Assembly (NCBI GenBank): GCA_947476645.1
Contig: CANJRM010000007.1
Location: 686-64,685, forward strand
Length of the DNA: 64,000 nt
Direction: 5' to 3'
Source of the DNA: Bacteroidota bacterium
GTDB lineage: Bacteria; Bacteroidota; Bacteroidia; Chitinophagales; LD1
The position numbers and the translations under genes were made by a program. The notes below the pieces were generated by a model. That model did no database searches. It saw nothing but the letters and a program-made list of their open reading frames with translations, and was not told the origin of the DNA. The stretch's first letter is position 1, and every line of letters begins with the position of its first letter. This document shows positions 1 to 64,000 of the stretch, piece after piece.

Positions 1-194
1 CACTGTTTGGTAATGTGGTGGAGGAATTTGAATATCCTGTTCCTGTAGTGAGCCGTCAAAAAATTAAACAACTTATCAATGACGAAAAAAGAAAGAGAGG
101 TGGATTTATAGAAGCCGATAATGAAGTTGTAATTCCCGAAAAACATTCACTCTTCAACTTCGCCCGAAAAATAAGAGAAAGTTTATTTCAATAA
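1..194 (+). CDS. 3' end of a CDS entering from the left edge, possibly a PhyH-like paralog tail
   Basis: Frame from nt 3 is open to TAA 192-194 (…EEFEYPVPVVSRQKIKQLI…SLFNFARKIRESLFQ*). Resembles the C-terminal tails of the PhyH paralogs at 32.4-35.1 kb. Not in ORF track. Confidence 0.6.
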   Translation, partial: LFGNVVEEFEYPVPVVSRQKIKQLINDEKRKRGGFIEADNEVVIPEKHSLFNFARKIRESLFQ

Positions 195-238
195 TCTGCA
201 CAACCCGAAAACATTCTGTTTAAGGAGTTACAAGTTCA

Positions 239-940
239 ATGAAAGACAATCTGACCATTCAATCGCTCACCATTAGTATTCCTGCGTATAACGACAGTCA
301 GTCGTTGGTTAAGTTAGTAGAAGAGTCTCAAAATCTATGTAAGCAACTCAACTTGAATTTTGAAATGCTGATAATAAATGATGGCAGTCATGATGACACC
401 TTGAAGGTGGCTCATGATTTGGCAAGTAAGTACGGCAATATCAAAATTGTAAACCATGAAAAAAATCTTGGGTTTGGGGAGACACTTAAAAAGGTATTCA
501 TGCTGCCAAAAACTGAATGGGTTCTATTTTTACCGGGAGATAATCAGTTTCCTGTTTCCAATCTCCTTAAGTTTTTGGACATAAAAGATAACTACGATTA
601 CATTCTTGGTTTTAGAAAAGAACGAAAAGATACTGCTAACAGAAAATTGTATTCCTTGTTTTATAACAGCGTGGTTTCTTTTTTATCCGGCTATAAAGTA
701 AAGGATGTAAACAGTATTGTTTTTTATCGCTCAAAAATTTTCGAGACCATTAAACTCAAGGGAAACAGTGCTTTCGTTCATGCCGAGTTTTTTATTCGAA
801 CATCCAAAGCCAATTTCAGAATTACAGAAATGGAAGTGTTGCATCAGGAACGCGAATTCGGTTTCGGGTCGGGCGGTAATTTGAGAGTGGCAATCAACAC
901 CTTCAAAGAACTATTTCTTTATATTGCAGGAAAAATTTGA
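239..940 (+). CDS. GT2 glycosyltransferase, DPM1/polyprenol-phosphate GT-like
   Basis: ISIPAYND, IINDGSHDDT, NLGFG, LPGDNQF; 233 aa, typical of DPM1-like enzymes. Confidence 0.85.
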   Translation: MKDNLTIQSLTISIPAYNDSQSLVKLVEESQNLCKQLNLNFEMLIINDGSHDDTLKVAHDLASKYGNIKIVNHEKNLGFGETLKKVFMLPKTEWVLFLPGDNQFPVSNLLKFLDIKDNYDYILGFRKERKDTANRKLYSLFYNSVVSFLSGYKVKDVNSIVFYRSKIFETIKLKGNSAFVHAEFFIRTSKANFRITEMEVLHQEREFGFGSGGNLRVAINTFKELFLYIAGKI

Positions 941-1349
941 AGTGAATATTAAGATTGAAAAATGTCCGGCTTATCACGATGAAAGGGGTGATTTAATTCA
1001 GTTTGTAACACAACAACTTCTGCAGGAAGAAGCACTCGCCTTCGGTCAGGTTTATCTGCTCACGTTTAATGGGAAAAATATTATTCGCGGAAATCATTAT
1101 CACAACCATTCCAGCGAAATATTCTGTTTGATTTCAGGAAGTGTAGAAATGATTTTTGAAGATGTGCTTACCAAAGAAAGAATACAGAAGGATTTTACCG
1201 CGGATAAAAATGAATTCTTCAGAATTTGTATCGGTGAAAAAATTGCGCACTGCATTAAAAGCAGTTCCGACTTTGCGGTACTCGTTAGTTTTAGTTCCAA
1301 AGAATTCGATATGAATGAGCAGGATAAAATTCTTTACCCGTTGATATGA
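924..1349 (+). CDS. RmlC-like cupin (WxcM/FdtA/CapF-C type nucleotide-sugar isomerase/epimerase)
   Basis: HDERG, IRGNHYH, E-x-F and AHCIK cupin motifs; start uncertain (TTG). Confidence 0.75.
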   Translation: MQEKFEVNIKIEKCPAYHDERGDLIQFVTQQLLQEEALAFGQVYLLTFNGKNIIRGNHYHNHSSEIFCLISGSVEMIFEDVLTKERIQKDFTADKNEFFRICIGEKIAHCIKSSSDFAVLVSFSSKEFDMNEQDKILYPLI

Positions 1350-1352
1350 TGT

Positions 1353-2513
1353 ATGTGTAAATCGAATGTAAAGCAATGGCTCTTTCGCGGAATACTTTTG
1401 GTCATTGTAATCGTAATATGCGAAATTATCGGCTATACCGGTATGTGGCTTAATAGCTGCTCGCTCGATTTTCTATCCACCAAAAACTATTTCAACATTC
1501 GGGCAATGCTGCTTGGAAATAAAGACCCTGAATATTTTCCGCGCTATCTTTCTCTTCCTTACCTCGGATATATTCCATACCCCGGCTATAAAAAACATGA
1601 AGTAGTACAACACAATGAAGATGGATACCGCGGAAATAAAGTGCCTCTCGAAAAAACAGATAAATTCAGAATACTTTGTTTGGGCGGCTCCATTACATAT
1701 GGTTTTGGAGTGGATTCTCCAATCCAAGCATTTCCCGCGCAATTAGAAATTTTAGTAAATAATTATATTCTGAGTGATAGCATTCTTTATAAAAAATATC
1801 ACGGTGCCGAAGTTATCAATGCGGGATTAGAAGGAGGTAATTCAGCTGAAGAATTACAGCAGTATTTATTTAAGTACCGCTACTACCGGGCAGATGCGGT
1901 TATCATACACAGTGGTGTAAACGATGCCTTATTAGTGCGCGATGCAAAACCCGATTTTCAGTTGGATTACACACACTACCGAAGAATTAATTTTCATGCA
2001 GAGCCCTTGCCTCAACCTGCTCGCTGGCTCATGAAATCATACCTCATAAGTTTTTTTACCATTCGTTTGTTCTATCAGAGTTTTGCAGATAACATCGGTG
2101 ATTTATATCAACATCCCGGAGAACAAACCTTTTGTAAATGGTCGAATGTGAATATGGATAGTATAATTGGTAAGCAGCAATATGAACAGTATCCATTTTA
2201 TGAAAACACAAAGAGTTTGTATTCAGAAATTACAAGCGATAGTTCCGTACTAATCGTGTTTCCAAATGCGTTGAATACAAAATTTGTAAAAAGTAAATCT
2301 TACAAAGACTTGTGTTCGTTACATGCTGCCATGTCAAAAAAATTGTGTGCACAAATTGGCGGCACTTACGTTCCGTTTGAATTTGATTCTATTAAAGATG
2401 CTTCGAGTTGGTTAGATGATTGTCATGTAAACGCAAACGGAGAAAAAAATAAAGCGGAAATTTTATTTCCCTTTTTAGTCAAGGTTATGCATCAACGGGC
2501 ACAGAAGAATTAA
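1353..2513 (+). CDS. SGNH/GDSL hydrolase-fold protein with N-terminal membrane anchor
   Basis: LCLGGSITYG, INAGLEGGNS, HSGVND, DDCHVN blocks. Confidence 0.85.
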   Translation: MCKSNVKQWLFRGILLVIVIVICEIIGYTGMWLNSCSLDFLSTKNYFNIRAMLLGNKDPEYFPRYLSLPYLGYIPYPGYKKHEVVQHNEDGYRGNKVPLEKTDKFRILCLGGSITYGFGVDSPIQAFPAQLEILVNNYILSDSILYKKYHGAEVINAGLEGGNSAEELQQYLFKYRYYRADAVIIHSGVNDALLVRDAKPDFQLDYTHYRRINFHAEPLPQPARWLMKSYLISFFTIRLFYQSFADNIGDLYQHPGEQTFCKWSNVNMDSIIGKQQYEQYPFYENTKSLYSEITSDSSVLIVFPNALNTKFVKSKSYKDLCSLHAAMSKKLCAQIGGTYVPFEFDSIKDASSWLDDCHVNANGEKNKAEILFPFLVKVMHQRAQKN

Positions 2514-2545
2514 TTCATTTCATAAAACACCGGACGGTTAATGCA

Positions 2546-3712
2546 ATGCTGCAAGAGAAATTGAAGACCTATACTTTTCGGCTTATTCTGCTTTTAATCG
2601 TTTGTATTGGTTTTGAAATAATAGGTTACTTGGGTATGTGGTTCAGTAGTCAATCGTTCGATTTTTTATCGAACAATAATTATTTCCGTATTCGTGCTAT
2701 GCTCACCGGAAATAAGGACTCGGAATTTCTGCCCCGCTACCTTACGGTTCCTTACCTTGGCTATATTCCTTATCCCGAATACAGAAAGTTTGACGTGGAG
2801 CAACATAACAAAGACGGCTACAGAGGCAATAGGGTGCCGTTGGAAAGAAACAATAAATTCAGAGTGCTTTGTGTAGGCGGCTCTACTACTTATGGCTTTG
2901 GTGTGAACCTGCCTTCCGAAACTTATCCCGCTCAGTTAGAAATCCTGCTGAACAACTTCATTAAGAATGATAGTGTAATCTCAAAAAAATATAGCGGTGC
3001 CGAAGTAATCAATGCCGGATTGGAAGCCGGTAATTCGGCTGATGAGGTGGCACAATACCTGTTTAAATACAGATACTACAAAGCAGATGTAGTACTGGTT
3101 CACAGCGGTGTTAACGATGCCTTTTTGATTAGCCAGAATGACACAAGTTTTCAATTAGATTATTCTCACTACAGACGACTCAACTTTCATTTAGAGCTAC
3201 TGCGGCAGCCGGCTCGCTGGCTATTGAAATCTTACTTCATCAGTTTTCTTTCCATTCGATTGTTCTATAGTGACTTTGCCAATAACACAACCGGCTTTCA
3301 AAACCAGTCGAGTTTTACGATTACTCACTGGACAACTATTTGTATTGATAGTGTGATTGCGAATAAACAATATGAATACTATCCCTATTATCGAAACGAA
3401 AAAAGTTTATACGCTCAAGTCGCTAGCGATAGTTCACGCTTAATGGTATTACCCGGTGTGACTAACAGGAATTCTGATTTTGTTCAAGCGAACAAGAAAT
3501 ACCGCGATATGACAGTGGTCAATTATAACTTGTCGAAAGGGTTGTGTGAAAAAGCGGGCGGTATTTTTGTTCCCTTTTCATGCGATTCTATTAAAGATAC
3601 GGCTTACTGGATTGACGATTGCCATCTCAATGCTGAAGGAGAAAAAAACAAGGCGATGATTTTGCTTCCGCATTTCATAAAAATACTCCACAGCAAAAAA
3701 GAAGAGAAGTAA
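2546..3712 (+). CDS. SGNH/GDSL protein, tandem paralog of 1353..2513
   Basis: LCVGGSTTYG, INAGLEAGNS, HSGVND, DDCHLN; long near-identical blocks shared with upstream gene. Confidence 0.85.
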   Translation: MLQEKLKTYTFRLILLLIVCIGFEIIGYLGMWFSSQSFDFLSNNNYFRIRAMLTGNKDSEFLPRYLTVPYLGYIPYPEYRKFDVEQHNKDGYRGNRVPLERNNKFRVLCVGGSTTYGFGVNLPSETYPAQLEILLNNFIKNDSVISKKYSGAEVINAGLEAGNSADEVAQYLFKYRYYKADVVLVHSGVNDAFLISQNDTSFQLDYSHYRRLNFHLELLRQPARWLLKSYFISFLSIRLFYSDFANNTTGFQNQSSFTITHWTTICIDSVIANKQYEYYPYYRNEKSLYAQVASDSSRLMVLPGVTNRNSDFVQANKKYRDMTVVNYNLSKGLCEKAGGIFVPFSCDSIKDTAYWIDDCHLNAEGEKNKAMILLPHFIKILHSKKEEK

Positions 3713-3730
3713 ATATATGATATAAACCAT

Positions 3731-4990
3731 GTGATGAAGAATAGCAGAAATGAAAATATTTTACGGAAAGGTAGGATTGCAAATTGGCAGTTAGTGCCGC
3801 TGAGCATTCTTACACTTTATCTTTTTTTAGAGTTGCTTACTTACGTACTCATTTGTGCCGGAGTTTTAAGACCTGACTTTAACTCCCTTTTAAAAAATTT
3901 CGGAGCCTCTGATAAACCATACGCTCACTTTGACAGCACCTCCGGTTATAAATATAGCGGTCACCTTCCTCATCTGACGAATATACACGATGGTCGAATT
4001 GTATATGACCACGCCATGCCGGTAAACAACAACGGGTATTGTTCAATTTATGATTACAGCTACAAGAAAAAAACGGGCTGTCAACGCTGGATGGTTTTTG
4101 GAGATTCTTATACAGCCGGAGAAATTACCGATACCACCTGGGTTGATTTATTTCAAAAAGGACTTAACAGGGATTCTATAGAGTTTTATAATTTCGGTTT
4201 GGAAGGAGCAGGAATAAGCAACTGGCATTCGATTTTTTTCAAAGAAGTGGTTCCGCAATATGAGTTTGACGGAGTAGTTTTGGCGGTGTTTGGCGATTTA
4301 CGCTCTACTTCTTACGACCTTACACGCGATTTTATTATTAAACATTCCTTCGTTGATTACTCCGGATTAAATTTTTTTCCTACCCTGCCTGAAACTTTCA
4401 ATCGTTTTGAAGAAGAATACAAGGAACAGTTATTTTATGAATCTTCTATTTATAGTGCGGACAGAATTGAAGGGTACAGAGCAAAACTAATTTCACCCGA
4501 AAAGCAAGATTTCTGTTTTAAGTTATTTCCTCCCAAATGGTATTTCTCGAAATATTTAAGCGATGCGTTTCAATTTATTCGGAAATACAATTCCTTCCAA
4601 AAAAAATATGCGAGTAAAGACCTGGATGCAAATGTTCTCAATGGTTCCTATAAAGCAGAAGTAGATTACACCAAATTATTCGGCAAAGAAAAAATGCAAA
4701 AGACAATCGATATTTTAAACTATTGCCGCGACCACAACAAAAAGATATATCTCATTTCTATTCCTTCTTACAACATCGTGAAACAGGATTCTTTATACTA
4801 TCACAACAATCTCTACAATCGTCATTTGAAACAATTAACCGAACAATATCATTGCGGTTTTTTTGATGGCTATGAATTATATGATTCAATACCGCGTGAC
4901 CATCGCGACAAATTTATCTTGTATCATGATTCACACTGGAACCGGAAAGGGATAGATTTATTTGTAAAAATTCTTTCTCGGAAAAGATGA
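3731..4990 (+). CDS. SGNH/GDSL protein with N-terminal TM helix
   Basis: VFGDSYTAG, YNFGLEGAG, HDSHWN. Confidence 0.8.
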   Translation: MMKNSRNENILRKGRIANWQLVPLSILTLYLFLELLTYVLICAGVLRPDFNSLLKNFGASDKPYAHFDSTSGYKYSGHLPHLTNIHDGRIVYDHAMPVNNNGYCSIYDYSYKKKTGCQRWMVFGDSYTAGEITDTTWVDLFQKGLNRDSIEFYNFGLEGAGISNWHSIFFKEVVPQYEFDGVVLAVFGDLRSTSYDLTRDFIIKHSFVDYSGLNFFPTLPETFNRFEEEYKEQLFYESSIYSADRIEGYRAKLISPEKQDFCFKLFPPKWYFSKYLSDAFQFIRKYNSFQKKYASKDLDANVLNGSYKAEVDYTKLFGKEKMQKTIDILNYCRDHNKKIYLISIPSYNIVKQDSLYYHNNLYNRHLKQLTEQYHCGFFDGYELYDSIPRDHRDKFILYHDSHWNRKGIDLFVKILSRKR

Positions 4991-5060
4991 CAATTCCTTT
5001 CAACAAAATATTTTTGATGAACGTGATTAATGCATTCAGTTCCATTTAATATTCCCAAAC

Positions 5061-6641
5061 GTGTCAGCTATTTTATCCTATTCTCTTTCGGCTTACAAAA
5101 AAGATTTCGGCAAAGAGCAGCTCCTGCATTTGCTCAGGCGCTCCCTGTTTGGTGTAGGGTTTAAAGAGTTTAATTCATTTAAAGGTAAAACGCTGGAACA
5201 GTGCCTGGATATTTTACTTAAGCAATCGGCACTGTCACCACCGGTTATTCAGGGTGATAACGAATTGAAAGATGCATTGGTGCCGGAGGGAACTACATGG
5301 GTTAATACGCCTTTTGAAAACCCACAGATAGATACCCGCAGAAGACTGATGCTGAAAATGTGGTGGGTGGAGCACATTGTAAACCGCGATTTGTCGCTTA
5401 CTGAAAAGATGACTTTGTTCTGGCACAATCATTTTGTAACCGAAATGGATATTGTGAAAGACAGCCGCTATTCATATCGCTATGTGGCTATGCTGCGCAA
5501 TCATGCACTCGGAAATTTTAAACAGCTGGTGAGAGAAGGTACCACCAATGTGGCTATGCTGGTTTATCTCAATGGAAATAACAACAGCAAAGCAGCGCCT
5601 AACGAAAATTTCAGCCGCGAGTTGATGGAGCTTTTTACTATTGGTAAAGAAGGAGGTCCGCATTATACTGAAGAAGATGTGCAGGCAGCCGCACGAGTGC
5701 TTAGCGGATGGAAGGACGACAAAGAAAGTATTACTGCTAAGTTTTATCCCGAACTGCATGACAGCGGTGATAAAAAATTCTCTTCGTATTTTGAAGAGGA
5801 AGTAATTAAGGGTAGAAACGGAGTGGATGGGGTGCAGGAAATAGATGCGCTGGTGGAGATGATTTTTAAGCGTAGAGAAACAGCAAAGTTTGTGTGTCGC
5901 AATTTATATCGGTGGTTTGTAATGGCGCATATTGATGAACAAGCCGAACGCAATATTATTGAACCCTTAGCGCAGATTTTTATTGACCATCACTTTGAAA
6001 TTGCACCTGTGTTGCGCGCGCTTTTGGGCAGCGAACATTTTTTTGACGCGGCTTTTACCGGATGCATTGTCAAGAATCCTGTAGAGTATTTTTTAGGGAG
6101 CATGCAGCAGTTTGATATTCTGTTTGCTTCTAAGCTGGCGGGCAATCATGAAATATGGATTGACTTTTACGTGTACTTAGGTTTCATGTCTATGGATATT
6201 GGTAATCCGCCTTCGGTGGCGGGATGGCCTGCTTATTATCAGCCGCCTAAGTTTCACCAGTGGTGGATTAATTCTTCTACTTTAAGTTTGAGGGCGAAAG
6301 TTTTAAATGACCTGTGCACCAAAGAAGGACTGTTCTTTAACGGAAGTTCGTTTAACTTTAATTTTCTGCCTTTTGTAAAACAGTTTGATGAACCTGCTGA
6401 TGCCGATAAATTAACCACCGATGCCGTGCAGTTTTTGTGTGCTGCAAAAGTGAGTGCTGCGGAAAAAGAAAAACTTATGGAGGTGTTGAACAATGGTGTA
6501 GAGCAGCGAAAAGATTGGAAAGAAGCTTGGACACGTTACAGCATTGATTCCGGTGATACAGCGAATACAGGGTTAGTGGAAGAGCGGTTGCGCTTGTTTT
6601 TCAAACGGGTGATTAATATGCCCGAGTATCAAATGATGTAG
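5061..6641 (+). CDS. DUF1800 family protein (copy 1)
   Basis: HLLRR, EKMTLFWHNHF, PNENFSRELMELFT, PPSVAGWPAYY, PEYQ end. Confidence 0.9.
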   Translation: MSAILSYSLSAYKKDFGKEQLLHLLRRSLFGVGFKEFNSFKGKTLEQCLDILLKQSALSPPVIQGDNELKDALVPEGTTWVNTPFENPQIDTRRRLMLKMWWVEHIVNRDLSLTEKMTLFWHNHFVTEMDIVKDSRYSYRYVAMLRNHALGNFKQLVREGTTNVAMLVYLNGNNNSKAAPNENFSRELMELFTIGKEGGPHYTEEDVQAAARVLSGWKDDKESITAKFYPELHDSGDKKFSSYFEEEVIKGRNGVDGVQEIDALVEMIFKRRETAKFVCRNLYRWFVMAHIDEQAERNIIEPLAQIFIDHHFEIAPVLRALLGSEHFFDAAFTGCIVKNPVEYFLGSMQQFDILFASKLAGNHEIWIDFYVYLGFMSMDIGNPPSVAGWPAYYQPPKFHQWWINSSTLSLRAKVLNDLCTKEGLFFNGSSFNFNFLPFVKQFDEPADADKLTTDAVQFLCAAKVSAAEKEKLMEVLNNGVEQRKDWKEAWTRYSIDSGDTANTGLVEERLRLFFKRVINMPEYQMM

Positions 6642-6686
6642 TAAATGATTTTGAATTTTATTTGCATTCAAGCTAAAGTGTAAAGC

Positions 6687-8267
6687 ATGTCGGCAGTTTT
6701 ATCGTACAGTCTGGCACCGGTAAGCGGTGTGCTAAAGCAGGAAGATTTACTGCATTTGCTCAGGCGTACTTTGTTTGGCGCAGGGCATCGGGAGCTTACT
6801 TATTTCAAAAATAAAACAGTAGAGCAGTGTTTAGATATTCTGCTCAAACAATCGCCTGCTGCGCCAGCACCGCTGCAAGACGACCCCGACATACAGGATG
6901 CGCTGGTGCCCGATGGCTCTAGCTGGGTGAACGCGCCTTACGAAAATGAGGACATGGACAAGCGCAGAAGAACTTATTTGAAAGCGTGGTGGATGGGGCA
7001 AATCATCAACCGCGATTATTCGCTGAGCGAAAAGATGACGCTGTTCTGGCACAATCACTATGTAACTCAACTGGAGATTGTGAAGGATAGCCGCTATGGG
7101 TACCGCTATGTAACTATGCTGCGCGCTCATGCCCTGGGCAACTTTAAGCAACTGGTGCGCGAGGGGGCTACGAACGTGGCTATGCTGGTATATCTCAACG
7201 GCAACAACAACAGCAAGGGGGCCCCCAATGAAAATTTCAGCCGCGAGTTGATGGAGCTTTTTACATTGGGTAAAGCGCCCGATGTGCATTATACCGAAGC
7301 CGATGTGAAAGCAGCAGCGCGGGTGCTCAGCGGTTGGAAAGATGACCGCGAAAGTATTACTGAAAAATTTTACCCCGAACTGCACGACACTGCCGACAAA
7401 CAATTTTCGCCCTACTTTAATAATGAAATTATAAAGGGCAGAAGCGGAGCCGATGGCGCTAAAGAAATTGATGCGCTGCTCGATATGATTTTTAAGCGAA
7501 AGGAAACTGCTGAGTTTGTGTGCCGTAATTTATACCGTTGGTTTGTTACCGCGCGTATAGATGAACAGGTGGAACAAAAAATTATTCAACCCTTAGCGCA
7601 AATTTTTATTCAGCATCATTTTGAAATTGCTCCTGTACTTCGCGCGCTGTTGGGGAGTGAACATTTTTTTGATGCGGCTTTCCGGGGGTGTATTGTCAAA
7701 AACCCCGTGGAGTTTTTTGTGGGGGCTACCAAACAGTTTGCTATTGTTTTTCCTGAAAGCACTATCGAAACTCACCTGTGCTGGGCGCATTACTATTTTA
7801 ATATAGGTGGCTTGAGTATGAGTATTGGTGACCCGCCTTCGGTTGCGGGCTGGCTGGCCTATTATCAGGCGCCTAAGTACCATCAGTGGTGGATTAATTC
7901 GTACACCTTGGGTTTTAGAATGAAAATTGCCGAAAGCTTGTACTTAGCCGAGGGCACTAACTGCAACGGACCGAAAATAAAATTTGATTACCTGCGGTTT
8001 GCTTTGGCTTTTAAAAATGGAGGTGATGTAAATAAATTGGTGGACGAAAGTTTAACTGTGTTGTGTGCGGTGAAGATAAGTGACCACGCCAAAAATAAAT
8101 TGAAAGCAATCCTGTTGAAAAATTTGAAAAGCGAAAAAGATTGGAGTGATTTGTGGAGTAAACTTTCAGCCACACCAAACGATGCTTCAGTAAAAGAAGA
8201 TGTTTCGAACCGGTTAAGATTATTTTTTGGCGGCATTATGAATATGCCCGAATATCAAATGATGTAG
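6687..8267 (+). CDS. DUF1800 family protein (copy 2)
   Basis: Same motifs and same 526 aa length as copy 1. Confidence 0.9.
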   Translation: MSAVLSYSLAPVSGVLKQEDLLHLLRRTLFGAGHRELTYFKNKTVEQCLDILLKQSPAAPAPLQDDPDIQDALVPDGSSWVNAPYENEDMDKRRRTYLKAWWMGQIINRDYSLSEKMTLFWHNHYVTQLEIVKDSRYGYRYVTMLRAHALGNFKQLVREGATNVAMLVYLNGNNNSKGAPNENFSRELMELFTLGKAPDVHYTEADVKAAARVLSGWKDDRESITEKFYPELHDTADKQFSPYFNNEIIKGRSGADGAKEIDALLDMIFKRKETAEFVCRNLYRWFVTARIDEQVEQKIIQPLAQIFIQHHFEIAPVLRALLGSEHFFDAAFRGCIVKNPVEFFVGATKQFAIVFPESTIETHLCWAHYYFNIGGLSMSIGDPPSVAGWLAYYQAPKYHQWWINSYTLGFRMKIAESLYLAEGTNCNGPKIKFDYLRFALAFKNGGDVNKLVDESLTVLCAVKISDHAKNKLKAILLKNLKSEKDWSDLWSKLSATPNDASVKEDVSNRLRLFFGGIMNMPEYQMM

Positions 8268-8269
8268 CT

Positions 8270-9532
8270 ATGAAAAGAAAAACCTTCATTAAAAATGCAG
8301 CGCTTACGGCTTTATTGCCTTATGCCCTCAATGCCCTTACTGCCTGTAACCACCTGGCTGGCGGCAGAAAAAACCGTGTGCTGGTGCTTATTCAATTAGT
8401 GGGTGGTAACGATGGATTGAACACCCTCATTCCATTAGACCAATACAAAAACCTGTTGAAGGCGCGGCCTAATCTGCTTATACCCGAAAATAAAATTTTG
8501 CCGCTCAACGGTTTTTCGAATGTGGGTTTGCACCCCGGCTTAGGTGGTATAAAAGATATGTTCGATAATAAGCTGGCGGGTTTTGTGCAGGGTGTGGGTT
8601 ACGAAAACCCCAGCTATTCGCATTTTCGTTCTTCCGATATATGGCTTACGGGTTCAGAATCTTCCAAAGTGCTTTACACCGGCTGGATGGCGCGCTATCT
8701 CGAAACTATTTTCAACGGTTACCCAAAAGGTTTTCCAAATGCTGCCCACACCGACCCGCCTGCTATTAAAATTGGCGACACCGGCACCTATCTTTTTCAG
8801 GGCACCAGTATGGATATGAGTATTGTGATTGACCCTTCCACTCCTTTTGAAGCACCCGATGTAGATACGGATGCAGGAGAAACCGATAGCTTTGCGGGGC
8901 AGGAAGTAAAAAGTATTCGTGAAATTTTGCTGCAAACCAATAAGTATGCTTCGGTTCTAAAAAAGGCGTTGGGCACTTCTGTTGAGCATTCAAAACTGTA
9001 TCCTAAAGAAGGAACCAATCCTTTAGCCGACCAACTGAAGGTTGTAGCTAAACTCATAAAAGGCGGACTGCAAACGCAGGTTTACTTAGTTGATTTGAAG
9101 GGGTTCGATAATCACGATGAGCAAGCGGATAAGAAAGACCCTACGAAGGGCGCTCATGCCGATTTGATGGCGCAACTTAGCCAGGGCATCACTTGTTTTT
9201 GGGACGATATGAATCGTATAGGTCGCGAGCAGGATGTAATGGGAATGACCTTTTCGGAATTTGGCAGAAGAATAATGGCTAACGCAGGCAACGGCACCGA
9301 CCACGGCTCCTCACAGCCCCTATTCTATTTTGGGGCAAACGTGCACGCGGGCATTACGGGCAGCAATCCGGTTATTAATGACAACATTACTGCTAACGAT
9401 AATCTGGCTTTGCAATACGATTACCGCGCGGTGTTTGGTTCGCTCTTAAAACAATGGGCGGGTGCTTCGGCTGCTGCAGTTAGTGAAGCACTGCCGGGGA
9501 ACTTTCCGGAAATAAAAATTTTTAATTCGTAA
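8270..9532 (+). CDS. DUF1501 family protein with Tat-like/lipoprotein signal
   Basis: LVLIQLVGGNDGLN, SHFRSSDIW, GFDNH, SEFGRR, GTDHG; N-terminal KRKTFIK…LTAC; usual partner of DUF1800. Confidence 0.9.
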   Translation: MKRKTFIKNAALTALLPYALNALTACNHLAGGRKNRVLVLIQLVGGNDGLNTLIPLDQYKNLLKARPNLLIPENKILPLNGFSNVGLHPGLGGIKDMFDNKLAGFVQGVGYENPSYSHFRSSDIWLTGSESSKVLYTGWMARYLETIFNGYPKGFPNAAHTDPPAIKIGDTGTYLFQGTSMDMSIVIDPSTPFEAPDVDTDAGETDSFAGQEVKSIREILLQTNKYASVLKKALGTSVEHSKLYPKEGTNPLADQLKVVAKLIKGGLQTQVYLVDLKGFDNHDEQADKKDPTKGAHADLMAQLSQGITCFWDDMNRIGREQDVMGMTFSEFGRRIMANAGNGTDHGSSQPLFYFGANVHAGITGSNPVINDNITANDNLALQYDYRAVFGSLLKQWAGASAAAVSEALPGNFPEIKIFNS

Positions 9533-9554
9533 TGAATTTATTTGCTTTGGTTCT

Positions 9555-10367
9555 ATGGAAATAAAATACCTGAATGAAGACTGCGAAAAAATTTCCAAGC
9601 GTTGCGATTTAGAATTCGGCAAAGAAATTATTCCCTTAACGCCTGCCAACAATTTACTGAACAGCGACCCTTCGCTTAATACGAACGGCTTTGGATTGTT
9701 TACGCTGCGCAAACCCGAAACATTCACCGCATTAGAACAATACATAACGGGCTACATTCAACAGCAACTTGGTATTTATCAGGAACCGGTGAAGGGTTTT
9801 GAACTGTGCCGTTATCATCAATATTTGCAACAGGAAGAAACGCACTATAAAATATCTACCTGGGGGTTGGAATATCAAATGCTGGGCAATGCCTTTTACG
9901 AAATTCTACAGCAAGCCGAAGACCTGCTGCAATTGAAGTTGAAAGTGAAAAAGATAAATCACCTGGGTAAGGAAGGCGATTATGTGGGGTTCCGCATTTT
10001 ACGCCCGCTGAGAAATGACCACAATCCTTTTCACCGCGATGCCTGGCTGCCTTACTGGCGCGATACCGTGAACGTGTGGTTGCCTATTTGCGGTTTTGAA
10101 AACGGCAATACCCTGCAACTGATTCCTAAAAGTCATTTATGGAGCGATGACCAGATTTTAAAAACAAAAATAGGTGCCGAAATAGAGGGTAAAAAATATC
10201 ATGTGCCCGCGGCTATAGGCACAGTCAATAATTTCAGCATTGAAACTCCGGTATTAAAAAAAGGCGATGGACTTATTTTTTCTCCGTACCTTATACATGG
10301 CAATGGCAGAAACCATAAAACAGATGAAACAAGAGTTTCGCTGGAGTTTAGGTTTTGCAAAGCATAA
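9555..10367 (+). CDS. PhyH-like Fe(II)/2OG dioxygenase
   Basis: HRD, NVWLP, PKSH, LIHG, RVSLEFR. Confidence 0.85.
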   Translation: MEIKYLNEDCEKISKRCDLEFGKEIIPLTPANNLLNSDPSLNTNGFGLFTLRKPETFTALEQYITGYIQQQLGIYQEPVKGFELCRYHQYLQQEETHYKISTWGLEYQMLGNAFYEILQQAEDLLQLKLKVKKINHLGKEGDYVGFRILRPLRNDHNPFHRDAWLPYWRDTVNVWLPICGFENGNTLQLIPKSHLWSDDQILKTKIGAEIEGKKYHVPAAIGTVNNFSIETPVLKKGDGLIFSPYLIHGNGRNHKTDETRVSLEFRFCKA

Positions 10368-10471
10368 ATTTCTACTACCCTCCCCTTTTTACTACAGCAA
10401 AACACAAAACCGCCTAACTGTTTTGCCGCGGTGTTTTACTTGCACACAAAATAAATCCACTAACGCATTTT

Positions 10472-10670
10472 TTTTACTTAATTGATTCATTTTCAGCACA
10501 AACGAGTGAGCGTTTCTTCAAAGAAATGACCGCTCGTATATGTGCGACTGCCCGCTTCTTTAAAGAAATGACTGCTCGTTAGTTTACGACTCGGTGTTTC
10601 TTTGAAGAAATGACCACTCGTTTGTTTACGACTGCCTGTTTCTTTTAAGAAAGGCGCACTTATATATCAC
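10472..10670 (-). repeat. Array of four 42-bp imperfect palindromic units plus conserved tail (locus 1)
   Basis: Units start at 10503, 10545, 10587, 10629; core cga-n7-tttctt-nn-aagaaa-n7-tcg; it is an inverted copy of 54702..54850. Confidence 0.9.
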
Positions 10671-10700
10671 TGAACTGATTTTTCATTCATACATTAACAG

Positions 10701-10889
10701 GTGAGCGGAATAAAAAAAACCGGCTCCTTTCTAAATGGCTATTTACTCAAAGAACGATTGTCTTTTTCTTTTACCGAAAGCGTCACCAAGGTTGAAACCG
10801 GCATTTACCCTTCCGAAACCATTAACATATTTGCTAACATAACTAACCCGGGCACCGTCATAGGCAGCTTTAGTATTGCGAAAGTATAA
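10701..10889 (+). pseudogene. Possible 3' gene remnant (beta-rich tail)
   Basis: Short ORF ending INIFANITNPGTVIGSFSIAKV* immediately before a terminator; no convincing start. Confidence 0.3.
10739..10755 (-). promoter_or_regulatory. boxA-like motif upstream of array locus 1
   Basis: Minus strand GTTCTTTGAGTAAATAG; 16/17 identical to 54670..54686. The antitermination role is inferred. Confidence 0.4.
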
Positions 10890-10893
10890 CCAA

Positions 10894-10936
10894 CAAAAAA
10901 CCTCCGCAGCATCTATAGCTACGGAGGTTTTTTTTG
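10894..10936. terminator. Bidirectional intrinsic terminator
   Basis: caaaaaacctccgcagc-atctata-gctacggaggttttttttg hairpin with A/T tracts on both sides. Confidence 0.8.
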
Positions 10937-10952
10937 CCCGAAAAAAGAAAAT

Positions 10953-11462
10953 CTATTTTCTCAGCTTGATGGAAATTCTGGCGGCTGCATCCTGTTCTTC
11001 GTTGGCCACAATTTCTAAGGCATTAGCGGTGAACTTATGAATAGTAAACAGTAATTTATCTTCTCCCAAATAAACAATAAACTGCCGGTCACTGGTCCAG
11101 CTATATCTGCCCTTTTTTAAATCGGTATCGCCCTCATCAACGGGTAGCGAAAGTTGTATAGCCACCGTGCCGTCTTTATTAAATTCCATATAGCTGGAAT
11201 CAATCTGCCTGCCCTGATAGTATGTTTTTGCAACCAGTTCAGCCGAGTCTTTTTCTGAAAGCAAATGGTCTTTTGCCAGCGCAATAGCCGCTTTTACCCG
11301 CACTGCTGCACTTTGTTTCATACTGTCTATATGAATAGTATAGTCAGACGTAGAGAAATAATAAAATTTCCAATGCCCGGTCAATAATTTTTTATCGGTT
11401 GTTTGCGCAAAAGCCGAAAGCATCAGGATGCTTGCAGCCATAAAAAGGATGTGTTTTTTCAT
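10953..11462 (-). CDS. Secreted hypothetical protein, lipocalin-like
   Basis: Sec signal MKKHILF…AFAQ; LTGHWKF GxW motif. Confidence 0.6.
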   Translation of the reverse strand: MKKHILFMAASILMLSAFAQTTDKKLLTGHWKFYYFSTSDYTIHIDSMKQSAAVRVKAAIALAKDHLLSEKDSAELVAKTYYQGRQIDSSYMEFNKDGTVAIQLSLPVDEGDTDLKKGRYSWTSDRQFIVYLGEDKLLFTIHKFTANALEIVANEEQDAAARISIKLRK

Positions 11463-11534
11463 AATGAGGACGAAGATAAAATTAGTTTTTAAGTCGTAAA
11501 AATTTATTTCAGAAACAAGCCACGCCTCATGCCA

Positions 11535-12293
11535 TCAGGGCAAACGGAAGCGGTTTTGCAAGGGAAGATACAGGTACCAAAAAGAGGTAAATAAAAAGTG
11601 AGCCGTTTTAATAAGCGGCATAGGCAGTTTTTTTAAACCGGGGTTTTTGCCGTAAAAAAACTTGAGCGATAGTGCCCCCAAAGCTTTGGCGCAAACCAAA
11701 TTTTTTTCGTGCGCGTACTCAGGGCGCACAATATCAAACACCAGCACAAACCTGCGGTCGTTACTGTCGTTCCAAACATTGTGGTAGTGTGCATCGCTAA
11801 ACATCATCACCTTTCCTTCTTCCCAACCTTGCTCCTCGGTACCCACCCGAACTCCGCAGATAGGATAAGGTGCGGGAATTTTTAATCCTAAGTGACAGCG
11901 GATAGTCGTGTTGGTTTCGCCATTGTGCGGCAACACTTTCGATTTTGGTTCTAACACCGTAATGCCGCCAAAAACTAAATTCGGAATAGATTGAAGCAGG
12001 GCAAAAGTTTTTGGATATCTATCGCAGTTCTTATGTTTTTGCCAGCCGAAGTTTAAAAAGTAAAGATTCTTCCAGGCATCGGGCGAAGAAAGATAGGGCG
12101 GGTTAAGGTTCACTACATCAATTTCTTCTTCGTTGGTCAGCAAACCCATTACCTCATTGCGAATCGTAAGCCAGTTAGCTTCCAAATGTTGAATGGCAGG
12201 GAAGTCTTTAGAGGAATAGAAAAAATTATGCTTGCCGGTGTAGGGCTCTTCAATAAGAAAGTAGCGTTGTTCTTCTATGGGTAAAGCAGTCAT
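11535..12293 (-). CDS. Aspartyl/asparaginyl beta-hydroxylase family (AspH/LpxO-like) with C-terminal hydrophobic tail
   Basis: LEANWLTIRNE, PHNGETNTTIRCHLGL, WEEG, FSDAHYHNVWN, RFVLVFD. Confidence 0.9.
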   Translation of the reverse strand: MTALPIEEQRYFLIEEPYTGKHNFFYSSKDFPAIQHLEANWLTIRNEVMGLLTNEEEIDVVNLNPPYLSSPDAWKNLYFLNFGWQKHKNCDRYPKTFALLQSIPNLVFGGITVLEPKSKVLPHNGETNTTIRCHLGLKIPAPYPICGVRVGTEEQGWEEGKVMMFSDAHYHNVWNDSNDRRFVLVFDIVRPEYAHEKNLVCAKALGALSLKFFYGKNPGLKKLPMPLIKTAHFLFTSFWYLYLPLQNRFRLP

Positions 12294-12319
12294 GTTTAAA
12301 AAAACGGCAAAGAAAGTTT

Positions 12320-13867
12320 TCAGGCAAATGATTCTGCCGGTATTTCTTCGCGTTGTATCACTTTTATTTTTGAACGTTTAATCAATTCTCCCAACGCCAT
12401 TTCGGCTCTTGAATCGTATCGGCTGGTCCATAAATTTTTCACCGTTTTAATCAAACGGCTTGGATGAAAAATAAAATTGGAGGCATAAAAAATGAGTAAG
12501 TAACTCATCAGATAAAACCGCAGCATATATTTATTGATGTGCGTGTTGTAGAAAAAATTATTAAAAAACGTGTCTACATAAATTATCTGATAAAAATACG
12601 CATCGTCATTCATGTCAATCTTTCCTTGTTTCAGCAGCATTTCAAAAAGCTCACTGCCCGGGTAAGGCGAAAACACCGAAGGCGCCATATCGTTTACACC
12701 ATACCAGCTTGCCTTTACTAAAAACCACATGGTTTGCCATATATTTTTGTGCTTCTCTCCCGGGAACCCAATAATCACATTTATCTTAATGTTCATTTTC
12801 TCCTTGGTAGAATACGAAATAGACTGAAGCATTTTGGGCAACGAAACTTTTTTCTTAATCAGTTTCAAAATTTCCACCGAGCCGCTTTCGGGCGCATACG
12901 TAATATTGCGGCATCCCGAAGCATAAAGGTAATGCGCCACTTCCTGGTCAATTACTTCCGAGCGGGTACCGGCAGGTATTTGCCACGTAATTTCCAGTTT
13001 TCTTTTAATGACTTCCTGTGCAAATTCAATAATCCACGGTTTCTTTATAATGGCAGTAAGGTCATAAAAATCAAAGTTGCGCACATCAAATGTTTCGTGG
13101 AAATATTCCATTTCGTTCACCACATCCTGCGGGCTGCGCATAAAATACCGCGTGCCCCACATTTGCGGGCTGCTGCAAAAAGTACATTGATAAGGACAGC
13201 CCCGTGTAGCCATCAACGGCACCGAATACACATCTCTGTCCACGCCATAGATAATACCGTGCTTCTTGTATTTATCTAAAGGAAACAACTCCCATGCGGG
13301 CCAAGCCACTTCCTCTACTTCTTTAATTCGTTTTCTTTCCTCGGTGCGCGCAGGCACATTTTCTTCGTTGCGGTAAACAATACCTTGTATGGCTGAAAGG
13401 TCGCTGCCGCTTTCTATCGCTCTTACTACTTCCACTACCGTTTCTTCGCCTTCACCTCTTATACAAACTTTCAAATGCGCTGTTTGTTCAATACACATTT
13501 CAGGAGCCGCAGTCAGGTGTTCGCCACCCGCAATAATAGTAGCGTTAGGAAAAGCATTGCCGAGATAATCAATCATAATTCGATTATGAAGCCAGTTGCC
13601 GCTAAACATTAAACTCAACCCAATCACCTGGGTGTCCGGATGAATAAGTTTTGCAATTTCAACTTCGGTAATGCCGTTTAATACAATATCATTTTTGAAT
13701 TCGATATATTGATTGGGTGCTTCTGCCAGCGAATCTATCACCTGAACGGTGTGCCCTTCCCGTTTCAACGCGCCTGCAATAAACGCCAACCCAAGTGAGG
13801 GAGAGGGCTTCATGGTAGCACTCATGGGTTTCATTAAGCGGGGCGGATTGATTAAGCAAATTTTCAT
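12320..13867 (-). CDS. B12-binding-domain radical SAM enzyme (class B-like)
   Basis: MKICLINPP start (ATG 13867), SLGLAFIA, AGGEH, RGEGE, RGCPYQCTFC. Confidence 0.9.
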   Translation of the reverse strand: MKICLINPPRLMKPMSATMKPSPSLGLAFIAGALKREGHTVQVIDSLAEAPNQYIEFKNDIVLNGITEVEIAKLIHPDTQVIGLSLMFSGNWLHNRIMIDYLGNAFPNATIIAGGEHLTAAPEMCIEQTAHLKVCIRGEGEETVVEVVRAIESGSDLSAIQGIVYRNEENVPARTEERKRIKEVEEVAWPAWELFPLDKYKKHGIIYGVDRDVYSVPLMATRGCPYQCTFCSSPQMWGTRYFMRSPQDVVNEMEYFHETFDVRNFDFYDLTAIIKKPWIIEFAQEVIKRKLEITWQIPAGTRSEVIDQEVAHYLYASGCRNITYAPESGSVEILKLIKKKVSLPKMLQSISYSTKEKMNIKINVIIGFPGEKHKNIWQTMWFLVKASWYGVNDMAPSVFSPYPGSELFEMLLKQGKIDMNDDAYFYQIIYVDTFFNNFFYNTHINKYMLRFYLMSYLLIFYASNFIFHPSRLIKTVKNLWTSRYDSRAEMALGELIKRSKIKVIQREEIPAESFA

Positions 13868-14073
13868 AAACACATATTTATAACAGCACACGAAGATAAA
13901 AAAACATTCACTTTATCGTAGTTGCATTTATACTCTTCCACAAGGTACCGGTGAAACATTTTCGCGAAACTTTGGAGTGACCATATTTATTTCCTGCTCC
14001 GAAACAATTCTGATAATTTATTATTATCGTTGCGTAAGTAATCCTTTTTACTACAGGAAATAAAAAAATAAGT

Positions 14074-15066
14074 ATGAAGCCGAATAATATTAAGACCGGT
14101 CATTGGTGGGCATATAACGCACTCTTTTTAGCAGAACATTTTTTAGGAGAGAAATGGTATGGCAAAGTGTTTGGCAATACTGAGAAAAAACTTTACAAAG
14201 CCATAGACGAATTTGCCACTAACAATCCCATGCCCGATGAATTCAAAATCATAGACCTCAAAAAAGGCGAATACACCGACCCGTTTAAACACGACCATTT
14301 TCCTATTGTGTTTCGGGGTGCGGCTGCCGATTGGGCTTGTCAGGGCAAATGGACCTTCGATTATTTCGCAGAAAAATACGGTCATGAAGATGTAACGCTT
14401 GTCAATAATCCGGGCTTGATAAAAGATAGCGACCAGGCCTATGATGTCGTAAAATTTCGCGATTACATAGCAGGTATGAAACAAGGTTCAAAAAGGTATT
14501 TAAAATTTTCGCGCCTGGTAGATGAACAATCAGGTTTGCGCGAAGACTTCGATTATGACTGGTTGAGAAAATTCAGAGTGAAAGGTGCGCAGAATGAATT
14601 GAACTACTTTTTCATGGGAGGCAAAAATACCATGACTCCAATTCATGACGGCTATGCCATGACCATTTTTGTACAGGTGGAAGGAATAAAAAGATGGGTT
14701 TTTTATCCAACCAACCATCGTATATTCATTGGTTCCCGCCCGCGCAGGTATAATTATTTTTTCAGCGATGCCGACCCTTACAATCTTAATGACCCTAAGT
14801 TTCCTTTGCTAAAGCACGCCAAAAGACACGAGATTTTACTGCATCCCGGTGATGTGCTTTATTTCCCTTCGTTAGTATGGCATCAGGTAGAAAACGTAAC
14901 CGATAGTATTGGTGTGGCTTATAAATTTGCTACTCTTAAATCAGGCTTTATCTCCTCAAAAATGCTGTTCACTTGCTTTTTACTAGCCACAAAACCTTTG
15001 TTGATTAATACCCTTCTTCCATGGAAAGCAGATATACTGAATTATAAAAAACCGAAGAACGACTAA
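14074..15066 (+). CDS. JmjC/Cupin_8 Fe(II)/2OG enzyme with atypical H-D-G metal motif
   Basis: PIVFRGAAADW…KWTFDYF, FFMGG, TPIHDG, QVEGIKRW, LHPGDVLYFPSLVWHQVEN. Confidence 0.85.
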   Translation: MKPNNIKTGHWWAYNALFLAEHFLGEKWYGKVFGNTEKKLYKAIDEFATNNPMPDEFKIIDLKKGEYTDPFKHDHFPIVFRGAAADWACQGKWTFDYFAEKYGHEDVTLVNNPGLIKDSDQAYDVVKFRDYIAGMKQGSKRYLKFSRLVDEQSGLREDFDYDWLRKFRVKGAQNELNYFFMGGKNTMTPIHDGYAMTIFVQVEGIKRWVFYPTNHRIFIGSRPRRYNYFFSDADPYNLNDPKFPLLKHAKRHEILLHPGDVLYFPSLVWHQVENVTDSIGVAYKFATLKSGFISSKMLFTCFLLATKPLLINTLLPWKADILNYKKPKND

Positions 15067-15103
15067 GCGTTGAATTCGAATACGGGTAAAGGAGTATCGC
15101 AGG

Positions 15104-15147
15104 AAATAAAAAAGCCGAGGCAATTGATTTGCTTCGGCTTTTTTATT
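15104..15147. terminator. Bidirectional intrinsic terminator between convergent genes
   Basis: aataaaaaagccgaggcaa…ttgcttcggcttttttatt. Confidence 0.85.
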
Positions 15148-15167
15148 GACGGGTTTTAGCTGCCATC

Positions 15168-15950
15168 TTAAATAGGGCTCAGTTTAATTCTTCGTTGAAT
15201 GGGTAAAAGAAAAATCCATAAAATATAGAAACTAAAGCAAAGAAAGCGAACCATAAACTCAGGAAAGTGTTTGAATAAACCAATTCTCTTGTAGAGAAAT
15301 ATGTAGGTTTGGCTGCCCAACGTTTTTGTGCAAATTTCGTTTTGCCGGTCACCAATAACTTTAGGCACAAAATCAACAATTAGCAGGTATCTTCTCTTGT
15401 CAGAACGGCTCCATACACTATGTCGCTGTACTATCGTAAACATTAATAACTCTCCGTTTTCCCAACCTCTTACTTCATCTCCCACTTTCATAGCAATGGT
15501 AGGATAAGGGTCAGGAACAACTAATCCAAGGTGCGCTCTGATAACCCCGTTGGTATCACCAAAATGCGGTTTAATTTCAGTGTGAGGCGACAAAACACTG
15601 ATGGTAACCGTGGTGATATTAGCTATTTGGTCGGTGAGTTTGGCAAGCAAGGGGAATTTCTTTCGGTTATTGTGAAACAGCACTCCGTAACTCATTAAAT
15701 TAATGGTGCTCCAATCGTTGCCGCTTACCGCTGCCGGAGAATAGGAATCCATACCGGTTATAGCGCCTCTTTCTTTTTCGTAAGCTAAAATCTCATCTCT
15801 TATAGCTTCCCAATTTTCTTTCAGCGGGTTTAGTTCAGGAAACCACTCGTTCGCATAAAAATTAGGCAGCTTGCCATAATATTCCTCTTTAGGAGGTCTT
15901 AAGTATACTATTTCTTCACCCTCCGGCCAGGTAAATTGTTTATCGGTCAT
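15168..15950 (-). CDS. Aspartyl/asparaginyl beta-hydroxylase family, paralog of 11535..12293
   Basis: LKENWEAIRDE, PHFGDTNGVIRAHLGL, WENG, HSVW, RYLLIVD; hydrophobic C-terminus. Confidence 0.9.
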   Translation of the reverse strand: MTDKQFTWPEGEEIVYLRPPKEEYYGKLPNFYANEWFPELNPLKENWEAIRDEILAYEKERGAITGMDSYSPAAVSGNDWSTINLMSYGVLFHNNRKKFPLLAKLTDQIANITTVTISVLSPHTEIKPHFGDTNGVIRAHLGLVVPDPYPTIAMKVGDEVRGWENGELLMFTIVQRHSVWSRSDKRRYLLIVDFVPKVIGDRQNEICTKTLGSQTYIFLYKRIGLFKHFPEFMVRFLCFSFYILWIFLLPIQRRIKLSPI

Positions 15951-16002
15951 GATGTAAATTTTAAAATTTCAGTAATTAATTTGGTTTGAAACACAACAGC
16001 AA

Positions 16003-16010
16003 CAAATGTA
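16003..16010 (-). promoter_or_regulatory. Bacteroidota sigma70 -7 element
   Basis: TACATTTG on minus strand about 50 nt upstream of the 15950 start. Confidence 0.5.
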
Positions 16011-16065
16011 AAAATCTGTTTTAAATTTTCTCTACATTTTGTTTTACGAATAGGCGATCCATCGT

Positions 16066-17118
16066 TCATCGGTTTAACCCAAACAACAATCTTCTTTCCA
16101 GCAAAACAAAGATGCCTCCCATGATAACTTCCGGTATAAAATACGATAGGTGTACATACACTCCCAGGAGAGCATAACTCTGCAAATCAGCAATGGTTGG
16201 CACAACGCCATATTGGCTCGCAGCCAATATTAAAACCGAGTAAATGCCGTAATGCAATACTCCGATATTGCCGGGTGCCGATGGAATGAAAACAATTACC
16301 ATCATACTCACCGCAACGATATACGCACTATATAACCCACCAACCGGTTGGGCAATACCAACCGCCTTTAGCAAAAGGAAAAATTGGGAGATATTCAAAA
16401 AAAGCACAGCCATACAAAGCAGAACATAATGGCTTACCCAACCATTTGTTTTAATACCCGTGATTTGCTGACTGGTATAGGTATACATTCTAAAAAGAAA
16501 CCTCCCCGGGCTTTTAAGCGAAATAACGGGCAGCCATATTATTTTTTTAATACGCTTAGAGTAAAGCATAAGCCCATAAATAAAAGAGAGCACCAGTATC
16601 ACTGCTGTAGTGCAACTAATGGTCAACAAAACATAATGATTTACAAACGGTTTCAGTATAAATAAAACAAGGGTAAGCAACACAAAGAATTGTGCGTCAA
16701 TCCATTTTTCTGCTACAATTGCTGCTAATGATTTTTGAAAGGGAACCTTGTTTTTTCTGCTGAAATGCCATGCCCTGATTCCTTCACCCAGATTACCGGG
16801 CAGTAAACAGTTATAAAAATTACCAACTAACAAACTGCTATAGGTGTAAATTTCGTTTTGCTTTATCCCTTTGTTGAGCCAAATAAGTTTTGCCCGAACA
16901 GATTGCAGCCAGGTAGCCAAAACGAAAGAAAGAATGGCAACGGAGAAATAAAACCATTGCTCCCCTTTTAATCCTAAATTTCGAATACTCAAGCCACTGT
17001 CATAAAAGGTAAGCCACAACAAAACGGCACTGATGGAGAATCCTAAAAGAGTACGAAAATTTCGACTTTTAAGAACAACACCGCGAATGACCTGATAGAG
17101 TTTGTTAAGCAGCCCCAA
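16066..17118 (-). CDS. Lysylphosphatidylglycerol-synthase TM (UPF0104) flippase-like protein
   Basis: FYNCLLPGNLGEGIR, EKWID, IPSAPGNIGV; about 8 hydrophobic segments. Confidence 0.85.
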   Translation of the reverse strand: MGLLNKLYQVIRGVVLKSRNFRTLLGFSISAVLLWLTFYDSGLSIRNLGLKGEQWFYFSVAILSFVLATWLQSVRAKLIWLNKGIKQNEIYTYSSLLVGNFYNCLLPGNLGEGIRAWHFSRKNKVPFQKSLAAIVAEKWIDAQFFVLLTLVLFILKPFVNHYVLLTISCTTAVILVLSFIYGLMLYSKRIKKIIWLPVISLKSPGRFLFRMYTYTSQQITGIKTNGWVSHYVLLCMAVLFLNISQFFLLLKAVGIAQPVGGLYSAYIVAVSMMVIVFIPSAPGNIGVLHYGIYSVLILAASQYGVVPTIADLQSYALLGVYVHLSYFIPEVIMGGIFVLLERRLLFGLNR

Positions 17119-17334
17119 AATAAGGTGAAGAATTTAATGCGGAATTTATGAAATCAAACGGTCTTTTTTCGTTATCCTGAAAATAGAGAAACATTGCCGG
17201 TACTTTCGAAAATAAAAACTAATTTTTCACCGAATGGAACGACCGCCTCTATGGCTTGCTGAATTATCTGAACGGAACATATTATATTCACCCCTTCATT
17301 TAGAATTTCAAGTGTAAATTTTATTGTAAGAGAA

Positions 17335-18951
17335 ATGGCTAAAGTAACTTTCGCGGCATTGGGTACTGAACAGTTAGGCATCAGCATGCTTTCGGCTATT
17401 GCTAAGTCGAAGGGGCACGAGGTGAACCTGGCGTTTTCTGCTTCGCTGTTTCACGACCGGTTTAATTTAGAAATGCCGGGCATTGCGCCTTTCTTTGATG
17501 ATACTGCCGAGGTAATGAAAGCCATTGAAAAGCAACAGCCCGATGTGCTGGCTTTTTCTCCGCTTACTTCTACTTATCAATGGGCTTTACAAATTGCTGC
17601 GAAAGCGAAAGAAATAAACCCGCATATAAAAACAGTTTTTGGCGGAGTGCATGCTTCGGCAGTGCCGCAATTACTTTTGAAACGCCCGCAGATAGATTAT
17701 GTAGTAATAGGCGAAGGCGATGTGGCATTTCCGAAAATTATACAAGCGGCAACGGATGCTGCTTTTAATAAACCGATTCCTAACACGCGATACAAAACAA
17801 AAGACGGCTCTATCATCAGCGGCATACAAACAGGGTTTCTTCAGGATTTAGATTCGTTGCCTTTTGCCGATAAACCCTTGTGGGAAGAGCACGTGCGTTT
17901 AGGTGATTTGTATTTAGCTATGGCATCGCGCGGTTGCCCTTACCGTTGCACGTTTTGTTTTAATAATTTCTTTGCAAAGTTGCCCGAAGAAAAAAGCGGC
18001 AAGTATGTTCGTCTTCGCAGTCCGGAACACATGATTGCGGAACTGAAGATTGCACAACGCAGATATAAAATTGAAGTAATAGATTTTCAGGATGATGTTT
18101 TTACCACGAGCAAAAAGTGGTTGCAGGATTTTCTTTACCTCTACAAAAAGGAAATCAATAAACCGTTTCAGATTCTCACACATCCCCGTTACATGGATGA
18201 AGATATTGCGAAGTGGCTGAGTAATGCGGGTTGTGTGTGGGTGCAGATGGGTGTGCAGAGCATGGACGAAAGTTTTAAGAAGGATACGCTGATGCGTTAC
18301 GAGCGCAGTGAAGATGTGAGCGCGGCTATTGATGCTATGAATAAATTCGGCATGAAAGTAAAAGTAGACCATATGTTTGGCTTGCCCGATGAACCTATAA
18401 GCGCGCAGGAGAATGCAAGAAATTTATACGCTTACCATCCAGCCAAAAGAATTCAAACGTTTTGGACTTGCTATTTACCGGCTACTGAATTAATGAATGA
18501 TGCTTTAGCCAAAGGCAGAATTACCGAGGCGCAGGCGAGCAAAATAAATGAAGGAGAAGATTTTTATTTTTTCCGCAATACCGAAAATATTAAGGATGAG
18601 AAGTTGATGAATTTGTATAAAGCGTACGAAGTCATCTTTCGTATTATGCCTGTGCTGCCTGCATTTATCCGAAAGAAATTAATGCCAGAACATATTCAGC
18701 GCATGCCGAACTTTTTGATTAGACCTTTATCAATGCTGAGCGATGTGATTACTGGTTTTATGATGCGCAATCCTGAGTTTGGGGCTTATGCCAAACACAA
18801 CCTTTTTCATCTTTGGAAATTCTTCTTACGCAAAATAGGCATCAGAAATGTGGTGGCTACTAAGGTGCTGGAACCAGTTGAGTTCGGTTCTTTTCAACCC
18901 GAAGTAGTTGCTGTTGAAACCGAAGTTGTTGTTCAATCAAAAGTTGCCTGA
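17335..18951 (+). CDS. B12-binding-domain radical SAM enzyme
   Basis: QLGISMLSA, FGGVHAS, IGEGD, RGCPYRCTFC, FQDDVF. Confidence 0.9.
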   Translation: MAKVTFAALGTEQLGISMLSAIAKSKGHEVNLAFSASLFHDRFNLEMPGIAPFFDDTAEVMKAIEKQQPDVLAFSPLTSTYQWALQIAAKAKEINPHIKTVFGGVHASAVPQLLLKRPQIDYVVIGEGDVAFPKIIQAATDAAFNKPIPNTRYKTKDGSIISGIQTGFLQDLDSLPFADKPLWEEHVRLGDLYLAMASRGCPYRCTFCFNNFFAKLPEEKSGKYVRLRSPEHMIAELKIAQRRYKIEVIDFQDDVFTTSKKWLQDFLYLYKKEINKPFQILTHPRYMDEDIAKWLSNAGCVWVQMGVQSMDESFKKDTLMRYERSEDVSAAIDAMNKFGMKVKVDHMFGLPDEPISAQENARNLYAYHPAKRIQTFWTCYLPATELMNDALAKGRITEAQASKINEGEDFYFFRNTENIKDEKLMNLYKAYEVIFRIMPVLPAFIRKKLMPEHIQRMPNFLIRPLSMLSDVITGFMMRNPEFGAYAKHNLFHLWKFFLRKIGIRNVVATKVLEPVEFGSFQPEVVAVETEVVVQSKVA

Positions 18952-18996
18952 TACCTTCCCAATATTTTGCTTATTCATCATCCGCCCATTTTTTCT

Positions 18997-20670
18997 ATGA
19001 AGGATTTTTTCAAGTCGAGAGCCGGAGAACTGGTGATTGTGGCTTTAGTGTTTTTCTCTGCAATACTTTTTTTTACCATTACTCCTGATGATTACGGTTC
19101 CTTCTCTTACTTTAGTCTGCCTTCCGGTCAATTCAGCGATTTCTCGTGTATAGATTATTATTATTTGGGAGTAATTGGGCTTAGTACCGTTTACAAATTT
19201 TTTTATGGCATTCTGCCAGCGTATAATTGGATGGGTATTTCGTTTCTTGCATTTGGTGTTTTAGCTCTTTATTTAATTCTGCGGGCTATTAAAGATGTGG
19301 TACTAAAAAACAACGACAATCCATATCTGCTTAGAACTATTCAGGTTTTGTTTGCCTTGTTTTTTATTGAAAATTTTGTCTCCATATCACATACCCGCTA
19401 CTCGTTGCTTTTATGCGGCATAGGACTATTCAACCTTGCATTTACAAAAGATATAAAATGGAAAGGAGTAATTACCAATACCCTGTTATTTGTTTTGGGC
19501 ATGCTGATTCGCCCCGAAAGCAGTATAGGTATGCTATTGCTTGTTTCTATAGGGTATCTTATTTATTGCTTTGATTTGAAACACTGGGTTACGCGATTGT
19601 TTTTTCCTATGGCTGCAACAGGCATATTGTTTACTGCTTTTGCTATAGACTGGGCACATACCACGCTCTATGTAAAACAGGTAGAACCCGAAATAGAGTA
19701 TAAAATAATGGATAGAAGAGTGGTGCCTTTGGCTACTATGAAAACAGCTAAGGATTCCATCAAATATGAAGTTGCCATGCAGGGCATGTGGTTTGATACG
19801 GCTGTTTTATCGCCCAAATTTTTGCGCAGTCTTTTATTACCGGGTATGAATTTAAGTCCCGCACATGCATGCAGTATTTTTTTTCATTTGGTTTCGCTTT
19901 ACAAATATTATCTGTTCATTCCTTTTTTGCTCGGTGGCTTTTTGCTGCTTGGTTTGTTTGGACAGGTTGAACGGAGTGTGTTTTTAAAAATCATTGTTTT
20001 TCAACTGGCGGTTTTCGGTCTTATATACGCCTTAGATTTTAACGGCAGTTTAGTGGCAGGCAGGCATTTTTTAATTCTTCAGCTCATTGCCCTTTTAATT
20101 ACCTCGTTTTATTTTTCCCATGGGGTTTATCGGTTTGGAAGAACTGCAGTTGTCATTTACATGGCTGCTGTTTTTTGCAGTACTGCTATTACGCTTTGGC
20201 ACTATAAAAAATATAACCATGCAATAGCGCAAAGCAACGAGTGTTGTGAGTCGTATATGCAAAACATAGAAAACACCTATCACAACCGAATTATAGTGAC
20301 GACTATGGGAAGCGTGTATTTAATGAACCATAACTTTAGTGTGAAGCATAAGAACTATACAAAAAACAAATGGCTGTTGTATGACGCGTTTACTTATTCT
20401 CTTTCGCCCGATTATACCGCTTACCTATCGCGGCAATGTAATTGTAATGCTACCGATCCCGTTGCTTTTTATAGCTGGCTGGCAAGTCAAAACGGTTTGT
20501 ATATGTCAAACCAGCGCTACTTTGATTTAACCAAAGAGTATATGAACGTTATTCATAACCAGCCATTGAGGTTTGTGCCTGATAAGCACTTAGAAAAACC
20601 CGAGTGTATATTCAGTACTAATTTGCCTGACGTGGATGTACTGCGGGTAGCAATTGGTGATGAGCATTAG
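18997..20670 (+). CDS. Polytopic membrane protein, possible GT-C-fold glycosyltransferase
   Basis: Many TM segments, PDDY acidic pair after TM1, LIRPE, soluble C-terminal domain with CNC; paralog of 26230..27996. ATG 18997 preferred over TTG 18967. Confidence 0.55.
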   Translation: MKDFFKSRAGELVIVALVFFSAILFFTITPDDYGSFSYFSLPSGQFSDFSCIDYYYLGVIGLSTVYKFFYGILPAYNWMGISFLAFGVLALYLILRAIKDVVLKNNDNPYLLRTIQVLFALFFIENFVSISHTRYSLLLCGIGLFNLAFTKDIKWKGVITNTLLFVLGMLIRPESSIGMLLLVSIGYLIYCFDLKHWVTRLFFPMAATGILFTAFAIDWAHTTLYVKQVEPEIEYKIMDRRVVPLATMKTAKDSIKYEVAMQGMWFDTAVLSPKFLRSLLLPGMNLSPAHACSIFFHLVSLYKYYLFIPFLLGGFLLLGLFGQVERSVFLKIIVFQLAVFGLIYALDFNGSLVAGRHFLILQLIALLITSFYFSHGVYRFGRTAVVIYMAAVFCSTAITLWHYKKYNHAIAQSNECCESYMQNIENTYHNRIIVTTMGSVYLMNHNFSVKHKNYTKNKWLLYDAFTYSLSPDYTAYLSRQCNCNATDPVAFYSWLASQNGLYMSNQRYFDLTKEYMNVIHNQPLRFVPDKHLEKPECIFSTNLPDVDVLRVAIGDEH

Positions 20671-20820
20671 GAATAATAAGTCATCCGAAATTTTAATCTA
20701 TTTTTTTTCTCATCACTTGCTGTGATTAGTGATGTTTTTAGAGGAGAAAGGACAGGGATAAATAAATTTCAAGCCAATTAAAATACTTCCCTTACATTTA
20801 ATTTTCTAAACACACACATC

Positions 20821-23349
20821 ATGAAAAATATTTTTACACTCTTCACTGTTTTGTTTTTTGTTTTCAGCGCAAAAGCACAAGGGCTTTGGGAACAAAGAGC
20901 TACTTGTCCAGCAAGTTCTAAAGGCAGTGTTTCTTTCAGCATTAATTCATTGGGCTACGTGTACACAGGGGAAGCCACGAGCAATTTTTATAAATATGAC
21001 CCCGCTGCAAATAGCTGGATCTTGAAAGCAGATTATCCGGGAGGGTTAAGGTATGGTGCTGCGGGTTTTGCTACCGATAGTTTTGGTTTTATTGGTGGAG
21101 GTAAAAATTCTTCGGGTCAGTTTTTTAATGATTTTTACCGGTATGACCCGGTGGCAGATAGCTGGATGGCGAAGGCAAATTATCCCGATAGTGTGGAGCG
21201 CGCTTTTGCATTTTGTATCAATAACACGGGCTACATTGCCGGTGGTAATGCCGATTTAGGCGTTAGCAAAATGTGTTATAGTTATAATCCTACAACTGAC
21301 GCATGGGCAATGAAAGACAGTTTGCCTATACGTATGCACAGCGGTTTTTCGTGTGCCGTGAATGGCAAAGGCTATTGCGGTTTAGGAGTAGGGTTATCTG
21401 GTACGGCACATCTCGATTCGGTTTATGAATACAATGCAGTTGCAGATTCGTGGGTGGCAAAAGCAGGTTATCATTTAGCCAATGCGAATTTTTATGCTTC
21501 GGTCTATTCGTTTGTAATCAATAATCTGCTTTATGTAAGCGACCACCGCGCTACTACCGGTACGCACGGGGCGGTAGGTATATTTGACCCTGCGATTAAT
21601 TCATGGTCGGTTATTAATACGTTTCCATTTCCTGCCGGAGGGGGGTGTGACCCGCTGACCAGTTATGTTGGATTAACCATTGGCAACCGCAGTTTTTTGG
21701 GCGGATGGAACGGTTGCACCAATACTACTTTTTGGGAGTATGACCCCGCTAACAGTTTTGCTATTTCTGCCATTACCCCCGATACCGTTTGCGAGCACGA
21801 TTTGATTCAGGTGAGTTTTTCTTCTTCGCTTACGTTTAATGCGGGCAATCATTTTAAGCTGAAGTTTAACGGCACCAATTATTCTGCCAACAATGCTCTC
21901 TCTGATTCAGTGGCAGGTACTTCTGCCGGCACCTATACTTTTAAAGTACCTTCCTTATTTTATTCTGGAAGCAATACGTTGGCTGAATTAGCTGTATACT
22001 CTACCGGCCCGGCTAATCAAACTTCGTATTTGAGTACCAAAGTTTTGGTGAAACGTGCACCGGTGGTGGAACTTCCTTTGGCTGCCGACTACTGGCATTG
22101 CCAAGGTAGTGCATTGCTTATTTACCGTGGAAATGCAGCCGGTGAAACACATTACTGGAGCAGCAATCCGTGGGGAATTTTAGATACCGCAAATGTGCTT
22201 TCCATTACACCAACATCCACTACTACTATTTATGTAACCGATGTTTACAATGCTACCGGTTGCAGTGCTTCTGATTCTACCGTAGTGCATTATTCTACAC
22301 TGCCTTCGTTGCAAATTACCGATTCGGTGTTTAGCATTTGCGCGGGCAGTGGTGTTGTTATTGGCGGAACAACTGTTGCCAATGGCAGTTATGCCTGGAC
22401 AGGAAGCGGGTTTAGTTCATCGGCAGTAAATCCTGCGGTGAATCCTGCTACGAATAGTACGTATCATCTTTTGCTGACCGATACAGCAACTACCTGCCGC
22501 GCTTCGGGTAATACGCAGGTTAATTTAGCGCAGGCACCGGCTCAAACTATTTGTTTTGTAACCGTTGATTCGGCTTCTACACATAACGTAATTGTGTGGG
22601 AAAAGGTAAACCGCGAAGCCAGTGACAGTTTTTATATCTACCGCGAAATATCTACAAATAATTATCAGAAAATTGGTGCGGTGCATGGCGACTCGCTCAG
22701 TGAGTTTCATGATTATGCGGCTAACCCGAATATAACGGCTTACCGGTATAAAATTTCTACCCGGGATACCTGTACCAACGAAGGCGCGCTGAGTCCTTAC
22801 CACAATACTATTCACCTGCAATATTTAGGCAGTGGTAATTTAATTTGGAATGTGTATCAAATTGAAAATGACACTACCCCCGTTAGTTCGTTTGATGTGC
22901 TGCGCGATAGTTTAGGAAACGGCAGTTGGCAGGTAATGTTGAATGTGCCCGGTAATCAATATACAGCTACCGACATTAACTTTAGCCAGCACCCGAATGC
23001 GCTTTACCGCATAGCCGCTAACTGGTCATATACCTGCACCGCGGCACGTAGTGGTGGTACGCAAGTGCTTTCAAATATTCTTTCTATTACCGGCACCGGT
23101 ATAGCAGGGCTTGCCGCAGAAAATGAGATTCAGCTGTATCCGAATCCAGCGGCTGATAAACTGTTTATACAAACCAACGGAGCCGAAATTGAGCAAATAA
23201 ATATTTACAATACTACCGGTAGTTTGGTTATGGGAGCCGGTTTCATACTCAATAATCAGGTATCAATTATTAATCTGGCTAACGGAGTTTACATAGCCCA
23301 AATAAAAACCAAAGACGGTATTGTAATGAAACGCTGGGTGAAGATGTAA
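20821..23349 (+). CDS. T9SS-secreted Kelch beta-propeller protein with Ig-like domains
   Basis: Signal peptide; repeated GG…YDP…W Kelch motifs; C-terminal LYPNPA…GVYIAQI sorting domain. Confidence 0.9.
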   Translation: MKNIFTLFTVLFFVFSAKAQGLWEQRATCPASSKGSVSFSINSLGYVYTGEATSNFYKYDPAANSWILKADYPGGLRYGAAGFATDSFGFIGGGKNSSGQFFNDFYRYDPVADSWMAKANYPDSVERAFAFCINNTGYIAGGNADLGVSKMCYSYNPTTDAWAMKDSLPIRMHSGFSCAVNGKGYCGLGVGLSGTAHLDSVYEYNAVADSWVAKAGYHLANANFYASVYSFVINNLLYVSDHRATTGTHGAVGIFDPAINSWSVINTFPFPAGGGCDPLTSYVGLTIGNRSFLGGWNGCTNTTFWEYDPANSFAISAITPDTVCEHDLIQVSFSSSLTFNAGNHFKLKFNGTNYSANNALSDSVAGTSAGTYTFKVPSLFYSGSNTLAELAVYSTGPANQTSYLSTKVLVKRAPVVELPLAADYWHCQGSALLIYRGNAAGETHYWSSNPWGILDTANVLSITPTSTTTIYVTDVYNATGCSASDSTVVHYSTLPSLQITDSVFSICAGSGVVIGGTTVANGSYAWTGSGFSSSAVNPAVNPATNSTYHLLLTDTATTCRASGNTQVNLAQAPAQTICFVTVDSASTHNVIVWEKVNREASDSFYIYREISTNNYQKIGAVHGDSLSEFHDYAANPNITAYRYKISTRDTCTNEGALSPYHNTIHLQYLGSGNLIWNVYQIENDTTPVSSFDVLRDSLGNGSWQVMLNVPGNQYTATDINFSQHPNALYRIAANWSYTCTAARSGGTQVLSNILSITGTGIAGLAAENEIQLYPNPAADKLFIQTNGAEIEQINIYNTTGSLVMGAGFILNNQVSIINLANGVYIAQIKTKDGIVMKRWVKM

Positions 23350-23447
23350 GATGAAATTCGAATTAAGTAACACTAAGTCATCGCATAGACGAAATGCGTA
23401 CACAGAAAAGCCGAGGAGCAGCGGTGGAGTTTGAATTTATGGGGAAT

Positions 23448-23482
23448 AAAAAGCCCGTTGCACTTGCGTGTAACGGGCTTTT
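23448..23482. terminator. Bidirectional intrinsic terminator
   Basis: aaaaagcccgttgcac-ttgc-gtgtaacgggctttt between convergent genes. Confidence 0.85.
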
Positions 23483-23503
23483 AAAATTTGAATCAACTAA
23501 TTT

Positions 23504-24367
23504 TTAAGGAAGAATAATATTGGTGGTCACTCCGTTTTCTGTCATAGTAGCGCGGTCATCGCAGGCACCGTTTCCAAAATCAAAATCTTTATCGGGCTGT
23601 CCTTGGGTTTGAAGTCTCAGTCCACCGCTAACAAAATGTGCTGCGCACAGCTCGCCATATTGCAACTGAGAGGTTACCGTTTGGGTAAAGGTAAGTCCGC
23701 TTGGGGTAGTCCCCGTTCCTGACCCAGTTAAGTATTGAATCCAATTATTTGTTCCTCCGGTAGTATCGTTTACAAACTCTACACTAAAATTATTAACCCC
23801 TCTCCATCTAAGTTCATCCAGTCTTCCGATAGTGGTTAAATTAGTAGTAATAGCAAGCGTATAGTTTCCACTACCGTTAATACCGGTATAGGTGTACTGA
23901 TAAGTTCCGTTGAGTGTATCGGTATTGTCAACCAGGTTAGTGACCGTCATACGGATATAGTTGCCTGTTTGCCCGATAAAAACATCGCTAACATATTCCA
24001 ACAGGAGTGAACCCGACATAAAGTCACCAGCCGTATTCGTGCATCCTGCACCAAAATCAACGGTTATCGAGCGCGGAGAAGAAGTCGTATCTTTTGTAAT
24101 TACTGCACAAGGAAAATCTCCGAAATAAAAATCCTCATCGGTTTTGTGAACACCTGCCAAGTGGTCTATCAACCCCGAAGCCATAGCTTGTGTTTTGAGC
24201 AAGTTTTGAAGTGCAGCGGGCTGCGCATTAGCAATCTGATTAAATATGGCAACCTGATTTTTATCGCTGATGGAAGGTGTAAGTCCGGTTTCCTTTTTAC
24301 AACTGGAAAGGAAAAAAAATGCCGCTATAGCGGTAAATGCGATGGTTCTGTTTATTTTGTTTTTCAT
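23504..24367 (-). CDS. Beta-rich lipoprotein of unknown function
   Basis: Lipobox FLSSC-KK; ITVDFGAGC and DFGNGACD motifs. Confidence 0.75.
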   Translation of the reverse strand: MKNKINRTIAFTAIAAFFFLSSCKKETGLTPSISDKNQVAIFNQIANAQPAALQNLLKTQAMASGLIDHLAGVHKTDEDFYFGDFPCAVITKDTTSSPRSITVDFGAGCTNTAGDFMSGSLLLEYVSDVFIGQTGNYIRMTVTNLVDNTDTLNGTYQYTYTGINGSGNYTLAITTNLTTIGRLDELRWRGVNNFSVEFVNDTTGGTNNWIQYLTGSGTGTTPSGLTFTQTVTSQLQYGELCAAHFVSGGLRLQTQGQPDKDFDFGNGACDDRATMTENGVTTNIILP

Positions 24368-24525
24368 GCTCTCCTTTACGATATGTGTTCATGCAAAGTT
24401 GCATAACACAACACACCGATTGTAAAAAATAACTAAGTTGTCGAAGGTTCTGAAGGTGGCCGGTTTTTGTTACTTTGTTAGTAGAAGTGAAATTTAGGTG
24501 CATATAAATTATTTTCGAAAAATAC

Positions 24526-25365
24526 ATGAAGGCCAACCGGCACAAACTTATTCTTATCCTAAACCTGGTGGCTGTGCTGCTACTCCCTTTACTAAATTGG
24601 TTTAATCCCATTGACTTTTATTTCGAAGATTCATTGGCGGCTCATCAAAAATGGTTTCCCTCTTTTTATTTTTTCACCTATCTGTTTTTCAAATTATTTT
24701 TTCCTGTTGCAAATGGTATAATTCTATATGGCATGCTGAGGTTTCAGTTTAAAACCGAAAACAGAATAGTCTTTCTATTGATTCTTATTCAAAGCATGCT
24801 TCTCTTTTTTGTTCTGCAAACTATTGGCTTTGTTGCGGCTTCGCTTTATGTGTATTTGCTTTTGCTGATAAGTGTTTCTGTTTTTGCATGGGGGAAGTAT
24901 AAAAATGAAATAGCAAAATGTATTACTGTAGCAAAGGAGAGTAAAGTCATAACCGGAGGTTTTCTTTTCACAATTTATATCACGCTCTGCTTACTTCTTC
25001 CGCGTGCCTATCCGTTTGCCAAATACACTATGTTCAATAAATTTTCGGAACACACTTCTGTTTTTTTATTGCGGAATAACCAGCAGGAACTTGTTCCTTT
25101 GAATGAATATTCAACCGTTGATGGCAATCATTTGTTTGAGTTGTATGTGGCTACTAACGAACAGCACGGCTTTATGTATTTAAGCAACGAAGAAAAAGAA
25201 GTAGAACAGCAATTGGTTTGTAAGGAATTACTTCATTCCATTTTTGCCGATTTAAAAAAGCCCATACCTTTTGATTCCATCAGCCTTAACCGAATTGATT
25301 ATTTCCTAGAGCAAAATAAAATAGCAAGCCATGAAAAGCAGCTTTACAAGTGCGCGGTGGAATAA
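24526..25365 (+). CDS. Membrane protein with C-terminal 'PF-xx-(Y/F)-x-M(F/Y)N' domain
   Basis: Several TMs, then AYPFAKYTMFNKF…FDSISL, matching 61625..62056 and 62124..62555. Confidence 0.6.
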   Translation: MKANRHKLILILNLVAVLLLPLLNWFNPIDFYFEDSLAAHQKWFPSFYFFTYLFFKLFFPVANGIILYGMLRFQFKTENRIVFLLILIQSMLLFFVLQTIGFVAASLYVYLLLLISVSVFAWGKYKNEIAKCITVAKESKVITGGFLFTIYITLCLLLPRAYPFAKYTMFNKFSEHTSVFLLRNNQQELVPLNEYSTVDGNHLFELYVATNEQHGFMYLSNEEKEVEQQLVCKELLHSIFADLKKPIPFDSISLNRIDYFLEQNKIASHEKQLYKCAVE

Positions 25366-26230
25366 TTTTTTTGCGAATGATTACTCGCCATTAGAATGGA
25401 CATCGGTTAAGATATCTATCAGCTCCATCGTGTGCTTCTTTTCTATTTACATACTCTATCACCGCTCCACTCAACCCTTTCCTTCGGGCATTTGTAATTA
25501 TATTAACTGTGCTTACGTGGCTACCGATGCCATTAGATTGCCGGTGAGTGTTTTGTTGGTTCTACTTTCGCTAATGTATATATCAGAAGTGCAAATGATT
25601 TTCTCAACGCTTCTTCTTTTTGTTTTAGCGGTCTTGATTTTTTCGTTAGATGAATCAAACGGCAACCCTGCCGAGAATGGAATTTTAGCTCTTGTATTCT
25701 TGGCGCAGTTCAGTGCTTACCTGCAAAACAGATTCAATGCGCAAAGCAATCTCTCTAAAAACCGGATGCAGTTTTCTGCGCAATTCTTTGCAGCTGCTTA
25801 CACTCTTTCCGCTATTTCAAAATTACATGTTTCGGGTTTTGCATGGTTTACAGATGACGCACCAAAATTTGCGCTCGAAGTAATGCGCGTGTTCAATTCT
25901 GTTTACGTCACCAATGGTTTAAATGAATACAGCCACAAGGGATTGTCGGTAGCTTCTTTCATTATCGCGCATCCTTTGTTCACCAAACTAATCCTTGGTG
26001 GTTCGTTGTTATTAGAGTTGTGTGCCTTCAGCTTAATGCTGAATAAGAAAACAGCCTTTGTCTATTCGTTTTTGTTGCTGGCTTTTCATGCAGGCATATT
26101 CTACACTTTGAATATTTTTTTTCCAACCATTACACTTCCCCTGATTGTATTTTTCATCAATCCTTTGTATTGGTTACTGTCGGGCGCGGGTTATGTTTAT
26201 GCCACTTTTGTAACTCCTAAGGTTTCCTGA
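25331..26230 (+). CDS. HTTM-like membrane protein
   Basis: PFPSGIC, AYTLSAISKL…GFAW, LLLEL, FHAGI; paralog of 60748..61647. Confidence 0.65.
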   Translation: MKSSFTSARWNNFFANDYSPLEWTSVKISISSIVCFFSIYILYHRSTQPFPSGICNYINCAYVATDAIRLPVSVLLVLLSLMYISEVQMIFSTLLLFVLAVLIFSLDESNGNPAENGILALVFLAQFSAYLQNRFNAQSNLSKNRMQFSAQFFAAAYTLSAISKLHVSGFAWFTDDAPKFALEVMRVFNSVYVTNGLNEYSHKGLSVASFIIAHPLFTKLILGGSLLLELCAFSLMLNKKTAFVYSFLLLAFHAGIFYTLNIFFPTITLPLIVFFINPLYWLLSGAGYVYATFVTPKVS

Positions 26231-27996
26231 TGAATAACACAGACAAATTCGTTACTGCGAAATCTAAATCCGTTGATGTAATAACCACGCTGGTGGTTAC
26301 GCTATCGTGTTTTGTTATTACCTGGTTTGTGTTTGGCTTTTACTATGTAGAATACGAAGGATTGAACACGAGCTTTTTCAGCGGTAAACTAACTCCCGGC
26401 TTACCCTTTCGTTCAGTTTACTTTTCGGGAAACATGGGCATCTCTTTCATCTACTCGTTCTTCTATGAACACTTTCCAAATGTGGAATGGCTTTCATGGA
26501 TTTATTACAGCTATTTATTCTTCTCCTGTTTCATTGGTCTATATATAGTGGCAAAACTATTGCCTGCTAAAACTTCTCTAACGGTAAAGATTTTTCTTCA
26601 ACTACTAGTTTATTACCTCGTATTTGCCGACCATCACATTCATTATATCTACACCCGCGTTTCGTACATGTGTTGCGGGCTTTCATTAATTGGGTTAGTA
26701 GTGTTTTTTAATTCAACCACTACCATCAAAGCGCGTTGGTGGCTATTTATTTTGCTCAATTTATTTTTCACCATTGGCGCGCTTACCAGAATAGAAGTAG
26801 CTACGGCATGTTTTATTTTGCTGGCCGCCTTTGCTGTTTTCTATTCGCAAAATATCAAACAAACGATGGTGCTGTTTTTATTTCCGGCTGTGGTAATCGC
26901 TGTGATGTCGCTCACACTTTCTGTTGATATTAAAACAGCTACATCGAAAGAATTCTACAAACAAGTAGAGCCGGATATTGAAGAACAGTTTATTGCCAGA
27001 GAAAACAGAGTGCCGCTTTCGTTTATGAAAACACACAGAGACACCGTGCTTTATACAACAGCCATGGAAATGATGTGGAGCGACCCGCAAATTATTTCTT
27101 CCAACTATTTGCGTTCCCTTATCCTTTCTGAAAAATTAATGTTCACAGATGCTAAACAATGGAACCGTGTTTGCCGAAGTTTTTCACAAGTGGTTATAAA
27201 ATATTGGTATCTGCTTTTGCTTACAGTGCTGTTGAGTGTTGCGGTTCTCGTGCAATACGGTTTGGGAAAATCGTTTCTAAACCGCCTCTATACTTTAGCT
27301 TTTGTGTTTTCGTTTTGGGGATTAACCATTGCTCAAATTTATACCGACAAAGTGAACGAACGTTCCTTCCTGCCGTTTTTGAGTTTGTTTATTTTCTGTC
27401 ATGTTGTTTTACTTGCCCGTAGCACTGCCACTCGCATTTCGTTATGGCTTTATCCTTTGTTCATTTCCTGTTCGGTTCTTTTAGGCATTCATTTTTTTGC
27501 TTTAAAAGAAGAGTCAAACACGCTTAAAACAGATTTGCTCAAGTATCAGGCTAACTATGAAAAAATAAAACAAGTAGCAGCCAATAAATACTTAGTCATG
27601 AACTCCACTTCGTTCGACTATATATTTTTAAGCAATGTTCCTTTTCACCCATTCGATTTTTCTGCCTTCAAAAAAATGTATATCACCGATGGATACATCA
27701 TTCCGTTTTTGCCATACTACAAACGTTATCTGGAACAGGAATGCAATTGCGATATCTATGCCTTCCCGAGTTTCTGGAAATATGTAAACAACATTCAGCA
27801 AGACGTGGTGATTGTTTCTACACCTCATCGAATAAAAGTGGTGAAAGGATATTTGGAAGAAATACATCATTTCCCTTTTCCTGTTGTAGAAGATAAGACA
27901 GTACAGTTGATGGAACAACGCAAAAGCGACAATAGAGAAACGCCTGATGAAATGAAGATGTATGTTTTTGAGAGGCAGAAACAGGATTCTATTTAG
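26230..27996 (+). CDS. Polytopic membrane protein, paralog of 18997..20670 (possible GT-C)
   Basis: Shared KQVEP(D/E)IE, VPL..MKT..D, LRSL.L and YL...CNC blocks. Confidence 0.55.
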   Translation: MNNTDKFVTAKSKSVDVITTLVVTLSCFVITWFVFGFYYVEYEGLNTSFFSGKLTPGLPFRSVYFSGNMGISFIYSFFYEHFPNVEWLSWIYYSYLFFSCFIGLYIVAKLLPAKTSLTVKIFLQLLVYYLVFADHHIHYIYTRVSYMCCGLSLIGLVVFFNSTTTIKARWWLFILLNLFFTIGALTRIEVATACFILLAAFAVFYSQNIKQTMVLFLFPAVVIAVMSLTLSVDIKTATSKEFYKQVEPDIEEQFIARENRVPLSFMKTHRDTVLYTTAMEMMWSDPQIISSNYLRSLILSEKLMFTDAKQWNRVCRSFSQVVIKYWYLLLLTVLLSVAVLVQYGLGKSFLNRLYTLAFVFSFWGLTIAQIYTDKVNERSFLPFLSLFIFCHVVLLARSTATRISLWLYPLFISCSVLLGIHFFALKEESNTLKTDLLKYQANYEKIKQVAANKYLVMNSTSFDYIFLSNVPFHPFDFSAFKKMYITDGYIIPFLPYYKRYLEQECNCDIYAFPSFWKYVNNIQQDVVIVSTPHRIKVVKGYLEEIHHFPFPVVEDKTVQLMEQRKSDNRETPDEMKMYVFERQKQDSI

Positions 27997-29155
27997 TAAC
28001 TGGGTAAGTTTTAACGGCAGTAACTACCCCCAATGAATCGGGAAACCAATATTGCGATTTGTGCACGAAGGAAATTCTGAAGGTTGAAGCCTTATCTGCT
28101 CTCTTCATGGGAAATGAATATTGAAGCGACTTTCCATCCAAAGGCACATCATCACCTTCTACGCCAAGTAAGTTGTGGTTGCCGAGGTTGGCGTACATCT
28201 CTTTATCAAACTGCTGTTTCTTATTGATGCGAATAGTTTTAGAGCCCAGCACATTTGAATCTTTATCCAGTACATCACAATTCAAAATCATCTCCGGTCC
28301 CGGACTAATCTTATGCGGCATGATGGTATTTTGCCAGGTTATAATTCCCTGCTTTTTATCGGGCGAAACGGAGAAATGAAAATCATTCATCACCAATTCA
28401 ATTTTCTCATCCACTTTTCCTTTTGCTTCATGCTGCCAGAAATAATAGTGTGTGCCTTTCCCCTTAGTATCATATTCCTGATGGCAATTCACACAAAGCG
28501 CCTGCCCTGTTTTTTGAATGGCAATGGTTGGATTCAGATTGCGCACTACATCGAAATGACAGAGATAACAAGTGATATTATTAGAGACAAGCGTTTGTAC
28601 AGTTTGCAACCGCGGAGTAGAATCATTTGCGGTAAACATATGTTTCAACGAGCGCAAGTTATTGCCATCAGCATGGCAACTCATACAGTCTATACTGCTG
28701 GCGCGTTGAGTACTGTCTTCCCTTGTAAGCGGTCGAGGATGCGCTTCTTTCAAGAGTTCTTCTGCAAATTGAAGCGGCTTACCGGTAGTGTCGCGCAAAA
28801 GCGTTTCAAACATATTTTGTGGAGTGTGGCAACCCATGCAATGCTCTATGGAAGTATTTACCTGCTTGGTATAAAAATCGCAATTGTATTTATCGCTATT
28901 TACAAATGCCTGATGTGCCAAGAGATTTTTGTAAGCATTGGCATGAGGTCCTTTCATCTCGTTTTCATATTCCTGCTTATGACATGAGGCACATTTAGCC
29001 ACTTGGTCAACGCGCTTCATTTTTTTGAACTCATCCGTTTGCAAAAAATCGTGATAGGATTTTTTAGATGAATTGCTAGAATGACAACACATCAGAATGA
29101 TAGAAATCATCACGGCTGTAAAAACTACGAAAACGATTTTTCTGATGGAGAACAT
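27989..29155 (-). CDS. Exported multiheme (5 CxxCH) c-type cytochrome
   Basis: CASCH, CMGCH, CMSCH, CYLCH, CVNCH; N-terminal signal/anchor. Confidence 0.85.
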   Translation of the reverse strand: MFSIRKIVFVVFTAVMISIILMCCHSSNSSKKSYHDFLQTDEFKKMKRVDQVAKCASCHKQEYENEMKGPHANAYKNLLAHQAFVNSDKYNCDFYTKQVNTSIEHCMGCHTPQNMFETLLRDTTGKPLQFAEELLKEAHPRPLTREDSTQRASSIDCMSCHADGNNLRSLKHMFTANDSTPRLQTVQTLVSNNITCYLCHFDVVRNLNPTIAIQKTGQALCVNCHQEYDTKGKGTHYYFWQHEAKGKVDEKIELVMNDFHFSVSPDKKQGIITWQNTIMPHKISPGPEMILNCDVLDKDSNVLGSKTIRINKKQQFDKEMYANLGNHNLLGVEGDDVPLDGKSLQYSFPMKRADKASTFRISFVHKSQYWFPDSLGVVTAVKTYPVTK

Positions 29156-29164
29156 ACGACAAAA

Positions 29165-30589
29165 CTAATTTTTCATTTGCTGCAATCTAACCCAATGCAA
29201 TGCTTTTTCAATGCGCTTGGTGAAATTAGATTTTTCGAAAGGCAATTCAACTAACTGCTTCATGTTTTTTGGTTTGCGCAACGTGTCAAATTGCAGCCAT
29301 TGTAAATACACTTTTCTATAGCAGAAATTGAAAAGAATGAATTCTAATCGTGCGAAGAACGAAAGTTTTGTATTGAAACTTCTCGCCACAATTCCACTTA
29401 GCGAATAATACTTACCAATAAATTCTGTTGCCCCGCTTTGAACATACTTTGCATCAACACCATTGGGTAAATAAGTCAATTGATTGCCATCGTAGCTCGG
29501 AATTTTTTCATTGAGAAACACGCCCTTTTTCTTTACATACTCATGCACTTTTGTTCCCGGGTTATAAGTAAGGAAGGTAAGCTTGGCATAAATAATTCCC
29601 ATACGCTGATAGAACTTAAATAACTCTTCAAAAGTGTTTTGGTGCGTGCCTTCTAATCCTAAAATAATTCCTGCAGCTATTTGAATTCCATACGACTGCA
29701 CCTTGCGAATAATGCGTTCGTAACTTTCAATATGGTTCGTATTCATTTTGTGAACTGAGTTGAGCGATTGCTGGTCAATTGATTCCAACCCGCAGTAAAT
29801 CATTTTGCAGCGGCTGTCTTTTAAAGCGGCTAATACTTCATCATTATCTAAAAGCTCAATACACATTTCCGCCATCCAACCCACTGCCCCGCTTTCCTTA
29901 ATCAACCTTGATGCTTCAATTACATGATGGCTATCTACGCCAAAATTGTAGTCAACCACATTGATGAACTTGTCTTTATATTGAGGCAAAATATTTTTCA
30001 ATGCATCAAGACTGCTCAGGTTGTAGTTTTTCTTTTGCATGGTGTGAACCATACAGAAAATACATTTCTCTGTACATCCTCTCGAAGTTTCAAGCGGATA
30101 ACCCATGAACTGATAATACTTTTTCGCACCAGGCAAAAAAGAAAAATCGGGTTGGGAGATTATATTGCTGTTATTCTCCCCAAAATATTTTTGCTGAAGA
30201 TTATTTGCTTTTAAATCTGCCACGAAAGCATCGACAATAGGTTCAAACAAACCACCCAATACTGATTCGGCATATTCCAAGCACATATCCGGAAGTAAAG
30301 AAGGTAACTCACCGCCCCAAACAATTTTTGATGAAGGAGAAAGTGATTTCAATTTCTTTGAAACTGTGATTGCCTGTTCAAAGTTTTGAGAAGAAACTTT
30401 CAAGCCAAACATCACCACGTCTTTTTCCGAAGGAGTATATTCTTTGTAATCAGTAAAGTTGAGGTCAACTATTTTTACTGAATATGATTTTGATAAACAA
30501 GCGGCAACAGACAGAAGTGAAAGAGAAATGACCCCTTTAGGGAAAGTGGGTAAATCTATAAGAATGATATTTTCGTTCCTGTCTTTCAT
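29165..30589 (-). CDS. B12-binding-domain radical SAM enzyme
   Basis: SLSLLSVAA, VWGG, ETSRGCTEKCIFC, GLES; start could be up to 15 nt further upstream. Confidence 0.85.
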   Translation of the reverse strand: MKDRNENIILIDLPTFPKGVISLSLLSVAACLSKSYSVKIVDLNFTDYKEYTPSEKDVVMFGLKVSSQNFEQAITVSKKLKSLSPSSKIVWGGELPSLLPDMCLEYAESVLGGLFEPIVDAFVADLKANNLQQKYFGENNSNIISQPDFSFLPGAKKYYQFMGYPLETSRGCTEKCIFCMVHTMQKKNYNLSSLDALKNILPQYKDKFINVVDYNFGVDSHHVIEASRLIKESGAVGWMAEMCIELLDNDEVLAALKDSRCKMIYCGLESIDQQSLNSVHKMNTNHIESYERIIRKVQSYGIQIAAGIILGLEGTHQNTFEELFKFYQRMGIIYAKLTFLTYNPGTKVHEYVKKKGVFLNEKIPSYDGNQLTYLPNGVDAKYVQSGATEFIGKYYSLSGIVARSFNTKLSFFARLEFILFNFCYRKVYLQWLQFDTLRKPKNMKQLVELPFEKSNFTKRIEKALHWVRLQQMKN

Positions 30590-30669
30590 TAAACCAATCA
30601 TCAAATTTGAAAACTATTTTAGGCAAATAGTTTTCGTTCACAATATGAATTATTTTTTCTTCACCCGCT

Positions 30670-31485
30670 ATGTTTAAGAACGCTACCGTAGAACAGAATC
30701 TTGCTCAAAACGGATTTGCGGTGATAAATGCAAATCTGCTTGCCGAAGTTGAAGAGTTGCAGAATTACATCGCTGAACATTTTCAATTTACGGGAAACGA
30801 TTTCTATTACAGTTTACTCGCCAATACTTTTGAGCAGAATAAAGTGTTGCAAAATTCTATCAGAAAAATCTTGAACAGTTTTTACGAAACTCAATTCACT
30901 GGTTGCAGAACAATCACCGAATCATTCCTTGTTAAACCTGCAAATACTTTCGATGAATTGCTGCTTCACCAGGATTGGAATTACACTGATGAAAGGAATT
31001 TCTCTGCTTACAACATCTGGATTCCTTTAACTGATGTAACGGAAGAAAACGGCACCTTGTTTTTTTTAAAGGGAAGTCATTTGTGGTTTAATAATCTGCG
31101 CTCAGCTACATTACCTACAGCAAGAATCAGCATGAACAATTTTTCTTCGGAGCAAATTGAAACGGTCATTGTAAAGAAAGGGCAGGCACTTCTTTTTCAT
31201 CCCGCAGTTTTTCATGGTTCGTATCCTAACCATTCTTTGCAAAACAGAATTGTAGTTACCGCCACGCTTTTATCTAAGGAGGCACCGTTCCTTTACTACC
31301 AACAAAGCGAATCGCCCAATGAAGTGAATGTTTTTCAACTGAATGACGATACTTTCTTGAAAGACTTGAAAACAATTGCAGTGGGAGGAAATCCTGATGC
31401 ACAGGAAATAAGTCGTTTGAAGTATTCGCATCAAACTATAACCGATACAGAGTTGAAAGAGAAATTACTGGCGCAAAGTTTATGA
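30670..31485 (+). CDS. PhyH-like Fe(II)/2OG dioxygenase
   Basis: LHQDW, NIWIPL, ENG.L…GSH, FHGSYPN…R. Confidence 0.9.
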   Translation: MFKNATVEQNLAQNGFAVINANLLAEVEELQNYIAEHFQFTGNDFYYSLLANTFEQNKVLQNSIRKILNSFYETQFTGCRTITESFLVKPANTFDELLLHQDWNYTDERNFSAYNIWIPLTDVTEENGTLFFLKGSHLWFNNLRSATLPTARISMNNFSSEQIETVIVKKGQALLFHPAVFHGSYPNHSLQNRIVVTATLLSKEAPFLYYQQSESPNEVNVFQLNDDTFLKDLKTIAVGGNPDAQEISRLKYSHQTITDTELKEKLLAQSL

Positions 31486-32361
31486 CCAGTAATAGACTTC
31501 TTTGTTGTCGTTCGAGAAGTTCAAAAACCCACCAAATGTAATTCGAGGAACGGTGCCTTTAATATCCTCTACGCGATGCCAGATTGGACCACCTGAAAAA
31601 ACAAGAATATCTCCGGGTTGCGGCTTCACCGCAAAACTGCGCACGTCTTTTACATAGATAGGTTTGTCGTTATCGTCAATGACAAACTCATTATTCTCAG
31701 GGCTTTCTTTTCGTTTAACTTTATCCCAAAGCATATCATAGATAGTCAACTCGCCACCCGCATCGGGTTGTTGAAGCACCACGAAATAACTCAATTGGTC
31801 ATCCATGTCAATGTCATTTTTTATCAGCGAGTAGTAAAACATGCTCTGCGCCTGAAATAAATTTCCACAATGCACATGCAGCCCGCCCATGTTTGGATAG
31901 AACATTCTGAAAGTACCGGGAGCTACTTCTTTGTCTTTTATTTTATTGTGAGGAATGCTCACGCGATAATTCTTCGCTGCGGATTTGAAGAAGTTATCAA
32001 GTTTGCGCGCCAGATTACCAATAGAAGAATTGGTTTCTTTATGCTTATCAAAAAGCGAAAGTTTGCTGTAGTATGCTTCTAATCTTTCTGCGGTGTCAGT
32101 AATAATGGCAAAAGGCGCAGGAAACATTTTACCCGAAGGAGTAGGCATAAATTCGTCTTCATTCAAGTTCGCCAGAAAACTTTTCATCTCGTTTACTTCC
32201 TCGACAGTAAAAACATTTTTCGTGATAAAGCCATCGAGTTCGCGGTTTTTAATTTGACCTACCAGATCACCACGTTGTTCCAATTCTTCAAAAGGCACTT
32301 CTATGAAATTGAAAAATATTTCATCGCCATATATACGTGCTGTGTTTGTGGTATTTTTCAT
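31480..32361 (-). CDS. WelO5/AmbO5-like carrier-independent Fe(II)/2OG halogenase candidate
   Basis: VHCGN (HxG, no carboxylate ligand), DQLSYF, PDAGGELTIY, PGDILVFSGG.IWHRV, PRITFGGFLNFS…VYYWS C-terminus. These match WelO5 motifs as recalled. ATG 32361 preferred. Confidence 0.8.
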   Translation of the reverse strand: MKNTTNTARIYGDEIFFNFIEVPFEELEQRGDLVGQIKNRELDGFITKNVFTVEEVNEMKSFLANLNEDEFMPTPSGKMFPAPFAIITDTAERLEAYYSKLSLFDKHKETNSSIGNLARKLDNFFKSAAKNYRVSIPHNKIKDKEVAPGTFRMFYPNMGGLHVHCGNLFQAQSMFYYSLIKNDIDMDDQLSYFVVLQQPDAGGELTIYDMLWDKVKRKESPENNEFVIDDNDKPIYVKDVRSFAVKPQPGDILVFSGGPIWHRVEDIKGTVPRITFGGFLNFSNDNKEVYYWS

Positions 32362-32459
32362 TTGAATATGATTGAAATCAGAAAATAATTCTGTCAAACT
32401 TAATTATTTTCAAGTTTCAAAATAAACACAGGAAGACGATCTTCTTTCGAGATAAAACA

Positions 32460-33347
32460 ATGCGTGTTGTGAGCCCTATTTTTAAAAACGAATCGTTGCA
32501 AACGCTGTTTGAAAAAAACGGATTTGTGAAAGTGCCTTTGCTCAATCTGCAACAGGTTAATGAGCTCAATGATTTTTTTGCAGCGCATAAAGAACTGCAT
32601 GCTACCGTTGACAATCTTCACCACACCACTACCGATACTCAAAATCCGGAATTAATTCTTAGTGTGGATGCAAAAATCAAATCTGTTTTTCTTCCTGAGT
32701 TAGAAAAGGTGCTTGTTGACTTTAAAGGATTGGCGGGTTGTTTTCATATTAAAGAGTCGGGTATAGGCTCTGAAACAGGAATACATCAGGATCCGACTTT
32801 TGTGGATGAAAATAATTTTTTCAGTGCGAATGTTTGGGTGGCATTGCAGGATATTGACAAAACAAACGGCAATCTCTTTTTTGTGAGCGGCTCTAACCGT
32901 GCTATCACATCCCTGCGCGTTACGCCTGCGTTCCCGAGTTATTACGAAAGCTTTCAGCAAGCTTTGCCTGAAATGGCTACGCATGTTTCGTTGAAAAAAG
33001 GTGAAGCTGTAATATTCAACAACGCAACTATTCACGCGGCTACTGAAAATTTATCGAGCGATAGTCGCTTAGCGGCTACACTGCTTGTTTGCTCTGCATC
33101 GGCTCAATGGCTTTTGTATTATCAGGAAAAAGGTGCGGCAAACGATAAGATTGAAAAGTATCATTTAGATGTGGATACGTTTTTCTCTATTGCTAACAAC
33201 GGAAGACCCGATAAGAAAGCGTTTAAAGAATTTATTGCTTATGAATATCCACAACTAACCAAAGAAGAATTTTTGAGTCTTACAGGTCGAAAGAAAAACT
33301 ATCTGCAACGAATTACCGATGTTTTTAGAATGAAGAGTGCGGTATGA
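32460..33347 (+). CDS. PhyH-like Fe(II)/2OG dioxygenase
   Basis: IHQDP, NVWVAL, TIHA…R. Confidence 0.9.
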   Translation: MRVVSPIFKNESLQTLFEKNGFVKVPLLNLQQVNELNDFFAAHKELHATVDNLHHTTTDTQNPELILSVDAKIKSVFLPELEKVLVDFKGLAGCFHIKESGIGSETGIHQDPTFVDENNFFSANVWVALQDIDKTNGNLFFVSGSNRAITSLRVTPAFPSYYESFQQALPEMATHVSLKKGEAVIFNNATIHAATENLSSDSRLAATLLVCSASAQWLLYYQEKGAANDKIEKYHLDVDTFFSIANNGRPDKKAFKEFIAYEYPQLTKEEFLSLTGRKKNYLQRITDVFRMKSAV

Positions 33348-34219
33348 AACCATTGCTCCAATCAGCGGCACTTCAAACTGAATTTGAAGAAAATGGTTTT
33401 GTGAAAGTGCCTTTGCTTTCTGCTTCAGAAGCCGAAAGATTACTCGTTGCTTACCAAGCGGTAGCTGCGGCACATGAAAAAATAAATATTCCTTACATCA
33501 CCACCAGCCACTCCAACGATTCGGCTTTGATAACGCATGTAGACGGAGTTTTACAAAAAGTTATTGCTCCGGCTTTGAGTAAAGTGTTGAGCAATTACAA
33601 TTTGCTCTTCGGCAATTACCTCGTGAAAATGCCGGTTACAAATTCTGAAACGGAACCGCATCAGGATATTACGTTTGTAGATGAAACTGAATTTGCTTCG
33701 GTAAATGTTTGGGTGGCACTGCAGGATACGAATGAAGAGAATGGCTGCATGTATTTTTTAAAAGGTAGTCATCATCTAATGCCAACCTTACGACCAACAC
33801 ATAATTACCCTTGGGCTTATAAAAATGTGAAAGAGGAAATTAAAAAGCAGGCGGAGGTTTTTACTGCCAAAGCAGGCGATGCTTTTATTTTTAATCATGC
33901 GGTAGTGCATGGCTCATTTCCGAATAGAACAAAACAACCAAGAGTGGCTGCGGTAATTGCTGCTTATCCGAGCGATGCACAATTGCTTCATTATTATTTG
34001 CCCGACGGAGAGAAAAATAAAGTGCAGCAATACAGCATGACGAAGGAAGCGTTTCTTCACTTCAAAAAGGGACAGCCGCCTGCTAAAGGAGTATTTCTGA
34101 AGGAAGTGAATTTTGATTTTAAGCAATTGAGCAAAACTGAATTTGATTTGCTGAGGAATAAAAAATCTAAACCGGTTTCGCTGTTTAGTGCAGTATCTAA
34201 ATTTTTGAAAGAAAGTTGA
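33344..34219 (+). CDS. PhyH-like Fe(II)/2OG dioxygenase
   Basis: PHQDI, NVWVAL, GSH, VHGSFPN…R; ATGA overlap with upstream gene. Confidence 0.9.
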   Translation: MKPLLQSAALQTEFEENGFVKVPLLSASEAERLLVAYQAVAAAHEKINIPYITTSHSNDSALITHVDGVLQKVIAPALSKVLSNYNLLFGNYLVKMPVTNSETEPHQDITFVDETEFASVNVWVALQDTNEENGCMYFLKGSHHLMPTLRPTHNYPWAYKNVKEEIKKQAEVFTAKAGDAFIFNHAVVHGSFPNRTKQPRVAAVIAAYPSDAQLLHYYLPDGEKNKVQQYSMTKEAFLHFKKGQPPAKGVFLKEVNFDFKQLSKTEFDLLRNKKSKPVSLFSAVSKFLKES

Positions 34220-34220
34220 T

Positions 34221-35129
34221 ATGAGTAAGCCGAAAGTTTTTCGTGATGAAAAATTGCAAAACGAATTTGATGAAAATGGTTTTGTGAAGTTTCGCATGTT
34301 CAAGCCTGAGCAGGTAAAGCGGTTGCACGATTTTTATTTGCAAACACAACATCAACACGAAACAGTTATTGATAAGAGAAAGTTTCACGCTACTAACGAT
34401 ACGGATAATGCTACATTAATTAATAGCGCAGATAGTTTTATTAAGGAAGTAATGTTTGAAGAAATTGACAAGCACTTCTATAACTACAAAACAATTGCAG
34501 CTAACTATCTGCTCAAACAATCTTCGCCTGAATCTGAATTAGGTCCGCATCAGGATTTACGGTTTGTAGATGAAGAGAAATTTTATTCGTTCAATATTTG
34601 GGTGGCTACAGAACCTACTGATAAAAGGAATGGTTGTCTGCGCTTTCTAAAAGGTAGTCATAGATTCCACGATACCATTCGTGCATTGCCTACTTATCCT
34701 TGGAAATACGAAAGCGTGATTAGAGAAATTCCGAAGTATTTTACAGATGTAACGACTGAAGTTGGCGATTGTATTATTTTGAATCATGCCTGCATTCACG
34801 GCTCGTATCCTAATTTATCAGGGCAAACAAGAATTGCCGCTATACTTGCCATGATACCGGAAGGAGCATCTATCTGTCATTACTTTTTGCCCGATGGAAA
34901 TCCGCAAAACAAAGTGGAGAAGTATGCGATGACGCTGAATGATTTTATCAACTTGAAAGGAGGGCAGCGGCCTGAACATGCTGTGCTGGAAGAAACATTT
35001 ATGTATGATTTTTCGCCTGTGGAGGCGGGGCCGTTTTTGAAATCTATTGCTAATAAAAAGTCACAAGAAAATAATGGTTACCAATTTATCAGAAACCAAA
35101 TCACCGCCTTGTTTAAAGGCGTTAGATGA
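34221..35129 (+). CDS. PhyH-like Fe(II)/2OG dioxygenase
   Basis: PHQDL, NIWVA, GSH, IHGSYPN…R. Confidence 0.9.
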   Translation: MSKPKVFRDEKLQNEFDENGFVKFRMFKPEQVKRLHDFYLQTQHQHETVIDKRKFHATNDTDNATLINSADSFIKEVMFEEIDKHFYNYKTIAANYLLKQSSPESELGPHQDLRFVDEEKFYSFNIWVATEPTDKRNGCLRFLKGSHRFHDTIRALPTYPWKYESVIREIPKYFTDVTTEVGDCIILNHACIHGSYPNLSGQTRIAAILAMIPEGASICHYFLPDGNPQNKVEKYAMTLNDFINLKGGQRPEHAVLEETFMYDFSPVEAGPFLKSIANKKSQENNGYQFIRNQITALFKGVR

Positions 35130-36762
35130 ATTAGGTTTTTGCACTTTTCCGGTTTTTGAAAACAACGAAGTGGAGCAATTGCTTTCGTTGTATCACAGCA
35201 ATTTTGGAGAGCGAAGTATCAACGCCCTTTACGCTTCGCACAATTCGAACCCCGTGGAGCAGAGTTTGTATGTAAGCAGAGAGATAAAAAAGATAGTCAG
35301 CGAATCGCTGCAAAGTATTTTTCCTGACTACGAATATTTTCTCGGGCATTTTATGGTGAAGGGCGCTAATGTTGAGAAAGAGTTTTCGCTGCATCAGGAT
35401 TGGAATATTGTAGATGAGTCGAAATATAAAAGCTATCAGGTTTGGATTCCGTTGCAGTTAAGTTACCCGGCCAACGGGGGCATTTTTGTGGTGCCGGGTA
35501 GTCATCAGTTTTTTGGCAATTACCGCAGTGGCAGTTATGGAATTCCTGTGGTGCCCTTTGATGAAAAGGTTAAACCATTGATAAGCGATATCATAGTGCC
35601 TGCCGGAAATGCATTGGTGTATCACAATGGTTTGTTTCATGCTTCGTATCCGAATACTACTGATGAAATTCGAATTGCGGTGATTGCCAACTTTGTAGAA
35701 AAGCGCGCCCCTACTTTCTTCTTTCATAAAAACAAAGAAGCCAATGCTACTGAACTCTATGAGATAACCGGAGAGTCGTTGATTGCGCAATTGCCGCAAT
35801 TTGAAAAAGGAATAGTTGACAGTAGTTACATTCTCAACAGCACTGTTCCGCTTTGCAAAACAGATAATGCACAAATTACTTCTGCCGATTTGGTTTCGCA
35901 TTACGAAAAAAAATTTTGCAAAGAACCTGCCGCACAAATCAAACAGCTGCACATAACAGTAACTGATGAGTTGGAACAAAAACTAAATGAAGACGGCTAC
36001 ACCGTAATTGATTTGCTTGATGCAACGCAGGTTGAGTTTTTCAAAAAAGAATACAACACGCACTTCGGTAACATAGACCGAACACCGGGACGATTCACCA
36101 CGCTGCAAGACACCGATGCCGTGATGAAAAAACAGATTCACGATTTTATTGTAAAACATATTGATGCTCCGCTGCGCAAATATTTTAAAGATTTCATTAT
36201 TCCGGTTTCGCAGTTTTATACTAAGAAAGCGCACACCAGTGGCGATATTGATTTGCATGCCGACAGCACGCTTCTGCTCAATCATCAACTGGAACCGCAC
36301 TATGCCATTTGGATTCCACTGATTGATGTAGATGCCAGCAACGGCACACTAACGGTTATTCCAAGAAGTCATCGTATGAACGGTGCTTTTTTCAGCGGTA
36401 CGTTTGCTTGCTATCATCAGGCGCATTTAGATTGGTTGCGCCAATTTGAAGTGCCTATAAAACTAAAACCCGGACAGGCAGTTATTTTCGATAACAACGC
36501 TTTGCATAATTCTACAGCTAACCAAACAGATATTGACCGCTTATGTTTTACTTTCAGAATAACACACACCGCTTCGCAGTATTATAGTTTTGTGGGTGAT
36601 GGAAATGAAATTGTGGTGCATGAAGAGGGACACAATTTTTACATGGATAGCAACTGGGATGGAGAAAATAAAAACCCCAATGCTAAATATGCGGGCACAT
36701 TAAAAAACAGTCTCACTAAAATTTCAAGAGAGGAACTTCAAAAAATTTTAATGCCGAATTGA
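35074..36762 (+). CDS. Didomain PhyH-PhyH Fe(II)/2OG dioxygenase
   Basis: Domain 1 LHQDW…FHASYPN..R; domain 2 LHADS…LHNSTAN..R. ATG 35074 preferred. Confidence 0.88.
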   Translation: MVTNLSETKSPPCLKALDELGFCTFPVFENNEVEQLLSLYHSNFGERSINALYASHNSNPVEQSLYVSREIKKIVSESLQSIFPDYEYFLGHFMVKGANVEKEFSLHQDWNIVDESKYKSYQVWIPLQLSYPANGGIFVVPGSHQFFGNYRSGSYGIPVVPFDEKVKPLISDIIVPAGNALVYHNGLFHASYPNTTDEIRIAVIANFVEKRAPTFFFHKNKEANATELYEITGESLIAQLPQFEKGIVDSSYILNSTVPLCKTDNAQITSADLVSHYEKKFCKEPAAQIKQLHITVTDELEQKLNEDGYTVIDLLDATQVEFFKKEYNTHFGNIDRTPGRFTTLQDTDAVMKKQIHDFIVKHIDAPLRKYFKDFIIPVSQFYTKKAHTSGDIDLHADSTLLLNHQLEPHYAIWIPLIDVDASNGTLTVIPRSHRMNGAFFSGTFACYHQAHLDWLRQFEVPIKLKPGQAVIFDNNALHNSTANQTDIDRLCFTFRITHTASQYYSFVGDGNEIVVHEEGHNFYMDSNWDGENKNPNAKYAGTLKNSLTKISREELQKILMPN

Positions 36763-36764
36763 AC

Positions 36765-38051
36765 ATGAATGAAGCGCAGACCAACCCAGAAATAGCTATT
36801 GACGTAAAAAATATTTCGAAAGAATATTTTATGGGCAAAAACCATTCTGTAAAGGATGGTGACAAACATTTTTTTGCACTCAACGATGTTTCGTTTACGC
36901 TCAATCGTGGTGATGTGCTGGGTATTATCGGCAGCAATGGTTCGGGTAAATCTACGCTGCTCAAAATCTTAAGTCAGATTACAAAGCCAAGTGCGGGTGA
37001 AGCACATTTTTACGGCAGCGTTACTTCTATTTTGGATGTAGGAAATAATTTTCATCCTGATTTAACCGGAAGAGAAAATGTGAAGATTCAACTCAAACTT
37101 GCGAGTGTTCCTTCCAATCAGTTTGAAACTTACTACGAAAAAACAAAAACGTTCAGCGAGATTGGTGAGTTCTTTGACCAACCCGTGAAATATTATTCGA
37201 GCGGTATGTTTTTACGTTTAGCATTCTCTCTTGCTTTTCATCTTTCGTCCGATATTTTAATTCTTGATGAAGTGCTTTCTGTTGGCGATGAAGGGTTTCG
37301 TTTAAAATGTCAGGAGTTGTTGAAAAAGTTTACCGATAGCGGTAAAACAATTTTGTTTGTGTCGCACAACCGTGCTGACATTCTGGAGTTGAGCAATAAA
37401 TGTATTTGGTTAGATAAAGGACGGATCAAAAAAATGGGTGCGCCTACCGAAGTGTTGGGAGAATATTTTGCCATGCACCGCGATAATTTTGATGCGCAAA
37501 AAACAATTATTGATGTGCATACTCCGCATACCGACAGCGATGGCACATTGCATTTGCATTGGAGCGAAGCCGAAGCACCGGGCAATGATATTATAGCTGT
37601 ACGCGAGTTATCGGTTCAATCGCCTGCCGGCAAATTATTTTCTTCTGAGCCCGTGGAAATAAAATTTGTGATTGATAAAAAGAAAAGCGGAGTGCAGATA
37701 GGAGCCTTCTTTTTTCTCGAAGATGTTTTTTATCAGCCGGTAATGGTTGGTCACTTTTTAAATAACTCGGGCGCACAGCATTTTGGTAACGAGTTAAAAA
37801 ACCAAACCGGTTTGGTGGAAATTAAATCAACCATTCCCGCAAACTTTCTTGTGCCCGGCAAATATTTTTTCCTCGTTCGTTTTGGAATGGAAGAAAACGA
37901 ATGGCACACTACTTCGAGCGAAGCGTTTCGGTTCTCCGAAAAAATGAGTTTCACGATTCATGCAAAAACCGACTACGTAGATTTTGTTGGCGACATCAGC
38001 AAAGGCTCGGTGCGCCCGCCTTTGGGTTGGTCAATTCAAAAAATAAATTAA
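36765..38051 (+). CDS. wzt: Polysaccharide ABC exporter ATP-binding subunit with C-terminal Wzt_C-like domain
   Basis: FALNDVSF, GSNGSGKST, YSSGM.LRLAF, ILILDE, VSHN; C-terminal beta-rich domain. Confidence 0.85.
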   Translation: MNEAQTNPEIAIDVKNISKEYFMGKNHSVKDGDKHFFALNDVSFTLNRGDVLGIIGSNGSGKSTLLKILSQITKPSAGEAHFYGSVTSILDVGNNFHPDLTGRENVKIQLKLASVPSNQFETYYEKTKTFSEIGEFFDQPVKYYSSGMFLRLAFSLAFHLSSDILILDEVLSVGDEGFRLKCQELLKKFTDSGKTILFVSHNRADILELSNKCIWLDKGRIKKMGAPTEVLGEYFAMHRDNFDAQKTIIDVHTPHTDSDGTLHLHWSEAEAPGNDIIAVRELSVQSPAGKLFSSEPVEIKFVIDKKKSGVQIGAFFFLEDVFYQPVMVGHFLNNSGAQHFGNELKNQTGLVEIKSTIPANFLVPGKYFFLVRFGMEENEWHTTSSEAFRFSEKMSFTIHAKTDYVDFVGDISKGSVRPPLGWSIQKIN

Positions 38052-38071
38052 AATTTTGCTCTTCGGTTTAA

Positions 38072-38926
38072 TTACAAGCGCGAGAAGAAACGTTTCAGCC
38101 CGAACCACTTCATGCGTTCATCCATATATGGTACGGCAGAAGAAGGAAGCGTTTTTACGAGCGTGTTTGTTTCGGGTTTTTGGAAATGGTTGTAATGAAT
38201 AAAGAAGTCGGTGTTCGGAACCGAATAGACTTCAATCTCTTTACTTCCCTCAGGCATACAATAATGTATAACCGGTGCGGCTGCCGGAGCCACCGAAAGA
38301 TTAATGGCAGGTCGAACTGTTTTTGTTTTGTTAGGTGGCGAATAATGCAGAAGCGCATGGTTGTAAAAAATAGCATCGCCTGCTTTCATTGGCAAAAGCT
38401 TTCCATATTTTTTTATCCATTGAGGCTCATGTATCCGGTGCGTTTGCCTAATCAATGGCCCGCGAATAGCATTCGTTACTTTGTGCGAACCTTCAATAAT
38501 ACCTAGGCAACCGTTTTCTTCATTCACATCTATTAATGGAACCCAGATAGAAACGGTGTGGTAAGCGGCTTCATCTATATAACACCAGTCGGCATGTAAA
38601 TCCATGGCGTTCTGCGCATCCGGATTTTTAATCATGAAATTGGCAAAGAGCGAAGTGAAATTATTGAGGTGCGGTGCCGCTTTAGGAAACACCACTTGAG
38701 TGATGGTGTCGTGCACTAACTTTTTATACGCCACATCTTTGCTGAAATGCGTAGTGGCAAAAAAACCATTGTATTCATTTTGATGCTTCGCAAATAAAGA
38801 AGCGAGCGTGTCAACTTCATTGGCATTCAACAGCGATGGAAAAAGCACATAGCCCTTGCGTTCAAATTGTTCTTGCTGTTCGGCATTTAGAAAAGAAGGA
38901 TACATGGCAGTGTGGTGAGCCGACAA
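38072..38926 (-). CDS. PhyH-like Fe(II)/2OG dioxygenase
   Basis: LHADW, SIWVPL, GSH, LHYSPPN…R; start uncertain (TTG 38926 or ATG 21 nt downstream). Confidence 0.88.
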   Translation of the reverse strand: MSAHHTAMYPSFLNAEQQEQFERKGYVLFPSLLNANEVDTLASLFAKHQNEYNGFFATTHFSKDVAYKKLVHDTITQVVFPKAAPHLNNFTSLFANFMIKNPDAQNAMDLHADWCYIDEAAYHTVSIWVPLIDVNEENGCLGIIEGSHKVTNAIRGPLIRQTHRIHEPQWIKKYGKLLPMKAGDAIFYNHALLHYSPPNKTKTVRPAINLSVAPAAAPVIHYCMPEGSKEIEVYSVPNTDFFIHYNHFQKPETNTLVKTLPSSAVPYMDERMKWFGLKRFFSRL

Positions 38927-39856
38927 TTAGTTAGGGCGATATTTTTTGATGAGGCGCAGCAATTCTTTATCGGTCAAATTGAACGGCTCAAACTTTACGG
39001 TTTCCTTTTTCCATAAATTTTCATCGGGCTTCGAAATAAAATCGTAACCGTAGTAGAAGTTTTCGGTCACCACATATTTTTCAATCAAACTATCGTCAAT
39101 GTCTTTGTTGCGGAAATAATAAATTAACTCATAATTTTTGCGCAACACAGTTATCGTAATCGCATGACGAATTTCTTTCGAAAGATTGGGCGCACTGGCG
39201 TGAATAACCGCAGGGTCAAACACAATTACATCACCGGCTTTAACGGTTACCGGTTGCGTGTGCTTGTAAAGTGTAGGAATGTGTTTCTTAAACTGCCAAG
39301 GCACTCCCAAACTGCGCTGTGTGTTTCCCCAAAGATGGCTGCCGGGCACAAAAGAAATAGGACCGTTCTCCATGGTTACATCGCAAAAAGGAATCCAAAC
39401 AAAAAGACAGTAATCTTTTTCTTCGTCAATGACCGTACTGTCCTGATGAATCAGCAAATCGCTGTTGACGTGTGGAGGTTTTACCTGATAAGCCCCACCG
39501 GTGTGAGGGTCCACCTTATCCATTTTAAACATGCGCGGCAAAACAGTTGCCGCATTTTTGTTGATGACGTCCTGTGTTTTCTTTCTTATTTCAGGATTGA
39601 ATAATCGTCCGCTATTCAATAAGTTTTTATCGAGTTCAAATCCTTCGAGCTTCGAAATTTCGGTAAACGTGTCCATGAAGCTTTTTATTTCTTCGGGCTT
39701 CACCACGTTTTCAATTACACACCAGCCATGCGTTAAATAATACTGATGCTTTTCTTCATCTAAAAAAAATCCTTCTTTTCTAACTTCTAAATGCGGATTT
39801 ACAGTTGCCACTTCGGGCTCACCAAGGATGGAAGAAAAAAACGAACGAATACTCAT
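38927..39856 (-). CDS. PhyH-like Fe(II)/2OG dioxygenase
   Basis: IHQDS, VWIP, PGSH, IHASAPN…R. Confidence 0.9.
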   Translation of the reverse strand: MSIRSFFSSILGEPEVATVNPHLEVRKEGFFLDEEKHQYYLTHGWCVIENVVKPEEIKSFMDTFTEISKLEGFELDKNLLNSGRLFNPEIRKKTQDVINKNAATVLPRMFKMDKVDPHTGGAYQVKPPHVNSDLLIHQDSTVIDEEKDYCLFVWIPFCDVTMENGPISFVPGSHLWGNTQRSLGVPWQFKKHIPTLYKHTQPVTVKAGDVIVFDPAVIHASAPNLSKEIRHAITITVLRKNYELIYYFRNKDIDDSLIEKYVVTENFYYGYDFISKPDENLWKKETVKFEPFNLTDKELLRLIKKYRPN

Positions 39857-39883
39857 AAGCGAAATGGTTTAATAAAGGCTTGC

Positions 39884-39891
39884 CAAAAGTA
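39884..39891 (-). promoter_or_regulatory. Bacteroidota sigma70 -7 element
   Basis: TACTTTTG on minus strand 28 nt upstream of the 39856 start. Confidence 0.55.
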
Positions 39892-39990
39892 AAAAGATTT
39901 TGTGCGCGTGTTGCTGATTGCGGTCACTGTGTTTACCTGAAATGTAAGTCGGAGACTTACACCAAACAATAATCCTTCTATCTTTAAGCC

Positions 39991-40908
39991 ATGATTTTAG
40001 CAGTTTTGGTTTGCGCTATTGTGTTTCAGTTTGGAATCATTGCGTGGTTACTCTTTATTAAAACAAAAGCACCGGTCAAGGCAGAAGCCATAGCCACCAA
40101 CACACCCGAAAAGGTGGCTGCGTTTTACAACGAAACCACCGACAAGTTTTTAAAAGTTTATGGAGAAATAATTCAGGCGTTTCGCACTACTAATGTGGAA
40201 GATTATTTGAAATACACTATCGAAAGTGCTGGCATTAGCAACGGAATGAAAATTATTGATGCCGGTTGCGGAGTATGTGGGCCATCAAGTTTTATTGCAC
40301 AGCAACTTCCCGAAATTAAGATTGACGCTTGCACCATTTCAGAAGTGCAGGCAAAACTTGGTGGGGAAAAGCTAAAAGAGAAAAATGTTGAGGCACAGGT
40401 AAAAATCACTTTAGGAGATTATCATAAACTGAATGAACTGTTTGAGAACAACGCTTATGACCGCGTTATTTTTCTCGAATCATTTGGACACTCGAACAAT
40501 AAACCGAAAGTGATTTACGCTGCCTGGAACGTGTTGAAGCCCGGGGGAAAACTCTATATCAAAGATTTGTTCATTCGCGAAAGTGCGAATGATTGGGAGC
40601 AGGTGCGCATCAATCATATTTGCGGGCAAATCAATGCGGCTTACGAATACCAGATTGGCGATTTATATGAAGTGGTTTCTGCTATCCGCAAGCAAGGATT
40701 CATTATCAGTTTCATTCGCCCGCCACAAGTTGATTTAACTTCGTTTGAACACCTTACTATTTCTAATGACTTTCAAAATCTGTTCAACATTGGTAAAATA
40801 GATTCTTGGGATGACTATGTATTTCCGATTGACTTTTTTGAAATACTGGCAGAAAAACCTGCATTCAGTTTAGAAGAGCAAAAGCATCTCTATCACATGA
40901 ACCGCTAA
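39991..40908 (+). CDS. Class I SAM methyltransferase with N-terminal TM (sterol/tocopherol/CFA-MT-like)
   Basis: VAAFYN, IIDAGCGVCG, TISEVQ, GDYH, FLESFGH, LKPGGKLYI. Confidence 0.85.
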   Translation: MILAVLVCAIVFQFGIIAWLLFIKTKAPVKAEAIATNTPEKVAAFYNETTDKFLKVYGEIIQAFRTTNVEDYLKYTIESAGISNGMKIIDAGCGVCGPSSFIAQQLPEIKIDACTISEVQAKLGGEKLKEKNVEAQVKITLGDYHKLNELFENNAYDRVIFLESFGHSNNKPKVIYAAWNVLKPGGKLYIKDLFIRESANDWEQVRINHICGQINAAYEYQIGDLYEVVSAIRKQGFIISFIRPPQVDLTSFEHLTISNDFQNLFNIGKIDSWDDYVFPIDFFEILAEKPAFSLEEQKHLYHMNR

Positions 40909-40909
40909 C

Positions 40910-42082
40910 ATGTTAGAAGCAGCCGCAAAAATATTACAAGCCACCCGCGCCAAAGACTGGCGATTGAGTTTCGTGCCGTTCATCATCGGCTGCGTTTATT
41001 TTTGGTTATGGTGGTTTCAAATTTCGTTGAGTGTTTCATCCTTACTTCTTTTTGTTTTCTCCTTCGTCACCACGTTTGGTTTCGCTGCGCTGGGTTATTT
41101 CATCAATGAATTTTTTGACAAAGCAACCGATGCCAAAGCGGGGAAAGTAAATAAGCTCGCCTTTCTTCCCGCAAAATATCAGTTGATGATATTTCTTGGT
41201 TGCGTAGCTGCAACATTTCTTCCGTGGCTTTGGTTGCCTTCAAATAGAACAACCGTTATTCTATTTGGTGTTGAAATAGGGTTATTTCTTATTTACTCAC
41301 TTCCTTTTCCGCGATTGAAACAAGTGCCGTTAATTTCCGGTTTTATTGATTCGGGGTATGCTTATGTGGTGCCTTTGTTGCTCTCCGTACACACGTATTC
41401 TCTCTTTGCAAACAGCAATCATAAGCCAATGATTATTTTTCTTTCAGCCGCAGTTTTCTTTATCGGCTTCAGAAACATAACCATTCATCACGTCAACGAT
41501 ATTTTTAAAGATATCCGCTCGCGTTCGGTTACACTTCCGCAGATAATTGGTGCGAATGCCACCAATTACTTAGTAACGATTCTGCTGCTCGAAGAAATTT
41601 TTTTAGTGATTGCCTGGACTATGGTTATTGCTTTGCAACAACCTTTGTTTTGGTTATGGCTCCTGATTTTTTCTGTCGCACTTGTTTTTCGTTACCGGTT
41701 TGTGGCTAAAGATTTTCGCCTTCAGTTTATCAGCATAGAACCTGTGCGCCATTTAACTGACCCTATTTATCAGTATGTTTTTCCTGCGTTCACTTTGTTG
41801 TTGGCAATCAGCTTCGATTATAAATGGTTAGTGCTTGTTCCATTTCATATTGCGCTACTCATCACAGAACCTATGCGCAAAAAGGCAGTGGAGGTTGCGC
41901 GTTCAAAAAGTGTAACCTATAAATATGTTATCATCGGAGCGGTGCGAGCTACGGTAATTGTTCCCGCAGGAGTTGTAGTCAACTACACTATCTATTTTGG
42001 TTTTCTTTTGGTGGGCGTAAACCTGCGTAAGGAAAATACCGATGCCATCTCATTCATTAAACGAAAATTGAACCGCCAGTAA
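40910..42082 (+). CDS. UbiA-family prenyltransferase
   Basis: INEFFDKATDAKAGK and VNDIFKDIRS…TLP Asp-rich motifs; YSLPFPRLK; many TMs. Confidence 0.8.
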   Translation: MLEAAAKILQATRAKDWRLSFVPFIIGCVYFWLWWFQISLSVSSLLLFVFSFVTTFGFAALGYFINEFFDKATDAKAGKVNKLAFLPAKYQLMIFLGCVAATFLPWLWLPSNRTTVILFGVEIGLFLIYSLPFPRLKQVPLISGFIDSGYAYVVPLLLSVHTYSLFANSNHKPMIIFLSAAVFFIGFRNITIHHVNDIFKDIRSRSVTLPQIIGANATNYLVTILLLEEIFLVIAWTMVIALQQPLFWLWLLIFSVALVFRYRFVAKDFRLQFISIEPVRHLTDPIYQYVFPAFTLLLAISFDYKWLVLVPFHIALLITEPMRKKAVEVARSKSVTYKYVIIGAVRATVIVPAGVVVNYTIYFGFLLVGVNLRKENTDAISFIKRKLNRQ

Positions 42083-44095
42083 ATGTCACCAGAGGGGAAA
42101 GGGAAAAATGTGTTTGTGTTTGTGGTGTGCGGTTCAGCAGAGCATACCGATGCTTTGCATTATTCTTTACAAGCGTTAACGAAGTTTTCAAAAGCAGAAA
42201 TTGTTGTGCTCACCGATACTTCGCGCAACGAAGAGAAAATAAATCATGCTGTAGTTATTGATGTAAAAGCGCCTGAACATTTCAATCATCATCAGGCAAG
42301 TATTTATCTCAAAACGGGAATACACAAGTTTCTTCCCTCCGGAAATAATTACTGCTACTTAGATACGGATGTAGTTGCTGTAGATGCTCATGTGGATACC
42401 ATCTTCGAACAATTTGTTGCACCCATCACCTTTGCGCCTGACCATTGCGTTACCGACCAGTTCAGTCCTTCGGCTGTTACCTGCAATTGCGCTAAAGAAT
42501 ATAACGCATGGGAGAAGGAATTGAAATTGCTTTTTATTAAACACAAAGATTTAATACGCGAACCGGAGAATGAGGAGAAGAAAAAAAACTTAGAGCAAAA
42601 GCTGGAAGCGATTAAGAAAAGCAAATGGGGCTATCGTTGGCTTTCACTTCGTTTTAATTTGTCGCGCAAAATTTTCAAGTTAGATGAAGATGCTTTTTTG
42701 AACAAGAAAGAATTTTTCTGGCACGATAAAGAAGGGGCTCCCATTCTTTACGAAAAAGGAATTCAAAGCTCCGTTGAAATAATTGAAAGCACTACCGACT
42801 ATCGCTACGAAAAAGACAATAACGAAACTTGGACTATCAACGGCAAAAATGTTTTTGATTGCCGTTGCAATCATTTAAAAGAAGCCATTAAAGAAACATT
42901 CGGAGTAGAAATTAAAAACGAAAGTTGGCAACACTGGAATGGTGGCGTTTTTCTATTCAACGACAGCAGTCACGATTTTCTGAATGCCTGGCATGAGAAG
43001 ACAATGAAAATATTTACGTTACCAAATTGGAAAACCCGCGACCAGGGAACTTTGATTGCCACTGCATGGGAATTTGGTTTGCAAAATCATCCAACACTCG
43101 CTAGAAAATATAATCTCATTGCCGATTATCTGCATCGCAATATTGAACACAAAGGCAATTTGCTTTTTGCGTTTAAGAAAGAAGCAGAGGAAGTGCGTCC
43201 GCATTTTCTGCACGTGTATCATCACTGGGCAGATAAGCGCTGGGATGTGTGGCAGGCATTGGAGCGCGCAACCGGAATAGAGATTGACCCGGATAGTCAA
43301 ACCTTCAATTCGCTATGGATTGGAAAAACGTTAAGCAAGTTAGAACTGCTCACGATTCATTCCTTTCTCGCTTTGGGTTATCGTTTTCGGTTATGGATTT
43401 ACGAACCGTTGGAAACTGTTTTGCCTGAAGGAGTAATTGTAGGTGATGCTTCCACCATTGTTCCGCGCGAGAAAGTTTTTTCTTACCGCAACAAAAACAA
43501 ATACGGACACGGCAAGGGAAGTTACGCGGGCTTCTCCGATATTTTCCGTTATAAACTATTGTATGAAAAAGGCGGCTGGTGGGTAGATATGGATGTGAGT
43601 TGTTTAAAGCCGTTAGATTTTACGGCACCTTATTTTTTCAGAAATCACCATGAATTAAAAGTTGTAGGCAACGTAATGAAATGCCCGAAAAATTCGGAGT
43701 TGATGAAGCGTTGTTACGATGAAGCAATAGAATCTGTAACGGCTGACAATACCGATTGGCACAAACCCATTGACATTCTCAATGAGAATATTTCGAAACT
43801 TCATTTGGAAAAATACATACAGCCGAACATAAGCAATGAAGACAAGTGGGAGGTAACGAGTCAATTTATTTGGGGCGAAGAAAATTTTCCTGACTCTTGG
43901 TTTTTTGTTCACTGGCAAAATGAAGAATGGCGATTGAAGCGGGTGAGCAAAAATGAATTCTATTATAAATCGGCATTGGCAAAATTAATGCGCGAACATG
44001 CGCTGACTGAAATTCCAAAATCGCGTTTCGAGGAAATACTAAATTCGGTGAAGCATAGTGCGTTTGTTCGCAAGCTTTCTGTTTTCAAAAACTAA
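42083..44095 (+). CDS. Two-domain GT-A glycosyltransferase (GT8-like + GT32-like)
   Basis: N-domain YLDTD, WNGGV, RDQG; C-domain SDIFRYKLLYEKGGWWVDMD. Confidence 0.8.
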   Translation: MSPEGKGKNVFVFVVCGSAEHTDALHYSLQALTKFSKAEIVVLTDTSRNEEKINHAVVIDVKAPEHFNHHQASIYLKTGIHKFLPSGNNYCYLDTDVVAVDAHVDTIFEQFVAPITFAPDHCVTDQFSPSAVTCNCAKEYNAWEKELKLLFIKHKDLIREPENEEKKKNLEQKLEAIKKSKWGYRWLSLRFNLSRKIFKLDEDAFLNKKEFFWHDKEGAPILYEKGIQSSVEIIESTTDYRYEKDNNETWTINGKNVFDCRCNHLKEAIKETFGVEIKNESWQHWNGGVFLFNDSSHDFLNAWHEKTMKIFTLPNWKTRDQGTLIATAWEFGLQNHPTLARKYNLIADYLHRNIEHKGNLLFAFKKEAEEVRPHFLHVYHHWADKRWDVWQALERATGIEIDPDSQTFNSLWIGKTLSKLELLTIHSFLALGYRFRLWIYEPLETVLPEGVIVGDASTIVPREKVFSYRNKNKYGHGKGSYAGFSDIFRYKLLYEKGGWWVDMDVSCLKPLDFTAPYFFRNHHELKVVGNVMKCPKNSELMKRCYDEAIESVTADNTDWHKPIDILNENISKLHLEKYIQPNISNEDKWEVTSQFIWGEENFPDSWFFVHWQNEEWRLKRVSKNEFYYKSALAKLMREHALTEIPKSRFEEILNSVKHSAFVRKLSVFKN

Positions 44096-44098
44096 TCC

Positions 44099-45661
44099 AT
44101 GCAACTTTCCAAAAAAGTTATTGCCCGCTATAATTCTTCGCGATTCAACACCGATAAAGCGGTGGTTTGTCATGCGCCTTTTGTCAATTTAAATTTTGAA
44201 CAGAATGGAAATGTGCGTGCCTGTTGTTATAACTCTAAGCACGTGCTTGGCACCTGGCCCGCAAACAAAATCAAAGATATTTGGCGGAGCAAACAGGCTG
44301 AAGATTTGCGACAATATGTTTTGGCAAATGATTTAGGTGGTGGATGTAAAGAGTGCGGCAATATGTTAGTGTCGGAAAATTTTCAGGGAGTGCGTGCGCG
44401 GTATTACGATGAGTTTGCCAAGGGAAATGTTTCAGAAAAATTGCAGCGGTGGTATGAAAACCTTAGCGGCTCGTTGCGTTACCCGAAGGTGATGGAGTTT
44501 GAGTTGAGTAACGAATGCAATCTGGAATGTGTAATGTGCAACGGCTATTTTTCATCAAGCATACGCAAGAACCGTGAAAAATTACCGCCAATAAAATCGG
44601 TTTATGATGAACGGTTTGTAGATGAACTCGATGAATTTATTCCGCACTTAACCGATGCGAAGTTCTTAGGCGGTGAACCGTTTATGATTGATATCTATCT
44701 GAAAATATGGGAACGCATTCTAAAAATAAAGCCAGGTATTCGCATTCACATTACTACTAACGCTACCTTTTTAAATAAGCGTGTTAAGGATTTGCTCGAG
44801 GGTTTAAATGCGGGAATTATTTTGTCGATTGATTCGGTGAATCCAGACACCTACAAAAAAATTAGAGTCAACGGCAACTTTGATAAAGTGATGGAGAACC
44901 TGGAATATTTTCGTGATTACACAGCGCGCAAAAGAACTTTTCTTTCTCTGGCTGCTTGTCCTATTACTTACAACTGGCGGGAGTTGCCGCAGTTGCTTTC
45001 CTTTTGCATAGAGAAAAATATTGCTCTTTATTTCAACGCAGTTTTTTCTCCGGCAGATTTATCGTTACGCGAACAATCTCCCGAATATCTTGCCGATGTA
45101 ATTCGCGTTTTAGAATTGCATCCGTTGCCAACCAAAACAGGCAGCGATACTTCACCTGCAAACTTGAGTATTCGTGCTTATGCAGATTTTATCAATTTGC
45201 TGCGCGGATGGCTAAAAGAAAAAAGCGAAGCCGTTCAACCAACAAATACCAACGGTTATTCAAGCATTGATACTGTTTTTGTAAAAGAAGAAATTGAAAA
45301 CTGGACGTTAGAAGAGATACACGAAAAGCTGCTTGACTTTGTAAACGTAGATGGCAAAGGATACATTGATAAGGAAACTGTTTTGCTCAACCGCATCTCC
45401 AATTTATTTATTGCTACACCATCAGGAATATTGTATGAAGTGATTGAATGCTACTTTAAGATTTACGCAGAGAAAAATAAGGTAGATGGAAATGTAGCAG
45501 AAGAGAAAGCAAAGATTATTGCCGATATGATTGAGAGCCATCCTAAACGTGAAGACATATTGTTTATGATGTCGAAAGCATCGCCACTTAAATTAGCCGA
45601 AGGATTTTATGCTATGAACAACGAAGAATTAGCAGAGCAGTTGAAAATGGTTTTCAATTAG
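44099..45661 (+). CDS. Radical SAM enzyme with N-terminal twitch/SPASM domain
   Basis: CHAPF…ACC…CKEC, then ELSNECNLECVMC and GGEP. Confidence 0.88.
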   Translation: MQLSKKVIARYNSSRFNTDKAVVCHAPFVNLNFEQNGNVRACCYNSKHVLGTWPANKIKDIWRSKQAEDLRQYVLANDLGGGCKECGNMLVSENFQGVRARYYDEFAKGNVSEKLQRWYENLSGSLRYPKVMEFELSNECNLECVMCNGYFSSSIRKNREKLPPIKSVYDERFVDELDEFIPHLTDAKFLGGEPFMIDIYLKIWERILKIKPGIRIHITTNATFLNKRVKDLLEGLNAGIILSIDSVNPDTYKKIRVNGNFDKVMENLEYFRDYTARKRTFLSLAACPITYNWRELPQLLSFCIEKNIALYFNAVFSPADLSLREQSPEYLADVIRVLELHPLPTKTGSDTSPANLSIRAYADFINLLRGWLKEKSEAVQPTNTNGYSSIDTVFVKEEIENWTLEEIHEKLLDFVNVDGKGYIDKETVLLNRISNLFIATPSGILYEVIECYFKIYAEKNKVDGNVAEEKAKIIADMIESHPKREDILFMMSKASPLKLAEGFYAMNNEELAEQLKMVFN

Positions 45662-47112
45662 TGCGGTGCCTGTTGCAGCATGTGCACTTCAAAATTTTCT
45701 ACCAAAGCATTTACCGTTTTGCTATCGAGCGTGGTGTAAAGTATATCAGCAGGTGTTTGAAATACAGAGCGGTAAAAATTTATTTCTCCATTTCGCTCTT
45801 TCAGCAAATTTTCAATTTGCTCTAACTTTTTAAAAAGCTGTTGCAAGCGATATTTTTTCTGTTCTTCTCCCTCATTAAAACTAGCGTAAATAAAATCGGT
45901 CATGTTCTTCTCTAAGATTTTTTTCGCATCATCTTCCACTATAGTTTCCGGTTCAGGCACTTGTTGACTTTCTCTTTCTTCTGCTTCGCGCAGCCAGTTT
46001 TTTATTTGAACGTTTACCAGGTTATTATAGATGCCCGTATTGAAACCCGCCAGCGAATTGGAAGTTTCTTCTTTGGTAAATTTTATTTCGCGCAGCGTAT
46101 TGTAAACTTTAGAAAGCTCTGCATGCGGCAAAGACCATATAGCCCATTCGGCAGGGCGGTGAATAGTATTGAACCAAAGATTGATGTTGTGTTTATTGAC
46201 AAAGCGAATGAACTCCGGCATTTCGTGCCAGTTATTGCGCATGGGGTTTACCATCAGGCACATGGTTCTGTTATTCTCTTTGGTGTACTGCCGATAAAAA
46301 AGAAAATGTTCCATCACTCTATCGAAGTGCGCATTCACGCGAATGGTTTCGTAAATGTCGGGGGTGAGTGAATCGAGGGAGAAGTTGATATGAATGTTCA
46401 ACTTGTTTAACCACTCTTTCACTTTGTAATTCATTAAGGTACCGTTAGTAGCGATAACAATCTTCAGTTTCGGATTTAGTTTCTCAACCTTTTCAAAAAT
46501 TTTGAACACTTCATTGATTAAAAAAGGTTCACCGCCATTAAAGCGCAACTCTTTTAAGTGCGGAATAAATTCTTCCAACTGCTCTACAAAATTATCATCA
46601 TACGCGTTTTTCATGGCGGGCAACCGCTCTCTGTTTTTGCGAATGCTTGAGGAGAGTTCGCCAATACACATCACACATTCTAAGTTGCAAGTGTTCGATA
46701 ACTCTAACTCCATCATGCTTGGATATTCTGCCGGAGCGTTAACATCATAAGCACGCGCTAAGACCGAAGTATGATTTCCGCCTTGTAAATTTTTTAAACA
46801 TACATTGCACTTGTGCGTGAGGTCGTACTTCAATAAATGATTGCGAAGCGTTTGATATTTTTCGCCAAACCAAATTTCGCGAATAGATTTTGTGGGGTAG
46901 TTATCGGGCTCTAAAAACGTGAGCCAGCAAGGTGCACAATCACCATGCACATTGAAATACATATTGCTGAACGGGGCATGGCAAATGTGCGTAGAGTTTG
47001 GTTTGCTACGTGCCGCGTTGTAAGCACTCACCATTTCGCTGCTCAACCCCGGTCCCGATTTTTTTTCAGTGGTGTATAGCTTGCTCAGTAATTTGTAAAC
47101 CGTTTGTTTCAT
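45658..47112 (-). CDS. Radical SAM enzyme with N-terminal twitch/SPASM domain
   Basis: CHAPF…PCW…CNVC, then ELSNTCNLECVMC and GGEP. Confidence 0.88.
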   Translation of the reverse strand: MKQTVYKLLSKLYTTEKKSGPGLSSEMVSAYNAARSKPNSTHICHAPFSNMYFNVHGDCAPCWLTFLEPDNYPTKSIREIWFGEKYQTLRNHLLKYDLTHKCNVCLKNLQGGNHTSVLARAYDVNAPAEYPSMMELELSNTCNLECVMCIGELSSSIRKNRERLPAMKNAYDDNFVEQLEEFIPHLKELRFNGGEPFLINEVFKIFEKVEKLNPKLKIVIATNGTLMNYKVKEWLNKLNIHINFSLDSLTPDIYETIRVNAHFDRVMEHFLFYRQYTKENNRTMCLMVNPMRNNWHEMPEFIRFVNKHNINLWFNTIHRPAEWAIWSLPHAELSKVYNTLREIKFTKEETSNSLAGFNTGIYNNLVNVQIKNWLREAEERESQQVPEPETIVEDDAKKILEKNMTDFIYASFNEGEEQKKYRLQQLFKKLEQIENLLKERNGEINFYRSVFQTPADILYTTLDSKTVNALVENFEVHMLQQAPH

Positions 47113-48632
47113 TATGCCTTTACTGCCTGTTCGTGATATTTTAAAAGCGATGCACGGCTTAATTCTCTTAATTCTTCTTCCGATGTATTTTGCATGCTTG
47201 TCAAAATTTGCCCTAAATCCGATTGGTACATATAACCTCTGAGAATACTCTTTTCGTCTTCGGTAAAGTCGGAAAACACGGTATCGAGTTTGCGTAAAAA
47301 AATTTCTTTCGGAAGAATTTGAGCGAGCTTTTCATCGGCTGTATACTGCTCGTTTACGCGTTCTAGAAATTGGGAGGATGAAACCGGTTCTGCCTGTTGC
47401 CATGTTTTATTATTCTGACCGCCCTGTTCGGGAAGCAGTAACACCTGTGGATTAAAATCGTAATCGCGGTATTTTTTTACATCGGTGTTTTCAATGTAGG
47501 TATCTAAGTAATGTTTGAAATCTTCGAAACACTTGGCGTTGTGTCTTTCTTTCTGCGTACGTTCAGGGAACGAAAAGCCCTCCATATAAGCCCGCACTTT
47601 TTTGAGTTCGTCTTTGCTTAAATCGGTAATGGAAAAATGCACGGGGCGCTCGAGGTAGCTCACGTAGATATAGGCATTTACTTCGTTGCAAAGGTTGATG
47701 ATGAGGGGCATTTGCTCCCAGTTATCTTTTTGCACGGTAAAACTGAGCGAAAGATGTTTGCCCTTGCGGGTGCATATTTCGCTGAAGCGTTTGATATTGT
47801 CCATCAGCTTTTCCTGAATAACATTTTTGCGGATGCGCTCGAGTTTTTCTTTGTCGAAAGCATCGATGGAAATAGCTACATCAAAATTCATTTCGGTAAT
47901 CAGCTTTTCAATTTTGCTGTTCCAGTGACTGCCGTTGGTAATCACAAACAAATCGAGATTTGGATTGAGTTCTTTCACCTTGTCCCATATTTTGTAGTAG
48001 ACAGGAATTAGAAACGGTTCGCCTCCGTAGAACTTGGCTTCTTTTAATGTGGGAATGTATTTTTCTAATTGTGTTACAAAAGCATCATCATAATGCATAG
48101 GCAACGGTGGAAGTTTATCTCTGTTCTTTCTGATGCTCGATGAAACTTCGCCATGACACATCTGACATTCGAGGTTGCATTCATTGCTTAACTCAAATTC
48201 AAATACCTGCGGAAAAGCCGCATCCATGTTCTTGTAATACTTATCGAAAACGAGCGGACGAAGATTGGTGAACTTTCCCTTATCGAAAAAGTATTTGCAA
48301 TGGCGGCAACCGTAATCGAGGTCGTTGTGAAACATGTGCTCGCGAAGTTTTTTGGCTTCGGCACCGTTCCATATTTCATCGATGGTGTTGTGTGGGTATT
48401 TACCCAGCAATATGTCGCGGTTATAAGAGCAAACAAACACTTGCCCGCCAAACGAAAAAGTCAAACTGTTGAAAGGCAGATAACAGAAAACAGGCTTAGC
48501 TCCATTGGGGCGAAAACGATTGAACTGATTATACAATTTGCGGTCAATGGGATGGTAGCCCTTTGCCTCCGCATCTTTATATTTTTTATCAAGTTGAAAG
48601 GACGTCCTTATTGCTTCTACAAAATCAATCAT
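47112..48632 (-). CDS. Radical SAM enzyme with N-terminal twitch/SPASM domain
   Basis: Start ATG 48632 (MIDFVEAIR) in ATGA overlap with the SGNH stop; CYLPF…VCS…CRHC; ELSNECNLECQMC; GGEP. Confidence 0.88.
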   Translation of the reverse strand: MIDFVEAIRTSFQLDKKYKDAEAKGYHPIDRKLYNQFNRFRPNGAKPVFCYLPFNSLTFSFGGQVFVCSYNRDILLGKYPHNTIDEIWNGAEAKKLREHMFHNDLDYGCRHCKYFFDKGKFTNLRPLVFDKYYKNMDAAFPQVFEFELSNECNLECQMCHGEVSSSIRKNRDKLPPLPMHYDDAFVTQLEKYIPTLKEAKFYGGEPFLIPVYYKIWDKVKELNPNLDLFVITNGSHWNSKIEKLITEMNFDVAISIDAFDKEKLERIRKNVIQEKLMDNIKRFSEICTRKGKHLSLSFTVQKDNWEQMPLIINLCNEVNAYIYVSYLERPVHFSITDLSKDELKKVRAYMEGFSFPERTQKERHNAKCFEDFKHYLDTYIENTDVKKYRDYDFNPQVLLLPEQGGQNNKTWQQAEPVSSSQFLERVNEQYTADEKLAQILPKEIFLRKLDTVFSDFTEDEKSILRGYMYQSDLGQILTSMQNTSEEELRELSRASLLKYHEQAVKA

Positions 48633-48678
48633 TCGCGCTGTGTTTTTAGCGAATCCAAAATAGGGAATATTTCGGGAT
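48580..48678. repeat. 99-bp imperfect direct repeat, copy A
   Basis: Ungapped match to 49936..50034, 80/99 identical by hand count. Confidence 0.9.
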
Positions 48679-49930
48679 AACTGCGCTGTAAGCCGGCATA
48701 CACCCCTTTTGCCATGGCGCTGTAACCCCTTGCATTGTGGTGCCCGTCTATAGGCCAATAGTATTGCACCGAGTTTTCTTTTTTCATGTGAAGCGAATCG
48801 CGATAGTAAGGCAATAAATCCATTCTTTTAAAAACCGGAATGGTATCTGCCATTGTTTCAAAGAAGGTGAAATCGTTATCGTAGCTATTTAGGTCTACTT
48901 CATAGCGTTCGGGTTTTTTCAGGAGCAGCACCCGTATATTGTTTTGGCGCGCCACTTCGGCTATCTGTAAAAAGGTTTCGTTCCATTTGGGCTCTAACTG
49001 TTTTATACGGTCGGCTTTTTGCTGTGGCGATAAAAAAAAGTTTAGCCACGAAACATCGAAAAGCGAATTGGCAAAAAGCCGGAAAAGATAACTGCCCGCA
49101 TACATCCATTCCCATTCAGGACCATCGAACCCTTTCCAGTAATCGCCTTTAAAACGCTCTAAGCCCCCGCGGGTTAAAAAATCGGTATTGAGGTCGCCTG
49201 AGCCATAGCTGAGCACCAGAATATCGGGTTTAAAATTTTGCCCTACTCCCTTCAGTTCTTTGGTATAAAAACCGGGGTCGTTTCCGCAAATACCAAAGTT
49301 TTGAATGGTAATGCGGTTATTGGCATTGGCATTAATAAGTTGACGCAACTGTGCGGGGTAGCAGGAATCTGCCGGTGCGCCATCGCCTTCGGTAAACGAG
49401 TCGCCATAGGTTTGCACAATAATTTCGTCCGTCTTTTTTTGCGACACAAAATCAACATCGCTAAAGCCGTAGTTATTATGGTGGCGCGGGTAACGATATT
49501 CCGAAGCAATGAGGAAAGTATTGGTATGCGGTTCGTTAATGAGCATGGGGTGCTTGTCGAGCTTTACATAGGCGGTTACATACTTGCCATTTCGGCTTTC
49601 TATGTAGGCTTTGTTAACCCCTAAGGCGCGCAGCGCCAGTTCGGCAATAAACAAACTGAAAATCAACGTAAAAAATACCGTGGCTGTTTGCTGGGTGGTT
49701 TCTTTGGTAAGCTGTAAAAACGAAAGCACCAGCAGCAACAGGCCGGTGGCAATAAGCGCCATGGAAAAAAAACAGAACAAGCCATGCAGCAGCCCGAAAG
49801 CGGCATAGGGTTTTTCGAAATACCAGTACATAAAATACAGACCAAAAATTCCTGCTGCGGTAATTACAAGGGCTATTATTTTTTTAAATACAGGCGATAA
49901 CCGAATGCTTTTAAGCGTGCTCATGCCCAT
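48629..49930 (-). CDS. Membrane-anchored SGNH/GDSL protein
   Basis: N-terminal TMs; YGDSFTEG, NFGICGND, DGHHN. ATG 49930 or 49924 preferred. Confidence 0.85.
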   Translation of the reverse strand: MGMSTLKSIRLSPVFKKIIALVITAAGIFGLYFMYWYFEKPYAAFGLLHGLFCFFSMALIATGLLLLVLSFLQLTKETTQQTATVFFTLIFSLFIAELALRALGVNKAYIESRNGKYVTAYVKLDKHPMLINEPHTNTFLIASEYRYPRHHNNYGFSDVDFVSQKKTDEIIVQTYGDSFTEGDGAPADSCYPAQLRQLINANANNRITIQNFGICGNDPGFYTKELKGVGQNFKPDILVLSYGSGDLNTDFLTRGGLERFKGDYWKGFDGPEWEWMYAGSYLFRLFANSLFDVSWLNFFLSPQQKADRIKQLEPKWNETFLQIAEVARQNNIRVLLLKKPERYEVDLNSYDNDFTFFETMADTIPVFKRMDLLPYYRDSLHMKKENSVQYYWPIDGHHNARGYSAMAKGVYAGLQRSYPEIFPILDSLKTQRE

Positions 49931-49935
49931 AGCTG

Positions 49936-50034
49936 TATTTTTTATCGGGCTGAAGAGATGTTTTAACGGCTTCGAAAAAATCAATCATTCAGGCTGTGTT
50001 TTTAGCGAATCCAAAGTAGAAAATATTTCGAGAT
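49936..50034. repeat. 99-bp imperfect direct repeat, copy B (decayed copy of the radical SAM 5' end)
   Basis: Minus-strand mini-ORF 49988..49911 MIDFFEAVKTSLQPDKKY… matches MIDFVEAIRTSFQLDKKY. Confidence 0.9.
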
Positions 50035-50120
50035 TGCACTATGTTATAGCAGGCTTGGCGCAAGCAAAGCATATAATTCAGCCAATTTAAATATATTGCT
50101 CTTTCTATTTTCTGTAAAAT

Positions 50121-51413
50121 ATGCAATTACTAACTTCATTAAAATCATACTACTCCGGAGTTCTGGTTAATCACAGCTGGAAGTTGAATAAATCGAAAGT
50201 ATTTTGCATGGCCCCATGGATTCAACTGCATGCACAGACAAACGGTAAGGTTGCTCCCTGCTGTATGTCTGCCATGAATTTGGGTAATGAGTTAGGTGAT
50301 TTGAAAGATGACCCCAATCTGGGAAATGTGTGGAATTCAGATGCTATGAAACAGTTGCGAAAAAACATGCTTTGCGGTAAAAAGAGTTCCATTTGCAAGA
50401 ACTGTTATGACTACGAAAAAATGGGCAAGTTCAGCGAACGGATGCAGTACAATAAAGATCACAAGAGCTACTATTCTAGGGTAAAAGCAACTTTGCCCGA
50501 TGGTAGTTTAACCGAATTGAGCGTTCCGCTGATTGATATCCGGTTCAGTAATAAATGCAATTATAAGTGCCGTATATGCGACAGCGAATACAGTACGCAG
50601 TGGTACGAGGAACAGATAAAGCTGGGCAAGCCACTTAAGTCAGGAATAGTTATTTCTAAGGAAATGAAAGTTGCTGACAACAAAATCGAATTTTGGAATT
50701 CTTATACCCGTTTATTGAGCGGAGTTAAGAGACTACATTTTGCCGGAGGAGAGCCTTTGTTTATGGACGAGCATTATAAGGCGCTGGAGCATTTAATTGC
50801 TATCGGAAGAACCGATGTGACGCTCAGCTATAATACCAACTTTTCAATTCTTCGATACAAACAACATAACCTGATTGACCTTTGGAATAAATTTACCAAG
50901 GTTGATGTTTGGGCTAGTTTAGATGGCATGGGTGAACAGGGGGATTACCAACGCAAAGGACAGAATTGGAAAAAAATTGAAGAGAATATAAGGTTGGTTC
51001 AAAAGGAATGTACCACCGTTCTTTTCGGAGTTAATGTAACCGTGAGTATTTTTAATATTCTTCACGTGCCCGCTTTTTACCGGTATATGGTAGAGAACAA
51101 ATTTGTGCAGCCTGGACGCATGAATCTGTATTTGCTGTTTGAACCTTCGTATATGAACATTACCAATTTGCCTTTGCCTATTAAACAAAAAGCGATAGCG
51201 CAATTTGAGGAATTAGATAAAAACTATTTAAGCAACCTGACCGATGCCTCAAAAATACGCAACCACATAAAAGCGGTTATTACTTACATGATGAGTTCAC
51301 AAGGTAATGAGCAAAAAGAATTTCAACATTGGGTTAGTGCGATAGATGCTTTGCGCGAAGAAAATTTTGGTTCGGTTTTTCCTGAACTAAAGGAATTGAT
51401 GGCTATTTCGTGA
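50121..51413 (+). CDS. Twitch-domain radical SAM enzyme
   Basis: FCMAPW…PCC…CKNC; RFSNKCNYKCRIC; FAGGEP. Confidence 0.88.
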   Translation: MQLLTSLKSYYSGVLVNHSWKLNKSKVFCMAPWIQLHAQTNGKVAPCCMSAMNLGNELGDLKDDPNLGNVWNSDAMKQLRKNMLCGKKSSICKNCYDYEKMGKFSERMQYNKDHKSYYSRVKATLPDGSLTELSVPLIDIRFSNKCNYKCRICDSEYSTQWYEEQIKLGKPLKSGIVISKEMKVADNKIEFWNSYTRLLSGVKRLHFAGGEPLFMDEHYKALEHLIAIGRTDVTLSYNTNFSILRYKQHNLIDLWNKFTKVDVWASLDGMGEQGDYQRKGQNWKKIEENIRLVQKECTTVLFGVNVTVSIFNILHVPAFYRYMVENKFVQPGRMNLYLLFEPSYMNITNLPLPIKQKAIAQFEELDKNYLSNLTDASKIRNHIKAVITYMMSSQGNEQKEFQHWVSAIDALREENFGSVFPELKELMAIS

Positions 51414-51616
51414 TTGAACTGTAACCAGTCATTAACTCCATTCAGGTGCTGGTGACAAAATCATAACCGTAATAAAGGGCAACTAACAGAATAATTTCAT
51501 TTTTCAGTTTCAATAATGGGCCAATTTTTGTCGAATTTATTCTTTCGAGGTACCATAAGAACCGGTCTTCAGCCGGGTGTCAAATTGATTTCTACATTCA
51601 CATCAAAATTTATGTC

Positions 51617-52879
51617 CTGAACCGGTTTGCAAATTTTATTAATAAAAAAATACAGTTTCAAATACGTGTATTGGTATTGCTCTTGCTGCCGTTTATAGCC
51701 TATTTTATTTGGGAAGCGTATTGGTACACACAGGTGGGTTTGCGCATAGTGAAGTGGCATACGCATGTAGTGGAATATGTTTATGTGTGGCTGGCGGGTG
51801 TTTTTGTTTTCAGGTTGTGCAGTGGCGGCAGTTTTTCGGAGAGGGGGAAGAATCTGTTTTTGCTTTTTACTTCCATGATGATGGCATTAGGTATAATGGA
51901 AACCACCCTGCAAATAACCGGCACCACCAAAACCTATCTCGAAAATGTGAATGGAGAGTATACCAGTCCTTATTCTTCGCTGGATAGAACATGGTATCAT
52001 ACCTGGTCAAGCACCACGCACGAGCACCGGTTAAAGAAACCCGAATATGATTATTGGCGCCCGACCAACGTATTGGGTTTTGGCGACAGTACCTGGAGCT
52101 TTCCTAAAAAGACAACCGAGAAACGGCTAATGACCTTGGGCGATTCGTTTACCGAAGGCGATGGTGCGCCTTACGATTCGAGTTATGTGGCGCTGCTTAA
52201 ACAAAAACTGTTGGCTGCCGGTGATACTTTTTATGTAATGAATGCAGGCGTATGTGGCAGCGACCCTTTTGATAATTATATTAACCTCAGAGACCGTTTA
52301 CTGGTTTACAGCCCTCAGGTTATTGTGCAGGTGCTTGCTTCTAACGATTTAACCACCGATATTTTGCTGCGCGGTGGTATGGAGCGGTTTAAGGAAGACG
52401 GCACTCAGCAATACAAAAGCGCACCCTGGTGGGAACCTGTTTATGCGTTCAGCTATATCAGCCGTTTGTTTTTTAAAAAGGCGGGGTATAATGAACTGTT
52501 GCGCAAAGGAGGATTGACTGCGGCAGAGGAAAAAGAATTGAACGCGCAGCTAAGCGCTTTGTTTAAAACCTATGCCTGGCTTTGCCGGCAAAACCAAATA
52601 AAGCTGATAGTGGTGCTTAGACCCGACCGCGGGGAACTGGCAGTTAATAAATATGATTATGATTTCTCGGCTATTCTAAGCGGCTTACAAGCCGATTCAG
52701 TAAAGGTGATTGACCTGTTGCCCGCTTACCAAAGCTATATGCAAAAAAACCACAGCCAATCAACTGCTTATTTCTGGCGTTATGACGGACACCACAACGC
52801 TGCCGGGTATGAAATGATGGCGCAAAGTATTTTTGAAAACATTTCGCCTTTGCTTCGCGATACCTCTATGGTTCCGTGA
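51617..52879 (+). CDS. Membrane-anchored SGNH/GDSL protein (probable CTG start)
   Basis: LGDSFTEG, NAGVCGSD, ASND, DGHHN; frame is open upstream of the tracked 51671 start and aligns with the paralog's N-terminus. Confidence 0.8.
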   Translation: MNRFANFINKKIQFQIRVLVLLLLPFIAYFIWEAYWYTQVGLRIVKWHTHVVEYVYVWLAGVFVFRLCSGGSFSERGKNLFLLFTSMMMALGIMETTLQITGTTKTYLENVNGEYTSPYSSLDRTWYHTWSSTTHEHRLKKPEYDYWRPTNVLGFGDSTWSFPKKTTEKRLMTLGDSFTEGDGAPYDSSYVALLKQKLLAAGDTFYVMNAGVCGSDPFDNYINLRDRLLVYSPQVIVQVLASNDLTTDILLRGGMERFKEDGTQQYKSAPWWEPVYAFSYISRLFFKKAGYNELLRKGGLTAAEEKELNAQLSALFKTYAWLCRQNQIKLIVVLRPDRGELAVNKYDYDFSAILSGLQADSVKVIDLLPAYQSYMQKNHSQSTAYFWRYDGHHNAAGYEMMAQSIFENISPLLRDTSMVP

Positions 52880-52919
52880 AAAATAAAGTTCCCTATTTTG
52901 CCGCTTTAAACAGAACACC

Positions 52920-54185
52920 TTGGGCAAGTTAACTGCGTTTATCAATAACAAGCGAGTCGTTCAATTATTTTGCGGGGCTATTTTGCTGCTCTTTCTTACT
53001 GCCTGTTTAGTATGGCAGGTGTATGCCTTTACACAGTTGGGGTTACGCGCTATAAAATGGCACACGCATTTGTTGGAGTATGTTTATGTATGGCTGGCAG
53101 GTGTTTTTATTTTCCGGATTTTGGGCGGCAGAAATTTTTCTGAAAAAACAAAAAAGCTTTTTCTGGGTTTTAGCTCCATCGTATTTGTGCTGGGTATGGT
53201 AGAAACGTTTCTGGGGCTAACGGGTATGGTGACCACTTACTTAGAGCGGCAGCACGGAGGGTATGTGAGTGTGTATGAACAGCAGATTCGGCCGCGGTAT
53301 CATGCCTGGCCCGCTGCCGATTACCGGCATGCTTTACAAAAGCCCGAATATTTTTACTGGCGACCTACCAATGCCTGCGGTTTTGCCGATGAAGAATGGC
53401 GGGTGGATAAAAAACCACACGAGAAACGACTGCTTGCCTTAGGCGATTCGTTTACCGAAGGGGACGGCACCCCCTTCGATTCGACTTATGTAGTTTTACT
53501 GCAACAAAAACTAATGGCTGCCGGTGATTCTTTTTATGTGATGAACGCGGGTGTGGCTGGTAGCGACCCTTTTGACAATTACATCAATTTGAAAGAGCGT
53601 TTATTAGTTTACCAACCCGATGTGATTATACAAACCATATCCGCTACCGATTTAACCGCTGATATACGGCTGCGCGGAGGCATGGAACGGTTTCAACCAA
53701 ACGGCACTCAAAAATTTAAACCCGCTCCGTGGTGGGAACCCCTCTATGCCGTTAGCTATATCAGCCGTTTGTTTTTTAAGGCAGCGGGCTACACGCAATT
53801 GCTTAGAAAAGAGCGGCTGAGTGCCGAAGAAGAAAATACACTGAACACGCAGGTAAGCGCTTTGCTAAAAGAGTATGCATTGCTATGCCGCCAAAACCAT
53901 ATTCGCCTGCTACTGCTGCTGCGACCCGACCGCAAAGAAATTAAACAACATACCTATGCTTTTGACTTTTCGGTTATAAAAACCTGCCTTAAAGCCGACA
54001 GCAGCATAACCGTAATTGACTTAATGCCCGCTTACCTTAGTTATATTGAAAAGAGAAATAAAAAAGTAACCGATTACTTTTGGGAAATGGATGGGCACCA
54101 TAACCCCGAGGGTTATGAAATGATGGCGCAAACTGTTTTTGAAAATATTACCCCCCTGCTCAAAGATACAACAACGGGTTGGTAG
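52920..54185 (+). CDS. Membrane-anchored SGNH/GDSL protein, tandem paralog
   Basis: LGDSFTEG, NAGVAGSD, DGHHN; many identical blocks with upstream gene. Confidence 0.85.
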   Translation: MGKLTAFINNKRVVQLFCGAILLLFLTACLVWQVYAFTQLGLRAIKWHTHLLEYVYVWLAGVFIFRILGGRNFSEKTKKLFLGFSSIVFVLGMVETFLGLTGMVTTYLERQHGGYVSVYEQQIRPRYHAWPAADYRHALQKPEYFYWRPTNACGFADEEWRVDKKPHEKRLLALGDSFTEGDGTPFDSTYVVLLQQKLMAAGDSFYVMNAGVAGSDPFDNYINLKERLLVYQPDVIIQTISATDLTADIRLRGGMERFQPNGTQKFKPAPWWEPLYAVSYISRLFFKAAGYTQLLRKERLSAEEENTLNTQVSALLKEYALLCRQNHIRLLLLLRPDRKEIKQHTYAFDFSVIKTCLKADSSITVIDLMPAYLSYIEKRNKKVTDYFWEMDGHHNPEGYEMMAQTVFENITPLLKDTTTGW

Positions 54186-54302
54186 AATATTGCGCCCTTG
54201 ATGTTTGCCCTTTTGCTTAGAACGGTACACCTGCCCAACTCTCTGAAGCGAATCACCACCGCCCCAAAAAAATTTTCTTGTATTTTTCATAGCTAAAACT
54301 TA

Positions 54303-54581
54303 ATGACTATGGAAAAACCAAAATTCATTGAAAACCCGTTTGGCGAACCGATACTTAAAACGGTTAACCTGTTGGCAAAAGACCTTGGCGTAAAACAAAT
54401 TGCCGATGTGAGCTGCCTTTCTGACCACACGGTAGAAGGACATACCAAAATAATACGAGCAGGTATGCACTGTACTACTATTTACGGAGCGCTGCTGCGC
54501 ATGATTGCCGTGGGTTTAATAAGCCGCCAGCAATTAATACAGAACCTGCCCGCAGGTTGGGAGCAATACATTTTGCTCTAA
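54303..54581 (+). CDS. Stand-alone LuxR/GerE-type helix-turn-helix protein
   Basis: LLAKDLGVKQIADVSCLSDHTVEGHTKII…AVGLI fits the LuxR HTH pattern (LLA.G.S.KEIA..L.IS..TV..H..NI…GLI). Confidence 0.65.
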   Translation: MTMEKPKFIENPFGEPILKTVNLLAKDLGVKQIADVSCLSDHTVEGHTKIIRAGMHCTTIYGALLRMIAVGLISRQQLIQNLPAGWEQYILL

Positions 54582-54619
54582 ACAGCACTAAGCCCTGCAA
54601 CATGCACAAAACGTAAATA

Positions 54620-54664
54620 CCCTGAATTCAGGGGTTGTGAAAGCATGTAACTGCCTTACTTTTG
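54620..54664 (+). promoter_or_regulatory. Perfect 14-bp palindrome abutting a -33/-7 promoter
   Basis: CCCTGAATTCAGGG (54620-54633), GTTG (54634-54637), 19-nt spacer, TACTTTTG (54657-54664). Confidence 0.6.
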
Positions 54665-54669
54665 TCTTT

Positions 54670-54686
54670 GTTCTTTGAGTTAATAG
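54670..54686 (+). promoter_or_regulatory. boxA-like motif at the predicted transcript 5' end
   Basis: GTTCTTTGAGTTAATAG; also present at array locus 1. Confidence 0.4.
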
Positions 54687-54701
54687 AGTGCAGCATATAA
54701 A

Positions 54702-54850
54702 CGAGCCGTTAGTTCTATAAAGAAACGGGCAGTCGCACATATACGAGTAGTCATTTCTTTAAAGAAACACCGGGTCGTAAACAAACGAGTGGTCATTTCT
54801 TTGAAGAAACACCGAGTCGTTTGTGCTGAAAATCAATCAGTTAAGTAAAA
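54702..54850 (+). repeat. Array of three 42-bp imperfect palindromic units plus conserved tail (locus 2)
   Basis: Units start at 54702, 54744, 54786; tail tcgtttgtgctgaaaatcaatcagttaagtaaaa is 32/34 identical to the locus 1 reverse complement. Confidence 0.9.
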
Positions 54851-54888
54851 GCAAGTATTTTTTAATCCAAAAACCAAGAAAAAAAACC

Positions 54889-55822
54889 ATGGGAACTATA
54901 TCCAGAAAATTACCCGACAGCAACCCCACCCGCAGAGCCGCCCTTAAAGCCGCCAAGCAGAAAAAAATAAGCAGCCCTATAGCCACCGATGTGCTGCGGG
55001 CAACCACCATTACTTTTATAGATGCCGCACAGCCCAATTACGAAACCAAGTGCATAGCCGTGGACAATGCCCTTTCGGTTTCTGCCGCTGCCAATGCCGC
55101 CAAAGATGTGGTGCAGGCCGACCTTCACCTCTATGCTTCGCATTATATCATGGTTTTCAATTTAGCTATCAGGCGAAATTTAATACCTAAAGAGGAGCGC
55201 AGCCGCTACGGGTTAGATATTAACAGCGATGCCCTGCCGCCTATGGATACCGAAGCCGATTTGCAGCAGGTAGCCGAAACGATTGTAACAGCCGATGCCG
55301 CGCGGGTGCTGGCGGGGGGGTATGGCTATGGCAAATCCTACAGCGGCAGAAGTAGCCAGCCGGCTCACCCTGTTTTTAACCAAGCTGACCGATGCCACCG
55401 AAAAGAAAGACCTGTTAGACACCGCTCAGGAAACTTTAAATAATCTTGCCAGCGATGTGGACATACTTATTTTGAGAGTGTGGGATGAGGTGGAAAGTTA
55501 TTTCAACAGTGAACCCGCAGAGAGCAAACGCGCCAATGCCCGCGAGTGGGGAGTCATTTATATAAGTATAGGTTCACCTACCAATTTAGAACTTACGGTG
55601 CTGCTGCCCGGTGGCGCACCCGCGGTGGGCTACACGGTAAAATTGGTAGACGGGCGCATGACCCGCGATACCGATGCGCTGGGAAAAGTGGAAATGACTA
55701 CTACTTTAAATGGGGAACTTAGAATTGAAGTGCAGTTAGGGGCAGATACTTCCTCCAAATTTGAAACCACTATTACCGTTGTTGAATCGGTTACTTACAC
55801 CGGCACTATTCAGTTGACGTAA
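54889..55822 (+). pseudogene. Helical Bacteroidota hypothetical protein with C-terminal beta-sandwich, split by a 1-nt frameshift in a G7 tract
   Basis: Removing one G from 55314-55320 joins ORFs 54823..55443 and 55295..55822 into 310 aa (…AARVLAGG|MAMANPTAAEV…). Confidence 0.75.
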
Positions 55823-55839
55823 GCCGTAAATTTTTCTGC

Positions 55840-55876
55840 AAACCCGCTTTAGTGCAATAGCTGAAGCGGGTTTTTG
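55840..55876. terminator. Intrinsic terminator
   Basis: aaacccgctttag-n8-ctgaagcgggttttt. Confidence 0.8.
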
Positions 55877-55909
55877 TATGCGGAATAAAGCAGGCAAAAA
55901 ATAATTGAA

Positions 55910-56260
55910 TTAAGCCTTGCGCTCTTTTTCCAACACTTTTTCTATTTGCGGAATCAATTTTGGAATATCGTAGCTTATTATCTTCCAAACTATACTCAGG
56001 TCAACTCCCAGGTAATCGTGGGCAATCCGGTTTCTGATGCCTACCATTTTAATCCAATCCAGTTCGCTCCATTTCAATTTTACATCTACCGGAATTTTGT
56101 TGCTGTATTCTCCCACATTCAATACACTGAACAAAATTGCTTTCTTTTTTTCAACATCCACCAGCAGGTCGTTATAGACTAACCCTTTTGCCTTCATGCC
56201 TTCAATATCGCGGCATTCCTGTAAAATAGTTTCAAGGTAAGGCAGGTAATCTTTAGGCAT
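55910..56260 (-). CDS. hepT: HEPN/DUF86 RNase toxin
   Basis: RNRIAHDY (Rx4HxY), VGE, IVWKII; follows the MNT gene. Confidence 0.88.
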   Translation of the reverse strand: MPKDYLPYLETILQECRDIEGMKAKGLVYNDLLVDVEKKKAILFSVLNVGEYSNKIPVDVKLKWSELDWIKMVGIRNRIAHDYLGVDLSIVWKIISYDIPKLIPQIEKVLEKERKA

Positions 56261-56549
56261 ATACCACTTCTTTCAAAATGTTCGGCCCAATCATTTTGTT
56301 GAGTCCTCCTTTGGTAACAATAGAAACTTTTGTTCCGGCAAATAATCCTTCCAGCAGGTCGCAGGCTTCTGCATATCGGCTAAAGGCAAATTTATCATAG
56401 TCCACATCTACCAGAATATCTATATCGCTTTGCGCATGTTGTTCTCCGCGCACATAAGAGCCATACAAACCTACCTGCTTCACCCCCAGCAATTGCAAAT
56501 CGGGTAAAGATTGATGGAGCATGTTTAATATAGATTGACCGGTCAGCAT
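56253..56549 (-). CDS. mntA: Minimal nucleotidyltransferase antitoxin
   Basis: GLYGSYVRGEQHAQSDIDILVD; 8-nt overlap with the HEPN gene. Confidence 0.88.
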   Translation of the reverse strand: MLTGQSILNMLHQSLPDLQLLGVKQVGLYGSYVRGEQHAQSDIDILVDVDYDKFAFSRYAEACDLLEGLFAGTKVSIVTKGGLNKMIGPNILKEVVYA

Positions 56550-56810
56550 TTTTGTTTTCGTACAGCGAATTTAATTCAAAACTTCGGAAATTCTGCCTTG
56601 TTGATGCCTATTGGTCCACAGACAGGTTTTCACCAACAAACCAAAACCCGCTTTAGCTTTTACACTAAAGCGTGTTTTTGTTTTTAGAAAGTTTGAATTT
56701 GATGAGCAAACTATCCTGCTCCAATTTGCGCAGACAAAAAATAATTTTTGCCATTACACATTTAGCGTTTACTTTTCGCACCACAATTTATTGGCATCAA
56801 ATTCTACCCT

Positions 56811-58811
56811 ATGAATAAACAAATACGCGCGCTTTTTTCCGCCACCGTGTTTATCTTGCTTACCGGTTTACTAACCGCACAAAATAATGTAGGCATAGGC
56901 ACCGCTACCCCAAGCCCCAGCTCGGTACTCGATGTAACCGCCATAGATAAAGGTGTGCTTATACCGCGCCTTACCACTTTGCAGCGCACCGGCATAGCTG
57001 CACCCGCCAACGGTTTAATGGTATATGATACCGACCTCAACTGCTTTTGCTATTACAACTCGCTGCAATGGATTACCCTTTGCAGTGCGGGTGGAGCTTC
57101 ATCTATTAATTCACTTACCTGGGCTTGCAATGCTTCTACCGGTGATACCGGCACCCTCTCCCTCAACACCGCTACTGCCAATTATACAGCCGCACTTCCG
57201 GTTTGGCATTTAGGCGGGGCTAACGCCACCCCTAACGATTATTTAGGCACCGCCAACAATGCCGATATTCAAATAGCTACCAACAATGCCAACTGCACCT
57301 TCGACCCGCAAAAACAAAAAATGATTATTACCAAAAGCGGAAACGTGGGCATAGGAAGTTTCAACGGCACCACACCCACTCTGCCGCAAAACAAACTGCT
57401 GGTGCAAACCGGCAAAATTGTAGACAAGTATAATTTCCTTTACACCAATGTGCAGCTCACTCCTAATAATATAGGCATACTGTCGCAGGGCGGTAACGAC
57501 AGCGCCACTGCCGTTAATGCGGCTATCGTTGGTTTATCCGATAACAATCATGTGCGGGGTAACATAGGCACTATGGGTTTGGCACTGGGCACCGGCACTA
57601 ACTTCAACATTGGTTTATCGGGCTTTGCCGTAGGCGATAGTACCCAGAACACCGGTGTATCGGCAAGTGCCTTAGGTAACGATGCCCGAAATACAGCGGT
57701 AGATGCTACAGCTTCAGGAATTTCCGATGCCAACATAGGGGTAAGCGGTATAGCCAAAGATTCCAGATTTATCAATTTCGGGGTACTGGGTTCGGCAAAC
57801 GATTCGTTGAATCCCACCATTCAGAATGTAGGCGTGCAGGGAAATTCCGCATTCGCCACCATGACCAATAGCGGAGTACGCGGCTTTAGTAGTAATGGTC
57901 CCGAAAACCGCGGAGTGGAAGGATGGGCTAATCAGGACAATACCATCAACACAGGGGTGTATGCGCTTACACACGGCATGGGATCAAGCACCATGAACTC
58001 CGGTGTAACCACCTGGGTAGACGGTGCCAATAACAATACATTTTCAACCAACGGTTGTTATAACTGTAACCACTATAACGCGGGGGTAATAGGGCAGGTG
58101 AGGGGCGATAACAGCGTAAACGTAGGTACCTTCGGCACTATACTTCCGTTCAACGGAGCGGGCAATGCCAACAGCGATTGCATTGGAGCCATTGGCTCAG
58201 TCAGGTTGCAGGGAATTAAAAGTGCCATTGGCGTACTGGGCGAAGTGTTAGATTATTTCTCTACCAGTTTTAACTATGGGGTGCTGGGTCGGCAGCCTGG
58301 TTCTATACCCCCCACTTCACCCAATATTGCCCCTTGTTTTCCCTGCCCTGTTTCCTATGCCGGTTATTTTGAAGGCGATGTTTTTTGTGCGGCTACTTAT
58401 TATTACAGCGACCCTAAACTAAAAACCAATGTGCACGATTACAGCGGTGCAGTTGCTCAACTGCGTCAACTCAACATTAAGCAGTATAGTTTTAAAACCG
58501 AAGAATTTCCTTACCTCAACATGCCGCAGGGTGAGCAGGTAGGCGTACTCTCCACCGAAATGAAATTGGTATTTCCCAATTTGGTGAAACATTCTATTAG
58601 CCCCGGCATAGGAAACGATAGAAAGGATTTGGATTTTGAGGCCGTTAATTACAATGCGCTTATTCCGGTATTGGTACAGGCAGTAAAAGAATTAGACAGC
58701 AAAACCGGCACTGCCGAAACCATAGCCGAGTTGAAAACTGCCAATGCAGAACTTAAAAAATCAATTGCCGATTTGCAGCGGCAAATGGATGCCATTAAAC
58801 AGAAGCAGTAA
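56811..58811 (+). CDS. Secreted fibre-like protein with Gly/Asn repeats and C-terminal peptidase S74 intramolecular chaperone
   Basis: Signal peptide; NVGIGT..P, KGVLIPR, GLMVYDTD; periodic N.GV.G repeats; YSDPKLKTNV, VNYNALIPVLVQAVKEL, coiled coil. Confidence 0.85.
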   Translation: MNKQIRALFSATVFILLTGLLTAQNNVGIGTATPSPSSVLDVTAIDKGVLIPRLTTLQRTGIAAPANGLMVYDTDLNCFCYYNSLQWITLCSAGGASSINSLTWACNASTGDTGTLSLNTATANYTAALPVWHLGGANATPNDYLGTANNADIQIATNNANCTFDPQKQKMIITKSGNVGIGSFNGTTPTLPQNKLLVQTGKIVDKYNFLYTNVQLTPNNIGILSQGGNDSATAVNAAIVGLSDNNHVRGNIGTMGLALGTGTNFNIGLSGFAVGDSTQNTGVSASALGNDARNTAVDATASGISDANIGVSGIAKDSRFINFGVLGSANDSLNPTIQNVGVQGNSAFATMTNSGVRGFSSNGPENRGVEGWANQDNTINTGVYALTHGMGSSTMNSGVTTWVDGANNNTFSTNGCYNCNHYNAGVIGQVRGDNSVNVGTFGTILPFNGAGNANSDCIGAIGSVRLQGIKSAIGVLGEVLDYFSTSFNYGVLGRQPGSIPPTSPNIAPCFPCPVSYAGYFEGDVFCAATYYYSDPKLKTNVHDYSGAVAQLRQLNIKQYSFKTEEFPYLNMPQGEQVGVLSTEMKLVFPNLVKHSISPGIGNDRKDLDFEAVNYNALIPVLVQAVKELDSKTGTAETIAELKTANAELKKSIADLQRQMDAIKQKQ

Positions 58812-58833
58812 AAAGGAATTGGAGGTTTGCTCC

Positions 58834-60690
58834 TTACGCCATCACAGGTAAAATATACCTCGAAGAAGACTCCACTACCCTAAAGGCAATGTACTCAGGC
58901 GCATGGGTATCGAGGTCGTGCAGCATACCCACCATAGGTGCCTGCAAAGCCATAGCTATAAGAATATCTTCGGTTATGTTATCAGTCAAATGAATTTTCA
59001 CATTTTCGAAATTGGTTTTATAGAATTCTAATTTCGTTTGTTTTTCATTGGCAGTAAGGGGTTCCATTTTTGCCAAATGGTTTTCAATGCGGTTATACAA
59101 TTCAGCTCGCATTTCATTTATTTCGCCCACCGGCAATTCGGTTCTTTCAATAAATGAAGATTGAAGCAAGGGCTGCACGGCCACTTCTTTAGCACCAATA
59201 CCAATATACCGCAGTAGTTTATTTAATCCGGTTCCGTGTTTTGCTTTATATCCTTCGGGGTTTTCGAGGCTTTCCCAGGCTTCCAGCAAAAATTGCTTGT
59301 CTCCTTTCGACCAGCTACTAAAATATTTTACATAAAGCGGGTCACCAAAATAATAAGAAAACTCCCCCTTACGTGCCACCCGAATAGATTCCAACACATC
59401 AATTAAAAGCAAAAATCGTTGTTTACGTTTCTCCAGGGTACTTTCCTTCGACTCCCAGTGGCCAAGCAAGCCCGAAAGATTAGTTACCATACCCGGTTTA
59501 TCGTGTTCATATTTGGCATTGGGTCCAAAAGCATTGGCGGTTACATGGCTCAGTACATTCGGGTTTTTGATAAACCATTGCAATGTTTCATCAAAGTCAG
59601 CATCGCTTTCAGTAGGGTAACCGTAAATAATCCAGCTCTCTGTTTTTATGCCTTCGTTGGCAAACATGCGGCACATTTTATCGGCATCGTCATACCGCGA
59701 TGACTTACCCATTTCTTTTTGCACCCGCGAGGAAAAACTTTCTACCCCCAGCGAAACACTTTGCATACCGCTTCTGCGCAGTTTATTTAAAAACGGCTGT
59801 GTAATCAATCGCTCCACCCGCGTGCCATACACACTCCACGGCATCACCAACCCTTCGGCTATCACCAGGTCGCAATACTCATCTAACTGCCGCATGGTTT
59901 TAGAAGAAATCAATGAATCATCATTGAACATATACTCCGTAATGTTGTATTTCTTAACGTGGTGTTTCAGTTCGTCAAACACATTTTGACCTCCGCGCGA
60001 GCGCTGTGTAAGATGGTTCCATTTGTTTTCGCAATAGTTGCAATTGAGAATACACCCTCTTGAAAAAAGAATAGGTAATTTATGAGGGCTTGGATAGGCA
60101 TTCCTGTCAAAATCGGTAAAATCAGGATAGGGAATAGCATCAATATTTTGCAGATTCGTGTGCCCGGTATAAACATATTTACCGGCAGGGTCTTTCATCC
60201 AAAGCTGCTTTAATTTGCCAAAGTCACCCTTTTGTTCGTAGCATTTTACAAACTCAACCAAAGCGGCTTCGCCTTCGCCTTCTATTACGTAATCTGAAAA
60301 CGTAAGCGCCTCCTGAATGCATCCCATGTTTTCGCGGGTAAGGCTGGGTCCACCGCTCACTAGCATAACCTCCGGCAATAGTTTGCGCACTTCTTTAGCT
60401 ACCAGTGCCGAGTTCCGAAGATTAGAACCCAAAAGACTGAATCCTACCACAGCAGGTTTCTCATCGCAAATTTGTTTCGCCCAGTTTTTATAAAGCTCCG
60501 GATGTGCAGCTATGTATTCTTCGGCACCGCGGTCGCCCAATGCCGAAACCATGAACGGTCGAAACTGAATGGAAAAATCAATGCATTTGCATTCGTAGCC
60601 CGCGTGCTGCAAACTGCCTTTTAAAAAAGCAAGTGCTAAATTGGGCGTAACCGATTCCCACACCGGAGCTAAGGCAAGAACTACTTTCAT
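58834..60690 (-). CDS. B12-binding-domain radical SAM enzyme with C-terminal extension
   Basis: PNLALAFLKGSL, SGGP, EGEGE, SRGCILNCNYC, GVES. Confidence 0.9.
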   Translation of the reverse strand: MKVVLALAPVWESVTPNLALAFLKGSLQHAGYECKCIDFSIQFRPFMVSALGDRGAEEYIAAHPELYKNWAKQICDEKPAVVGFSLLGSNLRNSALVAKEVRKLLPEVMLVSGGPSLTRENMGCIQEALTFSDYVIEGEGEAALVEFVKCYEQKGDFGKLKQLWMKDPAGKYVYTGHTNLQNIDAIPYPDFTDFDRNAYPSPHKLPILFSRGCILNCNYCENKWNHLTQRSRGGQNVFDELKHHVKKYNITEYMFNDDSLISSKTMRQLDEYCDLVIAEGLVMPWSVYGTRVERLITQPFLNKLRRSGMQSVSLGVESFSSRVQKEMGKSSRYDDADKMCRMFANEGIKTESWIIYGYPTESDADFDETLQWFIKNPNVLSHVTANAFGPNAKYEHDKPGMVTNLSGLLGHWESKESTLEKRKQRFLLLIDVLESIRVARKGEFSYYFGDPLYVKYFSSWSKGDKQFLLEAWESLENPEGYKAKHGTGLNKLLRYIGIGAKEVAVQPLLQSSFIERTELPVGEINEMRAELYNRIENHLAKMEPLTANEKQTKLEFYKTNFENVKIHLTDNITEDILIAMALQAPMVGMLHDLDTHAPEYIAFRVVESSSRYILPVMA

Positions 60691-60747
60691 AACTCGTAAC
60701 AGTTGTTGTTGCGGGTAAAGGTGAACAATAAAAATTGGTCCAGCAAA

Positions 60748-61647
60748 TTACACCTGCTTCGTAAATTTTCGCGCAATAGTATGATGAAGTTGAAGTCCCG
60801 ATTTTTTATAAAGACCTTTCGAAAGAAAATAAAGCAGATAGAACGGGTTCACCATAAAAATAAACATGGGGTAAAATATGCCTTCAATAAATATGTTCAT
60901 GAAATATAAAATACCGATGTGCATACTGGTAAGCAGCAAACCATAAATAAAAGAGCGCAGTTTGTTTTTCACCGCCAACCAGGCAAACAGTTCTAAAAAA
61001 AGAGTAAAGGCAAAAAGAAGTTTGGCAAAAAACGGATGTGCTAAAAGAACATCCACTTTACTTAAACCTTCATTTAAAAAAGAGATGTCTCCGGTATCGA
61101 AATAACTGAAACCGTAATTTTTTATGATTTGAATAGAAGCTAAAGGGGCATCGGTAATCCAACCTAATCCCGATTCGGTTAATTTAGAAATACCGGCAAG
61201 CATATACCCTGCGGCAATCATTTGAATTGGAAATTGAATCCGTTCTGTTTTATGCGAAGGACTGTTTCTGAAATAAGCAACTGCCTGCACCAGAAAGATG
61301 AGCGTATACAACGTATTTCGATTCAGAATGCCGCTCGACTCTTCTAAAGTGAATACCACCAAGCTCATCAGGCACATGAGCGAGGTAACCACGACCATCT
61401 TTTTTTCCAGTATATACAGTAAGGCAAGCAAAAGGGTGGTAAAGTAAAAACCATAGTAAATATGCCAGGTCACTAAAAAACTACAATCAAAGAGAGAACA
61501 TATACCACTGGGATAGGGTACTGATTCGTGACTAAAGGTAGAAATACCAATAGCACCTACCCAGCACCAGCAGAAGGATATCTTAAGAATAATCCATTCT
61601 GCGTTAGTATACTGCTGGAAAAATTTATGGTCGAATAGCTTTTTCAT
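60748..61647 (-). CDS. HTTM-like membrane protein
   Basis: PYPSGIC, GYMLAGISKL…GLGW, LFLEL, MHIGI. Confidence 0.65.
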   Translation of the reverse strand: MKKLFDHKFFQQYTNAEWIILKISFCWCWVGAIGISTFSHESVPYPSGICSLFDCSFLVTWHIYYGFYFTTLLLALLYILEKKMVVVTSLMCLMSLVVFTLEESSGILNRNTLYTLIFLVQAVAYFRNSPSHKTERIQFPIQMIAAGYMLAGISKLTESGLGWITDAPLASIQIIKNYGFSYFDTGDISFLNEGLSKVDVLLAHPFFAKLLFAFTLFLELFAWLAVKNKLRSFIYGLLLTSMHIGILYFMNIFIEGIFYPMFIFMVNPFYLLYFLSKGLYKKSGLQLHHTIARKFTKQV

Positions 61648-62056
61648 ACATCAAATCATCTCGATATAAAAGTTTTCCGTTTTTCAAATAGTAATATCTT
61701 TTGTAAAGGCATAAACTGTCAAAACTGGAATTTCGAAAGTCTTCATTTCGCAAAAGCATATCGGTTAATTCCCTGCCAGCTTGTTTTAATAGCACCGAAT
61801 CTTCCTTGCCAAAACCAAAGCTATATCCATGATAATGGCAAAAAGCACCAAAAGCATGTGCGGTATACCCGGCATTTTTCCCCGCTGAAAATTTTTTATA
61901 AAACGGCAGGATATCGCCTTGCTCGTTCTTTACAAAAAAAACGTATCCGTAATTGATGAAAGAATTATACATGGGAAACAGGGAAAAGGGATGGAACTCT
62001 TTTCTTATAAGCAGCGAAGAAATAATGTAAAGCAGAAGCAAAATATACGCTTTCAT
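61625..62056 (-). CDS. Small membrane-anchored protein, partner of the HTTM-like gene
   Basis: KEFHPFSLFPMY, KNAGY, GKEDS, YRDDL; tandem paralog of the next gene. Confidence 0.7.
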   Translation of the reverse strand: MKAYILLLLYIISSLLIRKEFHPFSLFPMYNSFINYGYVFFVKNEQGDILPFYKKFSAGKNAGYTAHAFGAFCHYHGYSFGFGKEDSVLLKQAGRELTDMLLRNEDFRNSSFDSLCLYKRYYYLKNGKLLYRDDLMYEKAIRP

Positions 62057-62123
62057 AAAATGTAAAAACCGGCAAGGAATAAAAGAAATCCGAACATTTT
62101 TTTTCTAAAATACAATCTTACCC

Positions 62124-62555
62124 TTACTGCTTCAAGGGCCTTTCGCCAATCAGGTCATCTCTGTAATGTAATTGATTGTTCTCTAAACTGTAAAATCTTT
62201 TATAAAGCCGTAATGTATCGAAATTGAATTTAGCCTGATTTTCATCCTTCAATATCATGGTTATTAATTCATTGCCCGCTTCCTTTAATTGAGCAGAATC
62301 TTCCTTACCAAAACCATATTGATAGTTATGGAAATTAAAAAAAGAAGAATAGGTATGGGTAATGTATCCGGCATTTTTATTCTCCGAAAAATTTTTTCCG
62401 AAGGAAACAATCTCCCCTTTTTCATTTTTTAAATAAAAAACATAAGCCCAGTTTGGAAATGCGCAATACATGGGAAACTTAGAGAAAGGATGAAATTCTT
62501 TCCCAACCCAAAAGGTTAAAATGATATACGAGATAAGTAGTAAATACTTTGTCAT
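62124..62555 (-). CDS. Small membrane-anchored protein, tandem paralog (143 aa)
   Basis: KEFHPFSKFPMY, KNAGY, GKEDS, YRDDL. Confidence 0.7.
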   Translation of the reverse strand: MTKYLLLISYIILTFWVGKEFHPFSKFPMYCAFPNWAYVFYLKNEKGEIVSFGKNFSENKNAGYITHTYSSFFNFHNYQYGFGKEDSAQLKEAGNELITMILKDENQAKFNFDTLRLYKRFYSLENNQLHYRDDLIGERPLKQ

Positions 62556-63120
62556 AATTATTCAAAACTATTTTAAAAGCGCAAGCTTTAAGATGTTAAC
62601 CGAAATCGGAAACAAATAAGGGAATAAACAGAACAAAACAATAAAAAAGAAGTTGCGCTCTTAATTTATGGCGCCCCTGTGGTTCACAATTGGAGAAAAA
62701 TTTATCTGTTTTTTAATCCATTGGGTGGACACATTTGCCTAACAAATGCGACAGTTCAATGTATTTGCAATGCCCGTTTTTATTTTCGCACGCAACGATA
62801 GTTGGGGAATTCTGCCCCTGCATTTATCCATGTAAGAATTATAGCGCATGGGCTTTAAACCAGTTATTTGCTTTTTCCTGTACTGGTTGCATATGTTGCT
62901 CCTAAGTAATTTTTGAAATTGTGGCGTAAGGTTTGTTTGTACCACATGTTTGATGTGTATTCAAACGAATAAATAATGGATAATGACAGGAATTACTTTT
63001 TGCCAGTCTCTTTTTCTCGGTTTCCTTCTATTGCAAAAAATTATTCGCATGGTTTGCAGCAATAATTCTTAATCACCTAATTTAAATGATTAATTTAATT
63101 ATCCCCCTTTGAAAAAAATC

Positions 63121-63152
63121 ATTGACATAAAGGAAATAATGTTTTAAATTTG
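63121..63152 (+). promoter_or_regulatory. Bacteroidota -33/-7 promoter
   Basis: ATTG (63121-63124), 20-nt spacer, TAAATTTG (63145-63152), then ATG at 63176. Confidence 0.55.
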
Positions 63153-63175
63153 TCTCGTTCACTTAAACAGGAAAC

Positions 63176-64000
63176 ATGTTAGCTGCTACTTTTAAAAACC
63201 CGAAATTAGAACTGGAACTGAACGATAGGGGTTTTGTAGTTATTCCTGGGTTCTTACCTAAAGAAGATATTGAGCGGCTTTTGACTTTGTATAAAACAAA
63301 TCATGCCGAACGGCTGATAGGTTGTTGGAACAGTCTTTATGATTTACCCGTGGGTTCAGGCGAAGAAATTTCGGCTCAAATAAGAGCCGTAACCGAGCCG
63401 CATTTAGACAAACTGTTTAACGACTGGCAATTTCCTTCGGCACTTTTTATTGTAAAAAATCCGGGACAGAATCATGAGAGTTTAGTGCACCGCGATGATA
63501 CCATGCATGATGAAAACGAATTACAGTATCGTCAATGTTGGGTGCCGTTGGTTGACTTAACTACTGAAAACGGTGCGTTGTATATGGTACCCAAAAGCCA
63601 CAAGCTTTTTACTGACAGCCGTCCTATGTTTGCCAAATGGCCTTACGAACATTTACGACCACGTTTGGAGCGCGAGTTTCACACCATATATGCTAAGGCA
63701 GGAGATCTGATAGTTTACTTAGACAAAACGTTACACGGGTCTTATAAAAATACAAGTTCAGATACACGTCCTGTTTTCCAGGGAGGTATCATGCATAAGG
63801 ATGCACACCCTTTATATACCCGCTACATAGCCGAGCGCAATGAGGTAGAAATATATGAGGTTGACCCGCAGTTCTTTTTCAATAAAGAATACATGAATCC
63901 GGTGGTGAACCCTAAATACCCTTTGATAAAAGTGGAGAAGTATACCAGCACCGAAATTACCGAAGCAGAACTGGATGAATTTTTTGGTAATCCAGAACAC
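63176..64000 (+). CDS. PhyH-like Fe(II)/2OG dioxygenase, 3' truncated by window edge (absent from ORF track)
   Basis: MLAATFKNPKLELELNDRGFVVIP…VHRDD…CWVPLVD..ENGALYMVPKSH…TLHGSYKN…R; open for 275 codons. Confidence 0.88.
   Translation, partial: MLAATFKNPKLELELNDRGFVVIPGFLPKEDIERLLTLYKTNHAERLIGCWNSLYDLPVGSGEEISAQIRAVTEPHLDKLFNDWQFPSALFIVKNPGQNHESLVHRDDTMHDENELQYRQCWVPLVDLTTENGALYMVPKSHKLFTDSRPMFAKWPYEHLRPRLEREFHTIYAKAGDLIVYLDKTLHGSYKNTSSDTRPVFQGGIMHKDAHPLYTRYIAERNEVEIYEVDPQFFFNKEYMNPVVNPKYPLIKVEKYTSTEITEAELDEFFGNPEH

Follow-up and report, generated by a model that had tools for sequence, protein, structure and literature searches.

ABC transporters of the Wzm/Wzt and TagGH types export O-antigen, teichoic acid and S-layer glycans. 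The moe cluster makes moenomycin, an isoprenoid-anchored oligosaccharide, with amidotransferases, a carbamoyltransferase, a B12 radical SAM methylase, glycosyltransferases and ABC export; its anchor comes from non-UbiA prenyltransferases, an oxygenase array is absent, and the product is a secreted Streptomyces antibiotic. Amidotransferases, carbamoyltransferases, B12 radical SAM enzymes and PhyH oxygenases are enzyme classes of moenomycin and the orthosomycins, WelO5 has free small molecules as substrates, and the late tailoring of the phenalinolactone group consists of Fe/2OG oxidation and of methyl, glycosyl and acyl transfer. The UbiA enzyme PlaT3 of phenalinolactone (PlaT1-PlaT4) is a precedent for UbiA as first pathway enzyme (PMC11317874).

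Exploring the window, i.e. the whole 64,000-nucleotide stretch, we found a real, densely packed gene cluster (Table 1). Pfam analysis of 54 of its ORFs detected 14 Fe/2OG domains in 13 genes (ten PhyH, two AspH, one JmjC and one WelO5-like), eight radical SAM enzymes (four B12-binding and four with N-terminal SPASM/twitch domains) and six SGNH proteins, in agreement with the counts of the first-pass annotation and with catalytic motifs intact; the GT2, FdtA-like cupin, LPG_synthase_TM flippase-like protein, Wzt, UbiA, methyltransferase and GT32-like DxD glycosyltransferase that it listed are likewise all present. Given that the rest of the genome carries PhyH-type genes on one contig only (five genes on C29) and that none of 14 control genomes gave a PhyH match, the PhyH array is not a product of chance. 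The GC content of the window (40.7%) is close to that of the whole genome (40.8%). The cluster, described at first as open at both edges, is so on the left, where contig C7 begins 685 bases before the window within another PhyH gene, but on the right it stops ~2.6 kb beyond the window, where its last genes are a sulfotransferase and an HTTM-like pair; the genes that come next read, from their translations, as a Crp-type regulator and a heavy-metal P-type ATPase. Nor is the window one unit: what it contains is an accessory expansion, the genome's conserved PhyH set of six domains being on C29 and Wzm/Wzt with two methyltransferases on C1. About ten genes fall outside the recurring set (DUF1800 x2/DUF1501, probably passengers, a T9SS kelch protein, a lipoprotein-like ORF, a HepT/MNT pair, an S74 protein and 54303-55822). 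The window is a lineage-specific expansion of a pathway found in many aquatic bacteria.

Table 1. Features of the window, with the basis of each assignment.
Position	Strand	Feature	Basis
239..940	+	GT2, polyprenol-phosphate glycosyltransferase-like	PF00535; best NCBIfam ArnC/DPM-type matches below cut-off
924..1349	+	FdtA/WxcM-like sugar cupin	Pfam
1353..4990	+	Three membrane-anchored SGNH proteins (1353-2513, 2546-3712, 3731-4990)	PF13472; GxS, DxxH; one N-terminal TM each
5061..9532	+	DUF1800 x2 and DUF1501	Pfam; absent from families listed at 80 methyltransferase loci
9555..10367	+	Divergent PhyH-type Fe/2OG oxygenase (HRD)	Pfam, motif
11535..12293	-	AspH-family oxygenase, OlsC/LpxO-like (lipid hydroxylase relatives)	Pfam, NCBIfam
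12320..13891	-	B12-binding radical SAM enzyme	Pfam, NCBIfam, motif
14074..15066	+	JmjC/Cupin_8 oxygenase	Pfam
15168..15950	-	AspH-family oxygenase, C-terminal TM	Pfam, NCBIfam, motif/TM scan
16066..17118	-	LPG_synthase_TM flippase-like protein	Pfam, NCBIfam
17335..18951	+	B12-binding radical SAM enzyme	Pfam, NCBIfam
18967..20670	+	Multi-TM protein, paralog of 26230, GT-C-like by family	Family membership shared with 26230
24526..26230	+	Small partner (24526-25365) and HTTM-like membrane protein (25331-26230)	Family alignment; fold of 60748 paralog
26230..27996	+	Predicted GT-C-fold membrane glycosyltransferase	AF2 model, Foldseek, Atlas neighbours
27989..29155	-	Multiheme cytochrome c, five CxxCH	Pfam, motif
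29165..30604	-	B12-binding radical SAM enzyme	Pfam, NCBIfam
30670..31485	+	PhyH-type oxygenase (HQD), accessory group	Pfam, orthogrouping, motif
31480..32397	-	WelO5-like carrier-independent halogenase candidate	PF22814 E 2.9e-59; PDB WelO5 alignment
32460..36762	+	Four PhyH genes, five domains (32460, 33344, 34221, double 35047), accessory paralogs	Pfam, orthogrouping, motif
36759..38051	+	Wzt-type polysaccharide ABC ATPase, C-terminal extension	NCBIfam TagH/RfbE best, below cut-off
38072..39856	-	Two PhyH oxygenases (38072-38926; 38927-39856, orthogroup J)	Pfam, orthogrouping
39991..40908	+	Core SAM methyltransferase, N-terminal TM	PDB comparison, profile search
40910..42082	+	Core UbiA-family prenyltransferase, proposed to initiate scaffold	Motifs N[ED]xxDxxxD, HQxxDxxxD; profile search
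42083..44095	+	Two-domain glycosyltransferase, GT8-like N-domain and GT32-like DxD C-domain	Pfam (DxD domain); N-domain by motifs
44099..48758		Three N-terminal-twitch radical SAM enzymes (44099-45661 +, 45658-47112 -, 47112-48758 -)	NF033640, profile search
48629..49984	-	Membrane-anchored SGNH protein	Pfam, motif/TM scan
50121..51413	+	N-terminal-twitch radical SAM enzyme	NF033640, 382.9 bits
51671..54185	+	Two membrane-anchored SGNH proteins	Pfam, motif/TM scan
58834..60690	-	B12-binding radical SAM enzyme	Pfam, NCBIfam
60748..62555	-	HTTM-like protein (60748-61647) and two small partners (61625-62056, 62124-62555)	AF2, structure search
63176..64000	+	PhyH oxygenase (HRD), orthogroup K; stops 27 bases beyond window	Pfam, orthogrouping

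Alignment of nine PhyH domains showed the HxD...H iron ligands and the 2OG arginine intact in all of them. Their closest solved relatives, MysH, SnoN, EvdO2 and SnoK, include sugar-acting enzymes, and weak matches to NCBIfam 'sporadic carbohydrate cluster' oxygenases were obtained. In loci titled Chitinophagales, Crocinitomicaceae and Saprospiraceae the PhyH orthogroups keep one order, E-G+C-B-D-A, suggesting distinct steps on one common substrate. The WelO5-like protein retains the halogenase HxG motif (H176-C-G178), the Ser189 equivalent and the distal His274 when aligned to PDB WelO5, and its relatives include HxE/HxD (hydroxylase-type) forms; the motif behind the halogenation suggested earlier is real, and the protein is a predicted chlorinase that would incorporate halide. 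AspH at 11535 matched the OlsC model with E 1.9e-31, yet far below that model's cut-off. All eight radical SAM enzymes have CxxxCxxC, and three of the four twitch enzymes exceed the curated NF033640 cut-off.

Two membrane proteins overlooked in the first pass look like GT-C transferases. The AF2 model of 26230 (pLDDT 78.6) gave ArnT as best Foldseek match (E 2.6e-4) and PglB/STT3/DPY19 next, and the Atlas neighbours of its family, on 21-45% of members, are PMT_2, YfdI_N and GT87. The predicted fold of HTTM-like 60748 resembles that of the vitamin K-dependent carboxylase membrane domain (AF2 pLDDT 91.5; against VIA, Z 11.7, rmsd 5.1, 242 aligned; next unrelated 5.5). The predicted GT-C fold together with Wzt points to a lipid-linked, flipped intermediate; Wzm was not found within the window, and copies lie on C1 and C9. 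The N-domain of 42083..44095, which we take to be GT8-like from its motifs, had no glycosyltransferase match in PDB. All six SGNH proteins carry GxS and a C-terminal DxxH with one to three hydrophobic segments at the N-terminus, and the trio at the left likely performs periplasmic acyl transfer or hydrolysis. Membrane anchors, initially ascribed to many of the enzymes, were seen in SGNH, UbiA, the methyltransferase, one AspH and JmjC, but TM segments are absent from every PhyH and WelO5-like protein of the window; several of their C-termini look amphipathic, a score that unrelated proteins also reach. The GT-C, Wzt, SGNH and UbiA genes agree with the membrane-bound glycan or lipid substrate envisaged at first.

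The UbiA prenyltransferase keeps both prenyl-diphosphate motifs in 25/25 sequences; these are of transferase type, cyclase motifs are lacking, and the protein could be assigned to none of the characterised subfamilies. The closest solved relatives of the adjoining methyltransferase are PDB 3BUS (presumably RebM), MitM and D-glucose O-methyltransferase. Since no gene is linked more tightly to the oxygenase array than UbiA, and PlaT3 provides a precedent as first enzyme (PMC11317874), UbiA is our scaffold candidate, and the earlier statement that no scaffold enzyme is visible, in which UbiA counted as a tailoring prenylase, has to be revised. No known core synthase was found in the flanks or whole genome (modular PKS, NRPS and class II cyclase searched) or among the genes scanned in the ~140 kb, housekeeping-bounded G017 version.

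To characterize co-occurrence, we compared 121 genomes of the order, taking five or more PhyH matches as PhyH-rich (n=33; others n=88), a threshold chosen post hoc, after the data were seen, with profiles derived partly from this genome and relatives and with kin genomes that are not independent. The UbiA subfamily was present in 33/33 PhyH-rich genomes versus 6/88 others, the methyltransferase in 32/33 versus 4/88, twitch radical SAM in 25/33 versus 4/88, WelO5-like in 19/33 versus 0/88 and Wzm in 30/33 versus 44/88; at four or more matches UbiA was in 35/38. Mixed families show the same pattern (both UbiA and methyltransferase in 1/10 of f66 and 3/10 of f11), and whole families carry the core near-universally (10/10, 9/9). 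UbiA occurs without PhyH, beside Wzm/Wzt and glycosyltransferases, in G030 and G354, and with a single PhyH match in G378, while in G397 UbiA, methyltransferase and PhyH genes decay jointly. Among 80 loci fetched with the methyltransferase as sole query, 69 held PhyH, 48 UbiA (immediately downstream in 30), 42 a Wzt-type ABC, 36 Wzm and 20 WelO5-like; the fetched DNA, in many cases short or split, missed UbiA in 32. B12 radical SAM (8), GT-C-like (8), AspH (5) and HTTM-like (2) genes were rare there. In many loci the PhyH array lies between Wzm and Wzt, often with the methyltransferase immediately before Wzt, and frequent neighbours are DegT, KAS III, GNAT, WbpG-like, carbamoyltransferase and AsnB genes, typical of O-antigen loci. 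Fusions comprise PhyH-UbiA-TPR and PhyH-GT4-GT2 (Nostoc sp. C052), UbiA-GT4 (C21 of this genome, and other genomes), UbiA-GT4-SGNH, PhyH-methyltransferase and PhyH-WelO5. The methyltransferase family is not exclusive to the pathway, one Acaryochloris plasmid match lying in a RiPP-type context. Together, the tight co-occurrence of UbiA, methyltransferase and PhyH, the fusions and the joint decay in G397 tie the core together, and the co-location in other Bacteroidota that the first pass proposed to check is borne out by relatives' loci.

Two carriers of the core are plasmids. NZ_AP019784.1 of the cultured methanotroph Methylomagnum ishizawai holds in a single run glycosyltransferases, a polyprenyl synthase, twitch radical SAM, AsnB, UbiA, GT8-like plus GT4, Wzm, Wzt, methyltransferase and PhyH (against Bacteroidota profiles, E 8e-74 for UbiA, 1e-69 for the methyltransferase, 8e-52 for PhyH). 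A polyprenyl synthase was also found in 3/27 metagenome loci retrieved with the M. ishizawai UbiA clade, making four loci, all outside the low-GC Bacteroidota set. None occurs in any fetched Bacteroidota cluster locus, so the donor there must be of housekeeping origin; the genome has two candidates, on C83 and C12.

With moderate confidence we propose that the product is a polyprenyl-anchored glycolipid, oxidatively tailored and ABC-exported, with a chain probably of C20, a length we assume from a motif rule. UbiA would act first and link a small acceptor to a polyprenyl chain, probably geranylgeranyl, and glycosyltransferases would lengthen the product. Decoration of the molecule, on its chain or its sugars, would take place at the inner face of the membrane and be the work of the oxygenase array, the methyltransferase, the predicted chlorinase and the radical SAM enzymes; the ABC flippase would carry the molecule outward to the periplasm, where we predict that it is acylated and receives more sugars, with the cell surface or envelope as probable destination. 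A literature search found no paper describing such a pathway, which is apparently undescribed. The observation that started this work is confirmed and its interpretation partly supported.

Given the O-antigen-type neighbours and the sugar-acting relatives of PhyH and methyltransferase, much of the gene list is also compatible with an ordinary surface glycan. The product would then be O-antigen-like or protein-linked, built on undecaprenyl-PP and exported by Wzm/Wzt, UbiA making a side decoration only, oxygenases, radical SAM enzymes and methyltransferase altering sugars or N-acyl groups, and the methyltransferase capping the chain. The Wzm/Wzt arrangement around the PhyH array, the carbohydrate-cluster matches and a weak Wzt_C domain in relatives favor this, as do the surroundings of the G017 cluster, ringed by those same neighbour genes and by sulfotransferases, GT9, Wzy_C, MBOAT/AlgX and DprE-type genes. 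However, Wzm was not found in three of the PhyH-rich genomes, including G364 and G335 (99-100% complete), and is common in PhyH-poor ones; the G364 cluster has an MsbA-type ABC instead and no nucleotide-sugar glycosyltransferase among annotated genes, and no WecA/WbaP-type initiating transferase was seen among Pfam-scanned cluster genes. We hold this explanation possible but rather unlikely.

A secreted small molecule, a UbiA-started and ABC-exported meroterpenoid or moenomycin-like prenyl glycoside serving as antibiotic or signal, appears unlikely. Its enzyme classes overlap those of moenomycin and the orthosomycins, WelO5 works on free small molecules, the minimal clusters (G364, G335, G358) are compact and GT-poor, and the plasmid carriers agree with it. 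Overlap with phenalinolactone (GGPP synthase, UbiA; PMC11317874) is likewise seen. Against it, class II cyclase was not found in G000, G017, G335 and G310, nor flavin epoxidase in the window, UbiA lacks cyclase motifs, the ATPase belongs with the polymer flippases of TagH/Wzt type, and both the near-universal presence in whole families and the periplasmic GT-C/SGNH partners resemble envelope biogenesis. We consider it very improbable that the region is a patchwork hot spot of envelope genes in independent modules (the PhyH set; methyltransferase-UbiA-GT-twitch radical SAM; B12 radical SAM/GT-C/AspH; SGNH) with no one common substrate. The spread of modules over C7, C29, C1, C21 and C97, the rarity of B12 radical SAM, GT-C-like, AspH and HTTM-like genes at methyltransferase loci and the passengers are as it predicts, and it probably holds for the B12 radical SAM/GT-C/AspH block, but cross-module fusions, shared presence and absence, and the joint decay in G397 bind the core.

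Compared with known systems, the proposed glycolipid pathway resembles moenomycin in an isoprenoid-anchored oligosaccharide and in tailoring and export classes, and differs from it in the UbiA-made anchor, the oxygenase array and the secreted antibiotic product of the latter. With ABC-dependent O-antigen, teichoic acid and S-layer pathways it shares the Wzt-type ATPase with C-terminal extension, Wzm, an adjacent methyltransferase, GT2/GT4/GT8-like enzymes and amino-sugar and amidation genes, whereas here Wzm was not found in some complete carriers, no initiating phosphoglycosyltransferase was seen in the clusters, UbiA is a constant, GT4-fused partner, and a conserved oxygenase array comes with a halogenase candidate. 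That candidate aligns over its full length with WelO5/AmbO5 (PDB 5IQS, 5J4R, 6GEM; E 2e-30), sharing the HxG iron site, Ser189 equivalent, distal His and 2OG Arg, but its glyco/prenyl cluster lacks indole-alkaloid genes. SnoK/SnoN, EvdO2 and MysH share the PhyH fold family and HxD...H triad at weak similarity (E 1e-9 to 1e-5), whereas the PhyH domains here sort into at least six ordered orthogroups, of which one has HQN. Late tailoring in the phenalinolactone group draws on the same classes (Fe/2OG, methyl, glycosyl and acyl) as the decoration proposed here. Phenalinolactone, brasilicardin and tiancilactone appear alike in a GGPP-using UbiA prenyltransferase as first committed step and have a polyprenyl synthase in the cluster (PMC11317874), seen here in M. 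ishizawai and three metagenome loci. The window differs from that group in lacking both a class II cyclase and a flavin epoxidase, and the pathway here differs in its 5-19 PhyH matches per genome, its WelO5-type enzyme, its Wzm/Wzt-type export and its periplasmic GT-C/SGNH partners.

Scanning of the window with Pfam (54 ORFs) and NCBIfam (51 ORFs) yielded exactly the numbers counted in the first-pass annotation, i.e. 14 Fe/2OG domains (10 PhyH, 2 AspH, a JmjC and a WelO5-like domain), 8 radical SAM enzymes (4 B12-type and 4 with an N-terminal twitch) and 6 SGNH proteins. The GT2, cupin, flippase-like protein, Wzt, methyltransferase and UbiA listed there were likewise recovered, together with a two-domain GT, and the catalytic motifs of the window enzymes are intact. 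This inventory stands, but it had missed membrane proteins, namely two GT-C-like and two HTTM-like ones. On the left, contig C7 begins within another PhyH gene 685 bases before the window, and on the right the cluster stops ~2.6 kb beyond it. A recent horizontal island was rejected, as the GC of the window equals that of the genome. Rfam gave no match at gathering scores, and no RNA holder is listed for window positions 39991-45661.

In the source genome (3.56 Mb, 90% complete; it carries T9SS cargo genes), neither a modular PKS nor an NRPS nor a squalene-hopene-type cyclase was found, in line with the first-pass annotation, which saw no PKS, NRPS or cyclase in the window. No condensation domain was found in this genome, and its KS matches are stand-alone frames of 369-448 aa on other contigs. 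RiPP parts (RRE/PqqD and maturation peptidase, also reported as lacking, and precursor peptide) had no Pfam match in the 54 window ORFs; 24 short ATG ORFs in 14 window gaps showed no leader-like repeat by eye, and no RiPP genes occur among the recurring neighbor families of 80 methyltransferase loci. Given that modular, condensation and RiPP signatures are missing, we rejected PKS/NRPS and RiPP readings of the cluster. Hopanoid or sterol tailoring was also rejected, as 4 of the 6 carriers tested have no SHC/OSC-type gene.

Six queries were each searched against one set of 121 order-level genomes, 33 of which are PhyH-rich by a threshold picked post hoc (at least 5 PhyH matches at E 1e-10). The UbiA subfamily was detected in 33/33 PhyH-rich genomes vs 6/88 others, the methyltransferase in 32/33 vs 4/88, the twitch radical SAM (NF033640) in 25/33 vs 4/88, the WelO5-like enzyme in 19/33 vs 0/88 and Wzm in 30/33 vs 44/88; these counts are given no p-value because kin are non-independent and some of the genomes overlap the best-80 methyltransferase loci. 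Wzm had no match at E 1e-30 in three of the PhyH-rich genomes (G364, G335 and G397). G364, which is 100% complete, holds the PhyH array, methyltransferase, UbiA, WelO5-like enzyme, twitch radical SAM, SGNH, HTTM and an MsbA-type ABC, with neither Wzm nor a nucleotide-sugar GT among its annotated genes, while G335 combines the array with GT2, GT4 and GT32-like genes. Two observations count against reading UbiA and PhyH as the core: G030 and G354 carry UbiA, Wzm/Wzt and GTs yet no PhyH match, and G378 kept UbiA-GT-methyltransferase with a single PhyH match.

Co-location in other genomes, proposed in the first-pass annotation as a check, was borne out by a scan with the methyltransferase only. 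At the best 80 of its 198 relatives (loci of 1.9-21 kb), PhyH is present in 69 (three or more in 53), UbiA in 48 (a count into which fused GT4/SGNH proteins are not merged), a Wzt-type ABC in 42, Wzm in 36, AsnB and GNAT in 23 each, KAS III and GT8/32-like in 22 each, WelO5-like in 20, twitch radical SAM in 19, carbamoyltransferase in 18 and B12 radical SAM in 8. All 80 are MAGs, with Bacteroidota titles except one Henriciella and two 'uncultured bacterium'. Family F6, a conserved protein of 290 aa that carries an NVD motif (L103, L072, L079, L067), recurs in 23 of these 80 loci; it had no Pfam or PDB match, the PDB profile search being uninformative, and is possibly a new GT-A glycosyltransferase. 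Among 18 genomes of the same genus, PhyH matches were seen in 14 and twitch radical SAM in 15. The phylum-wide draw gave at least 3 of 300 genomes besides the source, a lower bound since at most 7 candidates per genome were scored. In one relative, G017, the cluster spans ~140 kb (~323-462 kb) up to purN/mreB-like genes at its right end; the genes scanned there include no core synthase and add DprE-type, Wzy_C, MBOAT/AlgX, GT9, arylsulfotransferase, carbamoyltransferase and DUF6056 genes.

Sorting of 371 PhyH domains revealed orthogroups in a kept order, E-G+C-B-D-A, often followed downstream by the methyltransferase, Wzt, the WelO5-like gene and two reversed PhyH genes. The source genome has its own E, G+C, B, D, A set on contig C29 (46-74% identity to orthologs), which holds five PhyH genes and DegT. 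The PhyHs of the window are mostly accessory (26-49% identity), the one at 38927 reaching up to 76% to group J. In 37 of 38 members of orthogroup E, His-Gln-Asn (HQN) replaces His-Gln-Asp, an unusual conserved iron site. Wzm, Wzt and two methyltransferases lie on contig C1, a UbiA-GT4 fusion on C21, and a B12 radical SAM, MBOAT/AlgX and Wzy_C on C97.

Comparison of 25 UbiA sequences showed that N66, D70, D74, D197 and D201 are invariant and that position 67 is E or D, giving N[ED]xxDxxxD and a second DxxxD in 25/25; position 194 is Q, H, Y or N, with no D among these four commonest residues. In the published definitions of these motifs, prenyltransferases carry NDxxDxxxD as motif I and DxxxD as motif II, while the UbiA-type cyclases EriG, Fma-TC and Tps1A carry NxxxG/AxxxD and QDxxDxxxD (PMC9835599). 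By these definitions, the pattern is that of a predicted prenyltransferase and not of a UbiA-type cyclase. A UbiA-type terpene cyclase as the hidden scaffold enzyme was rejected, the EriG/Fma-TC/Tps1A motifs being absent, with the proviso that bacterial cyclases may have other motifs. The protein, which has 7 TM segments, gave weak below-cut-off matches to several subfamilies, none characterised being assigned, and against PDB one match (4TQ3, E 0.0012). There is precedent among bacterial terpenoid glycosides for a pathway that opens with a UbiA, which acts on GGPP (PMC11317874).

A tblastn search of plasmids with the window UbiA returned two records. In Methylomagnum ishizawai RS11D-Pr (plasmid pRS11DPr1), genes in one orientation run from GT2 through a flavoprotein, three GT4/GT2 proteins, an epimerase, polyprenyl synthase, twitch radical SAM, AsnB, UbiA (WP_221067115.1), GT8-like+GT4, Wzm, Wzt and methyltransferase to PhyH, after which come transposases and a sulfotransferase. 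Plasmid pC052_D of Nostoc sp. C052 encodes a PhyH-UbiA-TPR fusion, a PhyH-GT4-GT2 fusion, a methyltransferase-GT4 protein, a sulfotransferase and Wzm/Wzt. A metagenome scan for the Methylomagnum UbiA clade returned 27 loci, several of them near-duplicates and 24 at 54-71% GC, with AsnB in 21, PhyH in 11, Wzm in 9, polyprenyl synthase in 3 and a WelO5-like enzyme (HxA) in 1. In the polyprenyl synthases, the residue five positions ahead of the first Asp-rich motif is small, a feature that by the chain-length rule points to a product of C20 or longer; a gene of this kind is absent from the window and from all Bacteroidota cluster loci searched.

Foldseek with an AF2 model of one GT-C-like protein, which has no Pfam match, returned ArnT (E 2.6e-4, probability 1.00, TM ~0.4), and a GT-C fold of the ArnT/PglB/STT3 type is predicted. 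The model of one HTTM-like protein (299 aa, without the lumenal domain) aligned with the membrane domain of vitamin K-dependent carboxylase at Z 11.7 and rmsd 5.1 over 242 residues, with a Foldseek E of just 0.58, no Pfam HTTM match and a profile probability of 1% against one bacterial VKGC-like protein; K155, W163, E219 and H243 are invariant in the family. Pfam HTTM proteins recur close to UbiA in G364, G179, G387 and L076. The window Wzt matched TagH best among NCBIfam models (E 3e-50) and then Wzt/RfbE (E 4e-42), both under the equivalog cut-offs; the Wzt-C domain (PF14524) had no Pfam match on it and was detected at E 3.7e-4 in one relative and at 4e-8 in M. ishizawai. No WecA/WbaP initiating transferase was found among the cluster genes scanned, and Wzy_C proteins occur in the extended G017 cluster and on C97. 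PDB profile searches were uninformative for the GT8-like domain and for SGNH specificity.

The WelO5-like protein aligns with WelO5 over its length, keeping HxG (H176-C-G178), in which Gly stands where other family members have the iron-binding carboxylate, and an aligned Ser, presumably Ser189 in WelO5 numbering. By the HxG and Ser motif it is a candidate WelO5-type halogenase; its 34 distinct relatives, itself included, comprise 22 HxG, 2 HxA, 7 HxE and 3 HxD, and WelO5 as a query had no match in plasmids. Three of the twitch radical SAM proteins exceed the curated NF033640 cut-off of 170 bits (44099, 173.2; 47112, 176.8; 50121, 382.9) and that at 45658 (151.7) falls under it. Distant homologs of 50121 (22-24% identity) were seen in 21 phage records (e.g. 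MG752970.1, AY283928.2), 19 of them Vibrio phages, at up to 4 places per genome.

Features of the window (bare positions), of other contigs of the source genome G000 and of related loci
Feature	Location	Strand	Basis or context
UbiA prenyltransferase (predicted)	40910-42082
Methyltransferase	39991-40908
WelO5-like enzyme	31480-32397
Wzt	36759-38051
GT-C-like protein (modeled)	26230-27996
GT-C-like paralog	18967-20670
HTTM-like protein (modeled)	60748-61647
HTTM-like protein	25331-26230
HTTM-like copies with small partner genes	24526-26230; 60748-62555; C7:64726-66022 (L005)
HepT/MNT-type toxin-antitoxin pair	55910-56549	-	Pfam
PhyH orthogroup E, first gene of conserved array	G000:C29:9779-10729 (L001)
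Pair of ORFs that overlap in different frames and may be a single frameshifted or phase-variable gene	54823-55822	+	seven-G run at 55314-55320 within overlap; preceded by a 92-aa ORF; no Pfam match
Tandem DUF1800 paralogs and DUF1501	5061-9532	+	homologs near PhyH genes in G028 (L028) and near UbiA in G021 (L144)
Five-heme cytochrome c, membrane-anchored	27989-29155	-	homologs in 2/80 related loci
T9SS-sorted kelch protein	20821-23349	+	homologs also inside G017 cluster
Protein with peptidase S74 tail	56811-58811	+
Second UbiA-subfamily copy, GT4-fused	C21:18213-25433 (L149)		neighbors: TPR-bearing membrane protein, LuxE-like gene, two unannotated membrane ORFs
SQHop_cyclase_C-like gene, single domain, 339 aa	L128:15699-16715 (G021)		E 9e-8; within one genome's cluster; no match with this query in 5 other carriers (no positive control)
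Fragmented UbiA, methyltransferase and PhyH genes	L137 (G397:C7:40001-60000)		beside IS-like ORFs

Together, gene content, motifs, co-occurrence, fusions and predicted folds give an even chance, in our estimate, to a UbiA-started, polyprenyl-anchored molecule that is extended, modified, flipped and acted on outside. In the first step UbiA would load a small acceptor with a polyprenyl chain, and GT4, GT8-like and GT32-like enzymes would extend the product. Its modification on the cytoplasmic side would fall to the ordered PhyH set together with the methyltransferase, WelO5-like enzyme and twitch radical SAMs; either Wzm/Wzt or an MsbA-type ABC would then flip it, and SGNH, GT-C and HTTM-like proteins would act outside. 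From these data we infer the order of steps, chain length, oxidation site, halogenation and final location. Loci are large (64 kb here, ~140 kb in G017) and whole families carry the pathway (10/10 and 9/9 genomes sampled), which indicates that it probably defines the cell surface of these aquatic Bacteroidota lineages, almost all of them uncultured. A bolder version, which we hold as speculative and rather doubtful, is an undescribed class of envelope lipid in Bacteroidota, cyanobacteria and proteobacteria: a geranylgeranyl-anchored glycolipid, its chain hydroxylated position by position by at least six ordered PhyHs, methylated, chlorinated, flipped by Wzm/Wzt and displayed at the surface. 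If true, organochlorine lipids would have a source that is common in the environment, and initiation by UbiA would be an alternative to assembling glycans on undecaprenyl phosphate. The loci hold many C-H-activating enzymes that are as yet unexploited, including ordered PhyH orthogroups with the HQN variant and natural HxG/HxA/HxD/HxE pairs of candidate WelO5-type halogenases, and they give the function-unknown N-terminal-twitch radical SAM family a first genomic context. The chemistry is directly testable, as a cultured methanotroph carries a minimal plasmid version that has its own polyprenyl synthase and a single PhyH and methyltransferase gene each.

Among the alternatives, an ordinary surface glycan built on Und-PP is unlikely on balance, although it retains real weight: the nearest relatives of the PhyH and methyltransferase act on sugars, and amino-sugar genes are present. 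Its form centered on Wzm/Wzt, an O-antigen, lost probability with the Wzm result in the 121 genomes; the window shares the Wzt-type ATPase with the ABC-dependent O-antigen pathway, but Wzm is not constant here. A patchwork of modules is very improbable for the cluster, yet it probably describes the block of B12 radical SAM, GT-C and AspH genes at 11535-30604.

A secreted meroterpenoid or moenomycin-like molecule appears improbable as well. Phenalinolactone-type meroterpenoids (PlaT1-4) have a class II terpene cyclase in the cluster, whereas PF13243 was not found in G000, G017, G335 or G310, and the ~735-aa matches of G011 and G364 lie outside the fetched clusters; the GGPP synthase trait of that pathway is present in M. 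ishizawai and in 3/27 metagenome loci and absent from the Bacteroidota loci searched. No published description of the gene set was found in the literature searched, which leaves out most subscription papers. The enzyme classes, UbiA initiation and ABC-flipped lipid-linked glycans are all known.

Follow-up and report, generated by a model that had tools for sequence, protein, structure and literature searches.

The window analysed here, a stretch of 64,000 nt from a Bacteroidota bacterium (Chitinophagales; LD1; GCA_947476645.1, contig CANJRM010000007.1, forward strand, 686–64,685) whose genome assembly is 89.9% complete, carries on its reverse strand, at 31480–32361, a gene for a WelO5-family Fe(II)/2-oxoglutarate enzyme of 293 amino acids that we refer to as P0001. 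The gene is present as a single copy in the assembly. Its 293 codons are free of stops and end in YYWS, as an initial annotation of this DNA had described; direct reading also recovered the H-C-G-N motif of that annotation at 31872–31861, and its motifs DQLSYF, WHRV, PR.T.GGFL (here PRITFGGFL) and YYWS begin at residues 188, 261, 272 and 290. Reading by eye, we saw no hydrophobic signal stretch at the N terminus, and the nearest relatives are titled Bacteroidetes or Chitinophagales. Of the two candidate start codons, the ATG at 32361 is the more probable. A TTG at 32397 would give a longer reading frame, and we rejected it because it sits inside TAAGTTTG, a promoter-like element found by motif scan at 32395–32402 on the same strand that matches TAnnTTTG, which we take to be the Bacteroidota −7 promoter consensus. 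TAnnTTTG is present upstream of the gene in 9 of the 13 closest loci (200 bases around the start), and its genome background is 0.04 per 100 bases per strand.

Variation in lake samples bears on whether the gene is maintained. By hand count, 27 of the 32 listed differences within the gene, drawn from 40 of 270 rows, fall at third codon positions, and this pattern argues that the gene is under constraint. Three sequencing runs had shares of 0.05–0.17, which we set aside as habitat evidence; no RNA run was among those listed, a result that carries no information on expression. Viral contigs gave a single pattern match and no relative of P0001.

Family membership was consistent across methods. 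The PF22814 profile matched P0001 over 277 of its 277 positions (E = 2.6e-59; 201.5 bits, cut-off 27), and P0001 matched no family in NCBIfam. A phmmer search of solved structures returned six WelO5-type chains (WelO5, WelO5* and Wi-WelO15) over residues 18–293 with E values of 4e-30 to 2e-28 and no further chain at E < 0.8; the HVGN, DQLSYF and YYWS motifs that the initial annotation had given for WelO5 are visible in these chains. We modelled P0001 using AlphaFold2 (pLDDT 96.8, with 147 relatives in the alignment). The ten best fold matches of the model were WelO5 structures (Z 27.8–30.2, rmsd ~2.4), among them 5IQS (Z 30.2, rmsd 2.4, 259 residues aligned), and the next fold family was SadA at Z 16.4.

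To place the catalytic residues we used as alignment reference the halogenase of a hapalindole-cluster locus (L087), trimmed to 290 amino acids, which has H164, G166, S189 and H259. The match was full length, and H164, G166, S191, H262 and R273 of P0001 align with the H164, G166, S189, H259 and R270 positions of WelO5. His164-Cys165-Gly166 (31864–31872, reverse strand) would provide the first iron ligand and a glycine in place of the Asp/Glu ligand; Ser191 (31789–31791, reverse) is the predicted equivalent of WelO5 Ser189, a second-sphere residue that favours chlorination; and the segment at 31543–31578 (reverse) runs from His262, the predicted distal iron ligand, to Arg273, which presumably binds 2-oxoglutarate. 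His-x-Gly, the distal His and the Ser are thus all conserved, as the initial annotation had expected of an alignment to WelO5, and the ligand position holds Gly166 rather than an Asp or Glu. Together with the PF22814 match and the fold, this bears out the annotation's assignment to the WelO5 family and its halogenase-type metal site. In the available text of PMC5350257, a Ser189Ala variant of WelO5 hydroxylates as much as it chlorinates.

These residues are conserved. In a set of P0001 and 120 of the 144 relatives found, H164, S191, H262 and R273 are invariant (121 of 121), and His262 and Arg273 are also invariant in an alignment of 147 (A1). Gly166 is kept in 120 of the 121, down to ~43% identity, the sole exception being P0104 (47% identity), which has Glu; four different glycine codons are used at this position among the 13 close loci. 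Among 132 distant representatives (at least 230 amino acids, from the best 150 of 605), position 166 is G in 106, E in 15, D in 6, H in 3, F in 1 and A in 1. Because the family fold accepts an acid at this position and yet glycine stays fixed, Gly166 has likely been selected for. From the metal site, we consider it probable that P0001 is a halogenase.

The sequence also sets P0001 apart within the family. We built a FastTree phylogeny of 247 sequences (midpoint root, weak deep nodes; every fourth near relative taken, P0104 absent, three L069 proteins misaligned), in which P0001 falls in a clade of 46 tips with support of 1.0, all of them HCG among the sequences included. Elsewhere in the tree the hapalindole enzyme of L087 (30% identity to P0001) pairs with MstM (28%), and Asp/Glu forms are scattered over several separate positions. 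Residues 212–236 (31654–31728, reverse) form a predicted lid that is polar, is modelled as short strands and differs from the corresponding segment in the L087 enzyme and in MstM; in the 121 sequences its Lys218 is conserved in all and its Asn224 in 118. The loop at 75–85 (PSGKMFPAPFA) also differs from that of WelO5-type enzymes. By these measures P0001 is placed in a subfamily of PF22814 of its own, marked by a polar lid. For the WelO5 pocket, position 221 was taken from a PDB title, and the positions other than 81, 88, 161 and 221 are those that we assume to line it. Positions 81, 88 and 161 come from the accessible part of PMC8766452, and C-terminal residues influence substrate use in WelO5 and AmbO5 according to the portion of PMC8407142 available. 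The substrate of P0001 most likely differs from that of WelO5, and the lid weakly suggests that it may be more polar, perhaps anionic.

We searched the genome for the hapalindole pathway. Profiles for isonitrile synthase (PF05141), ABBA prenyltransferase (PF11468) and Stig cyclase (PF22825) gave no match in this genome (89.9% complete), nor did any of the three reach its cut-off in control genomes. The L087 locus is a genuine hapalindole cluster with an ABBA prenyltransferase and two Stig cyclases; in tblastn, that prenyltransferase and both cyclases had no match at 1e-3 in the host genome, and the L087 halogenase, as positive control, matched the P0001 gene at 9e-26. The absence noted for the window extends to the 89.9% complete genome, for all three enzymes by profile and for the prenyltransferase and the cyclases also by tblastn. 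By pathway genes, tree grouping and identity (30%), P0001 falls outside the hapalindole chlorinases.

Members of this kind are common. The PF22814 family comprises 605 clusters at 50% identity, and look-alike clusters carry records from Bacteroidota, Cyanobacteriota, Myxococcota and Pseudomonadota. We found the WelO5 family in 51 of 401 genomes of the host's order and in 30 of 59 of its taxonomic family; in a sample taken across the phylum, 5 of 401 genomes had a match, which covered the full length in just 2. Among those searched, WelO5-family genes are concentrated in a few families of the host's order. A search with P0258 as query returned no named WelO5 proteins; metagenome loci supplied the hapalindole-cluster enzyme and MstM instead. 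A radical-halogenase atlas (Kipouros and Chang, Nature 2026; PMC13489965, supplementary file 8) groups, in the parts available, 35 PF22814 proteins as predicted halogenases in its cluster 7: 8 are named hapalindole enzymes and 27 are not, 5 are from Bacteroidota, 1 is MstM, and other members are from Actinomycetota, Myxococcota and Microcystis. None of its 35 rows has a Chitinophagales label, 'Bacteroid' does not occur in the main text available, and neither substrates nor gene neighbourhoods are given in the parts available. HxG proteins of the WelO5 family that lie outside hapalindole clusters, Bacteroidota ones among them, have therefore already been published as predictions, and such members make up most of the family. 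The initial annotation was right to place the gene outside any hapalindole cluster, in that no pathway genes were found with it, but it overstated how surprising this is. In the literature searched (few subscription papers, atlas supplements in part; general background from the available parts of PMC12346261 and PMC8406957), we found no study of Bacteroidota WelO5-family enzymes or their gene context. What is new relative to that literature is the recurring gene context of these enzymes, rich in PhyH and surface-glycan genes.

In the window, a PhyH-family oxygenase gene (HQD; 30670–31485, forward) converges on the P0001 gene with overlapping stop codons. Three PhyH oxygenase genes and one for a PhyH protein with two domains, each with an HxD motif, run divergently from P0001 (32460–36762, forward). 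Next comes a Wzt/TagH-like polysaccharide-export ABC ATPase whose C terminus is extended (36759–38051, forward; NF010066 TagH at 3e-50, below cut-off), with no Pfam match in its last 213 amino acids. Two more PhyH oxygenases (HAD and HQD) lie at 38072–39856 on the reverse strand. The partner permease Wzm (PF01061) was not found in the window, with matches only on contigs C1, C9 and C53. A membrane protein, a multiheme cytochrome c-like protein and a B12-dependent radical SAM enzyme (26230–30604) are conserved neighbours, present in 16, 8 and 19 of 43 loci; for 26230–27996, a GT-C-like hint from the Atlas is a lead only, as 21–45% of cluster members carry the family. The segment at 39991–51413 encodes a SAM methyltransferase, a UbiA-family prenyltransferase, a DXD glycosyltransferase, four twitch-type radical SAM proteins (three of which pass the NF033640 cut-off) and an SGNH-like protein. 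The left part of the island (239–20670) encodes GT2, an FdtA-like sugar isomerase, SGNH proteins, DUF1800/DUF1501, PhyH, two Asp/Arg-hydroxylase-family enzymes, a JmjC cupin, an LPG-synthase-like protein and two B12 radical SAM enzymes.

In total, the window holds nine PhyH genes (motifs HxD), four B12 and four twitch-type radical SAM proteins, two recognised glycosyltransferases, several SGNH proteins and one Wzt/TagH-like ATPase, so that tailoring enzymes far outnumber glycosyltransferases. The PhyH neighbours match TIGR04324 and TIGR04436, the models for 'sporadic carbohydrate cluster' 2-oxoglutarate oxygenases, weakly and far below cut-off. Carrier-protein, NRPS and PKS families were absent among the window proteins scanned, a scan that covered ORFs above ~110–140 amino acids, whereas an ACP would fall below that limit. 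We predict from this gene content that the window is a single long oxygenase-rich surface-glycan island.

We compared 47 loci of at most 20 kb around family members, 43 after four duplicates were dropped. Within ~10 kb, PhyH genes are found in 40 of the 43, Wzt in 27, Wzm in 12 and either of the latter two in 28. Among the 13 loci closest to P0001, Wzt is near (~10 kb) in 6 and Wzm in none, and two (L003 and L041) have no PhyH gene within ~10 kb, which speaks against a tight link between the gene and the island; the L003 copy sits among housekeeping genes in a genome with 18 PhyH matches. Most single-domain PhyH proteins of these loci (172 of 189) are HxD. The 53 family proteins in the loci divide by hand count into 37 with Gly/Ala, 15 with Asp/Glu and 1 with His at the ligand position, with L052:7835 (HHD) ambiguous; five loci have both types, and two or three paralogues occur in L051, L052, L059, L064 and L073. 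Stretches of 80 kb from five genomes, in which 107 of 191 unlabelled proteins of at least 150 amino acids were scanned, together encode nucleotide-sugar epimerases, DegT aminotransferases, UDP-glucose dehydrogenase, GT2, GT4 and GT9 glycosyltransferases, O-antigen ligases, MBOAT with an AlgX-like protein, polysaccharide deacetylases and sulfotransferases. Their annotated proteins include no PKS, NRPS or terpene cyclase, and a FabH-like gene is found in two of the five.

The association also holds between genomes. No gene-carrying genome of the host's family (30 in all) has fewer than 9 PhyH matches; the 29 genomes without the gene (nine of them inferred from tallies) divide into 18 with at least 5 and 11 with at most 3. 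None of these 11 PhyH-poor genomes carries the gene (Fisher p = 1e-4, a value that is overstated since related genomes are not independent), and 18 of 48 PhyH-rich genomes do without the family. The gene looks like an optional, island-dependent part. As it sits in a recurring oxygenase-rich surface-glycan island, its context points away from a free alkaloid-like metabolite. The initial annotation had proposed a halogenase with a new substrate; the halogenase-type site, the missing hapalindole pathway and a substrate that is most likely not that of WelO5 all agree with this, but the island disfavours the alkaloid-like free metabolite.

The reading that we put first, while judging its chance to be somewhat short of even, is that P0001 acts as an accessory chlorinase of a building block for a surface glycoconjugate. 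The catalytic steps can be taken from established WelO5-family chemistry. Fe(II) would be held by His164 and His262 together with 2-oxoglutarate, and chloride would bind at the position left open by Gly166. Reaction with O2 would then give a halo-ferryl species that abstracts hydrogen from an aliphatic C–H, and the halogen would be transferred to the substrate radical, with Ser191 steering the reaction away from hydroxylation. The substrate may be polar and cytoplasmic, either a nucleotide sugar or lipid-linked sugar itself or an acyl group that such a sugar carries. Oxidation of the same molecule could fall to the HxD PhyH neighbours, and the product may be exported through Wzm/Wzt. Across lineages, such molecules would receive Cl from Gly-type relatives and OH from Asp/Glu-type ones. 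The wider proposal, that freshwater Chitinophagales make a chlorinated surface glycan or glycolipid in which Cl and OH are switched by swapping Gly-type and Asp/Glu-type copies, is more doubtful. Against the glycoconjugate reading stand the excess of tailoring enzymes over glycosyltransferases in the window and the sparse Wzt and missing Wzm near the 13 closest loci. In the literature searched, which covered few subscription papers, we also found no chlorinated O-antigen or LPS made by a 2-oxoglutarate enzyme.

Family precedent favours a greasy small molecule, because the substrates of its characterised relatives are lipophilic indole-terpenoids and MstM, the nearest named member outside alkaloid pathways, belongs to an isoprenoid cluster. 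P0001 might accordingly halogenate a lipophilic small molecule or membrane lipid (a prenylated aromatic, an acyl chain, an alkylresorcinol or an aryl-polyene), with the island making a lipid or a mixed glycolipid; we give this a modest chance. In addition to the precedent of WelO5 and, probably, MstM, R152, L161, F169 and F279 in the pocket correspond to WelO5 R153, I161, F169 and F276, and the UbiA, CMAS-like methyltransferase, B12 radical SAM and LpxO-like hydroxylase genes of the island, together with a desaturase in L006, would also suit a lipid. The genome also has two P450 genes and, unlinked on contig C17, an aryl-polyene/flexirubin-like cluster named from sequence reading. However, a squalene-hopene-type cyclase was not found in the 89.9% complete genome, P0001 is not surrounded by isoprenoid-supply genes as in the mst cluster, the lid is polar with an invariant Lys218, and the UbiA cluster is near only 2 of the 13 close loci.

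We give the same modest chance to a reading in which P0001 does not halogenate in the cell: its open site would take water or a group of the substrate, and it would hydroxylate, desaturate or cyclise the island substrate as its PhyH neighbours would. Outcome follows substrate position in the WelO5 family, and WelO5* yields ~50% hydroxylated and 25% chlorinated product from its native substrate 12-epi-hapalindole C, as given in the accessible text of PMC8766452. The neighbours are oxygenases, with HxD in most single-domain PhyH proteins, and 15 of the 53 family proteins in the same kind of island are of the acid type. Of the conserved acids of P0001 (E21, E55, D200, E204, D251 and E265), Glu265 is invariant in the close clade and lies three residues past His262, a candidate for a role at the metal; however, its counterpart is also found in members that are already HxE or HxD (for example L068 and L051), which argues against a stand-in iron ligand. 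Gly166 and Ser191 are both fixed, as in chlorinases, and a rule of two His plus Gly/Ala predicted two new halogenases that were both confirmed, according to the available part of PMC13489965.

Halogenation could instead be cryptic, with the halogen serving as leaving group for a ring closure, an elimination or a cyclopropane and the end product halogen-free, for which other Fe/2-oxoglutarate halogenases, such as BesD and that of the coronamic acid pathway, offer precedent (PMC8407142, in the portion available). We think this improbable: no such partner enzyme is tied to the gene, which is optional in PhyH-rich genomes and stands alone in L003. Some relatives are labelled 'hapalindole-type alkaloid chlorinase' in databases, but we reject both that pathway, whose genes were not found and from whose L087 enzyme P0001 stands apart in clade and identity, and a pseudogene or relic, as frame, ligands and promoter-like element are intact or conserved, and regard either as very improbable.

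A few cyanobacterial alkaloids are the substrates of the WelO5 enzymes characterised so far, which are also the subject of engineering for selective C–H chlorination. The P0001 subfamily, with the metal site of WelO5 but another lid and another genomic setting, is a source of new substrate scope, and natural Gly/acid pairs (P0001 and P0104, and the paralogues of L051, L052, L059, L064 and L073) offer a route to what determines whether Cl or OH is transferred. A product located on the cell surface would represent envelope chemistry without a description in the literature searched; natural organochlorine in lakes would have a structural source in such a halogenated bacterial surface polymer, and the chlorination of hapalindoles and merosterols would be an offshoot of a much larger envelope-tailoring family. 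If the product lies elsewhere, P0001 is a further predicted halogenase in an already widespread family.

Among known systems, MstM of the merosterol mst cluster (Scytonema sp. PCC 10023), which we take to chlorinate merosterol A, is like P0001 a WelO5-family HxG protein outside hapalindole clusters. It differs in being sister to the hapalindole enzyme and in its isoprenoid-gene neighbours: the L094 locus, which encodes exact MstM, has DXS, IspG, a polyprenyl synthase, IspH, a Rieske protein and a P450. Its chlorination of merosterol A is not stated in the available text of PMC9401909, PMC10304443 and PMC10419491. WelO5, AmbO5, WelO5* and Wi-WelO15 (PF22814; PDB 5IQS, 8ACV and 6GEM) share with P0001 the full-length fold, His-x-Gly...His, the Ser189 equivalent, the C-terminal YYWS and several pocket residues, but identity is ~26–30% (WelO5 and AmbO5 are 79% identical to each other in the part of PMC8407142 available), the clade is separate, the 75–85 loop and polar lid differ, and so does the glycan-island setting. 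The other free-substrate Fe/2-oxoglutarate halogenase families BesD, AdeV, AspX and BtnX have their chemistry in common with that predicted for P0001, and none is among its listed sequence or fold matches; AdeV demonstrates that chlorination at a sugar carbon is feasible on a substrate that is phosphorylated and polar (PMC8407142, same portion). Wzm/Wzt surface-glycan loci and the 2-oxoglutarate oxygenases of the 'sporadic carbohydrate cluster' provide a similar setting, and no halogenated product of any such locus turned up in the literature searched. The window shares a Wzt-like ATPase, glycosyltransferases and nucleotide-sugar enzymes with them, and differs from Wzm/Wzt loci by its nine PhyH genes, many radical SAM proteins and a halogenase-type enzyme.

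At one of the related loci from other genomes and metagenomes (L060), a natural gene fusion (8601-10370, plus strand) joins an N-terminal PhyH domain to a C-terminal WelO5-family domain with the halogenase-type HCG motif, and this arrangement hints that the two domains share one substrate. WelO5-family genes also occur in tandem: at locus L069, three copies with H-N-G motifs (6351-8965) come right after the genes for the polysaccharide-export permease Wzm and ATPase Wzt.

Among 189 aligned island PhyH proteins, only one has H-Q-G where the HxD metal motif is expected. This protein (locus L058, 7666-8586, plus strand), which does not belong to the WelO5 family, is a candidate second halogenase in an island of this type. 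H-Q-N, with asparagine as the third residue, was found at this position in 16 of the 189 and marks a recurring subfamily (aligned examples are L062:13545-14372, L063:8667-9530 and L056:1877-2791). Most genomes of the family of the source organism have 5-27 PhyH matches. The source genome (G000) itself contains a further PhyH array on contig C29 (9779-16534), in which five genes with six domains are followed by a DegT-like aminotransferase gene; this array adjoins ribosomal and acetyl-CoA carboxylase genes.

Family members closer to WelO5 were observed at six high-GC loci (L083, L099, L101, L102, L107 and L108), with B12 radical SAM, PhyH or FGE-sulfatase-like genes as neighbours. L108 also has a cis-prenyltransferase and a flavin halogenase-like gene, and the L083 member is of the HVD form.

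In the window, the island is interrupted by a HepT-like ribonuclease gene (55910-56260, minus strand) and by a gene whose product carries a Peptidase_S74 (endosialidase-chaperone) domain (56811-58811, plus strand). Two DUF1800 genes and one DUF1501 gene lie at 5061-9532 (plus strand), and the DUF1800/DUF1501 pair was found again in seven related loci. Two mutually overlapping ORFs at 54823-55822 (plus strand), neither of which matched Pfam, look like a single gene split by a frameshift near 55330-55350; a protein start resembling theirs was seen on contig C13 of the source genome, near 24602-25018. Pfam likewise gave no match for the recurring pairs of a 140-280-amino-acid protein and a membrane protein of about 300 amino acids at 24526-26230 (plus strand) and 60748-62555 (minus strand), of which a third set lies on contig C7 directly past the window edge. 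These pairs are reminiscent of SdpA/SdpB (HTTM) pairs.
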